Part shown: positions 1 to 64,000 of the stretch, one piece after another
Layout of the letters: every line of letters starts with the position of its first letter
How positions within the stretch are numbered: the stretch's first letter is position 1
Virus record (IMG/VR): IMGVR_UViG_3300036770_002544
Coordinates: 10,654 to 74,653 of that record
Origin: a virus
Taxonomy: Duplodnaviria; Heunggongvirae; Uroviricota; Caudoviricetes
DNA length: 64,000 nt
Reading direction: 5' to 3' (one strand)
Made by a program: the position numbers and the translations under genes
Notes under the pieces: generated by a model
The model's input: only the letters and a program-made list of their open reading frames with translations
The model's database searches: none
Told to the model about the DNA's origin: nothing

Positions 1-8
1 TGACACAC

Positions 9-1112
9 TTGCATCAAAATACACAAATTGTCAAAGGCTACGCCGAAACATGGACTTTGGAATTTACAAAACAGCAGTTGAGTAACAAAAATCAAGTTGC
101 TAGGCTAGAAATTGACAACCATACATATGATGATGTAGATTTTAAATCAAGTAAAATACACTGGGATAAAACTGATTTTATTAGTCCCAACGACTGGCTT
201 CCTTTAGAAGTAGCTCGTGGTTGTGCTTTTAGCTGTCATTACTGCGACTATCCTAGGCGTAGTAATTTTGACAGTTACAAGAACGCCGAAGCTCTCAAAC
301 AAGAACTTGTTCGCAATTACGAAGAGTTTGGCGTCACTCGATATCTCTTGGTTGACGACCTGTACAACGACAGTCGCGACAAAGTTCGTATACTTTACGA
401 TAAGGTATGGAGTCAACTGCCATTTAAACCCGAATGGGCCAGCTACATGCGCCTAGACATGTTCTGGGCAGACCCCGAAAGCATAGAAATCGTGCGTGAG
501 TCTGGCGCAAGGATCGGTAGTTTCGGCATCGAAACCTTGCACGATCGTGCGGGCAAAGGCGTGGGCAAAGGACTAGGTCGAGAACGAATCTTACAAACTT
601 TGACAAACCTAAAACAAAGTTGGGGAGACCAGGTCTTGGTTTGTGCAAATTTTATAGCAGGACTTCCGCTTGAGCCATTGGACAGCATAAAGGAAACCAT
701 GGCCTGGTGCCTAGAAACTGATTTGCTGTACAGTTATGCATGGAACCCAATGAACATCAGTAATAGCGCAAGGATTGAAATTGCTAGCGACAAAAAATAT
801 TTGCACAAAATCACGCAAAACAATCACAAATACGAAATAAAGTGGCTGACCCATGACAACTGGGTCAATTCTCAAGGAGTTACCTGGGAACAGGCAGATC
901 AGTTGGTCATGGACCACATGAGCAAGGTCCCTCATGGTATCAAAGTGAATTTTACTGACTATGTTGATTTACGAATGTCCGGGCTAGATCACAATGACAT
1001 CGTAGGCCTAAAATCAGGTGCTACACAACGAGTCAAACTGATTACCGCAGTTGATACAATTAGATCTCGAATTCGTTCTAGACTAGAATCGGTAGTGAAC
1101 ACTAAAATTTAG
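9..1112 (+). CDS. radical SAM domain protein (the 5' end may lie upstream of the window)
   Basis: Cx3Cx2C cluster motif CAFSCHYC near the N-terminus. Long ORF with coding-like composition. Confidence 0.6.
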   Translation: MHQNTQIVKGYAETWTLEFTKQQLSNKNQVARLEIDNHTYDDVDFKSSKIHWDKTDFISPNDWLPLEVARGCAFSCHYCDYPRRSNFDSYKNAEALKQELVRNYEEFGVTRYLLVDDLYNDSRDKVRILYDKVWSQLPFKPEWASYMRLDMFWADPESIEIVRESGARIGSFGIETLHDRAGKGVGKGLGRERILQTLTNLKQSWGDQVLVCANFIAGLPLEPLDSIKETMAWCLETDLLYSYAWNPMNISNSARIEIASDKKYLHKITQNNHKYEIKWLTHDNWVNSQGVTWEQADQLVMDHMSKVPHGIKVNFTDYVDLRMSGLDHNDIVGLKSGATQRVKLITAVDTIRSRIRSRLESVVNTKI

Positions 1113-1123
1113 TCAAAAAGTAG

Positions 1124-1152
1124 TTGACAATAAATTCATAGTTTGCTACAAT
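1124..1152 (+). promoter_or_regulatory. sigma70-type promoter (TTGACA-N17-TACAAT)
   Basis: ttgacaataaattcatagtttgctacaat. It precedes a roughly 800-nt ORF-poor, GC-richer stretch and the tRNA array. Confidence 0.45.
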
Positions 1153-1961
1153 AGATACATGTTAAGAAATTAACAAAACAGAAAAGTTGTTCGCTGTAAA
1201 GAAAACACTCGTGCTAGTCCTGAAAATTTGCGGTAATGATTATAATCCGCGAGCATGGACCTGCTAATCATTGTTCTTTAAAAATTTCGGCTAAGATTTT
1301 TTCTTAGCATTGTTGAGCATACTGACTTTGCTTAACCTCTATCTCAGTATACATGAGAATAAGTTAAGTAAGGCTCGTGAGACCAACGCTAGAGGATGGG
1401 AAGATTGTTACCTACCCCAAAAGCGTCTAAACAATCTGTGGTTCAGTGTGTTCAACAATGTTAAGATGTTAAGATTTTAAGGGCAGTTTATTGTCCTGTA
1501 GCGTATGGTTCGCCCAGCGTTACGAAGAATAAGTCGAGTGATCGACCCAAAGGAGGTAAGCCTACGCAACTCCGCCAGCAATGGTTCGTGTAAACAAGCC
1601 TGCTCACTGCCGCGAGGCAGCGTTCACTGATAAGACCGGTGGATGTATATGTGAAGCAAGTGTAGTGGAAAGAATGTCTGCTCAAGCGCCAGCAATGGTA
1701 ACGCAAGTGGATAGAGAGAAACAGGTGGTGCTGTCCTCACTACAAAACCAACTTGTCAGCAAGTATGAGAAAGGGTAGTGTTATGATCCGAGGAGTCGCT
1801 CCCAAGGGTTGTAGTGCATTGTTAGTGGTTAGTGGGTATAGCAATATACACACCGGTCGCAAAACAACACTGAGTAGTCCGCGAGACAAAAGGTATTTGG
1901 TGAGTTGTATTGGGTAGAGCAAAACTTTATTCAGCAACTGAGTCAGCTCATCAAGGTAGGT

Positions 1962-2034
1962 TCAGTTATAGCACAATTGGTAGTGCATCTCCCTGTTAAG
2001 GAGACGGCTGAAGGTTCAACTCCTTCTAACGTTT
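1962..2034 (+). tRNA. tRNA-Asn(GTT)-like, weak acceptor stem (possible pseudo-tRNA)
   Basis: D-arm gcac/gtgc. Anticodon arm ctcc-CTGTTAA-ggag. T-arm gaagg-TTCAACT-ccttc. The acceptor halves do not pair well. Confidence 0.45.
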
Positions 2035-2453
2035 AAAAAGCAAAGACTGACTCGGTTATCAGTGAAAAGCATCTAATGCTTGACACGCAAGTGAATCAAG
2101 TCCATCGTAGCTCGCAAGGCGAAAGTGGTTTGTACTAGAAGTTTCGTAAGGTGTTAGCGCACTTGAATGGCTCGCAAGGTCAACGGAGAAGAAGGTACAG
2201 AGTAACTGGTAACGACAAGCCTACTGCCTGGCTTTAAAAACGGCGATGCTGACAACAGACAGTGATACCGCAAGGGTTGCTGTGGATGTCGAGAGAAGGT
2301 ATGCTCGCAAGGTGTACTATAATGCTCGAGGTGTTGTTGGCTTAAGGTGTAATCTCAACCTTAGGCACTATTATAAAACACATTACTAAGAGTCCAGGTT
2401 CAGAGCGTGGCATAGTGTGTTTCATAATAGTTATAAATAACTGTAACAAATTG

Positions 2454-2530
2454 ACGCGGTGTGTTAGAAGTGGTATCTGGCCAGGCTCATAACCTGGAGA
2501 TCGGAGGTTCGAATCCTTCCACCGCAACCA
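2454..2530 (+). tRNA. tRNA-Met/Ile2 (CAT)
   Basis: Anticodon arm ccagg-CTCATAA-cctgg. T-arm ggagg-TTCGAAT-ccttc. 3' end caccgca-a-CCA. Confidence 0.6.
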
Positions 2531-2577
2531 AATTCTGGCGTGTTGTATAAATACAACACTTGAAAAACAAATCGTGG

Positions 2578-2606
2578 TTGACACGAGAAGGTAAATAAAG
2601 TACAAT
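2578..2606 (+). promoter_or_regulatory. sigma70-type promoter (TTGACA-N17-TACAAT)
   Basis: ttgacacgagaaggtaaataaagtacaat. The roughly 185-nt unit it drives ends at the hairpin terminator at 2769-2797. Confidence 0.5.
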
Positions 2607-2768
2607 AGGACTTATGATGAAACACACAAAACATTCACAGTTGAACTCTACAATGTGCCAAGCGCAAGCCTGGTCACGTGGGTTTACGATTGTGAATAGT
2701 ATTCCCGGTAGTCAAGGGTCCGTTGGAGACAAAGTGTAACCTAAAAGTACACTAAGAATCTAAAAGGA

Positions 2769-2797
2769 CCCTGGAACTAAAAACTCCAGGGTTTTTC
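2769..2797 (+). terminator. rho-independent terminator
   Basis: ccctgga-actaaaaac-tccaggg followed by ttttt. Confidence 0.7.
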
Positions 2798-2983
2798 ATT
2801 TTAGTGCAAGGCAACGCGAGCCTGTATCACTTTAAACTACAAATGGGCGGCCTGTAGGATGAAGCACTTCTTGTAGTGTGAAAAATTACAGCGTATCGAA
2901 GCATTTTCAGGCCGCAAGGCAAGTGGGTTCATCCATGTAGAATGCTTCGATACACACATTGGAAACAGTGTGTTAAAAATTAT

Positions 2984-3058
2984 GGGCTGTAGGTGTTGTT
3001 GGGGGCACACGGGCTTTGCAAGCCTGGAGGAACGGTTCGATCCCGTTACGGTCCACCA
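2984..3058 (+). tRNA. tRNA-Ala(TGC)
   Basis: Acceptor gggctgt/acggtcc with G:U pairs. D-arm gtgt/acac. Anticodon loop TTTGCAA. T-arm aacgg-TTCGATC-ccgtt. CCA encoded. Confidence 0.7.
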
Positions 3059-3065
3059 TAATTGT

Positions 3066-3139
3066 ATCTCGCTGGTGTAATGGCAGCATAGCGGTCTCCA
3101 AAACCGTTGGTCGGGGTTCGAGTCCCTGGTGGGATGCCA
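3066..3139 (+). tRNA. tRNA-Trp(CCA)
   Basis: Acceptor atctcgc/gtgggat. Anticodon arm gcggt-CTCCAAA-accgt. T-arm cgggg-TTCGAGT-ccctg. Ends in gCCA. Confidence 0.65.
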
Positions 3140-3181
3140 AGTTTGGTTGTAGTCGCAGGTTCGAGTCCTGCCCGCTGGTCA
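3140..3181 (+). pseudogene. tRNA 3'-half fragment (T-arm plus acceptor remnant)
   Basis: gcagg-TTCGAGT-cctgc T-arm with no matching 5' half. It shares a cgctggt direct repeat with the preceding tRNA. Confidence 0.35.
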
Positions 3182-3193
3182 AGTTAAAAGCAG

Positions 3194-3216
3194 CCGCGGT
3201 AGTTTAGAGGTAAAAC
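3194..3216 (+). pseudogene. tRNA 5'-half fragment
   Basis: gccgcggtagtttagaggtaaaac resembles acceptor plus D-arm (compare the tRNA-Phe 5' end gccgcggtagctca). No downstream anticodon or T arms. Confidence 0.3.
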
Positions 3217-3233
3217 AACACCATTTTTATTGT

Positions 3234-3308
3234 AGGGGGTTCGCCAAGTGGTAAGGCATCTGATTTTGATTCAGACATCCGGTGGTTCGATCCCATCACC
3301 CTCTGCCA
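3234..3308 (+). tRNA. tRNA-Gln(TTG)
   Basis: Acceptor agggggt/accctct. D-arm gcc-aagtggtaa-ggc. Anticodon arm tctga-TTTTGAT-tcaga. T-arm ggtgg-TTCGATC-ccatc. gCCA. Confidence 0.7.
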
Positions 3309-3315
3309 AAAATTT

Positions 3316-3340
3316 AGCCGTGTAGCTCAGAGGAAGAGCA
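3316..3340 (+). pseudogene. tRNA 5'-half fragment immediately upstream of the HNH gene
   Basis: gccgtgtagctcagaggaagagca equals acceptor plus D-arm. No anticodon or T arms follow. Confidence 0.35.
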
Positions 3341-3381
3341 AATCGTATGCAGAGCATAAATACATGTAAGGAGTGCTCTGT

Positions 3382-3762
3382 ATGAAAGCAGTATGTAAAA
3401 CATGCAAAAATGAATTTGTAGTTGGAAGAAGTTCTACCGGAAAGTATTGTTCGTTAACTTGTTCAAAAGTAGGACAATCAAACGACCGTAGGCAAAACTT
3501 TTTAGAAGGTAAAATGACTAGCCGTGCACTCATGAAAGTTCATATGACTGACATACACGGCTGGAAATGTATGTGTTGTAATAATACTGAGTGGAACAGT
3601 AAGCCTATACCACTCGAATTAGATCATATCGACGGTAATGCAGGAGATAATAGGCCACAAAATTTAAGATTACTGTGTCCAAATTGTCATGCGCAAACGC
3701 CAACACATAAAGCAAAAAATAAAGGAAACGGAAGAGGTAGTCGAGGTCTTCCGTGGTATTAA
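3382..3762 (+). CDS. HNH homing endonuclease
   Basis: HNH motif ELDHIDGNAGDNRPQNLRLLCPNCHA plus N-terminal Cys pairs. SD taaggag 9 nt upstream of the ATG. Confidence 0.8.
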   Translation: MKAVCKTCKNEFVVGRSSTGKYCSLTCSKVGQSNDRRQNFLEGKMTSRALMKVHMTDIHGWKCMCCNNTEWNSKPIPLELDHIDGNAGDNRPQNLRLLCPNCHAQTPTHKAKNKGNGRGSRGLPWY

Positions 3763-3763
3763 C

Positions 3764-3828
3764 ACCAGGTTAGCTCAGTGGTAGAGCAGCGGCTTGATAA
3801 GCCGTTGGTCGCAAGTTCAAATCTTGCA
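3764..3828 (+). tRNA. tRNA-Ile(GAT)
   Basis: Perfect acceptor accaggt/acctggt. D-arm gctc-agtggtag-agc. Anticodon arm gcggc-TTGATAA-gccgt. T-arm gcaag-TTCAAAT-cttgc. aCCA. Confidence 0.8.
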
Positions 3829-3834
3829 CCTGGT

Positions 3835-3930
3835 ACCAAACAATCCACTGTAGGCTTGGACGCCCGGAATGCATGCGCCGAAGAGACGGTTCGATTCCGT
3901 CCTTGGATAAACCAGGTTCGATCCCTGGAC
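3835..3930 (+). tRNA. atypical roughly 95-nt tRNA-like RNA with two T-arm-like hairpins (class II tRNA, composite or pseudo-tRNA)
   Basis: Perfect 7-bp acceptor ccactgt...acagtgg. Two hairpins gacgg-TTCGATT-ccgtc and ccagg-TTCGATC-cctgg. No clean anticodon arm was found by eye. Confidence 0.35.
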
Positions 3931-3943
3931 AGTGGGCCTTTTT

Positions 3944-4014
3944 ATTCCGCAGAATCCGAGCTAGGTGCACGGACTTGACTGTTAATCAATGATTAGCTGG
4001 GTTCGAACCCCAGA
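3944..4014 (+). tRNA. tRNA-Asn(GTT)-like, degenerate acceptor and D arms
   Basis: Anticodon hairpin ttga-CTGTTAA-tcaa. T-arm ctggg-TTCGAAC-cccag. 3' end atgcgga-g-CCA. The 5' acceptor pairs only 5 of 7. Confidence 0.4.
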
Positions 4015-4018
4015 TGCG

Positions 4019-4094
4019 GAGCCAAACATGGGGGCAGCAGAGGGCTGCGGTGATCCCTTGCAAGGATCATGACTACAAGGGTTCGATACCCTGG
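4019..4094 (+). tRNA. tRNA-Ala(TGC)-like second copy, imperfect acceptor
   Basis: Anticodon arm gatcc-CTTGCAA-ggatc. T-arm aggg-TTCGATA-ccct. Ends ggcctcc-a-CCA. Confidence 0.45.
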
Positions 4095-4123
4095 GCCTCC
4101 ACCAAATAAGCAGATGACGTTTC

Positions 4124-4131
4124 TGCTCTTT
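4124..4131 (+). promoter_or_regulatory. TATAAATA box (T4-type late-promoter-like)
   Basis: tataaata lies 29 nt upstream of the 4160 ATG. A second copy sits at 2432-2439 upstream of a tRNA. Confidence 0.3.
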
Positions 4132-4159
4132 TGTATAAATAAAACAAAGGAGATCGAGC

Positions 4160-4546
4160 ATGAACGTTAATCAAAAGGGCAACATAGGCTTGCTAAAAGT
4201 CATAGGAGACTTGTATAATAAAGGCTACACAGTGTTTAAGCCTTTTGACGATTACAATCCAGTTGACTGTATTGCGATGAACGCAGAAGGCAAGACATTT
4301 AGATTACAGGTGAAGTATCGCAGTCCCGATCGAGATGACTCGTACGAGATTTCTGCTTCATCTATGGTAAATGGTAAGAGAGCACAAATTAACCGCGGAC
4401 TCATTGATTATTGGGCTGTATACCTGTCAGATTTAGACCAGGTAGTGTACATGCCGATAAGTATGATGGAAGGTAAAAAAGTTCACTACATTACCAGAAA
4501 ACAATTAGGTGAGATGGATGAGAGGTTGAAATCGGCACCCTGCTAA
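4160..4546 (+). CDS. hypothetical protein (possible small PD-(D/E)xK-like nuclease)
   Basis: RBS aaggagatcgagcATG. The 3' end overlaps the 5' half of tRNA-Ser by about 38 nt. Confidence 0.5.
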   Translation: MNVNQKGNIGLLKVIGDLYNKGYTVFKPFDDYNPVDCIAMNAEGKTFRLQVKYRSPDRDDSYEISASSMVNGKRAQINRGLIDYWAVYLSDLDQVVYMPISMMEGKKVHYITRKQLGEMDERLKSAPC

Positions 4547-4599
4547 GGTGTTTTCTTAGGAAACTAGGGACGTGGGTTCGAATCCCACTCTCACCACCA
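4508..4599 (+). tRNA. tRNA-Ser(GCT), class II
   Basis: Acceptor ggtgaga/tctcacc. Anticodon arm gcacc-CTGCTAA-ggtgt. Long variable arm. T-arm gtggg-TTCGAAT-cccac. aCCA. Confidence 0.8.
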
Positions 4600-4629
4600 A
4601 TTCGAAGTCTAGCAAACTTCAAAGTTTTC

Positions 4630-4703
4630 GCCCCTGTAGTTAAATGGTAGAACATCGGTTTTGTAATCCGAGGACGGGAGTTCGATTCTCTCTAGGGGCA
4701 CCA
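4630..4703 (+). tRNA. tRNA-Thr(TGT)
   Basis: Acceptor gcccctg/taggggc. D-arm gtt-aaatggtag-aac. Anticodon loop TTTGTAA. T-arm gggag-TTCGATT-ctctc. aCCA. Confidence 0.7.
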
Positions 4704-4710
4704 AATTTAT

Positions 4711-4786
4711 TCCTCAGTAGCTCAGTTGGTAGAGTAGCGGACTGTTAATCCGTTGGTCGCTGGATCGTGCCCAGCCTGGGGAGCCA
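4711..4786 (+). tRNA. tRNA-Asn(GTT)
   Basis: Acceptor tcctcag/ctgggga. D-arm tagctcagttggtagagta. Anticodon arm gcgga-CTGTTAA-tccgt. T-arm gctgg-ATCGTGC-ccagc. gCCA. Confidence 0.85.
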
Positions 4787-4794
4787 AACAAAAT

Positions 4795-4870
<76 letters not shown>

Positions 4871-4876
4871 GGATCA

Positions 4877-5909
4877 GATGTATACTCTAGACTTTTGCGA
4901 AGTTTATATCACTAATGTATGCAATTTAAATTGCACTCATTGTAATCGTTTTAATAATTTTGCTTTTGCAGGACACTCGCGGTGGGAAGATTACCAGCAC
5001 GATTACCAGCAATGGGCAAAAAAAGTAAATTTTAACAGTATCAGTATCCTTGGTGGAGAACCGTTATCCAACCCTGATTTTTTAAATTGGATGCATGGTA
5101 TTGCCACCGTGTGGAACAGTGCAGAAATATCTATTCTCACCAATGGGACACAGTTAGATAGATGGCCCAGTTTGTACAAAGAAATAAAAAAATACAACGG
5201 TCGTGTCACTGTTGTTATAAGCGAACATAGTCCGCAGCACTGGCTTGATGCCATTGGCAATGTAAAAAATTTTTTGCAAGGAACAATAGAAAATCAGGAA
5301 CATAAAACTTGGAAACAGTCTTATGATTCGATCAAAGATTCGTCATGGCCCGACTGCAATACCCCTGATGATTTTTATACCTTGCCTGAGCACATTCAAA
5401 CCGAATGTCAAACAGTGTTTAACATACACCCAACAAACAATGAATTTTCAGCCACCAGCGAGCGTGTTCATTTTTACAAAGACTCTAACAATGTAAAAAT
5501 TCTACTAGAGCCAAGTTGGATGTTTAAACCTAATGCATTGATATACCAAAGCACAAATCAAATTGATTTATACAACAGTGATCCAGAAAAAGCAATAAAA
5601 GCATGCACCATGAAAAAATGTCCGCAGTTCAGTCGCGGCAAACTTTACAAGTGCCCGCCGGTGACTGTGCTAGGTGATTTCATACAGCAATTCTCAATCA
5701 ATGTGTCTGACGCTGATAAGCAACTGATAGATGCGTATAAGCCTGCGTCACACTGTTGGCCTGATGATCAACTTAAGAAATTTTTAGATGATTTAACAGA
5801 TTTAAAAACAATCCCACAATGCAAGTTTTGTCCAGAAGAACTTCCATTTATTAAGTTTTCAGCTGGGACTAAAAAAATCAAACTGTTAAAAAAACAAAAC
5901 TTATCATAA
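4877..5909 (+). CDS. radical SAM protein with C-terminal Cys-rich (SPASM/twitch-like) region
   Basis: CNLNCTHC Cx3Cx2C at residues about 15-22. Extra Cys pairs near the C-terminus (CTMKKCPQF, CKFCPE). The table ORF 4767 start runs through tRNAs; the true start is taken as ATG 4877. Confidence 0.7.
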
Positions 5910-5913
5910 AAAA

Positions 5914-5989
<76 letters not shown>

Positions 5990-6038
5990 AACAAGCCTAC
6001 ACTCAATCCTGCCGCGATGACAGTCCCTGGGCTTTTAC

Positions 6039-6117
6039 ACCACTTTAGCTCAGTTGGACTTAGAGCACTGTGCTACGAACGCAGGGGTCGGGAGTTCGAA
6101 TCTCTCAGGTGGTACCA
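6039..6117 (+). tRNA. tRNA-Arg(ACG)
   Basis: Acceptor accactt/aggtggt. D-arm gctc/gagc. Anticodon arm ctgtg-CTACGAA-cgcag. T-arm gggag-TTCGAAT-ctctc. aCCA. Confidence 0.85.
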
Positions 6118-6242
6118 TTTTGTAATACTTGTGTTTGCCAAAAAGGTAAACCAAAGTATACATTTTTCGGGGCTCGGACGTTTTACAGCGATTCTTTTCT
6201 GCAGAACGTACAAAGATCCACAAGCAAGTAAAACAACAGCAA

Positions 6243-6271
6243 TTGACTCAAAATGACATCTGTTGTATAAT
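6243..6271 (+). promoter_or_regulatory. sigma70-type promoter (TTGACT-N17-TATAAT)
   Basis: ttgactcaaaatgacatctgttgtataat, upstream of the tRNA-Lys pair. Confidence 0.5.
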
Positions 6272-6379
6272 ACATTTTTAATTAGGAACATTGACATGAA
6301 ACGTTCAGCGAAACGATAGTGTCGTCTCAGTACCCTGTATGGTCTGGGATGGCACGTAAAAGACAATTTTTACATCCAT

Positions 6380-6454
6380 CCCTTTGAGATGTTAAGGCAG
6401 CATGCCGGACTCTTAATCCGTGACGTGTGGGTTCGACTCCCACCAGAGGGACCA
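6380..6454 (+). tRNA. tRNA-Lys(CTT)
   Basis: Acceptor ccctttg/cagaggg with G:U pairs. Anticodon loop CTCTTAA. T-arm gtggg-TTCGACT-cccac. aCCA. Confidence 0.7.
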
Positions 6455-6458
6455 TATA

Positions 6459-6535
6459 GGGTTGATAGTTTAATGGCTAAAACATCCGGCTTTTAACCGG
6501 TAAGAGTCAGGGTTCGAATCCCTGTCGACCCACCA
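6459..6535 (+). tRNA. tRNA-Lys(TTT)
   Basis: Acceptor gggttga/tcgaccc. Anticodon arm ccgg-CTTTTAA-ccgg. T-arm caggg-TTCGAAT-ccctg. aCCA. Confidence 0.85.
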
Positions 6536-6668
6536 TATAAAAACATTTTTGACGGGCATCATCGCCAACGCATAGTCGCGGTGCTCTGTTCGGTGACCCT
6601 GGCAGGTTGCGAAAATCTATTGTGCCAGCAATAAGAGAATTATTGAAAATGTTTCTATATGGTATTAT

Positions 6669-6743
6669 GGAGTCGTTAGTTTAGTGGTAAAACCGCGGGT
6701 TGTGATTCCGCTATCACGGGTTCGATTCCCGTACTTCTCCCCA
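6669..6743 (+). tRNA. tRNA-His(GTG) with G-1
   Basis: Anticodon arm gcggg-TTGTGAT-tccgc. D-arm gtt-tagtggtaa-aac. T-arm acggg-TTCGATT-cccgt. 3' end acttctc-c-CCA with an extra 5' G. Two internal acceptor mismatches. Confidence 0.65.
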
Positions 6744-6744
6744 A

Positions 6745-6819
6745 GGTGATATGACGTAGACGGATGCGTAGCGGTTTCATAAGCCGACGAGGTTGGGTCG
6801 GTACCAACTATCACCACCA
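6745..6819 (+). tRNA. tRNA-Met(CAT)-like with non-canonical T-loop
   Basis: Perfect acceptor ggtgata/tatcacc. Anticodon loop TTCATAA. T-arm gttgg-GTCGGTA-ccaac lacks TTC. aCCA. Confidence 0.55.
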
Positions 6820-6820
6820 C

Positions 6821-6895
6821 CGGTCCTTATTTCAATGGATAGAATGCCATGCTTCGAACTTGGCGATGTGGGTTCGATTCCTGCAGGACCGGCCA
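6821..6895 (+). tRNA. tRNA-Arg(TCG), anticodon assignment tentative
   Basis: Perfect acceptor cggtcct/aggaccg. Anticodon loop CTTCGAA. T-arm gtggg-TTCGATT-cctgc. gCCA. Confidence 0.55.
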
Positions 6896-6938
6896 AATGA
6901 TTTGTTAGTGCTGTATATGAACGAATAAATATTTTTTT

Positions 6939-7703
6939 ATGACTATTACTAAATTCACTACTGCACAACAACAGCTTTTGAAATTTGTATTAACGTGTGT
7001 CTCTTCTGTGCTGGGTATCTATGTATACCTAATACTAGGCGGCACCTTACTCAAGGCATTTCTGATATATCTATGTTTTGTATTAGTATCTAGAGTTGCA
7101 AACCTAGGTTATCATAGATGGCTGGCACACAACTTGTTAGAACCTGATTTGTTTGGTAGAATTTTTATACTATGGTGTATGGTAAGTTCGGCGTTAGTGA
7201 AGCCTTTGCCCTATGTCATAGGTCATAGACTGCATCACAAATATTCAGACACTGATAAAGATCCTCATCATCCCGGACTAGGGTTATGGGCTTGCTTGAT
7301 AGGAAACTTTAATGTCGTTGAAAACTTAACAATACCAGTAAAAGATTTGTATAGAAAAAAAGAAGTAATGTTTGTCAATAGATATTACTATCAATTATAT
7401 CTTGCAAACTTGCTATTGTTTTGGTTCATTGACAAAGATATAGTGCTACTAAGTTTCTCACTGTTAAACTTGCGTATGTGGGTCAACATAACTGTGTTCA
7501 ACTATCTTGCACACGGAGGTAAGCACGGAAAATCTCCTAAAAATTTGCCAGCCTGGACTAGTTACGTGTTAGGATATTCGGGAGAACAGTTACACAAAAA
7601 TCATCATGATGATCCTTCGTCTAGCGATTTTGGTAAATTGTCAAGATGGAATTTTGATATCATGTACAAAGTGTACAGCAAAATAGTCAAAGTTAAAAAT
7701 TAA
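6939..7703 (+). CDS. membrane fatty-acid (acyl-lipid) desaturase, delta-9-like
   Basis: Three His boxes HRWLAH, HRLHH, HKNHH. Multiple hydrophobic segments. Confidence 0.8.
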   Translation: MTITKFTTAQQQLLKFVLTCVSSVLGIYVYLILGGTLLKAFLIYLCFVLVSRVANLGYHRWLAHNLLEPDLFGRIFILWCMVSSALVKPLPYVIGHRLHHKYSDTDKDPHHPGLGLWACLIGNFNVVENLTIPVKDLYRKKEVMFVNRYYYQLYLANLLLFWFIDKDIVLLSFSLLNLRMWVNITVFNYLAHGGKHGKSPKNLPAWTSYVLGYSGEQLHKNHHDDPSSSDFGKLSRWNFDIMYKVYSKIVKVKN

Positions 7704-7752
7704 CACTCGGTGATTTCTGTACTACTATTAATCATAGTGTAGGTTATCATCT

Positions 7753-7781
7753 AGTTGACAACAAAACAATCTGCTGTTATA
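7753..7781 (+). promoter_or_regulatory. sigma70-type promoter (TTGACA-N17-TATACT) with palindrome over the -10
   Basis: ttgacaacaaaacaatctgctgttatact. gctgt-tatacta-cagc inverted repeat. Upstream of tRNA-Val. Confidence 0.5.
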
Positions 7782-7818
7782 CTACAGCATGTTCTTTAAA
7801 AATTAAGTTTGATAGTTT

Positions 7819-7903
7819 GCCCCTGTAGCTCAGTGGTAGAGCATCGCTTCGACAAAGCGAGGGTCGGTGGATCGTTCCCACCCAGTGGTACCAGTGTTAT
7901 TTA
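7819..7903 (+). tRNA. tRNA-Val(GAC)
   Basis: D-arm gctc-agtggtag-agc. Anticodon arm tcgct-TCGACAA-agcga. T-arm ggtgg-ATCGTTC-ccacc. cagtggt-a-CCA. Confidence 0.75.
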
Positions 7904-8088
7904 CACTGAGAATCTATCCAGGCCAGTGCCGACATCATGTTGGTAAAATAGCGCATGGTAAGTTTTTCATCGTAAATATCATTGACAAAGATGTAACAAG
8001 CGTCAGCAGTGTCGTTAACTGATAGGTGTATATGCATGTATCCGTTGGCAACTATGAAGTCTCGTGTTTGCATATTTTTATTTATTTT

Positions 8089-8162
8089 GCGGGATTGGCA
8101 TAAGGGTTGTGCAGTAGCCTTCCAAGCTACCCATAGCGGTTCGAGACCGCTATCCCGCTCCA
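8089..8162 (+). tRNA. tRNA-Gly(TCC)
   Basis: Perfect acceptor gcgggat/atcccgc. Anticodon arm gtagc-CTTCCAA-gctac. T-arm agcgg-TTCGAGA-ccgct. tCCA. Confidence 0.8.
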
Positions 8163-8169
8163 CAATTTA

Positions 8170-8244
8170 GGGTGATTAGCTCAGCGGTAGAGTCGCTGCC
8201 TTACACGCAGTTTGTCGGGAGTTCGATCCTCTCATCACCCACCA
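8170..8244 (+). tRNA. tRNA-Val(TAC)
   Basis: Acceptor gggtgat/atcaccc. D-arm gctc-agcggtag-agt. Anticodon arm gctgc-CTTACAC-gcagt. T-arm cggga-GTTCGAT-cctct. aCCA. Confidence 0.85.
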
Positions 8245-8252
8245 ACTTATTT

Positions 8253-8330
8253 CCGAGTGTAGCGCAGTCTGGTTAGCGCATCTGCTTTGGGAGCAGAGGG
8301 TCGTAGGTTCGAATCCTACTACTCGGACCA
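8253..8330 (+). tRNA. tRNA-Pro(TGG)
   Basis: Acceptor ccgagtg/tactcgg. D-arm gcgc-agtctggtta-gcgc. Anticodon arm tctgc-TTTGGGA-gcaga. T-arm gtagg-TTCGAAT-cctac. aCCA. Confidence 0.85.
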
Positions 8331-8337
8331 ATTCAAT

Positions 8338-8415
8338 GTACAGGTGGCAGAGTGGCCCAATGCAAGGGATTGCAAATCCCTAAAGCCGTCGGTTCAAATC
8401 CGACCCTGTACTCCA
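8338..8415 (+). tRNA. tRNA-Cys(GCA)
   Basis: Acceptor gtacagg/cctgtac. Anticodon arm aggga-TTGCAAA-tccct. T-arm gtcgg-TTCAAAT-ccgac. tCCA. Confidence 0.8.
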
Positions 8416-8420
8416 TCTAA

Positions 8421-8510
8421 GGAAGCGTGGTCGAGTGGTCTATGGCTCCGGTCTTGAAAACCGGCGATTACGAAAGTGGTCCGTGAGTTCGAATCTCACC
8501 GCTTCCACCA
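8421..8510 (+). tRNA. tRNA-Ser(TGA), class II
   Basis: Acceptor ggaagcg/cgcttcc. Anticodon arm ccggt-CTTGAAA-accgg. Long variable arm. T-arm gtgag-TTCGAAT-ctcac. aCCA. Confidence 0.85.
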
Positions 8511-8515
8511 TATAT

Positions 8516-8591
8516 GCCGCGGTAGCTCATCAGGTAGAGCAGCAGACTGAAAATCTGTGTGTGGCTGGTTCGAGTCCAGCTCGTGGCACCA
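8516..8591 (+). tRNA. tRNA-Phe(GAA)
   Basis: Acceptor gccgcgg/tcgtggc. D-arm tagctcatcaggtagagca. Anticodon arm gcaga-CTGAAAA-tctgt. T-arm ctggt-TCGAGTC-cagc. aCCA. Confidence 0.85.
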
Positions 8592-8592
8592 A

Positions 8593-9234
8593 TCAATGTC
8601 TATTAGGATCTCGAGTTTTTTCAAACTCTGGCACATGTTCGTTGCAACCAGGAAACCATGCTGGGGCAGGTGGAAGATCACACACTTCTCTAGTGAGATC
8701 TATCAACAAAATGAGACGCCGCTCTGAAGTGTTGTTCCAAACACTATGCAACTTTTGATTGTTGAAAGAAAAGACATCATCCCATAGTACAATTTCGTTT
8801 TCAACTTCGAAACCAATGTCGCCATCAGGAACGTACAAAGGAATATGGATGCGAATGCTTTTGGCATCTCTGTTTTCTATGCCAGTGTGTCTGTAAATAA
8901 TAGAGTTGGGTTCTACAATACTGTAACCAGCTAGGTGGCAGTGTTGTCCAAAAGCTTCAACTAATGAAAATGCAGTGGGATACCGAAGTCTATTGGATTC
9001 TGCAAGAACTCCTGATATATGTTTGATGCCTGATATTTTCCAGGCATTTTCTTTATCGTACAAGGTAGAATTTTGTCCAGTAGGATTTTGACGGTAAGGC
9101 ACGCTAGTAAATTTTTCTCCCGACTGGAAGTCTGGGTGCGCTTTGACAAAGTCTGCAAGTAAAGCAGGTTGTAACGCTCTAAACAATGCAGCAAATTTAA
9201 CTTCGTCGCCGCGATAGATATTTTTAAGTTCCAT
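8593..9234 (-). CDS. aspartyl/asparaginyl beta-hydroxylase-family (AspH-like, 2OG-Fe oxygenase cupin) protein
   Basis: Motif HTGIENRDAKSIRIHIPL matches the AspH H-x-G...N...R-x-H-x-PL signature. Paralog of 10868-11545. Confidence 0.6.
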   Translation of the reverse strand: MELKNIYRGDEVKFAALFRALQPALLADFVKAHPDFQSGEKFTSVPYRQNPTGQNSTLYDKENAWKISGIKHISGVLAESNRLRYPTAFSLVEAFGQHCHLAGYSIVEPNSIIYRHTGIENRDAKSIRIHIPLYVPDGDIGFEVENEIVLWDDVFSFNNQKLHSVWNNTSERRLILLIDLTREVCDLPPAPAWFPGCNEHVPEFEKTRDPNRH

Positions 9235-9291
9235 AGATACTTTCTTTAAAAATATTTATTGATCGTTATGGTACATTTATAATTTAACATT

Positions 9292-9366
9292 GTCCCTGTA
9301 GTTCAATGGATAGAACCGGTTCCTCCTAAGAACAAAATATCAGTTCGATTCTGGTCAGGGATACCA
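9292..9366 (+). tRNA. tRNA-Arg(CCT)
   Basis: Acceptor gtccctg/cagggat. D-arm gttcaatggatagaac. Anticodon loop CTCCTAA. T-arm atcag-TTCGATT-ctggt. aCCA. Confidence 0.75.
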
Positions 9367-9371
9367 AGCAT

Positions 9372-9448
9372 GCCCTGGTGGTGGAATTGGCAGACACACT
9401 GCGTTGAGGTCGCAGGTTCTACGGGTTCGAGTCCCGTCTAGGGTACCA
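9372..9448 (+). tRNA. tRNA with anticodon GAG (Leu-decoding) but short variable loop
   Basis: Acceptor gccctgg/ctagggt. Anticodon arm ctgcg-TTGAGGT-cgcag. T-arm acggg-TTCGAGT-cccgt. aCCA. At 77 nt it lacks the class II long arm expected of bacterial tRNA-Leu. Confidence 0.65.
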
Positions 9449-9802
9449 AGTTTTGTAGTAACCAGAGTCCTGTGTAAAAGGTGTTGCGGACGTCATGCGC
9501 TCTTTTTATCGCATGGGTCAATAAAGATCGAAGCGCAAACTAATAAGGTTGTGTCCTTGCCTACTACAGATTAGTTTTGCAAACAATAAAAACGTGTAGG
9601 GGTAATACCCCTTGAAGCTCTGTGCAGAGATGCACATCTTCTATGGATCAGTTGGTGGGATGAGAGGTCCTTCCCTGTTGCCGGTGTCAAGAGTTATCCA
9701 TTGTGGGAGCCGGAGTGCCAACCCAGGTCGATAGTTTACAGCCACACGCCCTAGCGAAACCGGATTGTTTGCAATTTTTTATTGTTGTTGAGAAGAAAAG
9801 AA

Positions 9803-10018
9803 ATGTATAAAATAGCAGAAAAAGAATTTGCCAATCTGGAGTTGGCAATGGCACATGCCAGGCAGTTAAATGAGTTTGTAACTATTGCTGGACCCGACTT
9901 TGAAGTTTGTGGCCGCTTTGGGGTAGATAGCGTTGAACGCGGGCTGTGCCCTGATGGTATTGCATACGATTGGAACAAGGCCAGTCGTACAGGTCGCGTA
10001 CAACGCGAACGAGTCTAA
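9803..10018 (+). CDS. hypothetical small protein
   Basis: ORF following a roughly 330-nt structured noncoding stretch. Weak RBS. Confidence 0.3.
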   Translation: MYKIAEKEFANLELAMAHARQLNEFVTIAGPDFEVCGRFGVDSVERGLCPDGIAYDWNKASRTGRVQRERV

Positions 10019-10108
10019 CGGAGGGTTAACTGGGCTGGGCCCAGCACTGTCTCGAAAACAGATGGACTGTGAAAACGGTTGGAGTTCGATTCTGCCATCC
10101 CTCTTCCA
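10019..10108 (+). tRNA. tRNA-like element (Ser CGA-type loop) with non-canonical T-arm
   Basis: Acceptor ggagggt/tccctct-t-CCA. Hairpin ctgt-CTCGAAA-acag. D region ctggg-ctgggc-cccag. The T-arm does not fold canonically. Confidence 0.3.
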
Positions 10109-10113
10109 ATTTT

Positions 10114-10184
10114 TGGCTCACTCTAGCTGATCTTGCGGGGTCCAAACTCTCAAGTCTCGGGTGCGATTCCTGAAGGGCCAGCCA
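10114..10184 (+). tRNA. tRNA-like element (acceptor plus T-arm only clearly foldable)
   Basis: Acceptor tggctca/agggcca-g-CCA. T-arm tcggg-TGCGATT-cctga. No clear anticodon arm. Confidence 0.3.
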
Positions 10185-10241
10185 TATACCGGTTTACACA
10201 AAACCGTAATATCAAGTATAATATATACTTGTGCAACCAAT

Positions 10242-10318
10242 GCCCCTGTGATGGAATTGGTATACGTGTCGGATTCAAAATCCGAATTTTGCGGGTTCGA
10301 GTCCCGCTGGGGGCACCA
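10242..10318 (+). tRNA. tRNA with anticodon CAA (Leu-decoding), short variable loop
   Basis: Acceptor gcccctg/tgggggc with G:U pairs. Anticodon arm tcgga-TTCAAAA-tccga. T-arm gcggg-TTCGAGT-cccgc. aCCA. Confidence 0.6.
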
Positions 10319-10333
10319 TTTTATAGAAAGACC

Positions 10334-10807
10334 ATGATGAAGAAAATCGATCTAGAACAAGTACGCCAGTTTATTGAAGCACAAACACCAGAAACAAAAA
10401 TCTATCTGGGTTGTGACTCCGAACGTCTGCGTGTCGACGGCCGTTGGTATGCCGATTATATTCTAGCGATTGTTGTTCACATCAATGGCAACAACGGTTG
10501 TAAGATTTTCGGCGAAGTACATCGTGAACCGGTGTGGGATGCCAAGCCAGGCAAGCCAAGTATGCGTCTTATGACCGAAGTGTACAAAGTCAGCGAACTG
10601 TATCTCAAGTTAGCAGAAGTGTTAGAAGGTCGACAAGTCGAAGTTCACTTGGACATCAACCCCGACGAACACTATGGATCAAGCTGTGTTATTAGCCAAG
10701 CTGTGGGCTACATCAAAGGCACTTGCAACGTGGTTCCGTTCGTCAAGCCACATGCGTTTGCTGCTAGTTATGCTGCTGACCGATTCAAGGGTTTGAGAGC
10801 AGCCTAA
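10334..10807 (+). CDS. hypothetical protein
   Basis: ATG immediately after the tRNA. The table ORF 10133 start runs through the tRNA, so the internal Met start MMKKIDLEQ is taken. Followed by a strong terminator. Confidence 0.5.
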   Translation: MMKKIDLEQVRQFIEAQTPETKIYLGCDSERLRVDGRWYADYILAIVVHINGNNGCKIFGEVHREPVWDAKPGKPSMRLMTEVYKVSELYLKLAEVLEGRQVEVHLDINPDEHYGSSCVISQAVGYIKGTCNVVPFVKPHAFAASYAADRFKGLRAA

Positions 10808-10817
10808 ACAAACATGG

Positions 10818-10858
10818 CCCCCGTCAGTTGCCTACTAGGGACTGCTCGGGGGTTTTTC
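10818..10858 (+). terminator. bidirectional rho-independent terminator between convergent genes
   Basis: cccccg-tcagttgcctactagggactgct-cggggg followed by ttttt. Confidence 0.7.
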
Positions 10859-10867
10859 TTGATTAAA

Positions 10868-11545
10868 TTATTGCTGACAACTATGTAACATCTTGGGCAG
10901 TTGTCCTCGTACAAAATCTGGTACATGTTGATACCGAGTTACATCAGTTTTTATTCCCGGTTCAAGCCCCAGCACATCACGATGAAGGTCTAGCAAGTAG
11001 ACCAATCTGCGATGATCAGTATAATTGTATGCACTGTGTATGAACTGATTGTCAAACGCAAACAAATCTGACCAATCAATCTCTACGCCTTCAACTTCAA
11101 AGAAAATATCGCCAGGTGGCACTATCAACGGTATGTGTATTCTCACATACAGTCCATCTCTGTTTTCTACGCCGGTATGTCGTGAAATCACTGCATTATG
11201 CTCTAAGATACTGTAGGTGCTAACTGGGCAGGCATCGCCATATTTTTCAGTTAGTGCAACTGCTGTGGGGAAACGTTCTCGAATATCGTTGTGTTTGGTC
11301 TTGTCTATGACCAAATTGTGTCGAGGATTGGTATATTTTAATGGATCAACTTTCCAAGCATCGGGCCTGCTTTTGTAAGGATCGGTACTGAATATTGGGT
11401 TTTGATATGGGACACCTTTGGCAAAGTCGCCTTGAACAAAGTCAGTGTGGTAGGCCAAAAACTCTTCTAGTAGTTTAGGTGCTAGGGCTAGTAACTCGTC
11501 GGCTATTGGGATTTCTTCTCGGAGCCATATAGATTTTCTTGTCAT
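10868..11545 (-). CDS. aspartyl/asparaginyl beta-hydroxylase-family protein (paralog)
   Basis: HTGVENRDGLYVRIHIPL motif. Roughly 45 percent identical by eye to the 8593-9234 product. Confidence 0.6.
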   Translation of the reverse strand: MTRKSIWLREEIPIADELLALAPKLLEEFLAYHTDFVQGDFAKGVPYQNPIFSTDPYKSRPDAWKVDPLKYTNPRHNLVIDKTKHNDIRERFPTAVALTEKYGDACPVSTYSILEHNAVISRHTGVENRDGLYVRIHIPLIVPPGDIFFEVEGVEIDWSDLFAFDNQFIHSAYNYTDHRRLVYLLDLHRDVLGLEPGIKTDVTRYQHVPDFVRGQLPKMLHSCQQ

Positions 11546-11613
11546 AAAAATATTTACTCTAGTAATTCCGTGCGGAACAAAAATCAGTTGTGCAAATCGA
11601 GGTATATAAAGTT

Positions 11614-12165
11614 ATGCCTAACTGTTTTGAAATTCAACTTGCACTTCCGGTGTTGTTTGACCCCAGGCCATATGACACTGATCTAAGTCCTGCACCTTAT
11701 TACATTGATCCTGGGTCGGAGTTTGTTGTATGGTTGCATAGTCTTGGATTAGAAATAACAAAAGCTGGTGCGGAACAGTTCTATACTCCACCTGGCGGAA
11801 CCATTCCTGTTCACATCGACGGTAGAAATTTTGACAACAAAGTGAAGTTAAACTTTCAACGTGGGGGAAAAGGTAGCACCATGCGATGGTACCAGTTAAA
11901 CAACGCCAATTCAACCATGAACTCAAAAAATGGAGATTTTGGTGAGTTTTTTATGATACAACCGGAGCAGGTAACACAGACATGGCAAGCAGAAATTGGA
12001 TCCCCTAGTTTGATCAATGCAGGAATCTTACACAATGTTGTTAACGGCCCTGAACCCAGATGGGTTGTGAGTGTACCTTTATGGGATGTGACTGCTAATC
12101 AAAACTTACAATGGCATACTGCAGTAGATAAATTTCAACAATGGATTGTTCAAAAACATGATTGA
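11614..12165 (+). CDS. hypothetical protein
   Basis: ORF, with a possible GTG start at 11590. Its stop overlaps the next start (ATGATTGA). Confidence 0.45.
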   Translation: MPNCFEIQLALPVLFDPRPYDTDLSPAPYYIDPGSEFVVWLHSLGLEITKAGAEQFYTPPGGTIPVHIDGRNFDNKVKLNFQRGGKGSTMRWYQLNNANSTMNSKNGDFGEFFMIQPEQVTQTWQAEIGSPSLINAGILHNVVNGPEPRWVVSVPLWDVTANQNLQWHTAVDKFQQWIVQKHD

Positions 12166-12985
12166 CGTCGACCTAACAGATTTAAAAACAAGAGGTTTTG
12201 CGGTTGTAAAGAATTTTCTAACCGACTTGGAAATTAAACCACAATTACAAAATTACGAGATTCAAAAAAACAATCAATCGTCCCAAATCAAAATAAAAAA
12301 TTACTCTGTGATCAAAGCAAGCACTGAGCATAATTTAACTGACAAAATTAAACGTTTACTTGACAAAGTTGCTCAACAAACAGACATATCTATAAATCTT
12401 GTGGGACCAACAGGTGTGTATTTTGACACACAACTAGTAAATACTGGATGGCATCAAGACCATTTATCTTATTATACTTGGCAAACAGGCTACCATCAGA
12501 TAAACTTTTGGATACCTTTGATCAAGCCGTGCCCAACCATGTCAGGGCTTTGCGTGGTTCCAATGGATACGTTAAAAACACACATAGGCGATTTGTTCGA
12601 ACAACACATATTGGATCAAGGTGCAAAGAGATTTATACCAACAGACAACCGTACTCATGTGATTGACGACGACTCCGGACATGAGTTTGAGTTACCAGTT
12701 AATCTCAATGATATTGCAGTGGCTCCAGAACTGCAAGCAGGTGATTTGCTGATAGTCAGAGGAGATGTAATACATACTACCCAGGATTCTGACACCAATC
12801 GTGTTGCCCTTGCAATAAGAGCAGTAGACGGAAACAAGGCAGTTGATCGAACAAAGTTTCAACAGCAGTGCAACATGAAAAAAATGTTGCTCGACGCTGA
12901 TTCGGGCACTAAAAAAATTAACAATTACTTTGCTGCTGGACACAATCAGTTTGTCATACACGACCTTTATAGAGGACGTATTTGA
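12158..12985 (+). CDS. phytanoyl-CoA dioxygenase (PhyH)-family 2OG-Fe(II) oxygenase
   Basis: GWHQDHLSY motif, and a distal His in GDVIHTTQDS. Confidence 0.65.
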   Translation: MIDVDLTDLKTRGFAVVKNFLTDLEIKPQLQNYEIQKNNQSSQIKIKNYSVIKASTEHNLTDKIKRLLDKVAQQTDISINLVGPTGVYFDTQLVNTGWHQDHLSYYTWQTGYHQINFWIPLIKPCPTMSGLCVVPMDTLKTHIGDLFEQHILDQGAKRFIPTDNRTHVIDDDSGHEFELPVNLNDIAVAPELQAGDLLIVRGDVIHTTQDSDTNRVALAIRAVDGNKAVDRTKFQQQCNMKKMLLDADSGTKKINNYFAAGHNQFVIHDLYRGRI

Positions 12986-13031
12986 CCTGGCGTACTACAA
13001 TTTAAAACATATACCTAGGAGTTGCTAGTTA

Positions 13032-13331
13032 ATGATTGGAATTGACTTAGTTGATGTTCGTAGATTTGAGGCAACAACAAGACTGCCTCAATTTATCAAA
13101 CGATTCCATGTTAGTGGGGACTCGCCACTGGATGTAGCAAAAACTTGGGCATGTTTGGAAGCCATTATCAAAGCAGAAGATCAACCGTTTGACCCAACAA
13201 GTATTAGTATTCAATTTGTCGCAGGACAACGACCGCAAGTCAATGATCCGCACAATATACTAAGCAAGCCGTATATACTAAGTCTGAGCCATGATGCAGA
13301 TCTGGTCATCGCAGTAGCATTGCGGACTTGA
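13032..13331 (+). CDS. acpS: holo-ACP synthase-like 4'-phosphopantetheinyl transferase
   Basis: N-terminal MIGIDLVDVRRFE and LSLSHDADLVIAVAL resemble AcpS signatures. SD aggag 8 nt upstream. Confidence 0.6.
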   Translation: MIGIDLVDVRRFEATTRLPQFIKRFHVSGDSPLDVAKTWACLEAIIKAEDQPFDPTSISIQFVAGQRPQVNDPHNILSKPYILSLSHDADLVIAVALRT

Positions 13332-13356
13332 CAAGTGTTGTATTTTTTGTTATACT
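13328..13356 (+). promoter_or_regulatory. sigma70-type promoter (TTGACA-N17-TATACT)
   Basis: ttgacaagtgttgtattttttgttatact. Shares the TATACTACA box with promoters 7753 and 19741. Confidence 0.5.
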
Positions 13357-13378
13357 ACACAATCACAAAAGGTGCTAA

Positions 13379-13699
13379 ATGAGCAACGATCTAGCAAAAT
13401 TCTTAAACAGCCGCAGGCGCCATAAAACTGACGTAGCAATTGCCCGGCAAGTTAAAATTGCCAAGAGTCACGGCTTGGGATTTAACGACAAACACATTAA
13501 AGAACCACATCGGCATGCTAAACATCATGCTATGGACTGCGGTAACCCACAATGTGGACTATGCGGCAATCCACGACATGTTCGCAAAGGTGGTTCAGGT
13601 GGTGGCGGACTAACTGTACAAGAACGTCGACAGCATCAAGATCTTGAACGCACCACCGATCGACACTCAAACGGCATTAAACCAAAGGACTCAGAATGA
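13379..13699 (+). CDS. hypothetical basic Cys/His-rich protein
   Basis: ORF with SD aaaaggtgctaaATG. Gly-rich linker GGSGGGG. Confidence 0.45.
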   Translation: MSNDLAKFLNSRRRHKTDVAIARQVKIAKSHGLGFNDKHIKEPHRHAKHHAMDCGNPQCGLCGNPRHVRKGGSGGGGLTVQERRQHQDLERTTDRHSNGIKPKDSE

Positions 13700-13968
13700 A
13701 AATTAACCCCAAAGACCCTACCATTGGCCTTTCAAATCAAGCCGCTGTTGACGCAATCGGCAACCGTTACGATCTAGTTTTGATTGCTGCTCGTCGAGTG
13801 CGAGAACTGCATCGCGGTGATGCTCGTAAGGTAGACGAGCACCGATGCGGTGCTACATTAACTGCACTGCTAGAAATTGAAGAAGGCAAAGTAGGTCGTG
13901 ACTATTTGTACAAAGAAACCGACGTTGAGACTCGCCGAACAAGAAAACATCGTACTAGTACTTTGTAA
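13696..13968 (+). CDS. rpoZ: RNA polymerase omega subunit (RpoZ)-like protein
   Basis: AVDAIGNRYDLVLIAARRVRELHRGD...TLTALLEIEEGKV parallels E. coli RpoZ ([23 protein letters not shown]...IALREIEEGLI). Confidence 0.5.
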   Translation: MKINPKDPTIGLSNQAAVDAIGNRYDLVLIAARRVRELHRGDARKVDEHRCGATLTALLEIEEGKVGRDYLYKETDVETRRTRKHRTSTL

Positions 13969-13981
13969 TTACTTTTACTGA

Positions 13982-14010
13982 TTGCCCAAAATCTCCTGAT
14001 GTGCTATAAT
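13982..14010 (+). promoter_or_regulatory. sigma70-type promoter (TTGCCC-N17-TATAAT) embedded in an inverted repeat
   Basis: ttgcccaaaatctcctgatgtgctataat. The inverted repeat aaaatctcct / aggagatttt spans the -10 and the SD. Confidence 0.55.
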
Positions 14011-14032
14011 AACGCATATTAGGAGATTTTTT

Positions 14033-14251
14033 ATGTTTGACTGGCTTAAACAATTGTTCGGCAAAGGTACTGTTCGTGTTGAATTTGAGGCAGTCGACGA
14101 TAAGTTTGATGTGCTCAAGGGCAGTGCAAAAGTGCCATATATCGGCCGATATGACGAAGATGAAGTCAAGCGCATTGTGCGAAACAAAATTGCAGTGCAG
14201 CATGGCGTTATCGTTACCAAAATTAATGTAGTTGCCCGCGACGGGTTTTAA
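14033..14251 (+). CDS. hypothetical protein
   Basis: SD aggag. First gene of a tightly coupled operon. Confidence 0.5.
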   Translation: MFDWLKQLFGKGTVRVEFEAVDDKFDVLKGSAKVPYIGRYDEDEVKRIVRNKIAVQHGVIVTKINVVARDGF

Positions 14252-14260
14252 GGAAATAAC

Positions 14261-14674
14261 ATGCCCTGGATTCAGAACGTTAGCATGAGCGATGTCAAGC
14301 AAGGCTTGCACTTCGACGCCGGTGTTAACAGTATGCTGATCCAAATTGTTGATCCGGCATACGAGTTTCCCGTTCCGTTGAAGAAGTTCAAGGAAGTACA
14401 CCAGTTTGAGTTCTTGGACGTTGAGGCAACGGATAAGGAATTTGAGGAGTTTGCTTGCACACAAGAGCAGGCTGCAGAACTTGTTCGCTTGCTCAAGCAT
14501 GCATTGTCTAATCGTATGAACGTTGTAGTTCACTGCCACGCCGGTATTTGCCGATCGGGTGCAGTCTGCGAAGTGGGTACTATGATGGGGTTCGATGATA
14601 CAGAAGTGTTTCGTGCGCCTAATCTGTTGGTCAAGCATTTGATGATGAAGCAATTAGGATGGACTTATGAATAA
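14261..14674 (+). CDS. protein tyrosine / dual-specificity phosphatase
   Basis: CX5R active-site motif VVHCHAGICRSGAV. SD aaggaaataacATG. Confidence 0.7.
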   Translation: MPWIQNVSMSDVKQGLHFDAGVNSMLIQIVDPAYEFPVPLKKFKEVHQFEFLDVEATDKEFEEFACTQEQAAELVRLLKHALSNRMNVVVHCHAGICRSGAVCEVGTMMGFDDTEVFRAPNLLVKHLMMKQLGWTYE

Positions 14675-14975
14675 AGTAATTCGGGATGGAATGGTTGCAG
14701 TGCTGTACTCTCCCGAACACGGTGCAGGCTGGTGGACCTGGAATACCGAGCACACAGATATGTTGTTTGACCCGGGCATGGTTGGCCTAGTTGAAAAGTA
14801 CGATGTTGAGCAGATGCGTGTTTATGCAGAACTCAAGTGGCCCGATGCTTACTTAGGTGGATTGGACAGCCTACAAATCGAGTGGCTCCCAGAAGGCTCA
14901 AAGTTTATTGTAGAAGAATACGATGGGTTTGAAAGTATTCTTACTATCGAGAACACTGTTTGGATAACAGCATGA
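14667..14975 (+). CDS. hypothetical protein (C-terminus ESIL...W resembles the downstream array family)
   Basis: ATGA start/stop overlap with both neighbours. Confidence 0.45.
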   Translation: MNKVIRDGMVAVLYSPEHGAGWWTWNTEHTDMLFDPGMVGLVEKYDVEQMRVYAELKWPDAYLGGLDSLQIEWLPEGSKFIVEEYDGFESILTIENTVWITA

Positions 14976-15136
14976 AAAACCCTTTGCAGTGGCAATACAA
15001 TGGTGCGGCGCCAATGCAAGTACTCATAGCCTGGTGTGAGCAACACATTCCCGATGAGTATGTTTATCACGGTTGGGAAAGTATTTTGTTTCTAACTGAA
15101 CGTGCAAAGACATTATTTTTGCTGAGGTGGTCATGA
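14972..15136 (+). CDS. LRWS-family small protein, array member 0 (54 aa, below the ORF-track cutoff)
   Basis: Hand translation MKNPLQWQYNGAAPMQVLIAWCEQHIPDEYVYHGWESILFLTERAKTLFLLRWS. ATGA overlap upstream; TGAGGTGGTCATGA junction downstream. Confidence 0.5.
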   Translation: MKNPLQWQYNGAAPMQVLIAWCEQHIPDEYVYHGWESILFLTERAKTLFLLRWS

Positions 15137-15372
15137 AACCCTGTGAACTACAACCAATGATAGTCCGAGCCGTGGAAAGAATAGGAATAAATGATTATTG
15201 GCAACTTCCTCCGGAAGCAAGAGTAATTACCGGCAATCCTAAATATGACGCACAACTTCATTATATGTTAGTTGAGTTTGGGGTGGAAGTAGAGTTAGAT
15301 CGATACGGCATGAAAGATTACCGTGTAGTTGATGAACAAAAATTCATGATGTTTTTGTTGAGGTGGTCATGA
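15133..15372 (+). CDS. LRWS-family small protein, array member 1
   Basis: Ends ...EQKFMMFLLRWS. Junction tgaggtggtcATGa. Confidence 0.6.
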   Translation: MKPCELQPMIVRAVERIGINDYWQLPPEARVITGNPKYDAQLHYMLVEFGVEVELDRYGMKDYRVVDEQKFMMFLLRWS

Positions 15373-15581
15373 CAGCACAATACAGTCGTAGCCGAGATCT
15401 TGTTCATCGTGTGGAAGTGCCACATTCGGGTGGTTGGGTCTGGGGCGAGGATCAAAGGTTTGAATGGTGCAAACAGAACTGCCAGGACGATTATCGTGGC
15501 GCAATGTTTCGCCGAGACCGAACTGTGTGGCATTTTAAATCACAGAAGGATGCTGTGATGTTTGCGCTGAGGTGGTCATGA
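15369..15581 (+). CDS. LRWS-family small protein, array member 2
   Basis: Ends ...QKDAVMFALRWS. Identical junction. Confidence 0.6.
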   Translation: MTAQYSRSRDLVHRVEVPHSGGWVWGEDQRFEWCKQNCQDDYRGAMFRRDRTVWHFKSQKDAVMFALRWS

Positions 15582-15817
15582 CAATACCCGAACATTACAA
15601 CCATCGAGTACAAGTAAAGTTAAAATTGCGAGACATCTTTGAACTTGAACATAGACTCGAGGAATTAAATTATATCCGCGCTTGGTTAGACGAATTAGTA
15701 GAATGGCAACCGGATGCGTTTACGATAAAATATTATGATCGAGGAAATGGTGCTGTAATCGATGTTTGGTTTGCCGATGAACGACATGCTATGATTTGTG
15801 CGTTGAGGTGGTCATGA
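15578..15817 (+). CDS. LRWS-family small protein, array member 3
   Basis: Ends ...ERHAMICALRWS. Identical junction. Confidence 0.6.
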   Translation: MTIPEHYNHRVQVKLKLRDIFELEHRLEELNYIRAWLDELVEWQPDAFTIKYYDRGNGAVIDVWFADERHAMICALRWS

Positions 15818-16014
15818 AATACTGGAACAAAGACAAACGGATTCGCCAGCAGAACTGGTATGCAGTCCCATCGGGTAACAGGCGGCCCTATGCTGACACC
15901 AAACGCGAGTTACAACTATTTGACAGTCCGGGTAAGTTTTATCTATACTACGGCAGTAGCACTATTTGGTTTGAGCGTGAACAAGATGCATTGTGGTGGA
16001 GATTGAAATCATGA
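15814..16014 (+). CDS. LRWS-family small protein, array member 4
   Basis: Ends ...EQDALWWRLKS. ATGA overlap. Confidence 0.55.
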   Translation: MKYWNKDKRIRQQNWYAVPSGNRRPYADTKRELQLFDSPGKFYLYYGSSTIWFEREQDALWWRLKS

Positions 16015-16199
16015 AAGTTTATCAAGTTGCAGGTTATCCAAAGAATCATTATTTTGTCAAAGACTTTCAAGAGTTATTGAACATAATGAGTTGGATGACC
16101 AAGAACGATGTAGGTTACTTGCACGAATCTAGCAGCATACATGGCTATGGGTTTAGTGTTAAAAAGAATTTTGAATGGTTTAGTTTGAAGTGGTTATGA
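16011..16199 (+). CDS. LRWS-family small protein, array member 5
   Basis: Ends ...KNFEWFSLKWL. ATGA overlap. Confidence 0.55.
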   Translation: MKVYQVAGYPKNHYFVKDFQELLNIMSWMTKNDVGYLHESSSIHGYGFSVKKNFEWFSLKWL

Positions 16200-16405
16200 G
16201 TTACGAAGTTGTAATACCGTATGATCCTGCTTGGGAACCACTAGACTGGGCCAAGGAACATTGTCCTAGTTATATTACAAACCGAGCAATTGCTCAAGAA
16301 ACAAAATATGATATAATAGTTCGTGCGTACTATAACGATTACGATGTTGTCTATTATTTCAGCGAAGGAAAGGATGCAACAGCGTTTGCATTGAAGTGGA
16401 AATGA
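16196..16405 (+). CDS. LRWS-family small protein, array member 6
   Basis: Ends ...GKDATAFALKWK. ATGA overlap. Confidence 0.55.
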   Translation: MSYEVVIPYDPAWEPLDWAKEHCPSYITNRAIAQETKYDIIVRAYYNDYDVVYYFSEGKDATAFALKWK

Positions 16406-16656
16406 AACTAATAAAATTAAATCAAAGACACAACCTAGGACGCAGAGGTTTTAAGTATGCGTTTGTGTTTACTCGTTACGGCCCTGATGTGCCCAACGAA
16501 TTCAAGGTAGAACGGTTAGTAAAAGATGCAGAAGGTATGGGTACATTTTATGGCAATACCTTTTATGGTAAGCGCAAGGATCGTAGTTCTCGTTCGCCTT
16601 ACTACATTGGGTTCAACCACGAATCAACTGCTACTCTAGTGCAGTTACAATTGTAA
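16402..16656 (+). CDS. small protein, terminal array member (divergent, lacks the C-terminal motif)
   Basis: ATGA-coupled to member 6. Followed by the palindrome gtaatact-ca-agtattac. Confidence 0.5.
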   Translation: MKLIKLNQRHNLGRRGFKYAFVFTRYGPDVPNEFKVERLVKDAEGMGTFYGNTFYGKRKDRSSRSPYYIGFNHESTATLVQLQL

Positions 16657-16670
16657 TACTCAAGTATTAC

Positions 16671-16699
16671 TTGCCCAAAAAGCAGTTTTCTGCTATAAT
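16671..16699 (+). promoter_or_regulatory. sigma70-type promoter (TTGCCC-N17-TATAAT)
   Basis: ttgcccaaaaagcagttttctgctataat. SD aaaggagg follows. Confidence 0.55.
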
Positions 16700-16724
16700 A
16701 AGCAATTAAAGAAAGGAGGCGACT

Positions 16725-17339
16725 ATGCCCGCAGTATTTTTAGTTAGCGACACGCACTTTGGTCACACAGGCGTATGTCGCTTTACCCGAGAGGACGGGG
16801 TTACAAAGTTACGGCCCTGGGACTCGGCCGAAGAAATGGACGAGGCGATGATCAAGTCTTGGAACGAGCGTGTTCGTCCCAACGATAAGGTCTATCACTT
16901 GGGCGATGTGGTTATTAACCGCCGTGCGTTAAAGACATTAAGCCGCTTAAACGGCGACAAAGTTTTAATCCGCGGCAACCACGACATCTTCCGTGACACA
17001 GAGTACATGGAATATTTCCGCGAGTTACGTGCATACCACGTTATGAACGGAATGATCTTAAGCCATATTCCTGTACACGAAGCAAGTTTAGGGCGCTTTG
17101 GTACTAACATTCACGGTCACTTACATGCCAGTCGTGTAAAGCGGGCTCGCGGTGTTGATGCAAAGACTGGTGCAGTGTTATACAGCGATGAAAACGATTT
17201 ACGTTATCACTGTGTATGTGTAGAGCAAACACCCGACTTTGCACCTATCTTGTTAGAAGATGTGTACAAGCGCATCGAAGCCGAAGGCGGAACAGTAGGG
17301 TTCAATCCCAATGCTTACGGCAACGGTAGTGCCATGTGA
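16725..17339 (+). CDS. calcineurin-like metallophosphoesterase (Ser/Thr phosphatase-like)
   Basis: DTHFGH, GDVV, GNHD, GHLH motifs. SD aaggagg. Confidence 0.75.
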   Translation: MPAVFLVSDTHFGHTGVCRFTREDGVTKLRPWDSAEEMDEAMIKSWNERVRPNDKVYHLGDVVINRRALKTLSRLNGDKVLIRGNHDIFRDTEYMEYFRELRAYHVMNGMILSHIPVHEASLGRFGTNIHGHLHASRVKRARGVDAKTGAVLYSDENDLRYHCVCVEQTPDFAPILLEDVYKRIEAEGGTVGFNPNAYGNGSAM

Positions 17340-17346
17340 GACCGGT

Positions 17347-17709
17347 ATGCAGTTTATCCTAGATGAACAGTATATTTGCGATGTAACGGTTAGAACGGAA
17401 CACGATTTTATCAAGGACCGTTCTAACCCTACAAACGAAGATCTTATTAAAATCCTTAAAGGATGGGACAAGAGTCTAACCATTAGTAACAAAGATCACG
17501 ACGAGTTTACAAAACTACGCAACCAACTTGCAGAACTGGGGTATATCGAAATCCAACGAGGTTGGTGGAATGGCGATCGTGTACTAAAACCTTTTATGCT
17601 TAACGAGTGGCGGTTCCATAAGGGTCATAAATTCCCTAGTGCGGCGGCTTTGCGTAACAGTATAGAGTGTGCTCGTAAGCATGGTTGGAAGGGTATTAGT
17701 AGTTTATAA
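17347..17709 (+). CDS. hypothetical protein
   Basis: ORF directly after the phosphoesterase. Confidence 0.4.
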   Translation: MQFILDEQYICDVTVRTEHDFIKDRSNPTNEDLIKILKGWDKSLTISNKDHDEFTKLRNQLAELGYIEIQRGWWNGDRVLKPFMLNEWRFHKGHKFPSAAALRNSIECARKHGWKGISSL

Positions 17710-17793
17710 GGTAAGAGGCAAGAACCAAATGCTTGCACTATATTCGTAAATGATATTTTAAAACGCAGGTTTATACGTGCAATTAAATACAAT

Positions 17794-18138
17794 ATGCGTC
17801 TCGAAAAAAGTGTTGCTGTTGCAGTTGAATTTGCTGAAAAAGTTGCTCTGGCTCGAGTGCGATTTAAAAATGCAAAACTTTCCCAAATGGATATGGATTG
17901 GTACGAATCAAAATGGAAAACATTTTCAAATTCTGCCGAAGTAGATCACATGCTCAACACGTTAACTGATGCTTTATCGTTGTATTGGGACGTTGATCAG
18001 GAACTAAAATTAGACCCTACAAATTTAAAATTATTTTTAAACAGGGCAGAAATGACCAGACAAATTAGCAAAATTAGGCACAAGTTATTTTTGTTAGCAT
18101 CTGATGCTAACACAAACAAAGCATCAGATGGCATATGA
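17794..18138 (+). CDS. hypothetical protein
   Basis: ORF. Confidence 0.4.
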   Translation: MRLEKSVAVAVEFAEKVALARVRFKNAKLSQMDMDWYESKWKTFSNSAEVDHMLNTLTDALSLYWDVDQELKLDPTNLKLFLNRAEMTRQISKIRHKLFLLASDANTNKASDGI

Positions 18139-19693
18139 TTGTATTATTTTTACAGATGTAACTTACACAAATCTGGTGTATAAGCCAATGGGTGCTTATA
18201 AGTTAGCAAATCATCTGAGATCCAGTGGGTACAGTTGTTTAGTAGTTGATCATTTTCATACTTTTACTCAGCAGCAAATTTTAGATATTATTGCTGCGTC
18301 AGTAGGACCAGAAACTAAATTTGTTGGGTTTAGTATTGCTTTCTTCAATAGTGTAGAAGGTACTAATCCAATGGATCCGATATCTGATAATACCTATAAA
18401 CCGTTAGAATATAATCAATCGTTTTGTCCGCAAGGACAGGCATTTGAAATTGCATTGGTCTCTGCCATTCACGATATCAACAGCCATTGCAAAATAGTAT
18501 TAGGTGGTGCGGCCAGGATCAGCAATCAGATTAAAAATCCCAGGGTAGATTACGTGATTTCGGGATTCGCCGAAGTTGCTATATTAGATTTAGTGCATTC
18601 TTTGGAGCTTGGTCAGGTTCCGGGTACAGCAGTAAAAAATATATGGGGAACGCACATCATAGATGGTGGATCAGCTGAGTCATTTGACTATCAGCACAGC
18701 GAGATGGTATGGCAACCCGAAGATGTGGCTGGTATAAAAGTTTTACAACTCGATGTATCTCGTGGCTGCAAATTTAACTGTACTTTTTGCGACTGGAGCA
18801 TGCGTGGTACCAAGAATAACAAATGGACACGCGAAATAGACGTTCTTGCTTCAGAACTTCAGCGCAATTATGATCAGTATGGCATATATCGATACTTTGT
18901 ACATGACCATACTTTTAACGAAAGTGACTACAAACTCAATGTAGTCAAACAAGCAGTCAAACAATTAACATTTCAGCCCATCATCTGGTGTCACGTCAGA
19001 CCAGATTTACTAGTTAAATACCCCAACCGTACTGATACCATGTACGAAGTTGGTGTCAGGAGCATGATGATGGGTATCGAGACCCTGGACCCAGATGTGG
19101 CCAAAACTGTAGGCAAAGGTCTTGCACCAGAAAAAATCATTGCTGAATTAAAAAATATTCAACAACGCTACGGCAACGAGTTGTTGACCCATGGTAATTT
19201 TGTCATTGGCTTACCAGGCGAATCTATTGACAGTGTTCTTGCTACCGCTGCACGATTAGAAAACGGAGATATTTCGTTGCACCATTGGAGCTACAATGCA
19301 TTGATGATCAGCACAGATCATAACAATTGGTGGGGGTCTACATACGAACAAGATCCGGCCAGATACGGCTACACAGAAAACAAAAACACAATCACGACAG
19401 GATTTAATATTGATTATAGAAAAAATTCACTGATGAACTGGCGCAATGATCATATGACCTTTGAACAAGCTATGCATCTGAACAAAAAGTTATACGACTC
19501 GGCAGCCGATAACCCAGCCTATCTGGTAGACAGCATGGTCAGTTGGGCATTGATGGGTTTCACTGACCTAGACTTTAAAGGCATACAGAAGTTGCGTCCC
19601 CGGGATATTGATTGGTTTTCAGTGTCCAAGCAACGATTGCACTATCTATACGATTACAAGAAAAATATAATTAAACATGTGCACGGTAAATAA
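18128..19693 (+). CDS. radical SAM protein with N-terminal B12-binding-like domain (class B-like)
   Basis: CKFNCTFC Cx3Cx2C at about residue 210. The N-terminal region is Rossmann-like. Confidence 0.65.
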   Translation: MAYDCIIFTDVTYTNLVYKPMGAYKLANHLRSSGYSCLVVDHFHTFTQQQILDIIAASVGPETKFVGFSIAFFNSVEGTNPMDPISDNTYKPLEYNQSFCPQGQAFEIALVSAIHDINSHCKIVLGGAARISNQIKNPRVDYVISGFAEVAILDLVHSLELGQVPGTAVKNIWGTHIIDGGSAESFDYQHSEMVWQPEDVAGIKVLQLDVSRGCKFNCTFCDWSMRGTKNNKWTREIDVLASELQRNYDQYGIYRYFVHDHTFNESDYKLNVVKQAVKQLTFQPIIWCHVRPDLLVKYPNRTDTMYEVGVRSMMMGIETLDPDVAKTVGKGLAPEKIIAELKNIQQRYGNELLTHGNFVIGLPGESIDSVLATAARLENGDISLHHWSYNALMISTDHNNWWGSTYEQDPARYGYTENKNTITTGFNIDYRKNSLMNWRNDHMTFEQAMHLNKKLYDSAADNPAYLVDSMVSWALMGFTDLDFKGIQKLRPRDIDWFSVSKQRLHYLYDYKKNIIKHVHGK

Positions 19694-19740
19694 AAACAGC
19701 AGCGCCAACAAGGGTTGACGCCGGATTTCAATACAGACGC

Positions 19741-19769
19741 TTGACATGTAGATGTCTTTACTGTAGAAT
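19741..19769 (+). promoter_or_regulatory. sigma70-type promoter (TTGACA-N17-TAGAAT) with palindrome
   Basis: ttgacatgtagatgtctttactgtagaat. ctgtag-aatatac-tacag inverted repeat over the -10. Confidence 0.5.
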
Positions 19770-19842
19770 ATACTACAGAACGCCTGCCGTATGCAGAGTT
19801 CTTCTGCAAGCTAATACAACCATAATATTTTTAGGAATTAAC

Positions 19843-20811
19843 ATGATTCGATCATTCTCACGCCTGGTTGCGTTTGCGCTAGCCAGTATTGCTATCACTT
19901 CTGCTAATGCAGAAGTCTACCCTTCAAAACCCATCAATATCGTTGTGCCATACAACGCTGGCGGCGGTATGGATAACGTTATCCGTAAAATGACCACCGA
20001 ATTAGAAAAGGAACTTGGGCAGCCAGTTACTGTTGTAAATCAAGCAGGAGCTGGTGGTAATGTTGGCACTCGTAAACTTGCTGAATCTGCCCCTGATGGT
20101 TATACCATTGGTATGAGCGGTGGCTCTACGTTTGGCACTAATCAGGTATTCAACAAAGAAGTACCATATGATGCAGGCAAACAATTTGAGTTTGTTAGCA
20201 TGGTTGGTACTTTGCCACGTATTGTTGTGGTCAGTGCTGCAGGCCCAATTAAAACAATCGACGACCTAAAGAAAGAAGCACTAACTAATCCCAAGTTTAC
20301 AATGGCGGCTGCACTCAACAGTCCAGACATCTTGATGGGTGAAATTTTCAAACACAAAATGCTAGGCAAGCCAGTTATTGCCAGTTACGGTGCAGCAACT
20401 AACACCATGATGGTCGATTTGGTTGGTGGCCGTATTCATGCAGTATGGAACAGCGTTCCAGCATTGAATGCTTGCTTGACTAACAATACCTGTGTAGCAC
20501 TTGCAGTTACTGGCAAACAACGTCTCAAAGGCTTGCCCAATGTCCCAACCTTTGCCGAAGTGGGTCTTGCTGAAGTAGATGCTCCTGCTTACTATGGCAT
20601 CGTTACACCCAAAGGTGTTGCTGCTGACAAGATTGCCAAACTAAACCGTGCGTTTAACCGTGTAATTCAAAATGAAAAAGTTGCCAGCGATCTTGATAAA
20701 ATGGGTGTGGTTACTATTGTGAGTTCTCCTGCCGAAACCAAAGAACAACACTTACAAGGTATTGCTAATGCCAAGAAGTATGCCGCAGTGGCAAACATTG
20801 TGGCAAAATAA
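19843..20811 (+). CDS. TctC-family (tripartite tricarboxylate transporter) periplasmic substrate-binding protein with signal peptide
   Basis: Signal peptide MIRSFSRLVAFALASIAITSANA. Typical Bug/TctC-like region YPSKPINIVVPYNAGGGMDNVIR. Confidence 0.65.
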   Translation: MIRSFSRLVAFALASIAITSANAEVYPSKPINIVVPYNAGGGMDNVIRKMTTELEKELGQPVTVVNQAGAGGNVGTRKLAESAPDGYTIGMSGGSTFGTNQVFNKEVPYDAGKQFEFVSMVGTLPRIVVVSAAGPIKTIDDLKKEALTNPKFTMAAALNSPDILMGEIFKHKMLGKPVIASYGAATNTMMVDLVGGRIHAVWNSVPALNACLTNNTCVALAVTGKQRLKGLPNVPTFAEVGLAEVDAPAYYGIVTPKGVAADKIAKLNRAFNRVIQNEKVASDLDKMGVVTIVSSPAETKEQHLQGIANAKKYAAVANIVAK

Positions 20812-20814
20812 ATC

Positions 20815-21432
20815 ATGCATGTTCTAGTCACAGGAGCATCCAGTGGAGTTGGTCTTGCTTGTGCAAAATTGCTAGAGCAACAAGGACACGCTGTGACCAC
20901 GTGGTCCAGTGCAGACTGTGACTTTGATTATCCGGATAGAATCTTTGATCATGATCTATCCGGATATGACATGATTATAAACTGTGCAGGGCATGGTCAA
21001 GGGCATAATCATAATTTTTTTACCAACACCTGGCAAAATCAACTTAGCCAGGTCATGGTTAACTACGTATCAAACATATTCCTGTATAAACATTATGTAA
21101 ATTCTGTGAGCACAGGAAGATATGTTTGGGTAGGATCTAGACTCACTGCATGCCCTAACAGCAAGCCTTGGCAGGCTGTGTACACCACTACTAAATCTGC
21201 TAGCGCAATAACAATTGAATCGGCTAATCAAGATCAATCACATGTGTCTACGCTGGAGGTTATGTTAGGGCTTACTAGATCTAATTTTAGATACAGAAGT
21301 CAATTGGGTTTCACTGATCAACAAGAAATTGAACAAATGTGGAATTCCCAAGGAGCAATCAGTTCAGATCAAGCAGCCAGTCGAATCATTGAGTCTGCAT
21401 TCAGTGATTGCAAAAAAATATTAATAGAATAA
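20815..21432 (+). CDS. short-chain dehydrogenase/reductase (SDR)-like
   Basis: N-terminal TGASSGVG NAD(P)-binding motif. Confidence 0.6.
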   Translation: MHVLVTGASSGVGLACAKLLEQQGHAVTTWSSADCDFDYPDRIFDHDLSGYDMIINCAGHGQGHNHNFFTNTWQNQLSQVMVNYVSNIFLYKHYVNSVSTGRYVWVGSRLTACPNSKPWQAVYTTTKSASAITIESANQDQSHVSTLEVMLGLTRSNFRYRSQLGFTDQQEIEQMWNSQGAISSDQAASRIIESAFSDCKKILIE

Positions 21433-21433
21433 T

Positions 21434-22024
21434 ATGTTTTACACAATATTAGATTGTCCTCCTTTGCCAGTTGAGTTTGAGCAAGAAGTTATTGCAACAG
21501 TAAGGGGCACAGAACGACTTAAAGTTAAAACGTTCAAAGATGCCCCAGGTCGCAAAGAATATAGAGAACGTATAGTAACCATGCCCGATGGCAGTCGATG
21601 CACTAGCGTCACTAGTCAAAAGTGGTCAATTAGTGCAGAACTTGAGCAGTGGATTCGAGACAATGTCTACAACGGGCCATGGGTAGATGTTGGTATTAAC
21701 AGCCATAATACTGTCAGCAACGTAATGGGACCACATGTCGACGATATTAAAAACGAAATTATTCTTTATGTTGTTGAAACTGGCGGGGACAATGTAGAGA
21801 CTGCTTGGTGGCAGGAACAAGGCTTTCCTGTAGAGAGACCAGACAAACTGCCAGCAAACAACAACGGCGAATTCTATACCAGCACAGACGACTACAGCAA
21901 GCTCGTTGAACTTGAGCGTGTGTGTTTGCCCACTGGTAAATGGGTACGCATGAACACCTTGGTATTACACAGTGTTGAAAATATCACTGGTGTAAGAACC
22001 ATTGTCAAGATTGGGTTAGACTAA
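21434..22024 (+). CDS. hypothetical protein (paralog A)
   Basis: C-terminus ...WVRMNTLVLHSVENITGVRT parallels the next gene. Confidence 0.45.
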   Translation: MFYTILDCPPLPVEFEQEVIATVRGTERLKVKTFKDAPGRKEYRERIVTMPDGSRCTSVTSQKWSISAELEQWIRDNVYNGPWVDVGINSHNTVSNVMGPHVDDIKNEIILYVVETGGDNVETAWWQEQGFPVERPDKLPANNNGEFYTSTDDYSKLVELERVCLPTGKWVRMNTLVLHSVENITGVRTIVKIGLD

Positions 22025-22629
22025 TGTTTACGTGGATGCCGATGGCACATTTACCACAGGTACCCGAGTACCTGGTCAACATTGCACAAAATTTAATCAG
22101 TACTAAGACAGACGGGGATAGCGATTTTACCAAAGAAATTGACCACTCGAAGTATCTAAACAGATGGTTAGATCTAAACGATGGCTCTCGCGTACAATCA
22201 AGATCGCAACGTGGCATAATGATGCCACAAATTTGGGACGATTGGGTAAAGGCAAACATCACACAAAAATACATCGAAACCAGCATACGTGTAAGTGAAG
22301 GTAATAGTACCACACACGGCGCACATTGCGACTTTAGACGCAAGTGGAAATTATATTATTTGCTGAGCCGCGGCGGCGATAACGCAACAACTTATTTTTA
22401 TCGTCAAAAAGGACACCCAATTGTTCGTGAAGAGATTACCGATGACGACACACGGCTTATTGCAGTTACTGACTACTCTGAACTAGAAGTGGTTGACTCA
22501 GTGCAATGGCCATTGAATCAATGGGTTCTGCTGAATACCATGATACTGCACGGAGTAGAAGGCATAACTGGCTTGCGATCAAATTTTACTGTTGGTATTC
22601 CTCCTGATTATTCTTTGTTGTTTAATTAA
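22024..22629 (+). CDS. hypothetical protein (paralog B)
   Basis: C-terminus ...WVLLNTMILHGVEGITGLRS. ATG overlaps the preceding stop. Confidence 0.45.
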   Translation: MFTWMPMAHLPQVPEYLVNIAQNLISTKTDGDSDFTKEIDHSKYLNRWLDLNDGSRVQSRSQRGIMMPQIWDDWVKANITQKYIETSIRVSEGNSTTHGAHCDFRRKWKLYYLLSRGGDNATTYFYRQKGHPIVREEITDDDTRLIAVTDYSELEVVDSVQWPLNQWVLLNTMILHGVEGITGLRSNFTVGIPPDYSLLFN

Positions 22630-22632
22630 TGT

Positions 22633-23784
22633 ATGAGCCTAAAAACATTTGACACAGCAGATTACTACTGGCAAGTAGGTGATCAAAAAACTTTTAGTAA
22701 GCAGCAGGCTATTATCTGGGCAGGCGGTGACGTTAGCAAAATACACTATTACTTCATGGACGAATTGTGGGATTCACAAGACTGGACACAAAAGCCCAAG
22801 CACACAGTACACGAACTCATGCGTACCAGGTGCAGGCAACTGAGATCACAATACAAAAATGTGCGTGTGGCTTACAGTGGTGGGTATGACAGTCAAGGTA
22901 TCATTGATGCATTTGCTAGATCAAGTATTCCTGTTGATAGTGTGTTAATACGAATTAAAAACTACAAAGTTACTCCAGAAAACAAAATTGCGGTACAGCA
23001 AGCTCGTGCGTTACAAAATACCATATGGCCCAATCTAAAAATAGAAACCGTTGAACTAGAAGCCAACGACTTTTACCAATTCTATCAGCAGCACAAGGAT
23101 GACTGGATTGTGCAACCTGCTGGCGGTTACGAGCCTTGGTTTTACAAAGTAAACCTGAGTTTTCTTGAAAACTACAATCCAGATTTTCAACGTGCTCGAG
23201 ACAACTATGTCACACAAAATACCTGTGATGTTTACGGTATAGAAAAGCCAAGGCTTTGGATTGAAAATGGTGCATGGTATGCTACCATGATTGACAAAAC
23301 ATTGAACTGGGTAGCCAACACCAGTGTTGAAAGTTTTTATATCAGTCGAGACTTACCCGAGTTGCATGTAGCACAAACTTGGGCCATGCTTGACTGGATT
23401 GAGAGCCAACCATTTACTACACAAGAAGAAGTACATACATTTTTACACTCAATACAAAGTCACAAACAAGGGTGGGACAAGTACAGAGATTGGAACTTAG
23501 CAATAGGTCGCAGCATGGTACTCAACATGTATAGTTACGAAGGCGGCGGTACTAAGGGTTATAATAGTGGGGACCCAAGAAACAACAAAGGATGCCAGGA
23601 TTTAATGGCTGAAGCAAGGCGCACTCATGCTGATGCAATTGCAACGTGGGAAGGCGTACTTGGAGATTTCGAAACACAGTACGCTAATGCAATCGAAAGC
23701 AGTGGCGAAATTGCCGGGTGCTGGAGTAAAAAATATTACATCAAACCAGTAGAGCCCGGACGTTTGAATAGGAACAAACAATGA
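22633..23784 (+). CDS. hypothetical protein
   Basis: ORF. Confidence 0.45.
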   Translation: MSLKTFDTADYYWQVGDQKTFSKQQAIIWAGGDVSKIHYYFMDELWDSQDWTQKPKHTVHELMRTRCRQLRSQYKNVRVAYSGGYDSQGIIDAFARSSIPVDSVLIRIKNYKVTPENKIAVQQARALQNTIWPNLKIETVELEANDFYQFYQQHKDDWIVQPAGGYEPWFYKVNLSFLENYNPDFQRARDNYVTQNTCDVYGIEKPRLWIENGAWYATMIDKTLNWVANTSVESFYISRDLPELHVAQTWAMLDWIESQPFTTQEEVHTFLHSIQSHKQGWDKYRDWNLAIGRSMVLNMYSYEGGGTKGYNSGDPRNNKGCQDLMAEARRTHADAIATWEGVLGDFETQYANAIESSGEIAGCWSKKYYIKPVEPGRLNRNKQ

Positions 23785-24416
23785 AAAAACTCTATGACTT
23801 TTTATACCAAACACAAGTAGACCCTGCAAATCCTGGGCGTTGGTATACTTTACGTCCAAATCAGCCTTTGCTTGACTGTCTCAGCGAAATGAACATTCGT
23901 TCTTGCAAATTGGAATCATTTGTTACCACCTATAATGATTACAATTATACAAAACAGGCTGCACAGTTCAATATGACTGTAGAAGAAATAAAAAGTTGGA
24001 TGCTTGATCCCGAATATCAGCGATACTCAGACAATGCCAATAGTCGAATTGCTATATTACCCACAGACTTAGAATCACGTATAAGACACGAATTGGCAGA
24101 ATACCTAGGGCTTGTTGAGGATACCTTGCTCATGCGCATTCAAGTACAGGCGCCCGGCGAAATGATTGCTTTGCACCTAGACCCGTTAAAGACAAAACTG
24201 TTTGGCGCAGAGGACGAAGAAATTTTAAGATATGCTTGGTTTTTAGAAGATCAAGCACCCGGACAAATTTGGATCATGGGCGAAACAAATCAACCTGTGT
24301 TTTGGAGGTCTGGGGATTTGGTTTATTTTGACAATACTAAATTACCTCATGCCACTGCCAATGTTGGGTATAACGATCGTTACGTTATGATCATCACTGG
24401 CACAAAGAGCAGTTAA
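23781..24416 (+). CDS. putative 2OG-Fe(II) oxygenase-like (HxD...H) protein
   Basis: ALHLDP and KLPHATANVG motifs. Confidence 0.4.
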   Translation: MKKLYDFLYQTQVDPANPGRWYTLRPNQPLLDCLSEMNIRSCKLESFVTTYNDYNYTKQAAQFNMTVEEIKSWMLDPEYQRYSDNANSRIAILPTDLESRIRHELAEYLGLVEDTLLMRIQVQAPGEMIALHLDPLKTKLFGAEDEEILRYAWFLEDQAPGQIWIMGETNQPVFWRSGDLVYFDNTKLPHATANVGYNDRYVMIITGTKSS

Positions 24417-25813
24417 TCTTCTTCTAACCATGTGTTGTACTCAGATCCTTTTTTGCCTATCTTTGGTATGCGCAATTGAAATTTGAGAGTGTCTCCTTCG
24501 TGCAGTTCGCAATCATGTAACTCGTAATCCCCGATTGTAGTAACTGTACCGTCTTTGGCAATTTTAGTTGCACATGATATTGCATGCCAGTCCTTGTTTA
24601 AGTCAGTCCATAAATCTTGTTCTTGTTTCCTCAGCGAACCTTCGTAAGGAACTTCGTAGCTGTCCGAATGTTGAGCAAATGATATGTAATAGTGAGACCA
24701 ATTAAAGTGAACATTGATCAATACTATCATACCTTTGAGTACCTTGACTTCGGCTAATGCCATGCGCTCTTCTGCAGGAATCCATTGCGGAAAGTCACCT
24801 TCGAGAATAACTCTATCATCAAACATAGATCCGGGTATTGTTGTGCCTGAGTATTTCCAATGTCTGCGTATTTTTACATCTATTCTAGTGTCAGGATCAT
24901 ACACAGATCCTACCAATTTAAATTTACGATAAATTAGATCGTTCCAGTAGGGTTCTCGACGGCCAAACACCACAGTCTTTTGTAGTTTAAGTCCACCTTT
25001 TCTGTGATCCATACAGGTACCTAGATCACTGTGGTTGAATGGATCGTGCCCCCATTCTGAGTTTCCTAAATTTTTAAGTTTGTATCCTTTTTCTTGATAC
25101 ATTAATTTTAGTTCGTCAAAAACATTGCCGTCGGCGCGGCTAGACAACTTTAAAACTTTTTCTGTTACATATAACTCTGCAAATTCTGTTAAAAACTCTC
25201 CTGCAAGGGAACGATTCCAACAAAGCCAACCTGTCTCTGTGCTACCACGGCCATCGTGCCAATCAGGCATAACATACTCTCTGCCCAAGTACGAAACAAC
25301 CTCATTATGAGACGGTGCCATTTTTTCAAGTAAATTGTGAGTTACTTGATCAAAAATAAACACGTCAGCATCAAGCCATATCAATCTATCTGCTGTGGAC
25401 TTTTTGTGTGCAATGTATTGTGCAATCACTTTGTAAGAATATTTTAAAGCATTAGCCGATGACATTGAGATTTGCCCCCAGTTGGTACGAGCTAGCCAAC
25501 CCGAAACATGTGCTGAATCCTGTTCACTAGGGACTAGTCCGGTGCAATCAGGACGCTCCTTCCATTTTTTTCTTGTTGCAGCATACTCTAAATGTTCAAC
25601 ATCAATGTCTAGCACAATCACTCTAGGACTCTCGTGCTCAAACACAAAATCATTGATCACTACATACAAGTTGGTATCTTCAGGAAAATACTTGACAAAG
25701 TTGTCAACAAATGTTTTTCCATATAATTCGTATGCAGTTTTATGAAAACTAGTAACAACATCAAACTTCAATTTGTACTCTCCAAAATTTCCTAGTAGTA
25801 TTGATACCAGCAT
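24413..25813 (-). CDS. putative nucleotide-sugar glycosyltransferase (DxD)
   Basis: WLDADVFIFDQ DxD motif. 466-aa ORF. Confidence 0.45.
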   Translation of the reverse strand: MLVSILLGNFGEYKLKFDVVTSFHKTAYELYGKTFVDNFVKYFPEDTNLYVVINDFVFEHESPRVIVLDIDVEHLEYAATRKKWKERPDCTGLVPSEQDSAHVSGWLARTNWGQISMSSANALKYSYKVIAQYIAHKKSTADRLIWLDADVFIFDQVTHNLLEKMAPSHNEVVSYLGREYVMPDWHDGRGSTETGWLCWNRSLAGEFLTEFAELYVTEKVLKLSSRADGNVFDELKLMYQEKGYKLKNLGNSEWGHDPFNHSDLGTCMDHRKGGLKLQKTVVFGRREPYWNDLIYRKFKLVGSVYDPDTRIDVKIRRHWKYSGTTIPGSMFDDRVILEGDFPQWIPAEERMALAEVKVLKGMIVLINVHFNWSHYYISFAQHSDSYEVPYEGSLRKQEQDLWTDLNKDWHAISCATKIAKDGTVTTIGDYELHDCELHEGDTLKFQLRIPKIGKKGSEYNTWLEED

Positions 25814-26666
25814 TGTCTATTTTACGATGTAGTACATATCTGTTGTCCCAGATTACTATTTGGTCTGGACGCCATCTGTGTTGATATATCCATGCAGGAT
25901 TGTTTAGCTGTTGCTTCAACATGTTAACAATAGCATCGCTTTCGGCCTCTGACAAGTTCAACAGCCGAGGATGATCTTTTGGACTAAAATTCAACCAATC
26001 ATTGTTTTTTACAATTTTATCAACAAACGGCGTTGGAATATGAGTTTTTAATTTAAAAATTGCAGCCACAACATCTTTAATGTTGCCGGACTTTAGTGCA
26101 TGCTGCATTGCTAATGACAAGTAATAATGATGATTCCTATAAAATGTACTAGTGTGTTCTATCTCCAACTGTGACAGCAGATTTTTGATCGGATCACTTA
26201 GCGAATCGTAAATTCCTTTGAGATTGCAAAAACTTGTATCCCCTAATAGCTCATTACCATCAGACTTGCTAAACTTTACAGTAGCGATTCCAATCATTCG
26301 TTTGTCAGTGTAGCTTGCGCCATCTTGATGCCAGTCGTTTAGATCTATAGACTTTGGTAGCCCCGGGGCGGTTACAGAAGTAAGATCGTCTACCCCAATG
26401 TCGGATCCAGTGTAGTAATCAAGTTCTGTAGTTGGTGTTATTTTGTAATAGGACACCTGAGGAAACAACTTTCCAATTTTTTGAGCATAGTCAACCAGAC
26501 ATTGTTGAGTATTAATGCTAGCGTTTTGAACTACTAATACCTTGTGTTTTTTCAAAAGGTCAATGACCTGTGATGGTTCTAGACTTTGTGCATCAAGTTG
26601 AGCCCCAAAACTCCAGTTTAATGTTTGCATCACAATATTTAACACAGCCAATGTTGCTTTAAACAA
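25761..26666 (-). CDS. TauD/TfdA-family 2OG-Fe(II) dioxygenase
   Basis: WHQDGASY and VIWDNRYVLHRKI...R motifs. Confidence 0.6.
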   Translation of the reverse strand: MFKATLAVLNIVMQTLNWSFGAQLDAQSLEPSQVIDLLKKHKVLVVQNASINTQQCLVDYAQKIGKLFPQVSYYKITPTTELDYYTGSDIGVDDLTSVTAPGLPKSIDLNDWHQDGASYTDKRMIGIATVKFSKSDGNELLGDTSFCNLKGIYDSLSDPIKNLLSQLEIEHTSTFYRNHHYYLSLAMQHALKSGNIKDVVAAIFKLKTHIPTPFVDKIVKNNDWLNFSPKDHPRLLNLSEAESDAIVNMLKQQLNNPAWIYQHRWRPDQIVIWDNRYVLHRKIDNAGINTTRKFWRVQIEV

Positions 26667-26684
26667 AAGTATTAATTTTTAGAG

Positions 26685-26713
26685 TTGACTGAATATTCGT
26701 CGTTTGCTATAAT
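26685..26713 (+). promoter_or_regulatory. sigma70-type promoter (TTGACT-N17-TATAAT, TGn extended -10)
   Basis: ttgactgaatattcgtcgtttgctataat. SD aaaggag follows. Confidence 0.55.
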
Positions 26714-26743
26714 ACACACATGTTAACGCAAAAGGAGTCAACA

Positions 26744-26920
26744 ATGAGCAAGATGAGTGAACTGGCACTGGACATTGAGTACCTTCTCAAAGAAGGCCGG
26801 AGTTTTGCGCAAATTGCACGTGAGCTAGAAATCCCAGTGCAATTTGTAGTTGAGGCCGCAGACGTCATCGAACGCGACAACGATCAAGACTGTAGCCCTT
26901 TTGCAACAATCAACAGTTGA
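26744..26920 (+). CDS. hypothetical small acidic protein
   Basis: SD aaaggagtcaacaATG. Confidence 0.45.
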   Translation: MSKMSELALDIEYLLKEGRSFAQIARELEIPVQFVVEAADVIERDNDQDCSPFATINS

Positions 26921-26989
26921 CTGATAATTCACAATCCTATACAATATAGGCTTAGTTAAACAATTTCCCCACCACCGAAAGGCACTGCA

Positions 26990-28075
26990 ATGAGCGATAC
27001 CCGCACCGTAACTTCCGTCCAAGCCCGCAAGTCTATTCTGACTGCGTTCAAAGTCAAACGTCCCATCTTCCTGTGGGGTCCTCCTGGTATCGGCAAGTCC
27101 GAACTGGTTGAAGGTATTACCAAGGATCTTGGCGGCGTCATGTATGACCTGCGTCTGGGTCAAATGGAACCCACTGACATTCGTGGCATTCCGTTTTATA
27201 ACAAAGAAAATGGCAAGATGGACTGGGCTGCTCCTATTGACTTGCCCGATGCTGAAACTGCTGCTCAGTATCCTGTTGTCGTCCTGTTCTTGGACGAAAT
27301 GAACTCGGCCCCTGCCTCAGTGCAATCGGCTGCCTACCAGCTGATCCTGAACCGCCGAATTGGCAAGTACGTACTGCCCGACAACGTGGTTATCGTTGCA
27401 GCCGGTAACCGTGAAAGCGACAAAGGCGTTACTTTCCGCATGCCAACTCCACTGGCAAACCGTTTCTTGCACCAAGAAATGAAGGTTGACTTCCCGTCTT
27501 GGCAGGAATGGGCTGTGCAAAACAACATCCACAAGGACGTGGTTGGTTACTTGAGTTTTGCCAAGCAAGATCTGTATGACTTTGATGCCAAGAGCTCAAG
27601 CCGTGCGTTTGCTACTCCACGTAGCTGGACTTTCGTGAGCCAGTTGCTGAACGACGAAGCACTGGATGACGACACTGCTACCAACCTTGTGGCTGGTACT
27701 GTGGGCGAAGGCCTTGCTGTTAAGTTCATGGCACACCGCAAGATTGCAGGTCGCATGCCTAGCCCAACTGACATTCTCAAAGGCAAGGTCAAGGACTTGA
27801 ACGTCAAGGAAGTGTCGGCTATGTACTCGCTGGTTATTTCCATGTGCTACGAACTCAAGGCTGCTGTGGAAGCCAAGATGGACATGAAAGAGTTCCATGA
27901 AATGGCAGACAACTTCTTTGCCTACATGATGAAGAACTTTGAAACTGAGTTGGTTGTTATGGGAGCAAGGATTGCACTTACGACCTATAATTTGCCATTC
28001 CAACCTACCAAGCTCAAGAACTTCGACGAGTTCCACCAGCGTTTTGGTAAGTACATTTTGCAGGCTAGCGCCTAA
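26990..28075 (+). CDS. MoxR/CobS-like AAA+ ATPase
   Basis: Walker A FLWGPPGIGKS, Walker B VVVLFLDEMN, sensor VIVAAGNRE. Confidence 0.75.
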   Translation: MSDTRTVTSVQARKSILTAFKVKRPIFLWGPPGIGKSELVEGITKDLGGVMYDLRLGQMEPTDIRGIPFYNKENGKMDWAAPIDLPDAETAAQYPVVVLFLDEMNSAPASVQSAAYQLILNRRIGKYVLPDNVVIVAAGNRESDKGVTFRMPTPLANRFLHQEMKVDFPSWQEWAVQNNIHKDVVGYLSFAKQDLYDFDAKSSSRAFATPRSWTFVSQLLNDEALDDDTATNLVAGTVGEGLAVKFMAHRKIAGRMPSPTDILKGKVKDLNVKEVSAMYSLVISMCYELKAAVEAKMDMKEFHEMADNFFAYMMKNFETELVVMGARIALTTYNLPFQPTKLKNFDEFHQRFGKYILQASA

Positions 28076-28113
28076 TTGATGGTGGTGGGGGGCAGTGGCA
28101 ACACTGCCCCTTT

Positions 28114-28449
28114 TTGTTTATGCACTATAAAATCACAAAAATGGATGGTAGGTACAGCCACTATGGCTACACTTATCTGCTTGAATTTTCAAAGCATGTT
28201 TATACTGGCACTGGCGTGTTAGACTTTGATCGTAGCCGACGTTGGTTTAACGAACACTTTGGGTGGAGTCAAGATGTTGAGACTCGTGCCAAAATGAAGG
28301 AAAATCTGTACTACCACAAAGGTGCTTATACCCCCGAAGACATCAATCCTGTGTGGGCTTATGCAGTTAAGTACGGCGATTATCGAATCTATGTAGATAA
28401 CGAAAAGACCTTGAGTTGGTTTGTAATGGCACATCCATGCGCGGAATGA
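28114..28449 (+). CDS. hypothetical protein
   Basis: ORF. Overlaps the next ORF. Confidence 0.35.
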   Translation: MFMHYKITKMDGRYSHYGYTYLLEFSKHVYTGTGVLDFDRSRRWFNEHFGWSQDVETRAKMKENLYYHKGAYTPEDINPVWAYAVKYGDYRIYVDNEKTLSWFVMAHPCAE

Positions 28450-28670
28450 CACACAGATTTGACTTTCGAGCCCAGGACATTGATCCGTTGCCTCGAATAA
28501 AGTGGTGCCGGGAAAATCTTGGACCGCGTGGTCAACGCTGGGACTTTGATGGTGGGCGTGGTATAACTATATACATCCGGGATCAAGCAGACGTTGATCT
28601 CTACGAAAAAACCTGGAGATTTTGGAATGTCCTCAAAGGTGATTGTAAAGAAGAATCTCGTAATATTTAG
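28416..28670 (+). CDS. hypothetical protein
   Basis: ORF. Overlaps both neighbours, so a possible frameshift. Confidence 0.3.
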   Translation: MVCNGTSMRGMTHRFDFRAQDIDPLPRIKWCRENLGPRGQRWDFDGGRGITIYIRDQADVDLYEKTWRFWNVLKGDCKEESRNI

Positions 28671-28926
28671 AAAGCGTTCTGATTGGGAAGAAATCTGGCA
28701 ACGCATAAAGCAAGAGTACGGTGCCAAAATTACCATCAGTTATGTGTGCCGTCGAGAGCTTGGATTTACAGTTAGAACCCATACCGAATGGATTCAGTTC
28801 GATATTAGTGGTGGCCGCCCTCGCTACTATGCAGAGGAGCAAATTCACCTGGACTTCTACAACGAAAGTACACAGAGTTGGTTCTTGCTACGCTACTTAA
28901 ACAATTCTGCAGGCGCAGATGCATAA
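28594..28926 (+). CDS. hypothetical protein
   Basis: ORF. Confidence 0.35.
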   Translation: MISTKKPGDFGMSSKVIVKKNLVIFRKRSDWEEIWQRIKQEYGAKITISYVCRRELGFTVRTHTEWIQFDISGGRPRYYAEEQIHLDFYNESTQSWFLLRYLNNSAGADA

Positions 28927-28997
28927 AACGTCAAAAGAATCGCTGTAAAACGTCCGAACTACCAAAAATGTATACTTTTTTAGTACTAGGTTTTTGG

Positions 28998-29026
28998 TTG
29001 ACCCAAAATTCGCCTTTTGCTATAAT
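28998..29026 (+). promoter_or_regulatory. strong sigma70-type promoter, repeat copy 1 (TTGACC-N17-TATAAT)
   Basis: ttgacccaaaattcgccttttgctataatata. Near-identical to the copies at 29968 and 30294. Confidence 0.6.
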
Positions 29027-29052
29027 ATAAGCATAGTAAGAAGGAGTTAGTA

Positions 29053-29217
29053 ATGGACAACCCCTACACCAACAACCCAACTGAGCGCGGTCCGGAAGTT
29101 TATGTCAAGCCTGTTCTGGCTAAAGATTTTCAAGATGAGGCTTGGCAGCGCTTCAAGCAGATCATGGAAGCGGATACCGAAATCATTGAAGCAATCAAAC
29201 GTTTGAAGGATAAGTGA
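29053..29217 (+). CDS. small hypothetical protein (54 aa, below the ORF-track cutoff)
   Basis: SD aaggag. Hand translation MDNPYTNNPTERGPEVYVKPVLAKDFQDEAWQRFKQIMEADTEIIEAIKRLKDK. Confidence 0.45.
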   Translation: MDNPYTNNPTERGPEVYVKPVLAKDFQDEAWQRFKQIMEADTEIIEAIKRLKDK

Positions 29218-29218
29218 A

Positions 29219-29413
29219 ATGATTGAAAACGGAATGCCCATTTACATCATTCAGATCAACATGGCAGAACCCAATCAAAATCCCGAGTGGGACAACATGG
29301 GCGTCTATCAAGACTACAATCAAGCACTGAAGCACATTGAATGGTGCAAGGGCGAATACGGCACCGAGATCGAGTTCCGTGTTGATGTGCAATCGTTTTA
29401 CGCAAAGGCTTAA
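29219..29413 (+). CDS. small hypothetical protein
   Basis: ATG 1 nt after the previous stop. Confidence 0.4.
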   Translation: MIENGMPIYIIQINMAEPNQNPEWDNMGVYQDYNQALKHIEWCKGEYGTEIEFRVDVQSFYAKA

Positions 29414-29414
29414 T

Positions 29415-29669
29415 ATGAACGAACGAATTAAACAACTTGCTGAACAGGCAGGACTTAAAGTCGAATCGTGGATGACTAATCCGCCCAAGCCTTTTCAGAT
29501 TCTTGGTAGCACTGAACAGTTTGAAAAGTTCGCCGAGTTGATTGTTCGGGAATGTGCTAACGCCGCAGACATGGCACAAGACGCTGGTTGCGAATATGCC
29601 GGTGACTATGTTGCTGAGTACATGGGCTATGGTCAAGAAGAAGGCGTAACAGAATGGAGAGCAAAATGA
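29415..29669 (+). CDS. hypothetical protein, paralog of 31623-31853
   Basis: MNERIKQLAEQAGL...FEKFAELIVRECANAADMAQ versus MNPHIAKLAEQAAQ...IQRFAELIVQDCVNIANTAE. Confidence 0.5.
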   Translation: MNERIKQLAEQAGLKVESWMTNPPKPFQILGSTEQFEKFAELIVRECANAADMAQDAGCEYAGDYVAEYMGYGQEEGVTEWRAK

Positions 29670-29971
29670 GCATCCAAACCGTAGCACAAAATCTGCGTAA
29701 CACAATCGCCGGCAAGGAACAGCACCTGAAAACTTTGAATAGGACTCTGGCTACTGCGGATCTCAACGACACTGAACGCACTGTAATCAGAACCACTAGT
29801 ATGTTTCTGGAAGTGAATCTAGATGAACTCCGGCGTATCCTTGCTGATGTGGAGGCATGTGAATCTCCAGCAAATCCTACTTGCACAGTGCAAGACTGGA
29901 TTACTAACCCGGATCGTATGGGTGGGCAGTTTACACAAGAAGAAATTGATAACGCAAATCGCTGGATTTGA
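29666..29971 (+). CDS. hypothetical protein
   Basis: ORF; alternative ATG at 29654. Confidence 0.4.
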   Translation: MSIQTVAQNLRNTIAGKEQHLKTLNRTLATADLNDTERTVIRTTSMFLEVNLDELRRILADVEACESPANPTCTVQDWITNPDRMGGQFTQEEIDNANRWI

Positions 29972-29996
29972 CCTAAAATTCGCCTTCTGCTATAAT
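29968..29996 (+). promoter_or_regulatory. strong sigma70-type promoter, repeat copy 2
   Basis: ttgacctaaaattcgccttctgctataatatacacataac. Confidence 0.6.
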
Positions 29997-30024
29997 ATAC
30001 ACATAACACAACCAAGGACACACA

Positions 30025-30297
30025 ATGGCTTTGCCCAAAGAAGTTACACTTACTAAAGACGGCGGCAACTTTTATCGAGCGATGGCTTTTCACTATCTTG
30101 TGGTCGCAGTAGCCATTGTCCCGGTCTTGGCCCTGCTACTGCTGGCTATCATCAATCCTTTTTGGTTCCGCGACAGTGCCTTTAACTGGGCTGAACGCCG
30201 AGTAAACCAACTGTCACGCTGGCGAAATCTTGTGAAGTATCGCATCTACTTGGGCACTGATCCTGAACTGTGGCATGCACTCAAAGACCGCAATTGA
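30025..30297 (+). CDS. small membrane protein
   Basis: Hydrophobic helix LVVAVAIVPVLALLLLAIINPFWF. Confidence 0.45.
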   Translation: MALPKEVTLTKDGGNFYRAMAFHYLVVAVAIVPVLALLLLAIINPFWFRDSAFNWAERRVNQLSRWRNLVKYRIYLGTDPELWHALKDRN

Positions 30298-30322
30298 CCA
30301 ATAAATCGCCTTCTGCTATAAT
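30294..30322 (+). promoter_or_regulatory. strong sigma70-type promoter, repeat copy 3
   Basis: ttgaccaataaatcgccttctgctataatatacacataacgc. Confidence 0.6.
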
Positions 30323-30349
30323 ATACACATAACGCAACAAAGGACACCA

Positions 30350-31621
30350 ATGACTGCCACTACTGCTAACAAAGACGACAAGCAAAAATTCGCTAACTTG
30401 CTGGGTCCAACTGACCCTAAAATTGACCGCGAAGTTCGCGAAAAACTGATTACTGCCCGCGTGGGTTTGTTGCTTCGTGCCAGTTTCTTTGGCAACTTGG
30501 CTACCCGTCTCAAACTGACCAACGCCGACGAATGGTGTTCTACTGCGGCCACTGATGGTCGTAACTTCTATTACAACAGCCGATTCATTCAAATGCTTCG
30601 TCCCAAAGAGATCGAATTCTTGTTTGGTCACGAGGTTCTGCACTGCGTTTATGATCACTTTGGTCGCCGCGGCGATCGCGATCCGCAACTGTTCAACATT
30701 GCCAACGACTTTGCTGTCAACGCAGACTTGATCAAGCACCGTGTGGGCGAAAAGATTACCACAGTGCCTTGCCTGCACGATACCAAGTACGATGGTATGA
30801 GTTCCGAAGAAATCTACGATCAACTGTACGAAAACGCCAGCAAGATCAATCTCAGCGACCTGCTGGACAAGATGATCGACGAGCACTTGGACGGCGAAGG
30901 TGATAGCGAGGGCGAAGGTGATAGCGAGGGCGAAGGCAAAGGTCGCCCCAAGCTCAGCGAAGAAGAAAAGCGCCAGATCCGCGACGAGATCAAGGAAGCC
31001 ATGCTGGCAGCGGCTCAAACTGTCGACGGTGCAGGCAACATTCCTGCTGGCGTTATGCGCATGATCAAGGAGCTTACTGAGCCCCAAATGAACTGGCGTG
31101 AACTGCTACGCATGAACTTGGAGTCTACTATCAAGTCGGACTTTACTTGGATGCGAGCAAGCCGACGCGGCTGGCACATGGATGCTGTCATGCCTGGCAT
31201 GAAGAACGACGAAATGATTGACATTGCTATTGCAATTGATACTTCGGGCTCAATTGGCGAAAAGATGCTCAAAGATTTCCTCAGCGAAATCCAAGGTATC
31301 ATGGACTCGTTCCCTGCATACAAGATCCATATTGTTAGCTTTGATACTGACACTTACAATCCTGCTCAGTACGATAGCGATAACTTGGATTCTATTGTTG
31401 ACTACGAACCTGCTGGCGGCGGAGGTACCGACTTTGACGCCATCTATCGCTATCTCAAGGACGAGGAAATCCAACCTCGACGCTTGGTAGTGTTTACAGA
31501 CGGCTACCCATTTGGTAGCTGGGGCGATGAAGAATACTGTGACGTGACTTGGATCTTGCACGGTACTACTACCATTGTTCCACCTTGGGGTGCTTATGCC
31601 TACTACGAGGAAAAGAAGTAA
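30350..31621 (+). CDS. VWA-domain protein with N-terminal HExxH metallopeptidase-like domain (DUF2201/CobT-like partner of the MoxR ATPase)
   Basis: HEVLH zinc-binding motif. MIDAS DTSGS. Acidic linker GEGDSEGEGDSEGEG. Confidence 0.65.
   Translation: MTATTANKDDKQKFANLLGPTDPKIDREVREKLITARVGLLLRASFFGNLATRLKLTNADEWCSTAATDGRNFYYNSRFIQMLRPKEIEFLFGHEVLHCVYDHFGRRGDRDPQLFNIANDFAVNADLIKHRVGEKITTVPCLHDTKYDGMSSEEIYDQLYENASKINLSDLLDKMIDEHLDGEGDSEGEGDSEGEGKGRPKLSEEEKRQIRDEIKEAMLAAAQTVDGAGNIPAGVMRMIKELTEPQMNWRELLRMNLESTIKSDFTWMRASRRGWHMDAVMPGMKNDEMIDIAIAIDTSGSIGEKMLKDFLSEIQGIMDSFPAYKIHIVSFDTDTYNPAQYDSDNLDSIVDYEPAGGGGTDFDAIYRYLKDEEIQPRRLVVFTDGYPFGSWGDEEYCDVTWILHGTTTIVPPWGAYAYYEEKK
30895..30950 (+). repeat. 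in-frame tandem 18-nt repeat encoding a GEGDSE linker
   Basis: ggcgaaggtgatagcgag x2, then a partial copy. Confidence 0.6.
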
Positions 31622-31622
31622 T

Positions 31623-31853
31623 ATGAATCCGCATATTGCCAAACTTGCCGAACAGGCAGCACAAGAATCGTTTGATCCCGAAAACGATACCGCACTGGAG
31701 GTATCAGACGATGAAGTGTCCTACCAAATTCCAGAAGGATTTATCCAGCGTTTTGCTGAGTTGATTGTACAGGACTGTGTGAATATTGCTAACACCGCAG
31801 AACCGTATCAGTCAGCTGATCTTATACAAAAGCATTTTGGAGTTGAATCATGA
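31623..31853 (+). CDS. hypothetical protein, paralog of 29415-29669
   Basis: See 29415. Confidence 0.5.
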   Translation: MNPHIAKLAEQAAQESFDPENDTALEVSDDEVSYQIPEGFIQRFAELIVQDCVNIANTAEPYQSADLIQKHFGVES

Positions 31854-32026
31854 TTAAGATGTTTACAATGTGGCTTATGTTGAGTGCCGCAATCGGGCTT
31901 GGTATCATAGCATTTCGGCAAATGTCGGGCAAGGAGCAATGGCAATTGACAAAATTAGTTGCCTATGCTACAATGTGCTCACTAATTGCTGTAGTGTTAT
32001 TGGGCATTATGGTTATTTTGTTTTAA
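31850..32026 (+). CDS. small membrane peptide (58 aa, below the ORF-track cutoff)
   Basis: ATGA overlap with the preceding stop. Two hydrophobic segments. Confidence 0.35.
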   Translation: MIKMFTMWLMLSAAIGLGIIAFRQMSGKEQWQLTKLVAYATMCSLIAVVLLGIMVILF

Positions 32027-32121
32027 AGGATGTATATGATCAATGACGTTTGGCTTAGGCCGCTGTATTTTGTTCTTGGTTTTGCATTTTGTTTCTTTCT
32101 TTTTTCTACAGGAGTTCTTTA

Positions 32122-32916
32122 ATGAAAAGCGTTTTTAAAATTGGTTTTATCGCGGCCGCGGTTGCTCTCGCTACCGGTTGTACTCGTATCGAAACTGGTG
32201 AGGTTGGTGTCCGTGTTGGCTTTGACAAGCAAGTTAAGTCTGGCGAACTGCTACCCGGCTCGTTCAACCAAGTGCTAATTGGTGATGTGTTGACATTTCC
32301 TGTTAAGGACGTTAATGTGGTCCTAGAGAATATGACTCCCGTGGCCAAAGACAACAGCACCATGAAAGAAATGGATGCTGTGGTTGTTTATAACATCAAC
32401 CCACAGAGTGTTGCAGAGTTGTATTCAACCAAGAACAAGGCATTCCACGCTGATGCCAAAGGCGACACTTATGTGATGTATAACTACATCGTCCAAAATG
32501 CTCGTAACGCCATTTACAAGGCTGCACGTAAGTACGAAGCATTGGATATGGCAGACAATCGCAGTGACATGGAAAACTTCATCAAGGAAGAAATCGTTCG
32601 TAACCTTGCTGAAGAAAAACTGGACGGTAGTATCACTATCAGTCAAGTACTAATCCGTAACGTAGTGCCTGCTGATTCGGTTGTGGAAAGTGCCAACGCA
32701 CTGGTTCGTAGTAAAAACGAACTCAAACAAAAAGAAGTTGAAGTGAAGACTGCCGAAGCAGAATCACGCCGTATGGCTGCTCTTGCTAACAACAGCCAAA
32801 GTTCTATCCAGTTCATGCAGGCACAGGCTATGCTGAACATCTCCGAAGGTATCAAGAATGGTAAAGTGCAGACCATTGTTGTTCCTAGCAACTTCACTGC
32901 ACTAATGACCAAGTAA
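32122..32916 (+). CDS. SPFH/band-7 domain lipoprotein
   Basis: Lipobox LATGC after the signal peptide MKSVFKIGFIAAAVA. Stomatin/prohibitin-like core with C-terminal coiled coil. Confidence 0.55.
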   Translation: MKSVFKIGFIAAAVALATGCTRIETGEVGVRVGFDKQVKSGELLPGSFNQVLIGDVLTFPVKDVNVVLENMTPVAKDNSTMKEMDAVVVYNINPQSVAELYSTKNKAFHADAKGDTYVMYNYIVQNARNAIYKAARKYEALDMADNRSDMENFIKEEIVRNLAEEKLDGSITISQVLIRNVVPADSVVESANALVRSKNELKQKEVEVKTAEAESRRMAALANNSQSSIQFMQAQAMLNISEGIKNGKVQTIVVPSNFTALMTK

Positions 32917-33024
32917 TATGAACTCGGACAAGGCTTTCTTTGGCACCATCCTGGCAATGATGGCCTTGTTGTTTGGTCATCCTGGTACTGCATTGTTAAT
33001 CTTTATTTTAGGGTGTATATTGTA

Positions 33025-33291
33025 ATGTTTAACTGGTTTAACAAAGAAAAATCGTACAGTGACGCCAGCTATGCCGCAGATCAACGATATTACAACAAAC
33101 TGGAAAAGAAAATGACAGAAACAGACGAACCATATCGTGTTGGCGTTACACTAGATGGAAAAGTTACACTAACTCTTATTGCCGGTGTAGGAAACAGCAT
33201 GACTTTAACTATGAGCCCGGAAGCATGTGAAGCGATGATCCGTGTTCTTCGTGCAACCTATACAACCGAAAAGGCGGCAGAAAATGTATAA
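33025..33291 (+). CDS. hypothetical protein
   Basis: ORF. Confidence 0.35.
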   Translation: MFNWFNKEKSYSDASYAADQRYYNKLEKKMTETDEPYRVGVTLDGKVTLTLIAGVGNSMTLTMSPEACEAMIRVLRATYTTEKAAENV

Positions 33292-33517
33292 AACTGCGTA
33301 CAAAGAAGTTGAAATTGAAATTGATCTCAGTGACTTCGACGACGATGATTTGATTGAAGAAATCGAAAGTCGCGGCATTGATCTCAATTCTAAGTACATT
33401 AGTGGTGACGAAATGCGAGAACTGCTGACCAAAGTTTGGCAGTATCGTAGGGAAGGTCGGGACTATCAACGAGAACTAGATGATCTAATTTGGTACGGCA
33501 TTGGAAGAGTGGTATGA
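33284..33517 (+). CDS. hypothetical acidic protein
   Basis: ORF overlapping the upstream stop. Confidence 0.35.
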   Translation: MYKTAYKEVEIEIDLSDFDDDDLIEEIESRGIDLNSKYISGDEMRELLTKVWQYRREGRDYQRELDDLIWYGIGRVV

Positions 33518-33762
33518 TTAACTTAATTTTATATTGTGCATTAGGTATTGCACTAGCAGCCAGCGGCATCAGTATCGTGGATAAACCATGGCAGTTTATT
33601 GTGATCATAATCATAGTCGTTGCCATTGATTACTACGGAAGACTAGGATGAGCGAAATAACCAAAGTTGACTGGTTTGTTTTGGGACTATTAGTTGGATA
33701 CTTTTGGTATCCAATTTGGACTATAGCAAAGAAGATTGTACACGAAGCAAAGGTAGCAAAAA

Positions 33763-33966
33763 ATGAGTGGCGAAAACCAAGAGACTGAGACTCGGACACG
33801 CTTTGATCTTGAGCAAGAGATTCTGGAGTGCTGGAAAGTTACTACAGACATCAAAATGTTTGCCGAGCAAGGCGGAGATTTAAAAGTACTGTCTGCATAC
33901 TACGAACAAAAATTCGAACGTTTGTGGAACACGTTTGAATCACTTGTGCACGAATCCAAACTGTAA
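33763..33966 (+). CDS. hypothetical protein
   Basis: SD aaggtagcaaaaaATG. Confidence 0.4.
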   Translation: MSGENQETETRTRFDLEQEILECWKVTTDIKMFAEQGGDLKVLSAYYEQKFERLWNTFESLVHESKL

Positions 33967-34205
33967 TGGGCAATCAAACTGATTATTTCAATCGTATTGG
34001 CTACAAGCCTACGTACCATATTGGCGATCGTGTAATCGGTAAATGGAACAAGATCCCGTTTGTAGGCACTGTTGGCAACGATCGGTTAATCAATCATAAT
34101 GACGGACCTGAAATAACTGTACACTTAGATCTTCCAATCAAGTATCGAGATCGGGTATATACGTTCTTAATAGTCAAGCATAAAGACGTTAAACCCTACA
34201 AATAA
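33966..34205 (+). CDS. hypothetical protein
   Basis: ATG overlaps the previous stop (TAATG). Confidence 0.4.
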   Translation: MGNQTDYFNRIGYKPTYHIGDRVIGKWNKIPFVGTVGNDRLINHNDGPEITVHLDLPIKYRDRVYTFLIVKHKDVKPYK

Positions 34206-34223
34206 ATTTGTTGGCCATGTGCA

Positions 34224-34436
34224 TTGTTAGTAAATATCTGCATGGAAAACAAACAATTAACCATTGCTGATCTAGCATCGATTCAATCGTTACTAGACAC
34301 TGCTTGTGCTCGTGGCACATTCAAAGGGCACGAGATGCGAGCAGTTGGTGAGATTTACGATAAGCTGACTGCGTTTTTAACCGCAGCAAAAGCAACTGCT
34401 CAAGCTTCAGAGCAACAACCCCCACAAGGAGATTAA
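34224..34436 (+). CDS. hypothetical protein
   Basis: ORF. Confidence 0.4.
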   Translation: MLVNICMENKQLTIADLASIQSLLDTACARGTFKGHEMRAVGEIYDKLTAFLTAAKATAQASEQQPPQGD

Positions 34437-34437
34437 C

Positions 34438-35175
34438 ATGTTAAAACACATCGGAAGACACGGCGATCGCAAGGTAGCCATTTTGTTTAGAGAAGTACCT
34501 GGCGAAGATCACATGTGCCTTGTGATTTATCCCGAAGTGCTGCCCAGCCACATTCATGATTCAATTATGAAAACACTGGAAAGCCCAGTTGGTCAACAGG
34601 CCACAAACTTAGCCGATGCACTACATCGCAACCTGCTGCCAGATGGTCGTGTGCAACTAGAAGCTTTGCATCGCGAAGGCATGATCAAGAAGATTCCTAC
34701 CAATCAAGTTATTGTAACTCCTAATGCCACTAGCAGTGTCAAACTGGACGAACTCAACAAGATTGTGCGTGAGATGGAAACAGGCGAAAACGCTGTGAAA
34801 CGTTTGCAAGAAATTGACGCTGCCACTGGCATCGTTGATCCGCTGACCAAACGCAAAGCCGAAGCTGAGTTTAAACGTAGCCAACAGAACCCCCAACCAG
34901 CAGTTGAGCCTATGCAAGCCACTATGGATGGTGCGTTAGATGACAAGACCTTGGCCAACAACATGCTAGCACAAGCCAAGCGCATGGAGGTCGAGGCCAA
35001 GAGCATGATCGCCGAAGCGGCCAGAATGAAGAAAGAAGCTCAACGTATGCATCCAAGTGTGATTGCTGCTGAGCCAGTGGCTGCAGCACCCGTTGCTGAA
35101 ACAGCACCATCAAAACGTCGCGGACGTCCTTCTAACGCAAACAAGGCGATGGCAGGTGATGCAGTTCAGCGATGA
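34438..35175 (+). CDS. hypothetical protein with C-terminal coiled coil and Ala/Pro tail
   Basis: ORF. Confidence 0.45.
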   Translation: MLKHIGRHGDRKVAILFREVPGEDHMCLVIYPEVLPSHIHDSIMKTLESPVGQQATNLADALHRNLLPDGRVQLEALHREGMIKKIPTNQVIVTPNATSSVKLDELNKIVREMETGENAVKRLQEIDAATGIVDPLTKRKAEAEFKRSQQNPQPAVEPMQATMDGALDDKTLANNMLAQAKRMEVEAKSMIAEAARMKKEAQRMHPSVIAAEPVAAAPVAETAPSKRRGRPSNANKAMAGDAVQR

Positions 35176-35461
35176 GTTCTTGGACAAGTGGGAACACATC
35201 ATTGAAGAAGTGACCAAGACCGAAGTTCCACTTGAATGCATTAAAAAAGTAGTGATTAGACTACATGGCAAGAAACAACGCACTGTTAATCTTGCTACAC
35301 TACGAAAACAAGGATTGGACATCGATGAAATCGAAGTAGTCCTTTCCCGAACACTAACCGAGATCGGCGATCAGGTTCGTGATATCGACTTTGTAGTTGA
35401 CGCTGCATTAGTAGCTGAGATTGCACAGCCCGCAACCGACAAACTGCTCAACGGCCTATAA
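35159..35461 (+). CDS. hypothetical protein
   Basis: ORF overlapping the previous stop. Confidence 0.4.
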   Translation: MQFSDEFLDKWEHIIEEVTKTEVPLECIKKVVIRLHGKKQRTVNLATLRKQGLDIDEIEVVLSRTLTEIGDQVRDIDFVVDAALVAEIAQPATDKLLNGL

Positions 35462-35490
35462 GCTGTTGAGCTTTTTACTCCTTAACTATT

Positions 35491-36168
35491 ATGAATGTAT
35501 CCCTGGTATCCTACAGTCAACCCACTGAACAATTTGCCCAACAAGGCATCAATGATGCTCAAGAACTTATTGCGTATTGCGCCCGTGTGTCCAATCCTGC
35601 CAATCAGTTTAACACTGAGACAAGCGAAAAGCTCATCCGATACCTTATCAAGCACCAACACTGGAGCCCACTCGAAATGGTCTCGGCCTGTATTGAAATC
35701 ACTACAACCCGAGACATTGCACGACAGATTCTACGTCACCGAAGTTTCAGCTTTCAAGAGTTCTCCCAGCGATATGCTGATCCTACAGCTGAACTCGACG
35801 AAGCGTTTGTGCTACGTGAGGCACGATTGCAAGACACCAAAAATCGACAAAACAGTATAGAAACTGATGATACCATGCTAGCCATTGAGTGGGAACGTGC
35901 TCAAAAACGAGTGTTGCATGTGGTCAAGCAAGAATACAAGTGGGCTATTGATGCAGGTATTGCCAAAGAACAGGCTCGTGCAGTGCTGCCCGAAGGTCTT
36001 ACCATCAGCAGATTGTATATGAACGGCACTCTGCGTAGCTGGATCCATTTTATTCAACTACGTGCCGGCAACGGAACACAAAAAGAGCATCAACACATTG
36101 CCCTAGCCTGTGCTCAAGCAATCGCAGCAATCTTCCCAATGGCAACCGATCTAGTTGTAAACAGCTAA
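35491..36168 (+). CDS. thyX: flavin-dependent thymidylate synthase
   Basis: ThyX signature RHRSFSFQEFSQRY. Confidence 0.8.
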   Translation: MNVSLVSYSQPTEQFAQQGINDAQELIAYCARVSNPANQFNTETSEKLIRYLIKHQHWSPLEMVSACIEITTTRDIARQILRHRSFSFQEFSQRYADPTAELDEAFVLREARLQDTKNRQNSIETDDTMLAIEWERAQKRVLHVVKQEYKWAIDAGIAKEQARAVLPEGLTISRLYMNGTLRSWIHFIQLRAGNGTQKEHQHIALACAQAIAAIFPMATDLVVNS

Positions 36169-36177
36169 TGCCAATGC
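36151..36177 (+). promoter_or_regulatory. sigma70-type promoter (TTGTAA-N17-TATAAT, TGn)
   Basis: ttgtaaacagctaatgccaatgctataat. Confidence 0.4.
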
Positions 36178-36188
36178 TATAATAGCAC

Positions 36189-36506
36189 ATGGCTATTACC
36201 ACAGCATTTGACAAAACACAGTTTCGACCTAGAGAAACTAAAGTAATCGATGGACAAGCAATTACATATAGTGATGTGCTTGTCCATTCTTTTGTGCTGT
36301 CCGATGTCGATGACCCTGAAATATATGCCGCCGGGCCAATCTGGGATTGGCAACATAGCGAGCAAGGACAATGGGTATTAGAGCATGCAGTCAATGAGCC
36401 TTGGTATACAATAGATGTAGACTTTGCATCATACGGATACCGATGCAGAATTGTTGCTAGGCTAGCAGAACAAGATCAAACATTTTTTAAATTAAAGTGG
36501 AAATAA
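36189..36506 (+). CDS. hypothetical protein
   Basis: ORF. Confidence 0.4.
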   Translation: MAITTAFDKTQFRPRETKVIDGQAITYSDVLVHSFVLSDVDDPEIYAAGPIWDWQHSEQGQWVLEHAVNEPWYTIDVDFASYGYRCRIVARLAEQDQTFFKLKWK

Positions 36507-36507
36507 A

Positions 36508-37476
36508 ATGAAATTTTTAGTAACAGGCGGACACGGTCTTATTGGGCACAATGTGGTTCAACGACTACAAGCAAGGGAAGAAGATGTAGTTGTTGTTGAC
36601 AATCATACTAACTACGGCATTATTCCGCAAGCAGAAATTGATTACTTAATCGGCGAGCGTCTCAAGAAACTCAAAGATCATACACAATATAGTTACGATA
36701 TTGCCAATACAGATGTAGTTGAAGCAGTGTTTGCTAACGAAAAACCCAATGTAGTAATTCATTGTGCAAGTTTTCCTAGACAAAAAGTAGTCAATGCAAA
36801 TCCCGTACACGGCGCCGATGTAATGATGCGTGGATTAATCAACTTGCTCGAGGGTGCCAAATCTCACGGTGTTGAGCGTTTTGTTTACATTAGTTCTAGC
36901 ATGGTCTACGGCGACTTTGAAGATCAAGTATTAGAAGGTGATGCTTGTAATCCGCAAGGACAATACGGCATCATGAAACTAGCAGGAGAATGGCTTGTCA
37001 AAGATTATGCGCGAAGAACTGGTATGGAATATGTCATTATCCGTCCGTCGGCGGTCTATGGGCCTTTGGATGTGGAAGATCGAGTTGTTGCGAAATTTAT
37101 GCTCACGGCCATGCGTGGCGGAACACTCAAGGTTAACGGCGCAGGAGAAACACTCGATTTCACGTATGTTGACGATGCAGCAGCAGGTATTGTGGCAGCA
37201 GCGACTCGCATCATGGCAAAGAACAACACTTACAATATTACTAAATCTCATTCAGTCACCCTCTATGAAGCCGCCCAGATGGTGGTTGACATTGTGGGCA
37301 AAGGCAGCATCGAAGTGAGAGACAAAGACGCAGACTTTCCGTCACGCGGCGCATTAAATATTGATCGTGCTCGTACCATTCTTGGTTACGATCCTAAAGT
37401 AGATGTAGAAGAGGGGTTCCGTGCCTACTACACTTGGCTTACAAATTCCGTTTACTGGTCTCCGAAAACAGTATAA
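36508..37476 (+). CDS. NAD-dependent sugar epimerase/dehydratase
   Basis: N-terminal VTGGHGLIGHNV Rossmann motif. SDR-extended fold (YxxxK context). Confidence 0.7.
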   Translation: MKFLVTGGHGLIGHNVVQRLQAREEDVVVVDNHTNYGIIPQAEIDYLIGERLKKLKDHTQYSYDIANTDVVEAVFANEKPNVVIHCASFPRQKVVNANPVHGADVMMRGLINLLEGAKSHGVERFVYISSSMVYGDFEDQVLEGDACNPQGQYGIMKLAGEWLVKDYARRTGMEYVIIRPSAVYGPLDVEDRVVAKFMLTAMRGGTLKVNGAGETLDFTYVDDAAAGIVAAATRIMAKNNTYNITKSHSVTLYEAAQMVVDIVGKGSIEVRDKDADFPSRGALNIDRARTILGYDPKVDVEEGFRAYYTWLTNSVYWSPKTV

Positions 37477-38524
37477 CAACCTTCGCGAAGAAGTCCTGGC
37501 TGCAACTGATGAAGTGCTGCGGTCAGGAAATCTTATGAACGGCAATTATACTGCTGAGTTTGAGCATTGGCTAGCAAAAAAGAATCGTACACAGTATGCA
37601 GTAACTTGCCACTCAGGTACACATGCACTAGAAATACTCGCTGAGTATTATATTACTCAAACAACTGTACATCCAAAGATCCTTGTACCTACACTAACTT
37701 ATGTTGCATCGGCTAATGCATTCTTACGTGCAGGATGGGATGTTGAACTTGTAGACACAGATGCCTACGGGCTTATGGATCTAAAAAAGATTCCCGATCA
37801 CTCATATGAAGCGGTGCTGCTAATTGGATTATACGGTCATTCCATTTTGCACTACTACGATGTTAGGCAGTGGACCAGTTGGATTACTGGAAACACCATT
37901 GTATTAGAAGATGCTGCACAACACTGGTTAAGCTCTGATTGTACACGCATAGGTCAAGGTGCTGCTATCAGTTTTGATCCGATGAAGAACTTGTCTAACT
38001 ACGGCAACGGTGGTGCAGTTGTAACAAACAGTTTTGAGTTGGCAGAGTTTGCAAGGGGCTGGCGAGATGCTGGCAAACCCAACTACGATTATGCAGGTAC
38101 TAACAGTCGCATGAGCGAAGTTGACTGTGCCACTATGCTAGTTAAAACCAAGCACTTGGATCGCTGGCAGGCACGTAGGGCTAGTATTGCAGACTATTGG
38201 CGCAGTAGATTTAAAGATTCTAACATACGATGTTTAATTACAGAGAATAATAGTCATAATCACGCACATCACAAGTTTGTTATCGATATCAATAACAGAG
38301 ATGCGGTTAAGCAACGTTTAGCCGACTACAAAATAGAAACCAAGATTCACTACGAGCGCCCACTGCACGAAGTTGAAATGTTCGCCGCACACTGTTACGG
38401 TCCGGACATGTTGTCTGCTGCATCTTCTTTATCAAGACGTGCACTAAGTCTACCATTTTACTCTGAGCTAACAGACTTAGAAGTTGAATACATTAGCGAT
38501 CGGGTACTAAGTTGCGTTGCATAA
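37421..38524 (+). CDS. DegT/DnrJ/EryC1-family PLP-dependent sugar aminotransferase
   Basis: Family-typical N-terminus and SFDPMKN Lys region. GTG start overlapping the upstream gene. Confidence 0.6.
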   Translation: MPTTLGLQIPFTGLRKQYNNLREEVLAATDEVLRSGNLMNGNYTAEFEHWLAKKNRTQYAVTCHSGTHALEILAEYYITQTTVHPKILVPTLTYVASANAFLRAGWDVELVDTDAYGLMDLKKIPDHSYEAVLLIGLYGHSILHYYDVRQWTSWITGNTIVLEDAAQHWLSSDCTRIGQGAAISFDPMKNLSNYGNGGAVVTNSFELAEFARGWRDAGKPNYDYAGTNSRMSEVDCATMLVKTKHLDRWQARRASIADYWRSRFKDSNIRCLITENNSHNHAHHKFVIDINNRDAVKQRLADYKIETKIHYERPLHEVEMFAAHCYGPDMLSAASSLSRRALSLPFYSELTDLEVEYISDRVLSCVA

Positions 38525-41087
38525 ACGCATAACTTGCTAACCACGCCCAATCATAACTCTTGCGCAGTTCTGTAAAGTCACCATTGACTGCTTTGTAATA
38601 TTCAACAGCATCCTCTGCGCCATACACACTCCACTGTTCGTTATCAACTAATCCATTGGTTTCAGGATCAAGCCATTGTCGAAGTCTGTACTGGCTTTCT
38701 ACATCGGGGCTACCGCATAGTTTAACGACTTCACGGAAAGCAGTGCGCCAGGCCATCCAAGGAGTATAACTGTAGTAAGCAGTACCAGACATAATAGGTA
38801 CAACTTCGTGTGCGCTGTCTAGCGTAAAGTCTAATCCCACACCCGGATTGCCTAATGTCAATTGCCGATTGTACGCAATCATTGCCTGATGACCATACTC
38901 GAGACCGTTTACAGGATTACGTGCATGGAAGATATAATGCTTAGGCTGCTGCATACGATCCGGTTGCCACGCCCAATTAAACTCAGGGTTGATTGCTAGT
39001 TTAGCAAACACAGCAAAGAACCAAGGTGTAGTACTGGCTTGTGCTGCTGCATGATAAGCAGCAACACGGCCATTAATACCGTCAACTCTGTGCAGTTTGT
39101 TCGGTTGATGGCCTACTACATTGCTGAGCATTTTCCAATTTGTTTCTGCATTGGGTTCACCGTTGCTAATAAACACAACATCCAGAGGTTGGTCACTTAG
39201 ACGTCTAGTGTATGTTTTGTCTATGTAAGGATAATCATACAACTGTTTTTTGATGCTGCCTTTGGCAATATTAGGAACAATAACTGCATTTGCGCCTTTG
39301 CTCAGAGGCACAATAGTCTTTGTTTCTTGGCGCCATAACGGAACAGTAGGCACGGTAACGGGCACGCCATTGGTAGTGAACAATGCCAAAGGCCCTGACC
39401 AATCTGTGGTCTTAACTATATCAACATGTGAATCGCTAGTGTGCTCAACAACCGGCATTGATCTGCGTGGCACAGATACATCCACAAAGTTCACGTCGTA
39501 CCATTCTAGTAGTGCTTTCTTTTCAGCTCTAGCAGCAAAGGTAGGCACATGCATGTAGAACGTGTCTCCAAACTTTTGTTCGTTAGAACGGAAAACATGC
39601 AGCATGGTGGCTTGCCACTGCTCAGGATGCCAGGAAAAGTCAAAGCCAGAGTAGTCACAGATTGAGCTGCACACCCACACCCATTCATGTTCAGTACCGA
39701 TGCTCTTGGCCAAGCGTATGAGTGTATCTCTATAGTTGTCAAAGTAACGCACACGTCGAACAGTGTTGGGTATTTGTCCTGCTAAACCATCCATGTGATC
39801 TATTTCGTAGATTGCTGCTGCGCCTGCTGTGGTCTCGATGCGAATCTGATCCACATACTTGACTTCTGTTGCACCAGGAACTGTGTATTGCGGCCCACCT
39901 GTACGCTGATGTTGCGTAGCAAACTGATACACATAAGGTGGTTCTGTTGCGTCAGGATGCCAGGTCCAATCAAATGTGCTAGTATCCACCCCGTCTGGCA
40001 CAGTCCAGTTGTTGTCTCGGGAGGTCTTTACTGCACGTGGCAGCGACACATACTTGACTTCTGTTGCCCCGGGCACTGTGTAAACTGGCCCGCCTGTGCG
40101 TTGCCATTGGGTGCCGAACTGATAGATCAGTGGAGGATCTCCTGGATCAGGGCACCAAGTAAAATCAAAAGACTCCAGACCCTCGGGCACAGTCCAGCAA
40201 TCAGCTACATCAATCAATCTAGCACGTGGCCAGCTCACATACTTGCGTTCCGTTGCGCCAGGCGCATGATATTCAACTGTAGGCATGATTTCAGCAGGCC
40301 ACCACTGGTTGCCAAACACATAGATGTAAGGAGGATCTCCTGGGTCAGGTTGCCACGAATAGTCCCAGTCACAATCCACTAGAGTATGCCAGCGATTGCA
40401 GTGTCGTTCGGGCAGTCTAGCGTGTGGATGAGTAACATACTTGACTTCTGTTGCACCGGGTACTGAGTATTGTACAGTAGGAAATACTTCAGCAGGCCAC
40501 CACTGATTGCCAAACACATAAGTGTATGGTGGGTCTTGCGGATGCGGGCGCCATGAATAGTCAAACTCACAATCAGTAAACTGTTTCCACCAAGGCAAAT
40601 CTGGTTTGGCTCGTAGCTGTGCTTTGGGTACTAAGTGATGTTTGATACTAGTGTACCCTGGTTCTGTATACACAGGGCCGCCTTCGTCCCACCATTGCGT
40701 GGCAAATTCATGCAGGTACGGAGGATCTGCTGGATCAGGGTGCCAACTGGTATCCCAGTCAACTATGTCTGGACCAACAGCCCAGTTCAACGGATTAGGC
40801 TTTCGTGTTATAATCGGACTTACATGATAGTTGGTTTCACTGTAGCCTGCTTTGGGAACAAGATACACTCCAGAATCTTTTTGGTGTTGACTGGGCCATG
40901 CATGTCGTTGTGTCGACTCCCAAGGCTTGGGTACATAAAGCCAATCCCAGTGATCTAGATCAGCTAAGTATGTGATCCACCAAAAATACTCTGTACGACT
41001 CAACCGCTGTGCATGTTCCAAACTGTCAGCTGGCTGCTCATGCGCTACAGCATTGGGCTTGGTTCCGAAATAAAATACATCAAACAT
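38493..41087 (-). CDS. large repeat-containing protein (five ~66-aa W-x-PDPxDPPY-x-Y-x-F-x-QW repeats plus C-terminal domain)
   Basis: 864-aa ORF. Tandem repeats visible at protein level at about aa 112-415. Confidence 0.6.
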   Translation of the reverse strand: MFDVFYFGTKPNAVAHEQPADSLEHAQRLSRTEYFWWITYLADLDHWDWLYVPKPWESTQRHAWPSQHQKDSGVYLVPKAGYSETNYHVSPIITRKPNPLNWAVGPDIVDWDTSWHPDPADPPYLHEFATQWWDEGGPVYTEPGYTSIKHHLVPKAQLRAKPDLPWWKQFTDCEFDYSWRPHPQDPPYTYVFGNQWWPAEVFPTVQYSVPGATEVKYVTHPHARLPERHCNRWHTLVDCDWDYSWQPDPGDPPYIYVFGNQWWPAEIMPTVEYHAPGATERKYVSWPRARLIDVADCWTVPEGLESFDFTWCPDPGDPPLIYQFGTQWQRTGGPVYTVPGATEVKYVSLPRAVKTSRDNNWTVPDGVDTSTFDWTWHPDATEPPYVYQFATQHQRTGGPQYTVPGATEVKYVDQIRIETTAGAAAIYEIDHMDGLAGQIPNTVRRVRYFDNYRDTLIRLAKSIGTEHEWVWVCSSICDYSGFDFSWHPEQWQATMLHVFRSNEQKFGDTFYMHVPTFAARAEKKALLEWYDVNFVDVSVPRRSMPVVEHTSDSHVDIVKTTDWSGPLALFTTNGVPVTVPTVPLWRQETKTIVPLSKGANAVIVPNIAKGSIKKQLYDYPYIDKTYTRRLSDQPLDVVFISNGEPNAETNWKMLSNVVGHQPNKLHRVDGINGRVAAYHAAAQASTTPWFFAVFAKLAINPEFNWAWQPDRMQQPKHYIFHARNPVNGLEYGHQAMIAYNRQLTLGNPGVGLDFTLDSAHEVVPIMSGTAYYSYTPWMAWRTAFREVVKLCGSPDVESQYRLRQWLDPETNGLVDNEQWSVYGAEDAVEYYKAVNGDFTELRKSYDWAWLASYAFMQRNLVPDR
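39845..40755 (-). repeat. five in-frame roughly 198-nt tandem repeats inside the 864-aa gene
   Basis: WHPDPADPPY / WRPHPQDPPY / WQPDPGDPPY / WCPDPGDPPL / WHPDATEPPY units, each followed by GATEVKYV. Confidence 0.6.
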
Positions 41088-42177
41088 GCTTAGAATAGAC
41101 GAGATTTACAATAATACATTTTGGCCTTGGTTGCGCCAACATAGACCAGGTGTTAGATTGTTGACCTGTGACCCATTTGGCCGAAGCGACCCCGACAGTG
41201 TGATTGGCTATGGTCATGAAGACGTACACGAATACAATTATATATTCTTTTTTGATCAAGAGCCAATACATTTGAACATACACACCGCAACATTTGATCG
41301 TGTTAGAGCAAACAACGGGGACTTACCTCCCGGAGGCTTTATTTGTACTAGCGAGAAAGATAGTGAAAATGTAGATGTAGTATGCGATAAATTTGGTTGG
41401 AAACCCTTGTACTACTTCTTTCACGGGTGGGCTGCACTAGACTGGTACAGAGGCTATGACAAAACGTTTTTGATCAGGCCGTTTGAACAACGAGCAATCA
41501 CTCGTACATTCTTAGCGCCTAATCGGATTGTAGCCGGAGAACGACAGCATCGATTAGAAATGCTGTATCATATATTCCGAAACAACCTGCAGCACAATCA
41601 CATCAGTTGCCCTGCTGTGTGCCCTGCTGAAAATATTAGCATACTGGATGCTGTTAAACCACTCAAAGACAAGTATCCTGACATTGAATCGGTGTTTGCT
41701 GCTCAATCCTTGCCCATTAACTTTGCAGGAGAAACTGATCATCCTATGCACTCGTGTTGGCTTAGTTTGTTTGATCAAGCAGGTGAAAGTATGTTATATC
41801 TAGTAACAGAAACAGTTGCTACTGGTCGCAGACACCACATCACTGAAAAAACATTCAAGCCTATTGCCCTGGGTATGCCGTTTGTTATTGTGGGCACCCG
41901 TGGCAGTTTGGAGTATCTGCGTAGCTATGGCTTCAGAACCTTTGATGGTATATGGGACGAAAGCTACGACTTAGAAGAAGATAGCGTCCGAATTGAACGC
42001 ATCGCTAGTCTGCTGCGTAGTCTCGACGAGCTGCCAGCAGCAGCTAAACAAGACTTGTTCAATCAGTGCCAAGAAGTAGTTGAACACAATTGGAACCACT
42101 TCTACAACGGTGGCTTCGAAGCGGTGTTGTGGAAAGAACTTAACGAGATGTTAAATGGAATTGAATCTAGTAGCTGA
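41086..42177 (+). CDS. TEKxFKP-family protein (putative glycosyltransferase-like), paralog 1
   Basis: C-terminal TEKTFKPIALGMPFVIVGTRGSLEYLRSYGFRTFDGIWDESYD. Confidence 0.5.
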   Translation: MLRIDEIYNNTFWPWLRQHRPGVRLLTCDPFGRSDPDSVIGYGHEDVHEYNYIFFFDQEPIHLNIHTATFDRVRANNGDLPPGGFICTSEKDSENVDVVCDKFGWKPLYYFFHGWAALDWYRGYDKTFLIRPFEQRAITRTFLAPNRIVAGERQHRLEMLYHIFRNNLQHNHISCPAVCPAENISILDAVKPLKDKYPDIESVFAAQSLPINFAGETDHPMHSCWLSLFDQAGESMLYLVTETVATGRRHHITEKTFKPIALGMPFVIVGTRGSLEYLRSYGFRTFDGIWDESYDLEEDSVRIERIASLLRSLDELPAAAKQDLFNQCQEVVEHNWNHFYNGGFEAVLWKELNEMLNGIESSS

Positions 42178-43333
42178 CAACGTTGTTAAAGGACGTATCT
42201 ACCCTGCATTTGCTACGCATCAAGCAAGGCCTTATACACAAGCCTGGCGTGAATTTGGTCTACATTTTCCGTACACTATTCCTCTACGACTGCAAGAATA
42301 CTGTGACCACCACGGAGTTAACATCTGCATTCATCATATGCACAGTAATCTACCTCCGAACACTTTTTATCCTGTGGGCTTAGGATTCTTTGACTTTGGC
42401 ATTGATTATTTTACATTGTTACCTACAGAAGTATTTGCCAGTGTGTTTAAAGGCAAGATAAAAGTATTGTTCTACTATCACGAAGGAGACAACCCTGATA
42501 GGATCAAGCAACGACTAGACCAACTGGCACAGCATGCTCGACTGCCTGTTAACTGCTATGTGTTCGTGAGCGCTAACTCTGCTGCTAAAGACATTCCCGG
42601 CTTTGTATACTTCAATGACTTTGAGTTATGGTACTGGCAACGTAATCAGGAAGTAGAACCATTATCTGTGCATTCTGATTCCCGGGAGTGCGAGTTTACT
42701 GTGTTAAATCGTTTGCACAAAAGTTGGCGAGCCACTGCGATGGCAGACTTGCATCGTCAAGGCTTACTAAACAACAGTTATTGGAGCTACTGTGAAACAG
42801 GTGAGCTGGACAACAACAATCCTATCGAAATTAACAGCTTTGCACAACTAGAGTATGATACTCTGAATTTCCTTGCAGGAGCACCATACTTTAGCGATGA
42901 ACTAGATCAAGCCGAACGCAACAATCACGCTATTACTCAAGCCAAGTATCATTCAAACAGCTATTGCAGCATAGTAATGGAAACACATTTTGACGCAGAT
43001 CAGTCCGGCGGCACATTCTTAACTGAAAAAACATTTAAGCCCATCAAGCATGGACAGATGTTTTTTATTGCAGGACCTGCAGGCAGCTTGCAAGCATTGC
43101 GTGACCTAGGCTATCGTACATTTGATTCAGTATTAGACAACACCTACGACCGAATTCAAAACAATACTCAACGTTGGGCTAAATTGTGTGATTCTATAAA
43201 GCAGTCCCGGCACAGATTGTCAGATAGATTTGCTGCAGTCAAGGCAGATATCGAGCACAACCAACGGTTATTTTCAGAGCTCAAGACTCAACGTTTAAAT
43301 AACTTAATCAAGGACATACATGAACAAAGTTAA
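42155..43333 (+). CDS. TEKxFKP-family protein, paralog 2
   Basis: TEKTFKPIKHGQMFFIAGPAGSLQALRDLGYRTFDSVLDNTYD. Confidence 0.5.
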   Translation: MELNLVADNVVKGRIYPAFATHQARPYTQAWREFGLHFPYTIPLRLQEYCDHHGVNICIHHMHSNLPPNTFYPVGLGFFDFGIDYFTLLPTEVFASVFKGKIKVLFYYHEGDNPDRIKQRLDQLAQHARLPVNCYVFVSANSAAKDIPGFVYFNDFELWYWQRNQEVEPLSVHSDSRECEFTVLNRLHKSWRATAMADLHRQGLLNNSYWSYCETGELDNNNPIEINSFAQLEYDTLNFLAGAPYFSDELDQAERNNHAITQAKYHSNSYCSIVMETHFDADQSGGTFLTEKTFKPIKHGQMFFIAGPAGSLQALRDLGYRTFDSVLDNTYDRIQNNTQRWAKLCDSIKQSRHRLSDRFAAVKADIEHNQRLFSELKTQRLNNLIKDIHEQS

Positions 43334-44345
43334 TTCGTACACTAGTTGGCAACCGTTAGAAGAAGTTATAGTGGGGCGTGCCTACAGTCCGGACTACTTT
43401 GATTTTATTGATAATCCCCAAGTGCGCAATCAGCTACAACAGATTCTAGCCGAAACTGAGGAAGATCTTGACAATCTAAGCAAGACTATCCAACGCTATG
43501 GTGCCACTGTTCGTAGACCCAATCTGCCCAGCAAAGACAGCTTTGTGTGGCATCAAACCGAGGGCGGTGGTGCTCCATTGCCGCCGCTCACACCGCGTGA
43601 TTGGCAAATCACCTTAGGCGACAAACTGCTGCGAGTGCTTAACATGGAAGAACTAGACGAGATCTGCGCTGAGTACGGAGATCAAGTGGTCAACCCGCAT
43701 GCTAGCCGCTGGGACGAAAACTGCATTCTTAACGGTGCATCAGCTTCGTGCATAGTGCGTGTGGGTCGTGATGTATTCTTTGACAATTCAGACTTCTTAC
43801 GGCCCGAACAAACTCGTTGGATTGTGGACAATGTACTGGGTCCTGAATATCGCATACACGAAGCAGTCACAGATGGGCACGGCGATGCTGTGTTTGCTAT
43901 TCTCAAGCCGGGTGTACTATTAAGTTCTAAGCATGATGTTAACCTAGACTTAGCACGTGATTTTCCTGGTTGGGATGTGTGCAAGATCTGGGATAGCTCA
44001 ATTTGGGCAGCAATGGAAGTAGGCAAATTCAAGTATGAACAAAGCCCGGGTGCTTGGTATGTGCAAGGACAAACTCCTACTCCTGAGTTCACACAGTTTG
44101 TTGACACTTATCTAAGCAAGTGGACAGGATTTGTAGCCGAGACAGTTTTCGATGTTAACTGTCTTGTGCTAGACGAAGAGAATGTAATCTTCAGCGCCTA
44201 CAACAAGCAGGTGTTTGATTACTGTAAGCAGCATCGGATTAATCCGATTATCAGTGAGTTGCGTCACAGCTACTTCTGGGACGGCGGTATATCGTGTTGT
44301 ACGCAGGATATCCGTCGTCGTGGAGGTTTAGAAACTTATCTATAA
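43320..44345 (+). CDS. guanidino-group-modifying (amidinotransferase / agmatine-deiminase superfamily)-like protein
   Basis: C-terminal catalytic-Cys motif DGGISCCTQDI. Confidence 0.45.
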   Translation: MNKVNSYTSWQPLEEVIVGRAYSPDYFDFIDNPQVRNQLQQILAETEEDLDNLSKTIQRYGATVRRPNLPSKDSFVWHQTEGGGAPLPPLTPRDWQITLGDKLLRVLNMEELDEICAEYGDQVVNPHASRWDENCILNGASASCIVRVGRDVFFDNSDFLRPEQTRWIVDNVLGPEYRIHEAVTDGHGDAVFAILKPGVLLSSKHDVNLDLARDFPGWDVCKIWDSSIWAAMEVGKFKYEQSPGAWYVQGQTPTPEFTQFVDTYLSKWTGFVAETVFDVNCLVLDEENVIFSAYNKQVFDYCKQHRINPIISELRHSYFWDGGISCCTQDIRRRGGLETYL

Positions 44346-44368
44346 AAAAGCCCCGCAAGGGGCTTTTT
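44345..44368 (+). terminator. bidirectional rho-independent terminator
   Basis: aaaaagcccc-gcaa-ggggcttttt between convergent genes. Confidence 0.75.
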
Positions 44369-44370
44369 CT

Positions 44371-45849
44371 TTAGCTACACACCTTAACACCGTATTGCTG
44401 TTCAAATCGATCAGCGTCTGCTCTATCGTTGACCATGGGCTCGCCACGTATGTTTAAACTAGTGTTGAGCAACATAGGGCAGTCGGTCATTACATACCAT
44501 TTTTCAAGCAGTTGTCTAATTCCTGATCCATCTTTCGGCACTGTCTGGACACGACTAGTACCGTCAGCGTGAACGATAGCAGGAAATAAGTCAGGAAGCC
44601 TGCAACGAGCGACGACTTGCATATACCTACTGTCGTTCCAGCCACGAGGCATATCAAAGTAAGTATCAGCCAGTTCCTCCAAAATAACGGGCGCAAAAGG
44701 TCTAAATTTTTGTCTACGTTTGATTTCATTTACTCGATCCTTGATTTCTGGTCCTCTTGGGTCTGCAAGAAGGCTTCTGTGTCCAAGGGCCCGTGGCCCC
44801 CACTCAGCTCTACCACTAGCAACGCCAACAATCCGATCAGTGACAAGCACATCAAGTATATTGTTAACTGGATAAGGACCAGGAATATTATGACCGAGGT
44901 AAGCACTGGTCCAGTTGAGGCGCTGCCCATAAGCCAAAGCAGCGGCTCCGAGACTACTGCCAGCATCACTAGGACAAGGCATAATCCAAATATTTTCAAA
45001 GCATTCTCCCAATCTACGATTTGCGCTGCAATTCAATGCTACACCGCCCATGTAGACTAAATTATCGCTCCAACCAAATGCACGAGCACGGCGCATTACA
45101 TTCATTATTAAATCTTCTGCAAGATCTTGTGCACCAGCAGCAATATCCATGTCGCCAACATAGCTCAAGTACTTTTGGCTTAGGCCCATGTGCAGATTTT
45201 CTTTGAATGTAATCTCCCACGGATCAGCTACCAAGTCCTGCCGCATGAGATCGCCAAACCCACGTTCACCGTAGGCCGCCATGCCCATCAAAATATATTC
45301 TTCGTCTAGTACGCGGAGGCCAACGCGGCTAGTCGCTGCTGAATAAAAGAGTCCGATACTATGTGGGTAGCCGCGACTCCACAATTTTTTATAATGCGCT
45401 TGATCATGTTGATCATATTCTGCTCCCCAGATTGTAATTGTGTCCCATTCACCTATTGCATCAATAACCACAACTGTAGCGCGATTGTAAGGACTGGTTT
45501 GAAATCCCGCTGCTGCATGACACAAGTGATGGTTGTGTGTACTGATAGGTACGCCTCGATATCTGTTGCCAGTTTCGCTGCGTATGATTTGTTTGGCGGT
45601 TAACTGATCCCAGTCAACACCTTGCCCGGCCCAGAGTTGTCGTGCTTGGCGTGCCCAGGGACGCTCGTAATACGCAATATGTCCGATGCTGTATTCGTCT
45701 ACGTCATCTAGCAATGCATCGCAGAGATTTTTATCGTGCTTGTTTTTACTGTAGCGTTCACTGTGGCTGGCAAATTTTATATCTCCAGAATCACTTACCA
45801 CAGCAACTGCAGCATCATGAAACCCTGAGCTGATTCCTAAATAGTTCAT
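44371..45849 (-). CDS. NodU/CmcH-family carbamoyltransferase
   Basis: N-terminal YLGISSGFHDAAVAVV and the HHLCHAA motif. Confidence 0.7.
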   Translation of the reverse strand: MNYLGISSGFHDAAVAVVSDSGDIKFASHSERYSKNKHDKNLCDALLDDVDEYSIGHIAYYERPWARQARQLWAGQGVDWDQLTAKQIIRSETGNRYRGVPISTHNHHLCHAAAGFQTSPYNRATVVVIDAIGEWDTITIWGAEYDQHDQAHYKKLWSRGYPHSIGLFYSAATSRVGLRVLDEEYILMGMAAYGERGFGDLMRQDLVADPWEITFKENLHMGLSQKYLSYVGDMDIAAGAQDLAEDLIMNVMRRARAFGWSDNLVYMGGVALNCSANRRLGECFENIWIMPCPSDAGSSLGAAALAYGQRLNWTSAYLGHNIPGPYPVNNILDVLVTDRIVGVASGRAEWGPRALGHRSLLADPRGPEIKDRVNEIKRRQKFRPFAPVILEELADTYFDMPRGWNDSRYMQVVARCRLPDLFPAIVHADGTSRVQTVPKDGSGIRQLLEKWYVMTDCPMLLNTSLNIRGEPMVNDRADADRFEQQYGVKVCS

Positions 45850-45948
45850 TTATAGATAAAAGGATCTCTTTTGCGTAGTTCTTTTAACTTTTTACGATAT
45901 CGAATTTCCAAGGTGATCCGTGCCCATAAAGTTTTGATCCAGTTCATA

Positions 45949-46155
45949 TTATATCCTTCTGAATTTTGGAGTAGCGTCTGCACCGGCTTCGTATTCCAAG
46001 CCTGTTAATGCATCAGCTAGGTCTTGTAGTGATTTTTGATCCAGTCTGTGTCTAATCACTTCTGCTGTGCCACTGCTGTACACAAAATAAAACAAATCTT
46101 GTGGGTTTTGACTCAACTGAGTTTTAAATATTTCTTGGACTTGATCTAGTGTCAT
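45949..46155 (-). CDS. hypothetical small protein
   Basis: ORF coupled to the upstream gene. Confidence 0.35.
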   Translation of the reverse strand: MTLDQVQEIFKTQLSQNPQDLFYFVYSSGTAEVIRHRLDQKSLQDLADALTGLEYEAGADATPKFRRI

Positions 46156-47195
46156 GTTAATATCCTTGTTTGTTGTTCTTGGTAGTTGTTGTCGCTCCAG
46201 CGGTATTCATATGTTGCTGCTGCTTGAGAAGTTTTAATTGAGTACACGTCAGTAAAATTACTTAGCTGTCCCCAAATGCTGTTATAATCAGTTGTGCCAA
46301 AGCTGCGAATCAGATCTACTTGTCCCACTTGTGGGTGACCAATAGTTAAACTTTTATCTTCGGGGTCAAACCCGTTATTGGTTAACCATTCTTTGAATTC
46401 TGCTAACTGTTTGATCTGCCAGTGGTAAGCCCCTGGATCCTTGGCCCATTCGATGTCAAAATCTCCTGCAGCCAACGTCTGGCCATGTAGTGTAGTAGTA
46501 GTAAGTTCGTTTATTCTACTGTCGCGCCCTTCGTCATTGAACACTTCCCAATGATGCTTGCCTACTGCTTTATTAACACCCAAATAAACACCGCCTAGTT
46601 TGCGATTGATTGTTTCAATACCAAATAATTCAAAGTCCTGCTCATCTAATTTAAAGCGTGGCGCTTGTAGCCAGCACATGAGCTGACTAGGGCGTTGCCA
46701 TTCGGGAGCAGTGTGTAATTTACGAACGCTGAGAATAAGACTTTCGTATTCGTGACACAGCAAGTTTAATTGTCTAATATGCCAGCGAGTATTTGCATCT
46801 GCTTTTAGATAATAAGGGCTAATGTTTTGTGCTGTGCCTTGTAAATCTTCAAAGTAACGATGCAAGTGATTTGTACGGTCGTGATTTAAACGCCATTCGT
46901 CCTCGACTGTATTTTCAACAGTAAAATGATCATTGATTTGATACCCTACATCACTGGCGTTAATTGCAGCGATGCTAGCATTAATTTGTTTGCAAACAAA
47001 GTCTGGGGTTCTATCACCGGTTGCAAACCCTAAAAAACAATAATTCTTTTCTAAATGATAATTTTGTTCTATTAGATTGTTTAATGCTGCTAACCATTTT
47101 CTGCTAAGGCTGTTATCTTCTACATTAATAAACACTGGCAAAATGTTGCCATGTTTATTCCTCAAAGTCATTGTAATACAATCAAGCAATGCCAC
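46152..47195 (-). CDS. hypothetical protein
   Basis: ORF. Confidence 0.45.
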   Translation of the reverse strand: MALLDCITMTLRNKHGNILPVFINVEDNSLSRKWLAALNNLIEQNYHLEKNYCFLGFATGDRTPDFVCKQINASIAAINASDVGYQINDHFTVENTVEDEWRLNHDRTNHLHRYFEDLQGTAQNISPYYLKADANTRWHIRQLNLLCHEYESLILSVRKLHTAPEWQRPSQLMCWLQAPRFKLDEQDFELFGIETINRKLGGVYLGVNKAVGKHHWEVFNDEGRDSRINELTTTTLHGQTLAAGDFDIEWAKDPGAYHWQIKQLAEFKEWLTNNGFDPEDKSLTIGHPQVGQVDLIRSFGTTDYNSIWGQLSNFTDVYSIKTSQAAATYEYRWSDNNYQEQQTRILT

Positions 47196-48474
47196 GCCAC
47201 CATGCTCCTATTTCTGGTCTACTATTTAATATAGTTTCCATGCTAGTAATAGATTGTCGAATACTTTCTAACTTCAACGCACGTTGTTTGCCTTTAACAA
47301 GCCCAGCACGATATTCGTCAGGCCATTGTTCTTCAAATGTAGGACGATTCTTTAACTGAGTCAATATTCCACGCATTTCGCCGCTGGTACAGTCTACCAG
47401 CAGTTCGTCCACCCAGGGATCTAATAGATGTCTTGGTAGTGCTAGTGGGCTCATTACAATGTCGGGTGTAAAACTAAAGATTACTTTTGCCAACAATTCT
47501 ACACCATACTGCTGTGCCAGTTGTTGTATATTGTTAACTTCAAACATGCCGGGTAAGGTCAGTGTAAAATCTAACCGCATTTGCCTACGATTCTTTTGGT
47601 GCTTTAGTCCTGCTTCAAAGTTTCGACAAAACTGATTGTAGTCCAGTCCGGTTCGTATGTATTCGCCAATAGCTCCGGTTCCATCAAGACTGGCACATAT
47701 TTGCCAATCACGTATGTGATCAAGTATATCACTGTACAGATTAATACCGCGATAATCCACGCGGCTGAGGTTAGTATTATATCTAGCGTAAACACGAGGT
47801 CCATCTCCTAATTCTACAATGCGCTGCATATAGCGCCAGTGCTGTTCATACATTAAAGGTTCGCCGCCAACCCAATAGACCTCTTCGACAGCATGATTTT
47901 CAACGGCGGTAGAGAACTCGGCTTCAACTTGACTATCTTGGAACTGTGTGATTGCATCACGACTATCTTTTCGCATCCAATTATTCTTTGGGTTAGCCCA
48001 GTTAACCATGTTATATTGCTTTTCCTCACTCTCCCATGACGATGAAAGCATATCTCCGCAAGTTCTGCATTTGAAATTGCATAAATTGGAAAACCTATAA
48101 TCCCACGAAACAGGTGCCATAGTTGTCGAACCATCGGGCAGCGTTTTATTGTAAACTTCGGCAAGTTTGTGCCCGAATAAATGATCGAAGTAGGTTCTAT
48201 AGACACTAGTGTTAAGGAGTCGGTCATTGCATACCTCGCATTCCGGTAATGTTTCTCCGGCCATCATACGACGGCGCACTGATTTCATATGCTCACTATT
48301 CCAGTGCTGTTCCAGCGTTAAAGGAATATATTTTCCTGTGCCCGTTGCTGTGTCAATGTATTGTTCAAAATTTTGTGCAGGCTCACGGCTAGCACAGCAC
48401 ATCCTACGCTCAGTTTGCGGGCTCAGATAAGTGTGTGTCCAGGGTGCTAGGCACAGGGTATTGGGTTTATCCAT
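47182..48474 (-). CDS. radical SAM protein, Cys-rich N-terminal family, paralog 1
   Basis: CNFKCRTC. N-terminal LCLAPWTHTYLSPQTERRMCC. Confidence 0.65.
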   Translation of the reverse strand: MDKPNTLCLAPWTHTYLSPQTERRMCCASREPAQNFEQYIDTATGTGKYIPLTLEQHWNSEHMKSVRRRMMAGETLPECEVCNDRLLNTSVYRTYFDHLFGHKLAEVYNKTLPDGSTTMAPVSWDYRFSNLCNFKCRTCGDMLSSSWESEEKQYNMVNWANPKNNWMRKDSRDAITQFQDSQVEAEFSTAVENHAVEEVYWVGGEPLMYEQHWRYMQRIVELGDGPRVYARYNTNLSRVDYRGINLYSDILDHIRDWQICASLDGTGAIGEYIRTGLDYNQFCRNFEAGLKHQKNRRQMRLDFTLTLPGMFEVNNIQQLAQQYGVELLAKVIFSFTPDIVMSPLALPRHLLDPWVDELLVDCTSGEMRGILTQLKNRPTFEEQWPDEYRAGLVKGKQRALKLESIRQSITSMETILNSRPEIGAWWRGIA

Positions 48475-49477
48475 TTATGAAATCAAACATGGGTTGTTGT
48501 ATTGTGCTCAATGCTAACTGTTTAGTTATGCTAGCATCAAAGAACCTGTGTTGATTATAACGTAGTTTTTCTAGTACTTTAGGTTGATCTACGCTGCGTC
48601 GATCAAACTCCAAGAGTACATTGACAATGTATTGCACACGTTGCTTCCAGTCTGTAATATCGTCATATTGCTCATCAAACAATTCAGGGAAAGTTTCAAA
48701 TCCTTGGCTTCGTAGATATGCCAAGCTACCTGGAGTGCTAACTAGCAGCAAAGGGTGTTGAGCTGCTAAAGGTTTGTAGCTTTTTTCACACAAGAACAAA
48801 TGATTTTGACGGGTTAGACTGTAACCCGAAGTGGCTTCACTTATATAAGTTTCCACTGCTAGTGTACATGCTGTGTTGTGCATCCAGTCGGGGTTGATAT
48901 AACGTTGCTGCAGCACAGGATCATGATAATCATTGGGCAAATTGATGCCGCGAGCTTGATAACTGTGTATGCTATCTAACAAATGGTTGCCTAGACTTTC
49001 GTACACATAGTCACGTTCAGGACGTTGCTTGCCCAGACTCATAAAGAATTTTTTCTTAGAGTCCGATGGGGTCCACACAACTTCGTGCACTCCTGTATTG
49101 CGCATCTGCACTTGATCCATTATCCAATACCAATGAGGTGTGGCAATGATTTGCACGCCAGGCAAGGGATTGGGCTCATGTCCTGAAATAATAAAACAGC
49201 CTTGTCCCGGGTGCTGCATGAAACTATACAATACATGATGCATTTCGTAGTGTATGTAATGTTCATTTTTGGCGTCAAAAATTACTCGATAACCTTGTGC
49301 CAAATGTGTTGCAATACGATCATGCCCAGGGCCATACATGTTATAATAGAACACAGTGTCTTGAGGATACTTAACAGCAGGATTAAAGAATTCAAATTTA
49401 GTGCCTTCGGGAACAATCATTCTCATTGTTTCCTTAGGTGCCCCAAAAGGATCGTAAACAAATACTAGCTTAGCCAT
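48467..49477 (-). CDS. TEKxFKP-family protein, paralog 3
   Basis: CEKSYKPLAAQHPLLLVSTPGSLAYLRSQGFETFPELFDEQYD. Confidence 0.5.
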   Translation of the reverse strand: MAKLVFVYDPFGAPKETMRMIVPEGTKFEFFNPAVKYPQDTVFYYNMYGPGHDRIATHLAQGYRVIFDAKNEHYIHYEMHHVLYSFMQHPGQGCFIISGHEPNPLPGVQIIATPHWYWIMDQVQMRNTGVHEVVWTPSDSKKKFFMSLGKQRPERDYVYESLGNHLLDSIHSYQARGINLPNDYHDPVLQQRYINPDWMHNTACTLAVETYISEATSGYSLTRQNHLFLCEKSYKPLAAQHPLLLVSTPGSLAYLRSQGFETFPELFDEQYDDITDWKQRVQYIVNVLLEFDRRSVDQPKVLEKLRYNQHRFFDASITKQLALSTIQQPMFDFING

Positions 49478-50690
49478 TCTTTTTGTAATCTAGTAATTGA
49501 GCCATTTCGGGTGCTACTTGTGCAAAATCCTGATTTCTTTTTTGATCTAGATCTTGTATTTTCATTCTAGTCATGAACCCGTCTGTGCTAGCGCCACCGT
49601 TCATGAAATCAATTATTCGATCAAATTCTTGTTTGAACTGCAGAGGTATTGAAGCTGTTTGCAGGTACGCAGTAACAGCTTGTTTAGCAGTATCTGGTAA
49701 GGTAGCAATGGAGAAATACCAAGCGTCATGCATGATATTCCAATATACAAAATCAAATGATTCCTGATTTTGATCTATCCAGTGTGCCAATTGATCTATA
49801 TAACGCACGTTGAATATGTTTACTGTGGCGCATATTTGCAACTGAATGTTCGTGTGTATTTCTTTAAGGTCTCTAAAACGATCTAGATTTTCACACACTT
49901 CGGTCCACACTGCATTACTACGCTGATATTCAAAGCGCTCACCTAAATCATCAATACTAAATGCAATTTCTACAGTTTTAAAATGCTTCCAGATCTGCTC
50001 TGCAGATTCTGGATATTGGGTGCCATTAGTGTTGTAGTGTATTTCTACCTGGTGTGCGATACCACGATCTACAATACCTTGCAGCATTTGAAAATGCTCT
50101 TGAATCATAAAAGGCTCACCGCCGGTGAATTCGATATAACGTATGTCGCCAAGGACCGCATCAATTTCATTCCAGAATTGAGTATTTTCTCTGGGCCAGG
50201 AGCCTGCCCGCAGCATAGTGTATGCGTGTGACTTTTTTTGTTCTGCCCGGTCCATGAACTGTAGTTCTTCAGTAGCAAATTGACTTGAACTCCATGAGCC
50301 GCATATGCGGCATTTCAAATTGCAGATGTTGCCCAGCTTCAGGTCAAGAAACTGCAAAGGCTTGGCGTCTGTGGTCCAGTCTGTGTCTGTCACAGTGTGC
50401 TTGAGTCTGTTAAGAGTGTGCATGCGCTTTGATGTACGGCCAGCACGTTCTTCATTCCAGCACTTGCGACAGGTCTGCGGTTTTTGCCCAGCTAAAAACT
50501 GTTCTCTCAGTTGTTGCATGGAGTTGCTGTTTTGAATTTCTACAAATGTAGCAGTATGCAAACTAAACTTGTTACCACTGTTATCTACTAACTCGTCATC
50601 GGCTAGGCAGCAGGGACGCACAGTACCAATAGGACTAGCTTCTAAGCTAATCCAAGGTAGTACGCAAAATCGATCGTGTGGTAAGTTCAT
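49470..50690 (-). CDS. radical SAM protein, Cys-rich N-terminal family, paralog 2
   Basis: CNLKCRIC. FCVLPWISLEASPIGTVRPCC. Confidence 0.65.
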   Translation of the reverse strand: MNLPHDRFCVLPWISLEASPIGTVRPCCLADDELVDNSGNKFSLHTATFVEIQNSNSMQQLREQFLAGQKPQTCRKCWNEERAGRTSKRMHTLNRLKHTVTDTDWTTDAKPLQFLDLKLGNICNLKCRICGSWSSSQFATEELQFMDRAEQKKSHAYTMLRAGSWPRENTQFWNEIDAVLGDIRYIEFTGGEPFMIQEHFQMLQGIVDRGIAHQVEIHYNTNGTQYPESAEQIWKHFKTVEIAFSIDDLGERFEYQRSNAVWTEVCENLDRFRDLKEIHTNIQLQICATVNIFNVRYIDQLAHWIDQNQESFDFVYWNIMHDAWYFSIATLPDTAKQAVTAYLQTASIPLQFKQEFDRIIDFMNGGASTDGFMTRMKIQDLDQKRNQDFAQVAPEMAQLLDYKKNG

Positions 50691-51949
50691 AGTAAAGCTC
50701 GTAATTCAGGAATAATATCCAAGCAAGATTCGTTTCTAATGCTGTCTAGTTCATTGGTCTTTCGCCAGAATGTATCTATTAGATGAGTGTTGTCTGTGGC
50801 GTGCATAAAAGCAATTGCTGATTCAAATCCTACTGTAGCGCGGTTAAGTCGATCTAACGGTTTTAACCACGCTAGGTGAGATTGATACAGTTCGGTTAAT
50901 TCTTGCTTGTACTCAGCTGGCGCAATGTCGATTCTGTAGTGTGCAGGATCTTGCAGGATATTTACGTTTAAATCCTGCGGCTTAATCAACCCTTTTTCAA
51001 CCCACACACGATGGAACTTAGGCAAATGTCGTGCATTCAGGATGCTCAATGTAGGGCTAATGTAAAAATCTACCTCTGGACAAATAGACAGCATATCTTT
51101 ACGATTCTTTTCTACTTGTCCCCATGCGGTGCCTTTGCGTATGTATTCTGCACGGGTGCCCATGTCATCTAAACTAGCGCCTACAGCAACACTCTTAAAC
51201 TGCTTCCAGTATTCAAATACACTCTTACCTTTTAAATCAGTGTGTGTAAAGTTAGTATTGTATATTAAACGGACATCTGTACGCCCTCTGCGCACTAACT
51301 CGTCAAGAATGCGATAATGTTCTTCCATTAGCAATGGTTCGCCGCCTGCAAAGTAAATTTGTTCTACATAGTCTAAGTGAGGTTCAAGTTGTTCCCACAT
51401 GTCTAGTTCCGTACGGCCTGCATAATTCAATACAGTGTTGTGTTCTTTCCAATTGCCGCCAGCAAGTTTGGCTTGATCTTGATACCATTGACTGCTAAAG
51501 ATGTGCCCGCAACTACGGCAACGCAAATTACACAAGTTACTAAAGCGAATATCCCAGTAAGTTAACTCAAAAGGATTGCTATCTAACTTTTTAATTTGAT
51601 GCCCGTGATGCTTGTTGGCACTACGACGACCACTAAAGAATCCCGACTCTTCTTGTTCGTAGCATCGAGTACATGCCGGATGCTTTGTTTCATTGAGCAT
51701 ATCTTGGCGTAATTTTTCTAGAGGTTCGCTACGCCAAATTTCTTCTAACGTTTGTGTTCTACAATTACCGATTACACCAGGCTTCATTTCGGCGTGGCAG
51801 CAAGGGTATGCTTCGCCAGTAGGATAAGCATGCAGGTGTATCCAAGGATAGATACAAAATGTTTTTGATTCTTTTAATAAGAATTCTTCACGTTCTGTAA
51901 GTTCTACAGGACGTACAAGGTCAGCAGAATTATATTTGTATTGACTCAT
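50687..51949 (-). CDS. radical SAM protein, Cys-rich N-terminal family, paralog 3
   Basis: CNLRCRSC. FCIYPWIHLHAYPTGEAYPCC. Confidence 0.65.
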   Translation of the reverse strand: MSQYKYNSADLVRPVELTEREEFLLKESKTFCIYPWIHLHAYPTGEAYPCCHAEMKPGVIGNCRTQTLEEIWRSEPLEKLRQDMLNETKHPACTRCYEQEESGFFSGRRSANKHHGHQIKKLDSNPFELTYWDIRFSNLCNLRCRSCGHIFSSQWYQDQAKLAGGNWKEHNTVLNYAGRTELDMWEQLEPHLDYVEQIYFAGGEPLLMEEHYRILDELVRRGRTDVRLIYNTNFTHTDLKGKSVFEYWKQFKSVAVGASLDDMGTRAEYIRKGTAWGQVEKNRKDMLSICPEVDFYISPTLSILNARHLPKFHRVWVEKGLIKPQDLNVNILQDPAHYRIDIAPAEYKQELTELYQSHLAWLKPLDRLNRATVGFESAIAFMHATDNTHLIDTFWRKTNELDSIRNESCLDIIPELRALL

Positions 51950-53313
51950 AAACTATTGTACCAGTCTACTAGTAGGTCGCCGGGGCTACGAATACCAAAC
52001 TCTCTTAAGGGATCAAACGATGATGTAAAACTCTTACTACGGCGGATATCATACTGCTCATAGAATCTTTTAAAATCGTTGTGCAGTGCAGGTCGATCAA
52101 ACGTATCGCTGTGCGGTGTTTTAACTACATCCAAGTAATCGATTAGTCGCTGGGTATGATTAATTTCGTGCTCGTGCAGTAGTTCTGCGTTATGCTGTTG
52201 ATTGTGTTTTAACCAGCGGCACAGTACATTACCATAATGCTCGCGAAGTTTGTCGCTTAGTACTAGTGGGCTTTGGAAGCTAGGGAATCTCAAAATGTTT
52301 AGTGTAAAGTTGATATAATCTTTACCGTACTGGCGTTTCCAAGCAAGCAATTGATTCAAGTGTGCTGGCAAACTGTTTAAACACAGTGCGTTAATTGTGC
52401 ACATGCAGTGAACCACAATACCAGCATCTAGCAATTTTGTAACATTCTTGCGCCAGGTGGCGTAGTCTAATCCGTCGCGAATGTATTCTGCTTCGCGACC
52501 AACTGCTTCCTGACTAGTATAAATTTCTACATCTAGGCCTTGAATGCTATCTAGTAAGCGATCAACATCAACGTCTGCACCGAGGTTACTGTTAATTGCC
52601 AGGCGTGTATTACTGCGCCCAGGGTTGTTCTTAAACCAATCAATTAGTTTCCAGGTGTGCCCCGACATTAGTGGCTCGCCGCCGGTTATTCGCAGTTCTT
52701 GCAGTGTGCGGTGGAGGTCTGATTCCCACCAGGCAAAGAACGCTTCCACGTAAGGATTAGTCTCACCGAATTTATAAAGTTGAGCACTATCATGAGTGTG
52801 AGTAAAGTGGTTCCTACCGTCACTAACCAGGTTGGTGTAAGGTCCATTCTGTTTAATGTCTTTAACCCAGGTACTACTAAAAGCAGGGTTGCAATAAGAG
52901 CAAGCAAACTGACAAGTTCTGTCGAATGCGATTTCAAGAGTTTTGAGATTGACGTCTTGATCTGCAGGAGTATTGTATGCTTCATGTAATGCCTCAATGG
53001 GATAAATTTTACTTTTATACACACGATCGCTAACTGCATTACGACCCATGTCTTCGATCTTCCAGCAATACTCGCAGCCAGCAGGACGTTCGCCTGCTAA
53101 CATCTTGCGACGATCATCTTTCTTTTGATCGGTATTGTGCAGCAGCCTAGGGTTGGCACTGACTTTATCTTTGTCAACCAAATGGGCCGGCGGGTGGTGG
53201 CAGCTAGTGCTCATGCCGCTACCAAGCCAAATGGTAGCATTATACCACTTTGCAGCACAAAAACTATCGCTAAGTTTGTCCAGCACTTGCTGGCGGAATT
53301 CAAGATCTGTCAT
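51946..53313 (-). CDS. radical SAM protein, Cys-rich N-terminal family, paralog 4
   Basis: CQFACSYC. FCAAKWYNATIWLGSGMSTSCHHPP. Confidence 0.65.
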   Translation of the reverse strand: MTDLEFRQQVLDKLSDSFCAAKWYNATIWLGSGMSTSCHHPPAHLVDKDKVSANPRLLHNTDQKKDDRRKMLAGERPAGCEYCWKIEDMGRNAVSDRVYKSKIYPIEALHEAYNTPADQDVNLKTLEIAFDRTCQFACSYCNPAFSSTWVKDIKQNGPYTNLVSDGRNHFTHTHDSAQLYKFGETNPYVEAFFAWWESDLHRTLQELRITGGEPLMSGHTWKLIDWFKNNPGRSNTRLAINSNLGADVDVDRLLDSIQGLDVEIYTSQEAVGREAEYIRDGLDYATWRKNVTKLLDAGIVVHCMCTINALCLNSLPAHLNQLLAWKRQYGKDYINFTLNILRFPSFQSPLVLSDKLREHYGNVLCRWLKHNQQHNAELLHEHEINHTQRLIDYLDVVKTPHSDTFDRPALHNDFKRFYEQYDIRRSKSFTSSFDPLREFGIRSPGDLLVDWYNSL

Positions 53314-54421
53314 TGAGGTATTGTTCTAAACTAACAGGAAGTTGGGCACGTTGTTCACGGTTGTACTCTACAAGACGTTGCTGGTTGTATTTACAAATGT
53401 CACGACTAGCATCCCAGAATTTAGCAGCACCGGTCCGGCTAATGTCGCGCACTGTATCTATTATACGCTCTGCACGGGCTTGCGGGCAATCAATTTGATC
53501 GTAGTGTTCATCGATCAATGTATCAAACGTTTTAAATCCTGCGTTACGCAAGTCACGCAAATAACCTGCATTGGCCGCTACCACAAATGGGTGTGCCATC
53601 AAAACGGGCTTCCAAATCTTTTCTGTTCTAAATGTATGAGGATAGTCGTAAATGGTTTCTGTTACCAGACTGAACCAGGTGTCTGTATAGCAGCGTGGAT
53701 TTACTATGGCGTCGCCCCAGGTGTTGTTGAACAGTTTGTGTTTGACAAATCCGCCATCAGTATAAAGATCAGGTGTTAATCTTTCTCTGGCACGTTCTAT
53801 TTCGTATTCCTGGGGCAGCAGTCTAATAGGCTCTGTTTTAAATGTACTCAACTGGGATGTAAATGCCATTTCTACATGACTACCCAAATTGGTCCATAAT
53901 GCATGTGTCAGCAAACCTTGATCTTTAAGACCATCAATTAGATATTTGCGATGCGGACGTAGCCGACCGTTTAAAAAAAGAAATTCGTACGGACGGTGTG
54001 TTTTATAGTCCAAGGCGCCTTGTAGTTGTGCAGCTTTATTTTCGTCGTACTCAACAATATTACTAAAGTAACAGTCTGTTTTGCAGTAGTTCCAGCCCGG
54101 TTCTAAATCGCCTGACGTTAGTAGGCCAATACGCCCGTCGCGCACATGGTCAGTAATTCGCAGTCTCGTGAGCTGTAGTAACACAGTTTCAGATCCTTCA
54201 GCAGGATTTGAAAAAATGATACGTCCGGGGTATCGATTGGCAAGATCAATAATTCGTGTCCAATTTTCTTTTAAGACCACACGACCTACAATGTACGTAG
54301 CCTCAGGGTCAAAAGAATCAGGCCATTGCCAAAATGATGCGTCTGCATAAGGTTTAAGCAGATCCCAGGTTTCGGCCCATTCATCAACAATCAGTTTATG
54401 AATTCCTAGCATGGTACTCAC
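53300..54421 (-). CDS. TEKxFKP-family protein, paralog 4
   Basis: TEKIWKPVLMAHPFVVAANAGYLRDLRNAGFKTFDTLIDEHYD. Confidence 0.5.
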   Translation of the reverse strand: MSTMLGIHKLIVDEWAETWDLLKPYADASFWQWPDSFDPEATYIVGRVVLKENWTRIIDLANRYPGRIIFSNPAEGSETVLLQLTRLRITDHVRDGRIGLLTSGDLEPGWNYCKTDCYFSNIVEYDENKAAQLQGALDYKTHRPYEFLFLNGRLRPHRKYLIDGLKDQGLLTHALWTNLGSHVEMAFTSQLSTFKTEPIRLLPQEYEIERARERLTPDLYTDGGFVKHKLFNNTWGDAIVNPRCYTDTWFSLVTETIYDYPHTFRTEKIWKPVLMAHPFVVAANAGYLRDLRNAGFKTFDTLIDEHYDQIDCPQARAERIIDTVRDISRTGAAKFWDASRDICKYNQQRLVEYNREQRAQLPVSLEQYLNDRS

Positions 54422-55787
54422 ATTCTGTCCACCAGGACTTCATTTCAGGGAATGTTCTTAAAAAATCAGTTCCGCGGCGACGATCGTGTTCACTAAAGAA
54501 CCGATAGAAATCAGCCTTGGCTGCTGAATGGTCTTGCTGCTGACCTGCTCGCATCCAGGCGATATCACGCTCTAGACGCTGCACTTCGTAGTCCTTGAAT
54601 CCATGCAAGGGGTTAGATTCAGTGACCAGATTGGCCAACATGTAGTCTCGCACTGACTCAAGCTTTTGGGCATAGCTCTCGGGCATGATCTGCAAGCTTT
54701 GCCAAGCAGGTTCCCGCAGTACCGGAGTATCAAACCACACACGCTGATATGTATGAGAATATAATTTTCGCAAGTGCAAGATCCATTCCATATAGGTTTG
54801 CAGTCCAGTGATACTGAGATTGTTCATTGTAATGATAAACGTTAAACTATTGCGATGCGGAGCTTCGGTAAGATAACGATTTACGTTGGTTGCAACACGA
54901 TGCGAATCCATACCGTGTCTGATGTATTCTGCTTGTAATCCATTGCCCGAGTCCAGGCTCACATACTGCATGAAATGTTCGATCTGAGTGTTGCACAGAC
55001 GCTTGACATAGTCTAGATACTTTTCAAACAGTGCATCATCAACTGAAAAATTCGATGTCACATTTAAATGCAAATCAGATTTGGGCAATGCTAACACATA
55101 GTCAAACACACGATAGGTGTTTTTATCCATAAGTGGTTCGCCACCAGTCATGCGGAAATGCTTCAGCTGAGGATACAGCGTGGGCCACCACTGCCAAAAT
55201 GCTTCAACATAGGGATTGTGTTCCCTAGCGGGAATAACACGCCTAGCCCCTGTAAAGTGTTCAGGAGCATTATGTGGTGAGGCAGTAGGGAAAGCGCCAA
55301 AACGATTAGCTTCGTCTGCCCAGCTAGAGCTAAACTGGGGAGAGCAATAACTGCACTTGAGGTTACAAGCATTGTTAAAATTAACCTCAACATAGCTAGG
55401 GATGACGTCATCTTCTGTTCCTGTACTGTTCTTTATACGTTCAAAGTCCACCGCTGCCCAGGGTTCACCTGATCTATAGTGTCTGTCACTCAGCTTATTT
55501 TCAGCTTCCATGTTCCAGCAGTAGCTGCATTCCGCAGGTTTTTGCTGCTGCAACATCAAGACACGTTGCGCTTTCTTGTGTTCAGTATTGTGCAGGGCGC
55601 CAGGATCGGCAGCAATGGCAGCAGGATCAATTGGATGCAGTGGCGGGTGATAGCACGAGTTGTTCATGCCTGTCTGCAGGTGCAAACTGACCTGTTTCCA
55701 TTTGGCAAGACAAAGAGCAGGACCTAGGTCCTGCTTCATTTGTTCAGCAGTTCCCATAAATGTTGATTTGTCTGTTGATTGGGTCAT
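54396..55787 (-). CDS. radical SAM protein, Cys-rich N-terminal family, paralog 5
   Basis: CNLKCSYC. LCLAKWKQVSLHLQTGMNNSCYHPP. Confidence 0.65.
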   Translation of the reverse strand: MTQSTDKSTFMGTAEQMKQDLGPALCLAKWKQVSLHLQTGMNNSCYHPPLHPIDPAAIAADPGALHNTEHKKAQRVLMLQQQKPAECSYCWNMEAENKLSDRHYRSGEPWAAVDFERIKNSTGTEDDVIPSYVEVNFNNACNLKCSYCSPQFSSSWADEANRFGAFPTASPHNAPEHFTGARRVIPAREHNPYVEAFWQWWPTLYPQLKHFRMTGGEPLMDKNTYRVFDYVLALPKSDLHLNVTSNFSVDDALFEKYLDYVKRLCNTQIEHFMQYVSLDSGNGLQAEYIRHGMDSHRVATNVNRYLTEAPHRNSLTFIITMNNLSITGLQTYMEWILHLRKLYSHTYQRVWFDTPVLREPAWQSLQIMPESYAQKLESVRDYMLANLVTESNPLHGFKDYEVQRLERDIAWMRAGQQQDHSAAKADFYRFFSEHDRRRGTDFLRTFPEMKSWWTECEYHARNS

Positions 55788-56383
55788 AGATATTGTTTCA
55801 AAAACTCAAGTACTTCAGCATTGCCCTGTGCGCTCATGTGGTTCGTGCTGCCTGGGTGAGCTTTCCAAACGTTGTGTAGACTTTTAACCTTAGGTAACTG
55901 ATAATCAAAAAATGTTATATGCACAGCATCGGGTAGTTTCCCCACAGCATAGCTAACCAGCAAGCTATGCGTGAACTCAGCTTGTTCTATGTCAAATACA
56001 TTTTCAAACCACCAAACCACATCAGCAGCATACTGATCAGGCAGTCTAGCATGCATGTCTGCATACAGCAAGTCGCAATTGCGATGCGTAGCACTGGTTC
56101 TGTAATAAGGGTTTGTCTCTACATAGATTCTATTGGGACTGGTGTGAACAAAGATTACCTTGCTATACTTGCTAGTATCAATTGAGTTGAGCTTTTTTAT
56201 CAGTCTATATTCACTGCTGCCACACATGGAAACGTTGTCTACAACATAGTTATCAATACACATAGTCCAGCTTGGTGTATCGGTGCTGGCACTAAAACTA
56301 TCACCAATGATCAGTAGCTTCTTTACCATGCTTGTGAAAGTGTATCTAATTTGCGAATAAAACTGGTGCTGAGAACAGAGCAA
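55784..56383 (-). CDS. SGNH/GDSL-like hydrolase
   Basis: N-terminal LLIIGDSFSAS. Confidence 0.45.
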   Translation of the reverse strand: MLCSQHQFYSQIRYTFTSMVKKLLIIGDSFSASTDTPSWTMCIDNYVVDNVSMCGSSEYRLIKKLNSIDTSKYSKVIFVHTSPNRIYVETNPYYRTSATHRNCDLLYADMHARLPDQYAADVVWWFENVFDIEQAEFTHSLLVSYAVGKLPDAVHITFFDYQLPKVKSLHNVWKAHPGSTNHMSAQGNAEVLEFLKQYL

Positions 56384-57150
56384 CAGTATTGCTTTTCAAG
56401 TCTGGGACGAATCCAGTAGTCTACCCAGCTCATGTGTACGTTGCTGGGTGGGTGCATTTTGTTTATATCATTGTATATGGGCAGGTTGTTGTTCATGGCA
56501 TATTGAATCAGTGACACAAACTCGAACCATTCCGAACTCAACACAGGCTTTATCTTTGCACTCAAAGGCTGACTTAAAAAGTCATGTCGCTGTAGTTCGG
56601 CACCTTGTGTTAGGTATGCGTTTATTTCCTGCTCCTGGTACTGCCATATTTCCATGTCAAATAACGGGAAAAGATCTATGCCACGACTCTCACACAGCTT
56701 TTCCAGGGCGCTAAACACAAGCATATTGTTGACACAAGCAATGTCTGGGTCGAAGAAGTTGTTGTAGTAATGTTGTTTTATCAAGGGCCAGTGCGATCCT
56801 GTGCTCCAAAATCCAAACTGACCAGGCACAGCAGGTTGTCCTGCAATGTCTATGGGACGGTGCTTTTCGTTAATATAGTCAGCAGTTTGACTAGGATTTA
56901 GATACATGTCAAACTTGTCAATGCCAGTGAACATAGGCATGCACAAGGTGTTTTTTGAATCAGCATTTAGTATAGCATTGATACAACTAACCGCAATATA
57001 ATAGTTACTAGTACCGCGAGCACTGAGATTGATCACTCGGCGAGGCCGTAGTATTTCGCATACAATATCTGCCCATGTAAACCAAGGGCTTGCAGTTATG
57101 CTAGCACCGCTAATGATCAGTGTATCAATTTGTTTCATAACAGTTGACAA
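56323..57150 (-). CDS. SGNH-like hydrolase (divergent)
   Basis: N-terminal LIISGASITASPW. Confidence 0.35.
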   Translation of the reverse strand: MSTVMKQIDTLIISGASITASPWFTWADIVCEILRPRRVINLSARGTSNYYIAVSCINAILNADSKNTLCMPMFTGIDKFDMYLNPSQTADYINEKHRPIDIAGQPAVPGQFGFWSTGSHWPLIKQHYYNNFFDPDIACVNNMLVFSALEKLCESRGIDLFPLFDMEIWQYQEQEINAYLTQGAELQRHDFLSQPLSAKIKPVLSSEWFEFVSLIQYAMNNNLPIYNDINKMHPPSNVHMSWVDYWIRPRLEKQYCCSVLSTSFIRKLDTLSQAW

Positions 57151-58279
57151 AGTGTTTTAGTTCTTCCATTACACCAAGATTGTGTGCGCGAAACTGTTGT
57201 TCAAGTTTGCCGCTCCAGGCCAGTTCAAAATTGTGCTCTACTGAGGGCTGGGCCATTCTAGCTAAGTCCGGTACAGGCGTTTCTAGTATCCAGTTAATTT
57301 GGCTTAGTATTACTTCCAAGCGTTGGTTGTCGTTAAAGGCACCATCATAGTCACGGGCCCATACATAGTCAAATACAAAGCCCCAGGATTCTAGCTGTTT
57401 TTTGAGTCCAGCTTGTCCAGTAAACAAAATAGCGTTGCCCCCAAACAAGGGCTTCCAAGTTTTTTCTGTTATGTAAGGGGTAGGTAATTTGCCAAACTCC
57501 GGAGTTTGACTCAAGGACTGTGTTTCGTTGATGGAGTTTATAACTGTGTCAAAATAAGCAGGATGATTAAAACAAGAACCACTAAGTGGATTGTTATCAA
57601 ACTGTTCTGCATTAACACTATTGTTTTTTAAAAACTCTTTGTATTCCAGCAGTTTGTCAGCATGATAAAGCCCGTGTGGTTCAAACACAAATCCATCTTG
57701 ATTTCTAATATCAAAGCCTCGATTCCAAGTATACAATGCATGGGCACTTTGCATACTGTGTAGTTTGGCTGTTACGTAAAACTTAAATTCATTAAGTCTT
57801 GAGCTTAGGCTGCTTAACTTGTATTTGCGTTTTGATAAATCAATCTGTGTTGGAGGATTGTTTTTAATGTGTATGGCCCGAAACCAGGTGGCATGATGTA
57901 TTATTTGAAATACTTTTACTCTTTCAAGGTTGGCAAATCCGTTTGGTTGCGCATCTGTTATAACAACAAACTGCGCCTGCGGATTACGGTTGTATAAGTC
58001 TAAAAACCATAAATCACCAAATGGTTCAAAGAACCATGACAGAATGTACAGTTCTTTTCCGTTGGGCACAGTAGGACAACATGGTTGTTGGCTAGCAATG
58101 TTCATCAAGCAGTAAGTATTTTTGTTGTGCTTTTTGAGCCAGGAGAAGTCTGCGTCAACAAACTCAAAGTTTCCGTTTTCTACAGTTTGATTTAGTTTAT
58201 AAAACCAATTGTGCATTACCAGCCTTCCTGCTGACGAATTACATCCATTTCTCTGACCATAACACCTCGATTGCGCCAA
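57125..58279 (-). CDS. TEKxFKP-family protein, paralog 5
   Basis: TEKTWKPLFGGNAILFTGQAGLKKQLESWGFVFDYVWARDYD. Confidence 0.5.
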   Translation of the reverse strand: MAQSRCYGQRNGCNSSAGRLVMHNWFYKLNQTVENGNFEFVDADFSWLKKHNKNTYCLMNIASQQPCCPTVPNGKELYILSWFFEPFGDLWFLDLYNRNPQAQFVVITDAQPNGFANLERVKVFQIIHHATWFRAIHIKNNPPTQIDLSKRKYKLSSLSSRLNEFKFYVTAKLHSMQSAHALYTWNRGFDIRNQDGFVFEPHGLYHADKLLEYKEFLKNNSVNAEQFDNNPLSGSCFNHPAYFDTVINSINETQSLSQTPEFGKLPTPYITEKTWKPLFGGNAILFTGQAGLKKQLESWGFVFDYVWARDYDGAFNDNQRLEVILSQINWILETPVPDLARMAQPSVEHNFELAWSGKLEQQFRAHNLGVMEELKHFVNCYETN

Positions 58280-59139
58280 TCACCACGATAGTGATGCTTG
58301 AAGAATGCCGACTGCTCTGCTTCAAGTATAGCCATAGGCAAATCTAATTGTGTTCCAAGATCAGGACCAATTTGATTAGCCAGTATACGAGGATTGGAAT
58401 CTTTTACCGTGTCCCACAACTTAGCGAGAGCATCGAAGTCTTGAACTTGTGTGTGATCCCAATTTGTAAGCATAGTCATATAAGTGCCTTGGCGGGCACC
58501 AGCAATTGCCCATTCACCGTGTTCAGCATCAACACCTACATTGTGCCAAATTGTTAGATGGTCTAGGTTGCGTAGGACTTGATTTTTGAATTCGTCAATA
58601 GTAGGTTTGCGTCCGCGCTGCAAACACATTTTAACACCCTCACGAAATCCCGCACGCCACGCTTGGAAAGGCGAACCGTTGGGATACGTCGTCGAAAAAC
58701 AATCGTGCATCGCCCAATAAAGGGGATCGAAACAGAACTCCACCTGCGTTTCGTGGGATCCATTTGAATGTTCATGAGTTTGCATATTATGTACAAACTC
58801 CTTCGTCCATGAAGATAAACCACCATTGCCATACATCAGTCCATTAATCTTGTTACGAGCACGCCAGCGGAACACAGCGTTCTCATATTCTTCATTAGGA
58901 AAAACAAGCGTTTGATTAAAAAACGTTGGATCAGGCAAGTTGTCACCGTCGATGAGAATAAATCTGGCTGTATCTGAGGCCTGGGCTGCCGCTTTGTGAG
59001 CAGCATCGCTGCCCTTAACGCCGTCCACCCGTTTGGCCCAAGGCACCATGTTCTTAATTTTAACCCAAAATTCTTCACGTTGTGGCTCATCGTATGTAAG
59101 GTAAATGCAATCTAAATCTGCAATGTCAATTTGTTTCAT
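58216..59139 (-). CDS. hypothetical protein
   Basis: ORF. Confidence 0.45.
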
Positions 59140-59497
59140 AAGTTATTTTGTTCCAAAGTTGATGCGGTTGGTCTGCGCTGACTACTACAGCAACATCTCT
59201 AGGATCACACATGGTCCCTTGTGTATCACTAATTTCTAGTCTGGCAGTGGTCTGCCAGGTTAATTCTACCAATTGCCCGTTGCGAACACGCACGTTGCTG
59301 GCATTACGATGATACTGTTCTTGCGTAATCTCAATGTATGTACCTGGCAAATCTTCCATGCTGTAGAATAAAGGAATACCCTGTGCATCGTGATACAGCC
59401 TATAAAAGACCGGGACCACAGCAGGAACAGCATTTAAAATGTCCCAAAACTCTTGCTCAGTCATGTTCTTTGTGCCCTGTAATGTATAGCACCCCAT
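59126..59497 (-). CDS. hypothetical protein
   Basis: ORF. Confidence 0.4.
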
Positions 59498-60228
59498 TGC
59501 GCTACGGTATTAATTCGATAAGGATCGCTTTCAAACGTTAGTTCATGCATCCAATCTTCGGTCGCTGTACCAGCATGATGTCGCTTCATATGTACAATCT
59601 GTGGGTAGGTTGCAAACGGCAGCGTTACACGATCCCTACCCATGATTTCTGCTGCCATTGCGTATACTAAATCTGTACTAGCACGTTCTTCGGGAAACTT
59701 TAATAAAATCTTGTAGGATTCCCAGTTTGTAAAGATTTCCTTGACCAAATTAAAAAATTCTTGTGCAGTTTCGCTCAATCGCCAGTAGGTAATTGCATTG
59801 TACACATCGGGCAAGTTGTTGGCATCAAAACATTTTCTATAGTTACGTGCAGTACTTGTATCTCCGCGCCAGGTTCTGCATCCAGTACTAATCACAACGT
59901 CTCGATGTCTAAACAAATCCCACCAATGATCAATTGGTGTAGCAATCAACATGTCTGCTTCAAGTTTAATTGTTTCTCTAAATGGTGTGTTCTTAAACAC
60001 TAACCAATCGTTTGCCCAGGGATTGTCAGTGTCAATGTTTTCAACTATATGTGTATAGGCAAACAGTGCGGGCTCAGCTGCATATTTCTCATTGGTCAGC
60101 AAACAAATACGTGCATTGGGATTATGTGCCAAAAGCGTTGTAGCCAATGCACGGGCACAGTCAACATAGTCTGTCTTGCCTATGTTCCAGGCAGGAATAA
60201 TATAACCTTGTTCTTCAACGGGACGCAA
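59461..60228 (-). CDS. putative glycosyltransferase-like protein
   Basis: ORF; weak nucleotide-sugar transferase-like N-terminus. Confidence 0.35.
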
Positions 60229-61018
60229 TTATCTTCTCCAACTGGCTTTTGCCCATGGCATGAAAGTCTATGCCTGAGGTGCCTACTTGACGAGCAACAT
60301 TGTTAGAATCAATATATTCCAATGCAAAGTAATCATCCCGTAATTGAGAAACCGCAGCAGTAGGCAATACAGATGCCAAACTCCAAGGAATTTTATCAAC
60401 ATGATTAGTATGTCCGCTAACAATACCTAATGCAATGCTCAATGCAAAATCATTTCTATATGTTGATCGGTCAATGTGATACAAGTCTCGATAGTGCTGC
60501 CAATTTTCACGCACCATTGTCATTGCATCGAAAATATATTGGACGACGTTTGTACGTTTAAAACACATAACTGTGGCCCACCACATGGGCATTTGATGAC
60601 GTCCAAAAGTATTAAGACCGTCGAGTGGTAGGCCAGTTGTTACATCCCAGGCATTTTTATGGCAAAGAAAATCTGTGTCAATATCCCAGAGTTGATTTAA
60701 AGCATCGCTGCAAACCACATAGTCAGCATCTAGTACCAGTGTATGGTCCCAGGGTGTTAGATTAAACGCATCAACCCGTCCGGCATTGTGCCAAGACACA
60801 GTGTTTTGATAATCTTCAAACCAACGTGTTCCACCGGTGGCCGCAGATGCCATAATGACTTTCTCAAAACCCTGAGTTCGGCTTGTATCCTTGCAATCTG
60901 TGACGACTGCAACTGGAATGTCGAGGTGGCGACGAATACGTTGAGCACTCCAGTGAGCCATAGCAACGTAGTCGGTTTGTTCATTGTTAAAAGCAAAGAT
61001 AAGTGCGCCGCGAGTCAT
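60215..61018 (-). CDS. putative glycosyltransferase (DxD)
   Basis: LVLDADYVV DxD motif. Confidence 0.45.
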   Translation of the reverse strand: MTRGALIFAFNNEQTDYVAMAHWSAQRIRRHLDIPVAVVTDCKDTSRTQGFEKVIMASAATGGTRWFEDYQNTVSWHNAGRVDAFNLTPWDHTLVLDADYVVCSDALNQLWDIDTDFLCHKNAWDVTTGLPLDGLNTFGRHQMPMWWATVMCFKRTNVVQYIFDAMTMVRENWQHYRDLYHIDRSTYRNDFALSIALGIVSGHTNHVDKIPWSLASVLPTAAVSQLRDDYFALEYIDSNNVARQVGTSGIDFHAMGKSQLEKIIASR

Positions 61019-61320
61019 CGTTTTTTATTGTTTGCTTCGTGTTCTATTAACCAAGCGTTCATGATTTCTTGAAAGCGTTCACCTACCTGGTGTCCTAGTT
61101 CAATGGTATTAATTTTGACAGGGTTTCCATACAAGTCTAGTATTACTGCTTCTTCGGTTGGTATTGCTTGCAGTAGTACCATCAAGTGCTGGTCAGCACG
61201 AAACATTCCGCCGTTGTATGCAAACAACATTCGCGCTTCGTACTTTTCTTTAAGAATTCGTTTTGCAGTTTCGTGATCAAAACGGGCTCGTGCGTGAGCC
61301 ACAAGGGCATTGGTATCCAT
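61015..61320 (-). CDS. hypothetical protein
   Basis: ORF. Confidence 0.4.
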   Translation of the reverse strand: MDTNALVAHARARFDHETAKRILKEKYEARMLFAYNGGMFRADQHLMVLLQAIPTEEAVILDLYGNPVKINTIELGHQVGERFQEIMNAWLIEHEANNKKR

Positions 61321-61352
61321 CGTGTTATTTTACAGGAAAAGAGAACAAAAGT

Positions 61353-61373
61353 AAAGGGGCTGCTGCCCCTTTT
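61353..61373 (-). terminator. hairpin terminator (minus-strand transcription, after the tail-fibre genes)
   Basis: aaagggg-ctgctg-cccctttt. Confidence 0.5.
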
Positions 61374-61375
61374 GG

Positions 61376-62344
61376 TTAGACTGTTGTAGCTGCTACTGTG
61401 GGTGTGCCCCAACTTGCACTAGTCAAATATGTAGTCGAGGGTGGATAATAGGTACAAATTGTACATGGTGCTGTACCCGGTGTCGCGCCGCTGGCTGCGG
61501 TACCGCCTGAAATTGGGTCGCCATCGCTGGCCGACCAAACTGTAGCAAATGTTAGCACTGTGCTCGCAGCATTTAAAGATGCAGTAACTTGAATATAGTT
61601 GCTAGTGTATGGAACGGTGTCTGCAAACTGTTTGTAAATTATTACCCCTGCGCCACCAGCAGTCAAATCATAAAACCCAGTGGTAGTAGCCAAAGTGTTG
61701 GGTGTACCAGTTCCGCCAATTTTGGTTGTGCCTGTGTAAGCTGTACCAGCAATAGTAGCTGTACCTGTTCCGCCAGTGAAGTAAATGTCGCCGCACAAGG
61801 TGTTGGCCAAGTCGTTCCATTCTGGGTCACCTAGTGCACCTGTCGCTGTTTTGCTAAAATCCAGTTTGATACGTCCGCCACCGTTGAAAAAATAACGAGC
61901 AGCAGCAGCACTAGCAAATGTCACAGTGTTAGTAATGGTAAAACTCCAGGTGGCGCCCGAAGTGGCAGCAGTCTTTGAGTTAGTTCCAGTCCAACCAGTG
62001 TACTGTGATCCATTACCAACAGCATTGCGTCGGTTGTTAGTAATGTTAGTTAAGTCAGTGTTCAGAGCAGCAAGAATCTGAATCAGATTGCCAGTAACAG
62101 GAGCAGTCCTAGAAGTAATAGTTGTGCCAGTTTGGCTAGCCATGCTCGAAATGGTGTTAACAAGACTGGCCCAGTTAGTAGCTGTAACTGTTCCGCTGGC
62201 GCTGACAGTGCTCAGTGCGGTTTGTCCCCACCCTTTATCGCTTGAGCCGGTGCTCCAAAGGTCGTTAACGTTAGCGCCTGCTGTAGTGCTTGCAAAACCG
62301 TTAAAGTCTGTGGCCTGGATCAAGCCGCCTGATGAATAAGTCAT
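61376..62344 (-). CDS. tail fibre / structural Gly-Thr-rich protein
   Basis: Low-complexity T/G/A-rich composition typical of fibre proteins. Adjacent to the fibre gene. Confidence 0.5.
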   Translation of the reverse strand: MTYSSGGLIQATDFNGFASTTAGANVNDLWSTGSSDKGWGQTALSTVSASGTVTATNWASLVNTISSMASQTGTTITSRTAPVTGNLIQILAALNTDLTNITNNRRNAVGNGSQYTGWTGTNSKTAATSGATWSFTITNTVTFASAAAARYFFNGGGRIKLDFSKTATGALGDPEWNDLANTLCGDIYFTGGTGTATIAGTAYTGTTKIGGTGTPNTLATTTGFYDLTAGGAGVIIYKQFADTVPYTSNYIQVTASLNAASTVLTFATVWSASDGDPISGGTAASGATPGTAPCTICTYYPPSTTYLTSASWGTPTVAATTV

Positions 62345-62357
62345 TTTTTTATCCTAA

Positions 62358-63929
62358 TTATTTGCTTATGGTTACAATAGCCTCAACTTCGCCTAGTTCG
62401 GGAGTCAGCTTGTGTGCCAACGCACGACCTAGAACGTTGAACGCAGTTGCTTCTCCAGGTCGGGCAGCTCGCGCAACTCCGTTACCAGCTGATACCAATC
62501 GATCACCTTTGTTTACCGTACCAATCACCTGAACCGGAACTCGTCCAGTCATGGCCACAGCAGGGTGAGTATTGTCATCGCCAGCACCGCCGTTCATCAG
62601 ATAAGCAGCACGGGTACTAATAACACCAAACACATTGTCGCTGAGTTCGTCTCGGGCACGAGTGATTTCTTTTTCGCCACCCAGTTCAACTACCGTACCA
62701 GCTTCAAGCACTTCGTCAGCAGCAAAACGTTCTGCAACGTCAGCGTACAAGGCTGTAGTAGATTGAGCAAACACACGGTTAAACGGATTCGAAGCAGAAC
62801 CAATGTTGCCGGTTGCGTTACCTGCTGTAGTAATGTTGTTTACGTTAACAACGTTAGCATACACTGTGCTGGTGTCAATTACAACCACATTGGACACGCC
62901 GCCTACGTTGAAGTTGATGTTACCGCCCGAAGTACCAATCGCACCTTCTGAGGTACCGTTCTGGAACTTAGTAACACTAACGCCTAAGCTCAAACCAGTC
63001 AGTTGCGAGCCATTACCAAGGAAATATGTACCCGAAATGTTAGCACTGCTGGTAATGTTACCTGTTGCAGTAATCAAGCCAGCAGTGCTGACGTTGCCAG
63101 CAATCACGTTAGCAGTCGCGCTAACAGTGGCACCTTGTACTAGAGCTGCAGTCAGCACGTTGCCACCAGTAATGTTGGCGGTTGCACTGACTTGTCCGGC
63201 AGTGACCAAATTACCGCCTGTGACGTTGCCAGTTACCCCAAGTGTTGTGCCCACTGTGGCAGCGTTAGCAATAGCAAAAGTACCGTTGGAACCCAAGGCA
63301 CGAGCCACGTTATAGGTTGTGCCACCCACGTTGGCTTGAATAACCAAGTTACCGTTTGAAATGTCGCTCTTAACGTTAGCATCTGTTGTGGTAGTGTTCA
63401 CATTGAACACGTTAGCAGCACCAACAAACAAACCTGTGTTATTTTGCACACGCACAGTACCTGTAGTCGCTGTATTAGCAGTGGCTCTCATGAAGTCTGT
63501 GGAGTCTAAATTGTCTAACAACTGAGCATTGGTTGCGCTGCCGGAAAACACTGCCGAACCACCTAGACCTGAGGTGGGCAATGTAATACCAGTAGAGATT
63601 GTAGGGAATGTAGTAACTGTAGGAGCAGCAGGAGTAAAGTCAGCATCCTTGCTGACAATGGCAACTCTAGTGTTGTTCACATACAAGCTAGTAACAAAGT
63701 GCGGTGTGCCGCCGTTGTCGTTGATTGTTTCAGGAATAGCGCCAGTTGTACCTTCAGCTGATGTAAACGCAGGACCAACCACAATAAAGCCTGTGCCTGT
63801 GTATACTTTGACCTGCTGGTTGACGGTATCGTACCACAAGTCACCAGTAACGTTAGATGTTGGCGCAGTAGAGCTAGAAGTTGCTGCACTGATGGTTTTG
63901 AACAGTGTGCCGTTGTAAACCTTCAGCAA
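62358..63929 (-). CDS. tail fibre protein with internal short repeats
   Basis: Repeats of ...ANITGGNVLTAALVQGATVSATANVIAGNVSTAG... Confidence 0.6.
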   Translation of the reverse strand: MLKVYNGTLFKTISAATSSSTAPTSNVTGDLWYDTVNQQVKVYTGTGFIVVGPAFTSAEGTTGAIPETINDNGGTPHFVTSLYVNNTRVAIVSKDADFTPAAPTVTTFPTISTGITLPTSGLGGSAVFSGSATNAQLLDNLDSTDFMRATANTATTGTVRVQNNTGLFVGAANVFNVNTTTTDANVKSDISNGNLVIQANVGGTTYNVARALGSNGTFAIANAATVGTTLGVTGNVTGGNLVTAGQVSATANITGGNVLTAALVQGATVSATANVIAGNVSTAGLITATGNITSSANISGTYFLGNGSQLTGLSLGVSVTKFQNGTSEGAIGTSGGNINFNVGGVSNVVVIDTSTVYANVVNVNNITTAGNATGNIGSASNPFNRVFAQSTTALYADVAERFAADEVLEAGTVVELGGEKEITRARDELSDNVFGVISTRAAYLMNGGAGDDNTHPAVAMTGRVPVQVIGTVNKGDRLVSAGNGVARAARPGEATAFNVLGRALAHKLTPELGEVEAIVTISK

Positions 63930-63932
63930 GTT

Positions 63933-64000
63933 GTTGGTTTTGTCCCACCACAGCTGACCAGTTAGCGGAGCGCTTGGAGCTGTAGTGTTTGAACCACTTT
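63933..64000 (-). CDS. 3' end of a further structural gene (truncated by the window edge)
   Basis: The open frame continues to the window edge on the minus strand. Confidence 0.3.

What the first reader, a model, noticed from the sequence alone, without database searches (positions are those of the whole stretch)
26990..31853. MoxR/CobS-like ATPase and VWA+HExxH partner split by a cassette of three near-identical strong promoters and two paralogous small genes
The AAA+ ATPase (26990-28075) and its expected VWA/metallopeptidase-motif partner (30350-31621) are separated by 2.3 kb. That gap holds three sigma70-type promoters of nearly identical sequence over roughly 45 nt (28998, 29968, 30294; ttgacc-N17-tgctataatata), each driving a short gene. 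The paralogs 29415-29669 and 31623-31853 (MN..I..LAEQA...F.ELIV..C.N.A) each sit directly downstream of one cassette unit. The promoter repetition suggests copy-and-paste amplification of an early-expression module. The function of the small proteins is unknown. The VWA gene also carries an acidic GEGDSE tandem repeat.
Basis: seen in the sequence. Interest (0 to 1): 0.65.

Follow-up and report, generated by a model that had tools for sequence, protein, structure and literature searches.

The report
Promoter-flanked gene cassettes splitting a phage chaperone pair
In an uncultivated freshwater jumbo phage, the short spacer between two partner genes (a MoxR-type ATPase and a protease-VWA co-chaperone) holds swappable small genes, several of them bounded by copies of one promoter; this resembles shuffling already described in T4-like phages, so it is well documented here but not a new principle.

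Summary
The sequence features are real. A MoxR-type AAA+ ATPase (26990-28075) and a zincin(HExxH)+VWA protein (30350-31621) lie 2.3 kb apart, with three sigma70-consensus promoters at 28998, 29968 and 30294.

Comparison with 80 related IMG/VR loci (contigs up to ~343 kb) changes the interpretation:
- The promoters belong to a clade-wide stereotyped promoter/leader family: 377 sites on the gene strand, 5 on the other.
- The ATPase-VWA interval varies from 94 bp to 6.3 kb and draws on roughly 90 ORF families.
- Both genes always keep their own promoter, and the ATPase keeps its terminator.
- P30294 is the conserved VWA promoter.
- P29968 is a true duplicate of it (49/54 nt, leader included). It brackets a one-gene insertion, g30025, whose homologues lie about 20-30 kb upstream of the pair on the same contigs in three relatives.
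- Four indels in the clade end inside promoter copies.

This matches the "mobile regulatory cassette" (PeSL) shuffling of T4-like phages, but without the stem-loop. The two paralogs are real, yet neither sits directly behind a promoter. They belong to a very large uncharacterised phage family. The ATPase/VWA pair was already described for jumbo phages. Moderate-to-low interest.

The parts
26685..26713 (+). Promoter of the family (TTGACT-N17-TATAAT with TG) heading the small HTH-like gene
26741..26920 (+). Small HTH-like gene upstream of the ATPase in the relatives where it is detected. Its TGA stop lies inside the -35 of the ATPase promoter.
   Evidence: no Pfam hit
26917..26945 (+). The ATPase's own promoter (TTGACT-N17-TACAAT)
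   Evidence: orthologous promoters in relatives
26990..28075 (+). MoxR-type AAA+ ATPase (Walker A GPPGIGKS, Walker B LFLDE)
   Evidence: Pfam AAA_5/AAA_3 and PHROG 1297 at 3e-97; 51% identity to the PA5oct ATPase; nearest solved structures are midasin AAA domains
28087..28119 (+). Intrinsic terminator (11-bp GC stem plus T-run) directly after the ATPase and abutting the ATG of the next gene
   Evidence: dG -21.6, z -3.2; a hairpin plus T-run is present at this position in the 42 distinct relative junctions examined
28120..28449 (+). g28120, long member of the 'FxLRW' small-protein family; the usual first resident of the gap (62 of 80 loci)
28446..28670 (+). Probable third FxLRW-type paralog (uncertain gene call; ATGA overlap with g28120)
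   Evidence: tblastn hit only in L027; the 3' end repeat D2 is shared with the two neighbouring genes
28594..28926 (+). g28594 (the true start is probably ATG 28627), FxLRW-type; the usual last resident before the promoter cassettes (55 of 80 loci)
28935..28997 (+). Conserved non-coding left flank (GCTGTAAAACG...CAAAAATGTATAC) with a weak AU hairpin and U-run
28998..29052 (+). P28998 promoter and leader; orthologue of the first-cassette promoter of L018, L049 and L051
29053..29217 (+). g29053, 54-aa ORF with a strong SD; no homologue found in the related loci
29219..29413 (+). g29219, 64-aa ORF; weak homologue next to the par-g29654 pair in L104/L105
29415..29669 (+). parA, member of the MNERIxELAEQAG...EKFAELIVRECA...HFGV family
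29654..29971 (+). g29654 (probable start ATG 29666). It is linked to a par gene in several different genomic contexts. Its TGA stop lies inside the -35 of P29968.
29968..30024 (+). P29968 promoter and leader; duplicate of the VWA promoter/leader (49/54 nt)
30025..30297 (+). g30025, 90-aa single-pass membrane protein; an inserted one-gene cassette. Its TGA stop lies inside the -35 of P30294.
30294..30349 (+). P30294, the conserved promoter and leader of the VWA gene
30350..31621 (+). Zincin-like metallopeptidase (HEVLH) fused to a VWA/MIDAS domain (DTSGS); partner of the ATPase
   Evidence: Pfam DUF2201_N 3e-38, DUF2201 1.5e-15 and VWA; PHROG 1314; weak match to minigluzincin MJ1213
30893..30936 (+). 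18-nt perfect tandem repeat inside a hypervariable acidic G/D/E linker
31623..31853 (+). parB, second par-family gene, starting 1 nt after the VWA stop
31850..32026 (+). 58-aa two-TM protein (ATGA overlap with parB) containing internal promoter 31946

Best explanation
The window comes from an uncultivated jumbo phage of a large clade known only from metagenome contigs (up to ~343 kb), distantly related to PA5oct and Phosso.

The MoxR-type ATPase and the zincin-VWA protein are a conserved functional pair. However, they are always transcribed separately: promoter, ATPase, terminator, then promoter, VWA.

That terminator-promoter junction is a hyperplastic 'landing pad' with two kinds of content:
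1. A promoter-less array of FxLRW-family small genes directly behind the terminator.
2. One or more cassettes, each headed by the clade's stereotyped sigma70-type promoter plus an A/C-rich leader.

Because this roughly 55-nt promoter/leader is repeated many times per genome, homologous recombination between copies inserts, deletes and swaps the genes between them. This may happen within a genome, between co-infecting relatives, or through excised circles.

In this window, P30294 is the ancestral VWA promoter. P29968 is the duplicate left when the one-gene cassette g30025 was inserted. In three relatives the g30025 homologue lies in another variable region about 20-30 kb upstream of the pair. 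The block P28998...P30294 is a promoter-bounded indel relative to L005-type genomes.

Shown here: the sequence anatomy, the variability, the duplication, the indel end-points and the relocation. Inferred: promoter activity with host RNA polymerase, the recombination mechanism, and every protein function. The small proteins are presumably non-essential host-takeover or anti-defence accessories. The ATPase/VWA pair is presumably a chaperone/protease pair for assembly, as proposed by Iyer et al. 2021.
For: Promoter family:
- In 1.27 Mb of related loci plus the window there are 377 strong sites on the gene strand and 5 on the other.
- 229 of 293 distinct sites have an SD plus start codon, mostly 20-34 nt after the -10.
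- In 83 of 293 the TGA of TTGAC serves as the stop codon of the upstream ORF.
- The consensus from 286 sites is ggTTGACCAatAAttc...tT.TGcTATAATA..acaTa.

Variability:
- The gap runs from 94 bp to 6.3 kb.
- It holds 0-18 ORFs from 91 blastp families, 51 of them singletons. This is a rough greedy ORF call that includes at least one spurious family.

Separate transcription units:
- A VWA promoter is visible upstream of the gene in nearly all 80 relatives, including the five compact ones.
- A terminator follows the ATPase at all 42 distinct junctions examined, and also in PA5oct and Phosso.

Duplication:
- P29968 vs P30294 is 49/54 nt, against a family mean of 27 and a 99th percentile of 42.8.
- The leader alone is 23/25, against a mean of 8.7.
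- The best matches of P29968 in other genomes are VWA promoters.

Promoter-bounded indels:
- The single promoter of L005/L009 has the left flank of P28998 (52/70; shuffles mean 31, max 47) and a VWA-type leader on its right (26/32 and 24/32 to the P29968 and P30294 leaders, 20/32 to P28998's).
- The left flank of P29968 (end of g29654) is orthologous to the left flank of the VWA promoter in L049/L051.
- L042 carries a different 104-aa ORF in the same slot, between promoter copies.
- L049 has a 1.1-kb block between two copies of the promoter that is single in L051.

Relocation:
- g30025 homologues lie about 20-30 kb upstream of the pair on the same contigs as L034, L021 and L043. There they have no promoter and sit next to (in L099, about 0.4 kb from) the homologue of window ORF 14667-14975.
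- In L095/L098 they occur as promoter-flanked cassettes.
- The parA-g29654 pair occurs in at least four other contexts.

Literature:
- PA5oct depends on host RNAP and has TTGAC/TATAATA promoters (PMC7318152).
- The PeSL model of promoter-mediated shuffling (PMC2839356).
Against: - No transcription data exist for this phage, so promoter activity and timing are inferred.
- Family promoters are on average no more alike within a genome than between genomes (27.0 vs 26.7 of 54). Recombination between copies is therefore occasional, not a homogenising force, and 50% identity over 54 nt is a poor substrate for homologous recombination in general.
- Not all indels end in promoters. The SGNH-hydrolase gene present in L057 and absent in L068 is a clean gene-boundary insertion with only TAATG microhomology. 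The parA indel between L042 and L051 is also at gene boundaries.
- The direction of each event (insertion or deletion) cannot be determined.
- Intergenic regions diverge fastest, so alignment breaks tend to fall there anyway.
Confidence: 0.7

Rival explanations
1. Convergence only. The three promoters look alike because selection drives every strong promoter of this phage towards one optimal sequence for the host RNA polymerase. The genes between them arrived by illegitimate recombination, and the repeats play no part in the rearrangements.
For: Most of the shared 32 nt is the clade consensus. There is no within-genome excess of similarity overall. Some indels end at gene boundaries with 5-nt microhomology.
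Against: P29968 and P30294 share 23 of 25 leader positions that are not constrained in the family (mean 8.7; 99th percentile of within-locus pairs 20). Four independent indels have both end-points inside promoter/leader copies, with flank homology switching exactly there.
Confidence: 0.15
2. First reader's model. A local early-expression module (promoter plus small paralogous gene) was amplified by copy-and-paste inside the ATPase-VWA operon.
For: There is one real promoter/leader duplication. Two paralogous small genes lie in the region.
Against: - The genes directly behind the three promoters (g29053, g30025 and VWA) are unrelated to each other.
- The paralogs are 417 nt and 1.3 kb from the nearest upstream promoter.
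- parB-type genes abut the VWA stop in only 11 of 65 distinct loci.
- The par family has more than 7,900 database members and forms arrays elsewhere.
- P28998 and P30294 each have positional orthologues in relatives, so they were not generated locally.
- The ATPase and VWA genes are not an operon (terminator).
Confidence: 0.05
3. The repeats are remnants or ends of a mobile genetic element (MITE, IS or homing-endonuclease cassette) rather than promoters.
For: In PA5oct the same gap contains a homing endonuclease gene. N4-like Axy10 has an annotated HNH gene nearby.
Against: - There are no inverted terminal repeats around the cassettes; only the direct promoter repeat was found.
- No transposase or endonuclease domain was detected in the seven gap ORFs screened against Pfam and PHROGs.
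- The strand bias is extreme (377 vs 5), and the spacing to an SD and start codon is fixed.
- The -35, extended -10 and -10 are the most conserved columns.
Confidence: 0.03
4. The gap residents are functional parts of the MoxR-VWA system (clients, adaptors or regulators), and that is why they accumulate there.
For: g28120 and g28594 homologues occupy the gap in 62 and 55 of 80 loci. The same junction has been invaded independently in PA5oct, an N4-like phage and a Vibrio jumbo phage. A par gene abuts the VWA stop in 11 of 65 distinct loci.
Against: Five relatives, together with Phosso, Atu_ph07, XaC1, ph0011 and S-TIM54, have no gene between the pair. Gap contents are unrelated between lineages. 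FxLRW and par genes also form arrays far from the pair.
Confidence: 0.07

Closest known systems
PeSL (promoter-early stem-loop) mobile regulatory cassettes of T4-like phages (Arbiol et al. 2010, PMC2839356; Comeau et al. 2014, PMC4122927)
   Same: - Repeated, strongly conserved sigma70-consensus promoters with an SD and start codon, extending over tens of nt.
- Concentrated in hyperplastic regions immediately upstream of ORFans.
- The stop codon of the upstream gene lies next to or in the element.
- Indels and replacements between relatives are bounded by copies, leaving one chimeric copy.
- The elements also occur next to a few conserved genes with unusual plasticity.
   Different: - A different phage lineage: PA5oct/Rak2-like jumbo phages from metagenomes.
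- Two of the three elements here have no stem-loop and no AT-rich upstream tract, because the upstream ORF runs into the -35.
- The terminator sits once, after the ATPase, rather than in each element.
- The conserved part extends downstream into the 5' leader.
- No experimental evidence for promoter activity or mini-circles.
MoxR AAA+ ATPase with a metallopeptidase-vWA co-chaperone in group 2.2 jumbo phages (Iyer et al. 2021, PMC7824862); MoxR-vWA of Acidianus two-tailed virus
   Same: The same two-gene pair and domain architecture: an AAA_5/AAA_3 ATPase, and an N-terminal zincin fused to a VWA domain with a MIDAS motif. It occurs in jumbo phages including Atu_ph07 and PA5oct. The PA5oct ATPase carries an 'ESI-MS/MS' note in its GenBank record.
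   Different: Here the pair is separated by 2.3 kb and seven to eight genes, and each gene has its own promoter. Function is untested in any of these phages; the proposed role in virion assembly and processing is inference.
Phage morons (promoter-gene-terminator insertions between conserved genes; from my own knowledge of the lambdoid phage literature)
   Same: Independently transcribed accessory genes inserted between two conserved genes without disturbing them.
   Different: Here the promoters are near-copies of the neighbour's own promoter and mark the recombination joints. The cassettes lack their own terminators.
CobS/CobT cobaltochelatase-like genes of cyanophages
   Same: An AAA+ ATPase of the MoxR/CobS clade paired with a VWA protein.
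   Different: The match to the 'porphyrin biosynthesis' PHROG 249 is marginal (1.5e-6, against 3e-97 for PHROG 1297). The partner has a zincin domain and DUF2201, not CobT.

Membership tests
PeSL mobile regulatory cassette | Strong sigma70-consensus promoter (-35, about 17 nt, -10) followed by an SD and start codon | tested here: met
   11/12 hexamer matches plus a TG extended -10 at all three sites; an SD and ATG lie 25-29 nt after the -10
PeSL mobile regulatory cassette | Stable stem-loop (terminator/attenuator) within or next to the promoter | tested here: not met
   P29968 and P30294: no structure upstream or inside (z -0.3 to +1.1). P28998: only a weak AU hairpin (z -1.5). The GC-rich terminator occurs once, after the ATPase.
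PeSL mobile regulatory cassette | AT-rich tract upstream of the -35 | tested here: inconclusive
   Present at P28998 (T-runs). At P29968 and P30294 the upstream sequence is coding DNA. The clade consensus shows only weak a/t preference and 'gg' before the -35.
PeSL mobile regulatory cassette | Located in hyperplastic regions, upstream of ORFans | tested here: met
   The gap varies from 94 bp to 6.3 kb, with about 91 ORF families of which 51 are singletons
PeSL mobile regulatory cassette | Indels or replacements between relatives bounded by copies of the element | tested here: met
   Four cases. Counter-examples at gene boundaries also exist.
PeSL mobile regulatory cassette | Demonstrated promoter and terminator activity, and excised mini-circles | not testable with these tools
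   Needs reporter assays, TSS mapping and PCR on phage DNA
MoxR-type AAA+ ATPase | AAA_5/AAA_3 domain above the Pfam cut-off with Walker A and Walker B motifs | tested here: met
   AAA_5 28.7 bits (cut-off 22) and AAA_3 27.7 bits (cut-off 27); GPPGIGKS and LFLDE are visible in the translation
MoxR-type AAA+ ATPase | Genomic association with a VWA-domain partner | tested here: met
   Co-occurrence in about 800 phage records with matching genus counts. The genes are adjacent or overlapping in five cultured phages (Phosso, Atu_ph07, XaC1, ph0011, S-TIM54) and in five clade members.
Zincin-VWA co-chaperone (DUF2201_N + DUF2201) | N-terminal HExxH metallopeptidase-like domain and a C-terminal VWA domain with MIDAS DxSxS..T..D | tested here: met
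   DUF2201_N 132 bits and DUF2201 57.8 bits; HEVLH, DTSGS, GGGTD and FTDG are present in the translation. Catalysis not tested.
CobS/CobT cobaltochelatase | CobS-specific ATPase family and a CobT partner | tested here: not met
   No CobS or CobT Pfam or NCBIfam hit; PHROG 249 scores only 1.5e-6
Transposable element / MITE | Terminal inverted repeats, target-site duplications, transposase | tested here: not met
   Only the direct promoter repeat was found. The three short imperfect inverted pairs lie inside ORFs. No transposase domain was detected.

The most novel reading that the evidence does not exclude
The promoter/leader repeats could act as an integrase-free cassette-exchange system in a large clade of jumbo phages known only from metagenomes. 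They would move small accessory genes between hyperplastic regions, for example from the 9.7-17 kb region of this window into the ATPase|VWA junction. Under this reading the terminator-promoter junction inside the MoxR-VWA pair is a preferred landing pad, reused independently in PA5oct-like, N4-like and Vibrio jumbo phages. That reuse might arise because the inserted small proteins (the FxLRW and par families, both very large and uncharacterised) work with, or are timed with, the chaperone pair.
Probability: 0.2. Interest if true: 0.5.

Novelty: new member of a known kind. Interest (0 to 1): 0.3.

Why it matters
- It extends promoter-mediated modular shuffling, so far documented for T4-like phages, to an abundant, uncultivated clade of roughly 320-345 kb phages known from metagenome contigs.
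- It gives a clean natural experiment. One conserved junction is sampled in 80 genomes with 0 to 18 inserted genes, which is useful for studying how phages acquire and test accessory genes.
- It shows that the MoxR/zincin-VWA pair is transcribed as two units. This matters for anyone trying to assign the pair a function or a temporal class.
- It flags two very large uncharacterised small-protein families as typical cargo.
- It flags a propagated mis-annotation of the zincin-VWA protein as 'HNH endonuclease'.

Tried and rejected
- Megablast of the region against 50,697 phage records found nothing. An exact-protein lookup of the ATPase also found nothing. The source genome is therefore not in those collections.
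- Test for within-genome homogenisation of promoters was negative: 27.0 vs 26.7 of 54. I dropped 'concerted evolution' as a general explanation.
- I looked for PeSL-type stem-loops at the three promoters. None at two of them, and a weak one at the third.
- Rfam scan of 26000-33000 found nothing credible.
- Function of the paralogs: no hit at the thresholds used in Pfam, or for the two window copies in PHROGs. The AF2 model (pLDDT 78) had no PDB fold match better than E = 0.2 and TM about 0.35; the KH-domain hits are not convincing.
- The FxLRW family has no Pfam family.
- NCBIfam gives no name for the ATPase or the VWA protein.
- I considered whether parB is a fixed third component of the pair and rejected it: it abuts VWA in only 11 of 65 distinct loci.
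- PA5oct's gap genes are not homologous to this window's.
- P29968 may be a chimera, with its 5' half like P28998 and its 3' half like P30294. Only two diagnostic positions support this, so I do not claim it.

Full report
**What is in the sequence**

The region is densely coded on the + strand. The elements, in order, are:
- Promoter 26685, then a small HTH-like gene (26741-26920).
- Promoter 26917, then the ATPase (26990-28075).
- A strong intrinsic terminator at 28087-28112 (dG -21.6, z -3.2).
- Three overlapping small genes without a consensus promoter: 28120-28449, 28446-28670 (uncertain) and 28594-28926.
- A conserved non-coding block, then promoter 28998.
- Four tightly packed genes: 29053-29217, 29219-29413, parA 29415-29669 and 29654/29666-29971.
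- Promoter 29968, then one gene for a 90-aa membrane protein (30025-30297).
- Promoter 30294, then the zincin-VWA gene (30350-31621).
- parB (31623-31853), then a 58-aa two-TM protein.

The three promoters match a 32-nt consensus with 1, 0 and 2 mismatches, where none is expected by chance. At 26917, 29968 and 30294 the stop codon of the upstream gene is the TGA inside the -35 hexamer TTGAC. The 18-nt GEGDSE repeat is real. It lies in an acidic linker that is hypervariable in length and sequence across the clade, so it is ordinary slippage in a low-complexity spacer.

**Identity of the two large genes**

The ATPase is a MoxR-type AAA+ protein. It scores above the Pfam cut-offs for AAA_5 and AAA_3 and matches PHROG 1297 at 3e-97. 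Its nearest solved relatives are midasin AAA modules. The partner has a DUF2201_N metallopeptidase-like domain (3e-38, HEVLH) and a DUF2201/VWA domain with an intact MIDAS motif. It also shows a faint match to the minigluzincin MJ1213.

The two proteins hit 859 and 808 phage records, with almost identical genus distributions. The pair was described for 'group 2.2' jumbo phages by Iyer et al. 2021 (PMC7824862). They call it a MoxR/vWA chaperone/co-chaperone pair with an N-terminal metallopeptidase, and propose a role in virion assembly and processing. 'CobS-like' is not supported. The PHROG/GenBank label 'HNH endonuclease' for the VWA protein appears to be a propagated error.

**Where the window comes from**

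The window carries 26 tRNA genes. It has no close match among sequenced phages. PA5oct (51%/45% amino-acid identity) and Phosso are the nearest cultured relatives. IMG/VR holds at least 80 loci with 74-83% identical VWA proteins, on contigs of up to about 343 kb. These contigs represent a large clade of jumbo phages with no cultured member.

**The split is a hypervariable junction**

Across the 80 loci the ATPase-VWA distance runs from 94 bp to 6.3 kb. The interval holds 0 to 18 ORFs from about 91 blastp families, 51 of them singletons. That count comes from a rough greedy ORF call and includes at least one spurious family.

Five relatives have the genes adjacent. So do Phosso, Atu_ph07, XaC1 and Escherichia phage ph0011, and in cyanophage S-TIM54 the two genes overlap. 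Other lineages have been invaded independently:
- PA5oct: three small TM proteins plus a homing endonuclease.
- An N4-like phage: two small ORFs.
- A Vibrio jumbo phage: one 503-aa gene.

A GC-rich hairpin plus T-run follows the ATPase at all 42 distinct junctions examined and, in the compact form, in L003 and L053. A consensus promoter is visible before the VWA gene in nearly all 80 relatives. PA5oct has the terminator, and Phosso has both elements. The pair is therefore two transcription units joined by a terminator-promoter junction, and new genes land inside that junction.

**The promoters**

Fourteen strong sigma70-type sites lie on the + strand of the window and none on the - strand. In 1.27 Mb of window plus related loci the count is 377 against 5. 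Of 293 distinct sites, 229 have an SD and start codon, mostly 20-34 nt downstream. In 83 the -35 TGA terminates the upstream ORF.

The clade consensus is ggTTGACCAatAAttc...tT.TGcTATAATA..acaTa. Most of what the three window promoters share is this consensus. PA5oct depends on host RNA polymerase and has promoters with TTGAC and TATAATA boxes (PMC7318152). This supports, but does not prove, that these sites are functional promoters read by host polymerase. Whether they are 'early' cannot be decided from sequence.

**What is copied and what is not**

Pairs of family promoters share on average 27 of 54 nt, both within and between genomes. There is thus no general amplification or homogenisation.

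P29968 and P30294 share 49/54 nt, above the 99th percentile of 42.8. This includes 23/25 leader positions that are otherwise free to vary. The best matches of P29968 in other genomes are their VWA promoters. P29968 is therefore a duplicate of the VWA promoter and leader. P28998 shares only the core with them (38/54, spacer 15/17). Its best matches are the promoters at the equivalent position in L018, L049 and L051.

**Indel end-points**

Four indels end inside promoter/leader copies:
1. L005/L009 have a single promoter before VWA. Its left flank is the left flank of P28998 (52/70 matches, against 21-26 for the other two promoters; shuffles mean 31, max 47). Its right side is a VWA-type leader: 26/32 and 24/32 to the P29968 and P30294 leaders, against 20/32 to P28998's. 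The window block of about 29030-30320 is therefore an indel bounded by promoter copies.
2. In L049 and L051 the end of the g29654 homologue runs straight into the VWA promoter. In the window that same flank runs into P29968, followed by g30025 and then P30294.
3. L042 has a different 104-aa ORF in that slot, again between two promoter copies. Both copies match the single L051 promoter.
4. L049 has a 1.1-kb block between two copies of a promoter that is single in L051.

Not every indel behaves this way. An SGNH-hydrolase gene in L057 and the parA indel between L042 and L051 sit at plain gene boundaries.

**Relocation of the cargo**

Homologues of g30025 lie about 20-30 kb upstream of the pair on the same contigs as L034, L021 and L043. 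There they have no promoter and sit next to (in L099, about 0.4 kb from) the homologue of window ORF 14667-14975. In L095 and L098 they appear as promoter-flanked cassettes. The parA-g29654 pair turns up in at least four other neighbourhoods. The window has only one copy of each. The cargo of this gap therefore circulates between hyperplastic regions.

**The paralogs**

parA and parB are true but distant paralogs (34% identity). They belong to a family with the signature MNERIxELAEQAG...EKFAELIVRECA...IxEHFGV. The family has 58 distinct members in the related loci, arrays of up to ten copies, and more than 7,900 database hits. It has no Pfam family, and its named database entries are almost all 'hypothetical protein'. 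An AlphaFold model (pLDDT 78) has no convincing fold relative. A family member abuts the VWA stop in only 11 of 65 distinct loci, so it is not a fixed partner of VWA. Neither paralog lies directly behind a promoter.

**Comparison with known systems, and verdict**

The closest described phenomenon is the PeSL 'mobile regulatory cassette' of T4-like phages (PMC2839356, PMC4122927). PeSLs are conserved sigma70 promoters in hyperplastic regions that bound indels and are proposed to mediate modular shuffling. The elements here behave in the same way. They fail one defining feature, the stem-loop, and they extend into the leader instead. They work like PeSLs without being strict members. No transposon features are present.

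The finding is real and now well explained. The principle and the gene pair are both already in the literature. What is new is the lineage, the clean 80-genome view of one junction, and the two large uncharacterised cargo families.

Noticed in passing
window 28120-28926 and 15095-16405; L042 3340-6762; L059, L030, L048 gaps; L002 4652-4969: A large 'FxLRW' family of 50-110-aa proteins (W..C..N.G...W...F.F..E.DA..F.LRW at the C-terminus) forms promoter-less tandem arrays with overlapping stop/start codons. Two to three copies lie in this gap, seven or more in some relatives, and a second array lies at 15.1-16.4 kb in the window. There is no Pfam family, and no PHROG hit for the two window copies screened. 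A probable member follows the VWA gene in Sinorhizobium phage Phosso.
   Followed up: partly
window 29415-29669, 31623-31853; L025 993-4139; L027 9266-11219; L047 7580-10399: The par family (MNERIxELAEQAG...EKFAELIVRECA...HFGV) has more than 7,900 database members, almost all labelled hypothetical, with arrays of up to 10 copies. The AF2 model (pLDDT 78) has no fold match. It is often linked to a g29654-like gene.
   Followed up: partly
window 28087-28122 and the equivalent site in the 42 distinct relative junctions examined: The ATPase terminator hairpin plus T-run abuts the ATG of the next gene (5-15 nt away, with no visible Shine-Dalgarno sequence). The hairpin sequence differs between relatives, but many copies contain GGGCTGTG. 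How the downstream genes are transcribed and translated is unclear.
   Followed up: partly
window 26917, 29968, 30294; 83 of 293 promoters in related loci: The TGA inside the -35 hexamer TTGAC doubles as the stop codon of the upstream ORF, so gene ends and promoters are fused with zero intergenic DNA.
   Followed up: yes
window 28935-28975; L005 5135-5185; L018 6860-7065; L044 6990-7165: A conserved non-coding block (GCTGTAAAACG...CAAAAATGTATAC) lies upstream of the first cassette promoter. It is about 230 nt long in L018 and L044. There is no Rfam match, and its function is unknown.
   Followed up: no
window 2455-10318: An array of 26 tRNA genes on the + strand, interspersed with small ORFs and promoters.
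   Followed up: no
window 24413-26666 (- strand) and 32122-32916: A TauD-family dioxygenase (25761-26666) and an unassigned 466-aa protein lie on the opposite strand just upstream. A conserved SPFH/Band-7 lipoprotein lies downstream of the pair.
   Followed up: no
window 26741-26920: A small HTH-like protein (RSFAQIARELEIP) with its own family promoter sits immediately upstream of the ATPase in the relatives where a homologue is detected. It may be a regulator.
   Followed up: no
PHROG 1314; GenBank records NC_071039.1, NC_042013.1, NC_054971.1 and others: The zincin-VWA protein is widely annotated as 'HNH endonuclease' or 'homing endonuclease'. Its domains (DUF2201_N plus VWA) do not support that label.
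   Followed up: partly
window 31946-31974: A consensus promoter (TTGACA-N17-TACAAT with TG) lies inside the 58-aa TM gene. It is conserved in L044, and a similar promoter inside the homologous gene is seen in L025 and L030. It presumably drives the SPFH gene.
   Followed up: no

Follow-up and report, generated by a model that had tools for sequence, protein, structure and literature searches.

Within the window, i.e., the whole stretch of 64,000 nucleotides of phage DNA that was analysed, an uninterrupted train of enzyme genes runs on the minus strand from 61018 to 44371 with stop/start overlaps of 4-64 nt, as the initial annotation had described it, and in fact reaches one gene further, to u101 (Table 1). 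An apparent 300-nt gap at 45850-46151 is occupied by two small coupled ORFs, p68 and the 33-residue p33, the latter missed previously. Of the proteins encoded between 35.5 and 64 kb, 27 were checked, and none has a membrane segment.

Table 1. Features of the island and of the adjoining fibre genes (positions in the window).
Feature	Position	Strand	Assignment and support
Epi	36508..37476	+	SDR NDP-sugar 4,6-dehydratase/epimerase-like; Pfam Epimerase 4.5e-46, GDP_Man_Dehyd 1e-34
DegT	37421..38524	+	DegT/PseC-type sugar aminotransferase; Pfam DegT_DnrJ_EryC1 6e-58
X864	38493..41087	-	864 aa; five W-x-PDP-x-DPPY-x-Y-x-FG-x-QWW repeats and C-terminal A307-like domain
T4	41086..42177	+	TEK-family GT-B glycosyltransferase; paralog of modelled T1
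T5	42155..43333	+	TEK-family GT-B glycosyltransferase; TEK paralog by BLASTP and motif
Amidinotransferase	43320..44345	+	AGAT/StrB1/HsvA/SxtG family; phmmer 2jdx E 1.6e-15, 1bwd 1.7e-13
CBT	44371..45849	-	NodU/CmcH-type carbamoyltransferase; Pfam Carbam_trans_C 3.5e-47, Carbam_trans_N 7e-35, both above gathering score
p33	45846..45947	-	Conserved basic 33-aa micro-ORF, MNWIKTLWARITLEIRYRKKLKELRKRDPFIYK; translationally coupled to CBT
p68	45949..46155	-	Small ORF filling rest of gap, poorly conserved; homolog in L008 only
U347	46152..47195	-	Conserved protein; median 64% identity, 25 relatives
R1	47182..48474	-	Radical SAM NF033640; NCBIfam 283 bits, cutoff 170; Pfam SPASM at residues 8-83
R2	49470..50690	-	Radical SAM NF033640; 345 bits; Pfam SPASM and Radical_SAM both above gathering score
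R3	50687..51949	-	Radical SAM NF033640; 400 bits; Pfam SPASM 1.4e-13, residues 32-97
R4	51946..53313	-	Radical SAM NF033640; 282 bits
R5	54396..55787	-	Radical SAM NF033640; 306 bits
T1	48467..49477	-	TEK-family GT-B glycosyltransferase; hypervariable slot
T2	53300..54421	-	TEK-family GT-B glycosyltransferase; variable slot; relatives 31-78% identical
T3	57125..58279	-	TEK-family GT-B glycosyltransferase; accessory in A307-R5 variable slot; homologs in L014 and L047 only
S199	55784..56383	-	SGNH-like small protein; start codon uncertain; rare accessory
S275	56323..57150	-	SGNH-like small protein; rare accessory
A307	58216..59139	-	Possible GT-A/nucleotide-diphospho-sugar-transferase-like; IDGDN motif
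u123	59126..59497	-	Small conserved protein
B255	59461..60228	-	GT8/glycogenin-like GT-A; family profile; PHROG 1903
B267	60215..61018	-	GT8/glycogenin-like GT-A; motif LDADY
u101	61015..61320	-	Small conserved protein; first gene of train
Hairpin	61353..61372	-	Terminator-like, between fibre gene and enzyme train; consensus match only, total of such sites across the region at chance level
F322	61376..62344	-	Fibre-like, candidate glycan acceptor; 30% Ser+Thr
F523	62358..63929	-	Virion structural (fibre or baseplate-pin-like)

The five radical SAM (rSAM) paralogs lie where they had been placed (pairwise BLASTP E 7e-7 to 9e-62), and all belong to an already catalogued family, NCBIfam NF033640 (282-400 bits, cutoff 170), on which a literature search found no paper. 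The Cx3Cx2C cluster, announced at 120-140 residues in, is found as CxxxCxxC at residues ~123-147 in all five, with GGEP invariant among them. Their Cys-rich N-terminal module, initially suggested to be an auxiliary-cluster or substrate-binding domain, is confirmed as an auxiliary-cluster (twitch/SPASM) domain: Pfam SPASM matches the N-terminus in three of the five, and four N-terminal Cys are invariant across the island and conserved at 97-100% among 332 distinct relatives. CxxxCxxC, GGE, N235, S262 and R274 are 100% conserved in these relatives. The SAM-binding motifs are intact, and the rSAM reading stands. Five NF033640 paralogs among sugar enzymes bear out the exceptional density first noted, and a search for a match to a fully characterised cluster found none.

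The five TEK-motif proteins are likewise paralogs (pairwise E 3e-4 to 6e-15; E-K-x2-K-P invariant). In contrast with their first description as an unrecognised enzyme family, structural modelling places them in a large, previously unmodelled family of GT-B-fold glycosyltransferases. Just two of their genes, and not the three claimed, lie between rSAM genes, so that a one-to-one interleaving does not hold. A one-to-one functional pairing was also rejected, since relatives keep five rSAMs yet swap, lose or add GT-B genes; in some, the contig stretch available holds all five rSAMs but no TEK gene among these.

The two glycosyltransferases assigned from DxD motifs are retained and refined to GT8/glycogenin-like enzymes, the family profile of B255 and B267 matching glycogenin (E 3e-5) across its N-terminal 106 positions. 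A307, absent from the initial annotation, is the third GT-A-like gene of the train, an assignment that its low-confidence structural model makes provisional, and is the constant partner of R5-type rSAMs. X864 carries an A307-like domain without the DxD motif (residues 628-842, BLASTP E 8e-12); this protein has no match in Pfam or PHROG and is 38-64% conserved in relatives. Glycosyltransferase-like proteins of the island thereby number eight or nine (five GT-B, two GT8-like, and one or two A307-type GT-A-like).

The carbamoyltransferase, amidinotransferase, DegT aminotransferase and epimerase/dehydratase were all correctly called (Table 1). CBT as a NodU equivalog was rejected (133 bits, NCBIfam cutoff 1000). 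The C-terminal GGISCCTQDIRRRGGLETYL of the amidinotransferase aligns with a 20-residue segment that holds the AGAT catalytic Cys. The two SGNH hydrolases proposed earlier are weakly supported: G, S, N and H are invariant in an alignment with five similar proteins (A11) and the best PDB profile matches are TesA/GDSL (E 0.003), but neither protein has a Pfam match, and S199 has no homolog in 150 related loci. Searches of U347 against Pfam, PHROG, NCBIfam and PDB profiles gave no match.

Copies of p33 occur in 37 loci, and the C-terminus of the peptide (...RKRDPFIYK) is near-invariant. Nucleotide differences in codons 17-33 amount to 0.12, 0.026 and 0.355 by codon position, showing that the peptide is under purifying selection. 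A glycan model of the island leaves this conserved gene of the train unexplained.

The island is conserved in many metagenomic phage contigs of 260-360 kb, and in part in Ralstonia phage RsoM2USA; its carriers are a lineage of abundant, uncultured jumbo phages with genomes of that size, distant kin of RsoM2USA. Among 25 clade members, median identities are 71-80% for the rSAMs, 46% (25-72) for T1 and 64% (31-78) for T2, the best-conserved gene of the locus being the amidinotransferase (87%). The rSAM set forms the core that stays stable in evolution; the slots of the GT-B genes are swappable (25-78% identity). R5 is the rSAM type most widespread outside this clade, and R5-like and A307-like genes adjoin each other in RsoM2USA and Bdellovibrionota. 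F523-F322-u101-B267-B255-A307-R5 form a module that reappears in distant phages (L075, L077, L088-090, L109 and L132) and partially in RsoM2USA, with F322 directly upstream of B267/B255/A307/R5; across relatives, virion fibre genes are always found immediately upstream of the island. Over its C-terminal 130 residues, F523 shares 46-49% identity with PA5oct-like, Atu_ph07 and Phosso jumbo-phage proteins that carry the annotation virion structural protein or baseplate wedge/tail pin, and the RsoM2USA ORFs just upstream (ORF361, 359 and 356) were detected in virions by mass spectrometry (PMC8504454).

The most likely product of the island is an unusual sugar decoration that varies between strains and is probably carried by the phage's own fibre proteins. 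The full explanation, in which the region of ~36.5-61.3 kb is a single conserved glycan-building island, all cytoplasmic, whose rare-sugar glycan is put together on an acceptor that is soluble and probably a fibre, is a tentative one, held with slightly less than even confidence. The dehydratase and the aminotransferase may yield an NDP-4-amino-4,6-dideoxyhexose, although the NCBIfam matches behind these steps are below threshold (dTDP-glucose 4,6-dehydratase for Epi; PseC, 3.5e-41, for DegT). This sugar would then be open to amidination and O-carbamoylation. The five rSAMs could act in successive radical tailoring of a conserved sugar or nucleotide-sugar intermediate, candidate steps being epimerisation, dehydrogenation, deoxygenation and C-C bond formation, of the kind known from twitch-domain enzymes of aminoglycoside pathways, after which the glycosyltransferases would assemble the oligosaccharide on its acceptor. 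Judging from gene order, the likeliest acceptor would be the Ser/Thr-rich F322, or F523, both encoded immediately upstream, and swapping of GT-B cassettes may make the outer glycan differ among related phages.

Fibre-gene synteny together with the lack of membrane proteins favours such a soluble acceptor, and also bears on remodelling of the infected host's surface (LPS, capsule or flagellin glycan), e.g., as a superinfection block, where phage-made sugars would be fed to host membrane machinery. In support of a glycan product in general, and of this reading too, bacterial rSAM and TEK homologs are both found in polysaccharide clusters: a Methylomagnum NF033640 gene lies amid GT39, GT2, GT4, polyprenyl and ABC-transporter genes, and a Methylocystis TEK homolog amid GT4, epimerase and GDP-fucose synthase genes. 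Fourteen bacterial rSAM loci (124 proteins, rSAMs included) hold seven GT2, four GT1/GT4 and three GT7-like proteins as well as GDP-mannose dehydratase, epimerase and DegT genes, and in one locus (L112) the rSAM adjoins GT2, GT2/GT7C-like and A307-like genes. Similar phage sugar-gene cassettes have been interpreted as surface-modifying, and one relative has an added APS kinase, pointing to sulfation. However, besides having no membrane segment in its 27 proteins, the island has no initiating phosphoglycosyl transferase, flippase, polymerase or ABC transporter, the unit keeps its place beside virion structural genes even in very distant phages, and the phage, probably lytic to judge by its genome size and tRNA array, would have little cause for long-term serotype conversion, making a host-surface target improbable.

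A strictly glycan-linked role of the rSAMs fits poorly with several Bdellovibrionota chromosomes, which carry arrays of 4-8 NF033640 rSAMs with no glycosyltransferase in the subset of neighbouring ORFs scanned. These enzymes might instead be protein or peptide maturases acting on a fibre or on p33, with the carbamoyltransferase and glycosyltransferases then decorating the modified residue or peptide. Among characterised SPASM/twitch rSAMs, most modify peptides or proteins rather than sugars, and weak NCBIfam matches of the island enzymes include the PapB, StsB, SkfB and MftC-type maturases. One bacterial rSAM is flanked by flagellin genes (L117), which fits the glycan reading as well, and the strongly selected p33 lies beside CBT in the train and directly after an R5-like rSAM in L142. 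The logic would be that of the mycofactocin pathway, in which MftC, an rSAM-SPASM enzyme, works on the peptide MftA before MftF, a glycosyltransferase, attaches sugars; carbamoylation of the HypE C-terminus by HypF is a further parallel. On the other hand, p33 is Cys-free, highly basic and helix-like, and varies less than leader-plus-core precursors typically do; no copy was detected in RsoM2USA, nor in most rSAM-carrying bacterial loci. The small proteins of the train lack Pfam matches, no conserved small ORF was found beside the bacterial arrays, and among solved structures the rSAM core is nearest in sequence to viperin (3e-7) and BlsE, which act on nucleotides or nucleoside sugars, a point in favour of the sugar reading; MoaA is also among the weak NCBIfam matches. 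Peptide maturation is therefore rather unlikely.

Hypermodification of phage DNA, in which a hydroxymethylated or hydroxylated pyrimidine would receive a sugar from the GT-Bs and further tailoring of that sugar by the other enzymes would shield the genome from host nucleases, has a precedent in documented phage DNA-glycosylating GT-A/GT-B enzymes with partner epimerases (bioRxiv 10.1101/2023.12.21.572611), and a thymidylate synthase gene, ThyX, adjoins the locus. Yet the documented clusters adjoin a TET-like dioxygenase or a ThyA-like hydroxymethylase, neither of which is present in the window: the ThyX there belongs to the flavin-dependent dTMP synthases, and the types represented by the four 2OG oxygenases are Asp/Asn-hydroxylase, PhyH and TauD. 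All glycosyltransferase-like proteins are acidic (pI 5.4-6.7, net negative), weak evidence against direct DNA binding, and the conserved neighbours are fibre rather than replication genes. Nothing in the window points to DNA past a generic fold resemblance to T4 beta-glucosyltransferase, and a DNA target is accordingly quite unlikely.

Finally, the set of a StrB1-type amidinotransferase, a TobZ/NodU-type carbamoyltransferase, DegT, twitch rSAMs (a class that includes BtrN) and soluble glycosyltransferases, with no membrane acceptor machinery, resembles an aminoglycoside cluster, and could produce a free aminoglycoside- or nucleoside-like pseudo-oligosaccharide with guanidino and carbamoyl groups, directed against the host or competing phages. 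Such a product is very improbable, as no inositol/cyclitol synthase, exporter or resistance gene was recognised, the tight fibre-gene synteny would be left without explanation, and glycosyltransferase swapping around a constant core suits surface-antigen variation better than a bioactive scaffold.

The minus-strand gene train is unbroken in both the ORF listing and its translation, with stop/start overlaps of 4-64 nt between neighbouring genes, as the initial annotation had described it, except that the true first gene lies one gene further upstream, at the uncharacterised u101. In minus-strand order it comprises u101, the GT8-like B267 and B255, the uncharacterised u123, the GT-A-like A307, T3 (one of five GT-B proteins of the TEK family, T1-T5), the SGNH-like S275 and S199, the radical SAM (rSAM) paralog R5, T2, R4, R3, R2, T1, R1, the uncharacterised U347 and p68, the micro-ORF p33 and a NodU/CmcH-type carbamoyltransferase (CBT). 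Two coupled small ORFs occupy an apparent gap, and a terminator-like hairpin stands at the upstream end; a promoter/terminator scan of the region gave a site total at chance level. GC content is uniform and thus gives no hint of recent import.

Coordinates of the island and of other features in the window
Feature	Position	Strand	Description
tRNA array	2455-10318	plus	26 tRNA genes
rSAM gene	4767-5909	plus	outside island, inside tRNA array
2OG-Fe(II) oxygenase	8593-9234	minus
2OG-Fe(II) oxygenase	10868-11545	minus
2OG-Fe(II) oxygenase	12146-12985	plus
Small ORFs	15127-16656	plus	seven consecutive, 68-86 aa
rSAM gene	18104-19693	plus	outside island, B12-binding type
Solute-binding protein	19741-20811	plus	TctC family (tripartite tricarboxylate transporter)
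Short-chain dehydrogenase	20815-21432		follows TctC-family gene
2OG-Fe(II) oxygenase	25761-26666	minus
AAA+ ATPase	26990-28075	plus	MoxR type
DUF2201-VWA protein	30350-31621	plus	metallopeptidase-like and VWA domains
SDR	36508	plus	facing the train
DegT aminotransferase	37421	plus	facing the train
X864	38493-41087	minus	864-aa repeat protein, between the facing plus-strand genes
T4	41086	plus	TEK family, facing the train
T5	42155	plus	TEK family, facing the train
Amidinotransferase	43320-44345	plus	facing the train; phmmer AGAT E 1.6e-15, also StrB1, HsvA, SxtG
Gene train	44371-61018	minus	extent as first annotated
p33	45846-45947	minus	33-aa basic micro-ORF MNWIKTLWARITLEIRYRKKLKELRKRDPFIYK, translationally coupled to CBT
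Apparent gap	45850-46151	minus	two coupled small ORFs
u101	61015-61320	minus	true first gene of the train
Hairpin	61353-61372		terminator-like, just past upstream fibre gene

R1-R5 match the full NCBIfam model NF033640 (N_Twi_rSAM, twitch domain-containing radical SAM protein) with 283, 345, 400, 282 and 306 bits, respectively, against a curated cutoff of 170 bits. Pfam SPASM is found at the N-terminus of R1-R3 (residues 8-97; above the gathering score in two of the three), and Pfam Radical_SAM scores above its gathering score in R2 and R5 and below it in R1, R3 and R4. Pairwise identities of 20-30% (BLASTP E 7e-7 to 9e-62) mark the five as old paralogs. Their alignment displays invariant CxxxCxxC, GGEP, N, S and E-Y-x-R positions together with four invariant N-terminal Cys; among 332 distinct phage and bacterial-locus relatives these positions are 97-100% conserved, as are the four Cys (97-100%), and CxxxCxxC and the GGE SAM-binding motif are invariant. 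Checked by alignment for loss of the SAM-binding motifs, on which the radical chemistry proposed in the initial annotation depends, both the five paralogs and the 332 relatives retain them. Each of the five is probably an active enzyme carrying one predicted auxiliary cluster. Among solved sequences, the rSAM core is nearest to viperin (3e-7), to 8vpo, an unnamed rSAM protein, and to BlsE, a cytosylglucuronate decarboxylase; the likeness (E 3e-7 to 9e-4 for viperin and BlsE) holds at the superfamily level only. NF033640 is already catalogued, in an entry without assigned function; our literature searches found no publication on the family and nothing relevant on N-terminal SPASM/twitch rSAMs, jumbo-phage rSAMs, rSAM glycan epimerases or Bdellovibrio rSAMs.

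TEK proteins go unmatched in Pfam, NCBIfam and the PDB sequences, as does T2, the sole member run against PHROGs, in that library. The AF2 model of T1 (pLDDT 90.5, from an alignment of 43 sequences) displays two Rossmann-like domains in GT-B topology, with GT4-type and other GT-B enzymes further down its list of structural matches and Foldseek concurring, and on this model T1 is predicted to be a GT-B glycosyltransferase. A TEK profile searched against 1.84 billion representatives retrieves 12,779 clusters at E ≤ 1e-3 (quoted here as ~12,800 clusters at 50% identity), and none of 130 diverse members matches a Pfam GT family. TEK is a very large GT-B family, unrecognised by the libraries searched (Pfam, NCBIfam and PHROG, for the members tested). 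In Methylocystis, the neighbours of a TEK homolog are GT4, epimerase and GDP-fucose synthase genes; tblastn of T5 and T2 against cultured phages gives no match. The fold similarity of TEK to the beta-glucosyltransferase (BGT, GT63) of phage T4 is the one point in favour of a role of the island in DNA modification. Against such a role, the window contains no hydroxymethylase or TET partner (no ThyA-like or TET/JBP gene), and all GT-like proteins are acidic, which for TEK would be unexpected in a DNA-binding enzyme; we regard it as improbable. The TEK profile finds no PDB sequence, BGT included, and TEK proteins are likewise without membership in the Pfam profile of the GT10 alpha-1,3-fucosyltransferases or a sequence match to GT10 enzymes.

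CBT scores 121.5 bits with Carbam_trans_N and 160.5 bits with Carbam_trans_C (cutoffs 24 and 27), and is not a NodU equivalog in NCBIfam. The amidinotransferase has no Pfam match at the thresholds used and is matched by phmmer to five family members (E 1.6e-15 to 1.2e-10), the Cys of its GGISCC segment being aligned with that of AGAT GGFHCW, which we take to be catalytic, as we do a His in the middle segment. For the DegT aminotransferase the nearest NCBIfam family is PseC, for the SDR dTDP-glucose 4,6-dehydratase; both matches fall below equivalog cutoffs. As single sequences, B255 and B267 have no Pfam or NCBIfam match; their profile (20 homologs), in which D99 is invariant, matches glycogenin-1/-2 (GT8) at E 3e-5 to 3e-4 over positions 1-106. 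The predicted structure of A307 is of low confidence (pLDDT 56) and only its N-terminal half was used; profiles of A307 and U347 yield no meaningful PDB sequence match. S199 and S275 lack a Pfam match; G, S, N and H are invariant in an alignment with similar small proteins from distant clusters (7 sequences), and their profile gives weak TesA/GDSL PDB matches (E 0.003-0.04) over the first 45 positions. X864, which has no database match, carries five repeats of ~60-70 aa (motif W-x-PDP-x-DPPY-x-Y-x-FG-x-QWW...PGATE-x-KYV) followed by a C-terminal domain homologous to A307 that has lost the DxD motif. The small proteins of the train are also without Pfam match. A credible membrane segment is absent from all 27 proteins encoded between 35.5 and 64 kb, and no Pfam match to an initiating phosphoglycosyl transferase, a flippase/polymerase or an ABC transporter was found among the island proteins scanned. 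An autonomous LPS/O-antigen locus of Wzx/Wzy or ABC type was rejected, since membrane proteins are absent from the 27 checked.

Metagenomes contain very many homologs at 77-100% identity, the contigs reaching 361 kb; one island protein alone falls into at least 8000 clusters (90% identity) in public metagenomes, and a 74,653-bp JGI contig encodes proteins identical to those of the window. Since the lineage is this abundant, the product of the island is probably common in nature. Comparison of 80 IMG/VR and 70 MAG loci, the latter retrieved with a three-sequence rSAM alignment and with peptide patterns that bias which relatives appear, reveals a recurring backbone, A307-R5-(T2)-R4-R3-R2-(T1)-R1-U347-p33-CBT, facing amidinotransferase-T5-T4-X864. 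Among 25 clade members, identity to the window has medians of 71-80% for the five rSAMs, 75% for A307 and 87% for the amidinotransferase, and ranges over 25-72% in the T1 slot and 31-78% in the T2 slot. The R2-R1 slot may be occupied by another TEK gene or by a TEK gene together with an extra epimerase, or may be empty; variation extends to the A307|R5 slot, the T3-S275-S199 block of the window being almost unique, and in the marine relatives L088-L090 the five rSAMs are all present without a TEK gene among them. A 1:1 pairing of rSAMs and glycosyltransferases was rejected, as slots vary and are sometimes empty. Because distant phages (L077, L109, L132 and the cultured Ralstonia phage RsoM2USA) keep only F523/F322-u101-B267-B255-A307-R5 and the slots vary, the rSAM/GT-A/fibre block is the core and the GT-B genes are accessories. 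In the related locus L001 (JGI contig Ga0492751_0000002, 335 kb), an APS kinase gene (19883-20689) lies between the carbamoyltransferase and amidinotransferase genes, which suggests that this version of the product is sulfated. All genome-contig matches are to MAGs, and in the 41-80% identity range the matching sequences are phage contigs that binning had assigned to bacterial MAGs (Haliscomenobacter, TMED and others). Island-bearing jumbo-phage contigs with fibre genes sit in MAGs of Haliscomenobacter (L087, L115) and others (L088-L090, L109, L132-L135, L141), and these MAGs serve as GTDB species representatives. Such binning was set aside as host evidence, being probably artefactual.

The whole island has no megablast match among 50,697 phage records. 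RsoM2USA (MG752970) is the only cultured phage in these records with the core module, ORF348-355 encoding A307, an R5-type rSAM, two GT8-like proteins and an F322-like protein in the same order, and ORFs just upstream of this module were detected in virions by mass spectrometry (PMC8504454). It differs from the window in having one N_Twi rSAM instead of five within a 25-kb stretch (the record holds a second match) that is also devoid of TEK GT-B, carbamoyltransferase and amidinotransferase; its module genes are annotated as hypothetical. The cultured 255-kb Vibrio phage K566 (OZ196521, L157 13971-20713) has four clustered N_Twi-like rSAM genes with hypothetical genes between them and no TEK, A307 or GT8-like partners. 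Four core glycosyltransferases are reported for the freshwater jumbo lineage of the 'moraphage' paper; as rSAMs are unmentioned there, no link to the lineage of the window was made.

The core gene F523 encodes a protein whose C-terminus matches virion structural/baseplate-pin proteins of other jumbo phages, and the fibre-like F322 contains 30% Ser+Thr. Enzyme content, missing membrane machinery and the fixed place beside fibre genes lead us to favour, tentatively, a cytoplasmic glycan pathway. On this reading, a conserved sugar intermediate would undergo tailoring by the five rSAMs; the resulting product would pass to a soluble acceptor, most likely the Ser/Thr-rich F322, and variation of the outer glycan would come from the swappable GT-Bs. 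That the island instead serves to remodel the host surface seems to us hardly likely.

Among bacterial relatives, one NF033640 gene on a Methylomagnum plasmid is surrounded by clustered GT39, GT2, GT4, polyprenyl and ABC-transporter genes, and 14 bacterial MAG loci, mostly Bdellovibrionota (124 proteins including rSAMs), contain several GT2, GT1/4 and GT7-like genes and sugar-nucleotide enzymes; in one locus an rSAM lies between flagellin genes, and in another, of chromosomal setting, its neighbours are two GT2-like genes and one A307-like gene. Six Bdellovibrionota MAG contigs (L091, L092, L094, L095, L138 and L153) carry tandem arrays of 4-8 NF033640 paralogs, flanked in L092 and L094 by housekeeping genes (Obg, Mfd, ATP synthase), and no glycosyltransferase match was found among the scanned neighbour ORFs. 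Expansion of these rSAMs is common to predatory bacteria and jumbo phages. These arrays, the habits of rSAM families and the conservation of p33 argue for the rSAMs as peptide or protein maturases. p33 is found in 37 loci with a near-invariant end, ...YRKKLKELRKRDPFIYK, always near CBT and, in L142, directly after an R5-like rSAM. Third codon positions account for most of its differences (0.355 versus 0.026 at second), so it is translated and constrained, under purifying selection; it may serve as a peptide substrate or as a small subunit. Beside the bacterial arrays, a search for small conserved ORFs gave only close-relative or tRNA-gene artefacts. A maturase role is in our view unlikely.

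Elsewhere in the window, many mechanical ORFs of the tRNA array are translations of tRNA genes. The rSAM gene inside this array has a MoaA/viperin-like core, and its true start is downstream of the listed one, which overlaps tRNA-Asn and tRNA-Gly; the second rSAM outside the island has weak HpnJ/PhpK-like matches. Four 2OG-Fe(II) oxygenases (two Asp/Asn beta-hydroxylase-like paralogs, one PhyH-like and one TauD-like; none TET/JBP-like) could hydroxylate proteins or small molecules. The MoxR-type ATPase and the DUF2201-VWA protein look like a MoxR-VWA pair, and the seven small ORFs, with overlapping or abutting starts and four of seven beginning with MVM, may form a tandem small-protein family.

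All enzyme superfamilies of the island are known and its rSAM family is catalogued. What appears to be undescribed is the combination: near phage structural genes, a conserved five-rSAM core occurs together with a new GT-B family and with amidinotransferase and carbamoyltransferase genes. The literature searched holds no description of a conserved five-member rSAM set in a viral glycan island. There is a real chance of new chemistry within viral glycan biosynthesis. A more far-reaching proposal, which we consider doubtful, is that a widespread lineage of jumbo phages and, independently, the predatory Bdellovibrionota use 4-8 N-terminal-twitch rSAMs to run a multi-step radical transformation without characterised counterpart, yielding in the phage either a new class of rare sugar (e.g., higher-carbon, guanidino or carbamoyl) for rSAM-dependent virion glycosylation or, from p33 by mycofactocin-like logic, a glycosylated, carbamoylated product; either phage version would be a viral first. 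Two large 'dark' families, the NF033640 rSAMs and the TEK GT-Bs, are now open to testing. Should the glycan decorate fibres, the swappable glycosyltransferase slots would constitute a new route of phage surface variation, with a bearing on host recognition, escape from defence or grazing, and phage engineering.

Virus-encoded glycosylation and rSAM sugar-tailoring enzymes are each already known. In mimivirus fibrils, chlorovirus capsids and mycobacteriophage capsids and tails, viral nucleotide-sugar tailoring genes and several soluble glycosyltransferases act on virion proteins. Virus-encoded glycosylation of virion proteins is also the subject of Freeman et al. 2023, to judge from its citation in PMC12619734. 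In contrast to those systems, virion glycosylation at the window is predicted from genes. We know of no rSAM, amidinotransferase or TEK GT-B in the mimivirus, chlorovirus or mycobacteriophage systems. A precedent for multi-rSAM glycan loci is the rfb cluster of Brachyspira hyodysenteriae plasmid pBHWA1 (rfbF, rfbC, epimerase, GDP-mannose dehydratase, glycosyltransferases, six rSAM genes and one SPASM-domain gene), whose product is to our knowledge uncharacterised; these rSAM and SPASM-domain genes score 16-43 bits with a profile of the five window rSAMs, as opposed to 86-271 bits for NF033640-type genes of Methylomagnum and RsoM2USA. The gene context also resembles aminoglycoside clusters in its sugar aminotransferase, amidinotransferase and carbamoyltransferase genes; a free aminoglycoside-like product is, in our estimation, very unlikely. 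Like BtrN, BlsE and MoaA/viperin-like cores, the window rSAMs are predicted to combine one auxiliary cluster with the SAM cluster, but the auxiliary domain is N-terminal, whereas it is C-terminal in twitch enzymes of the BtrN/BlsE type. Their N-terminal twitch/SPASM-like four-Cys domain and the CxxxCxxC core after it are those of NF033640, and what distinguishes the window from the catalogue entry is the presence of five ancient paralogs as a fixed phage set.
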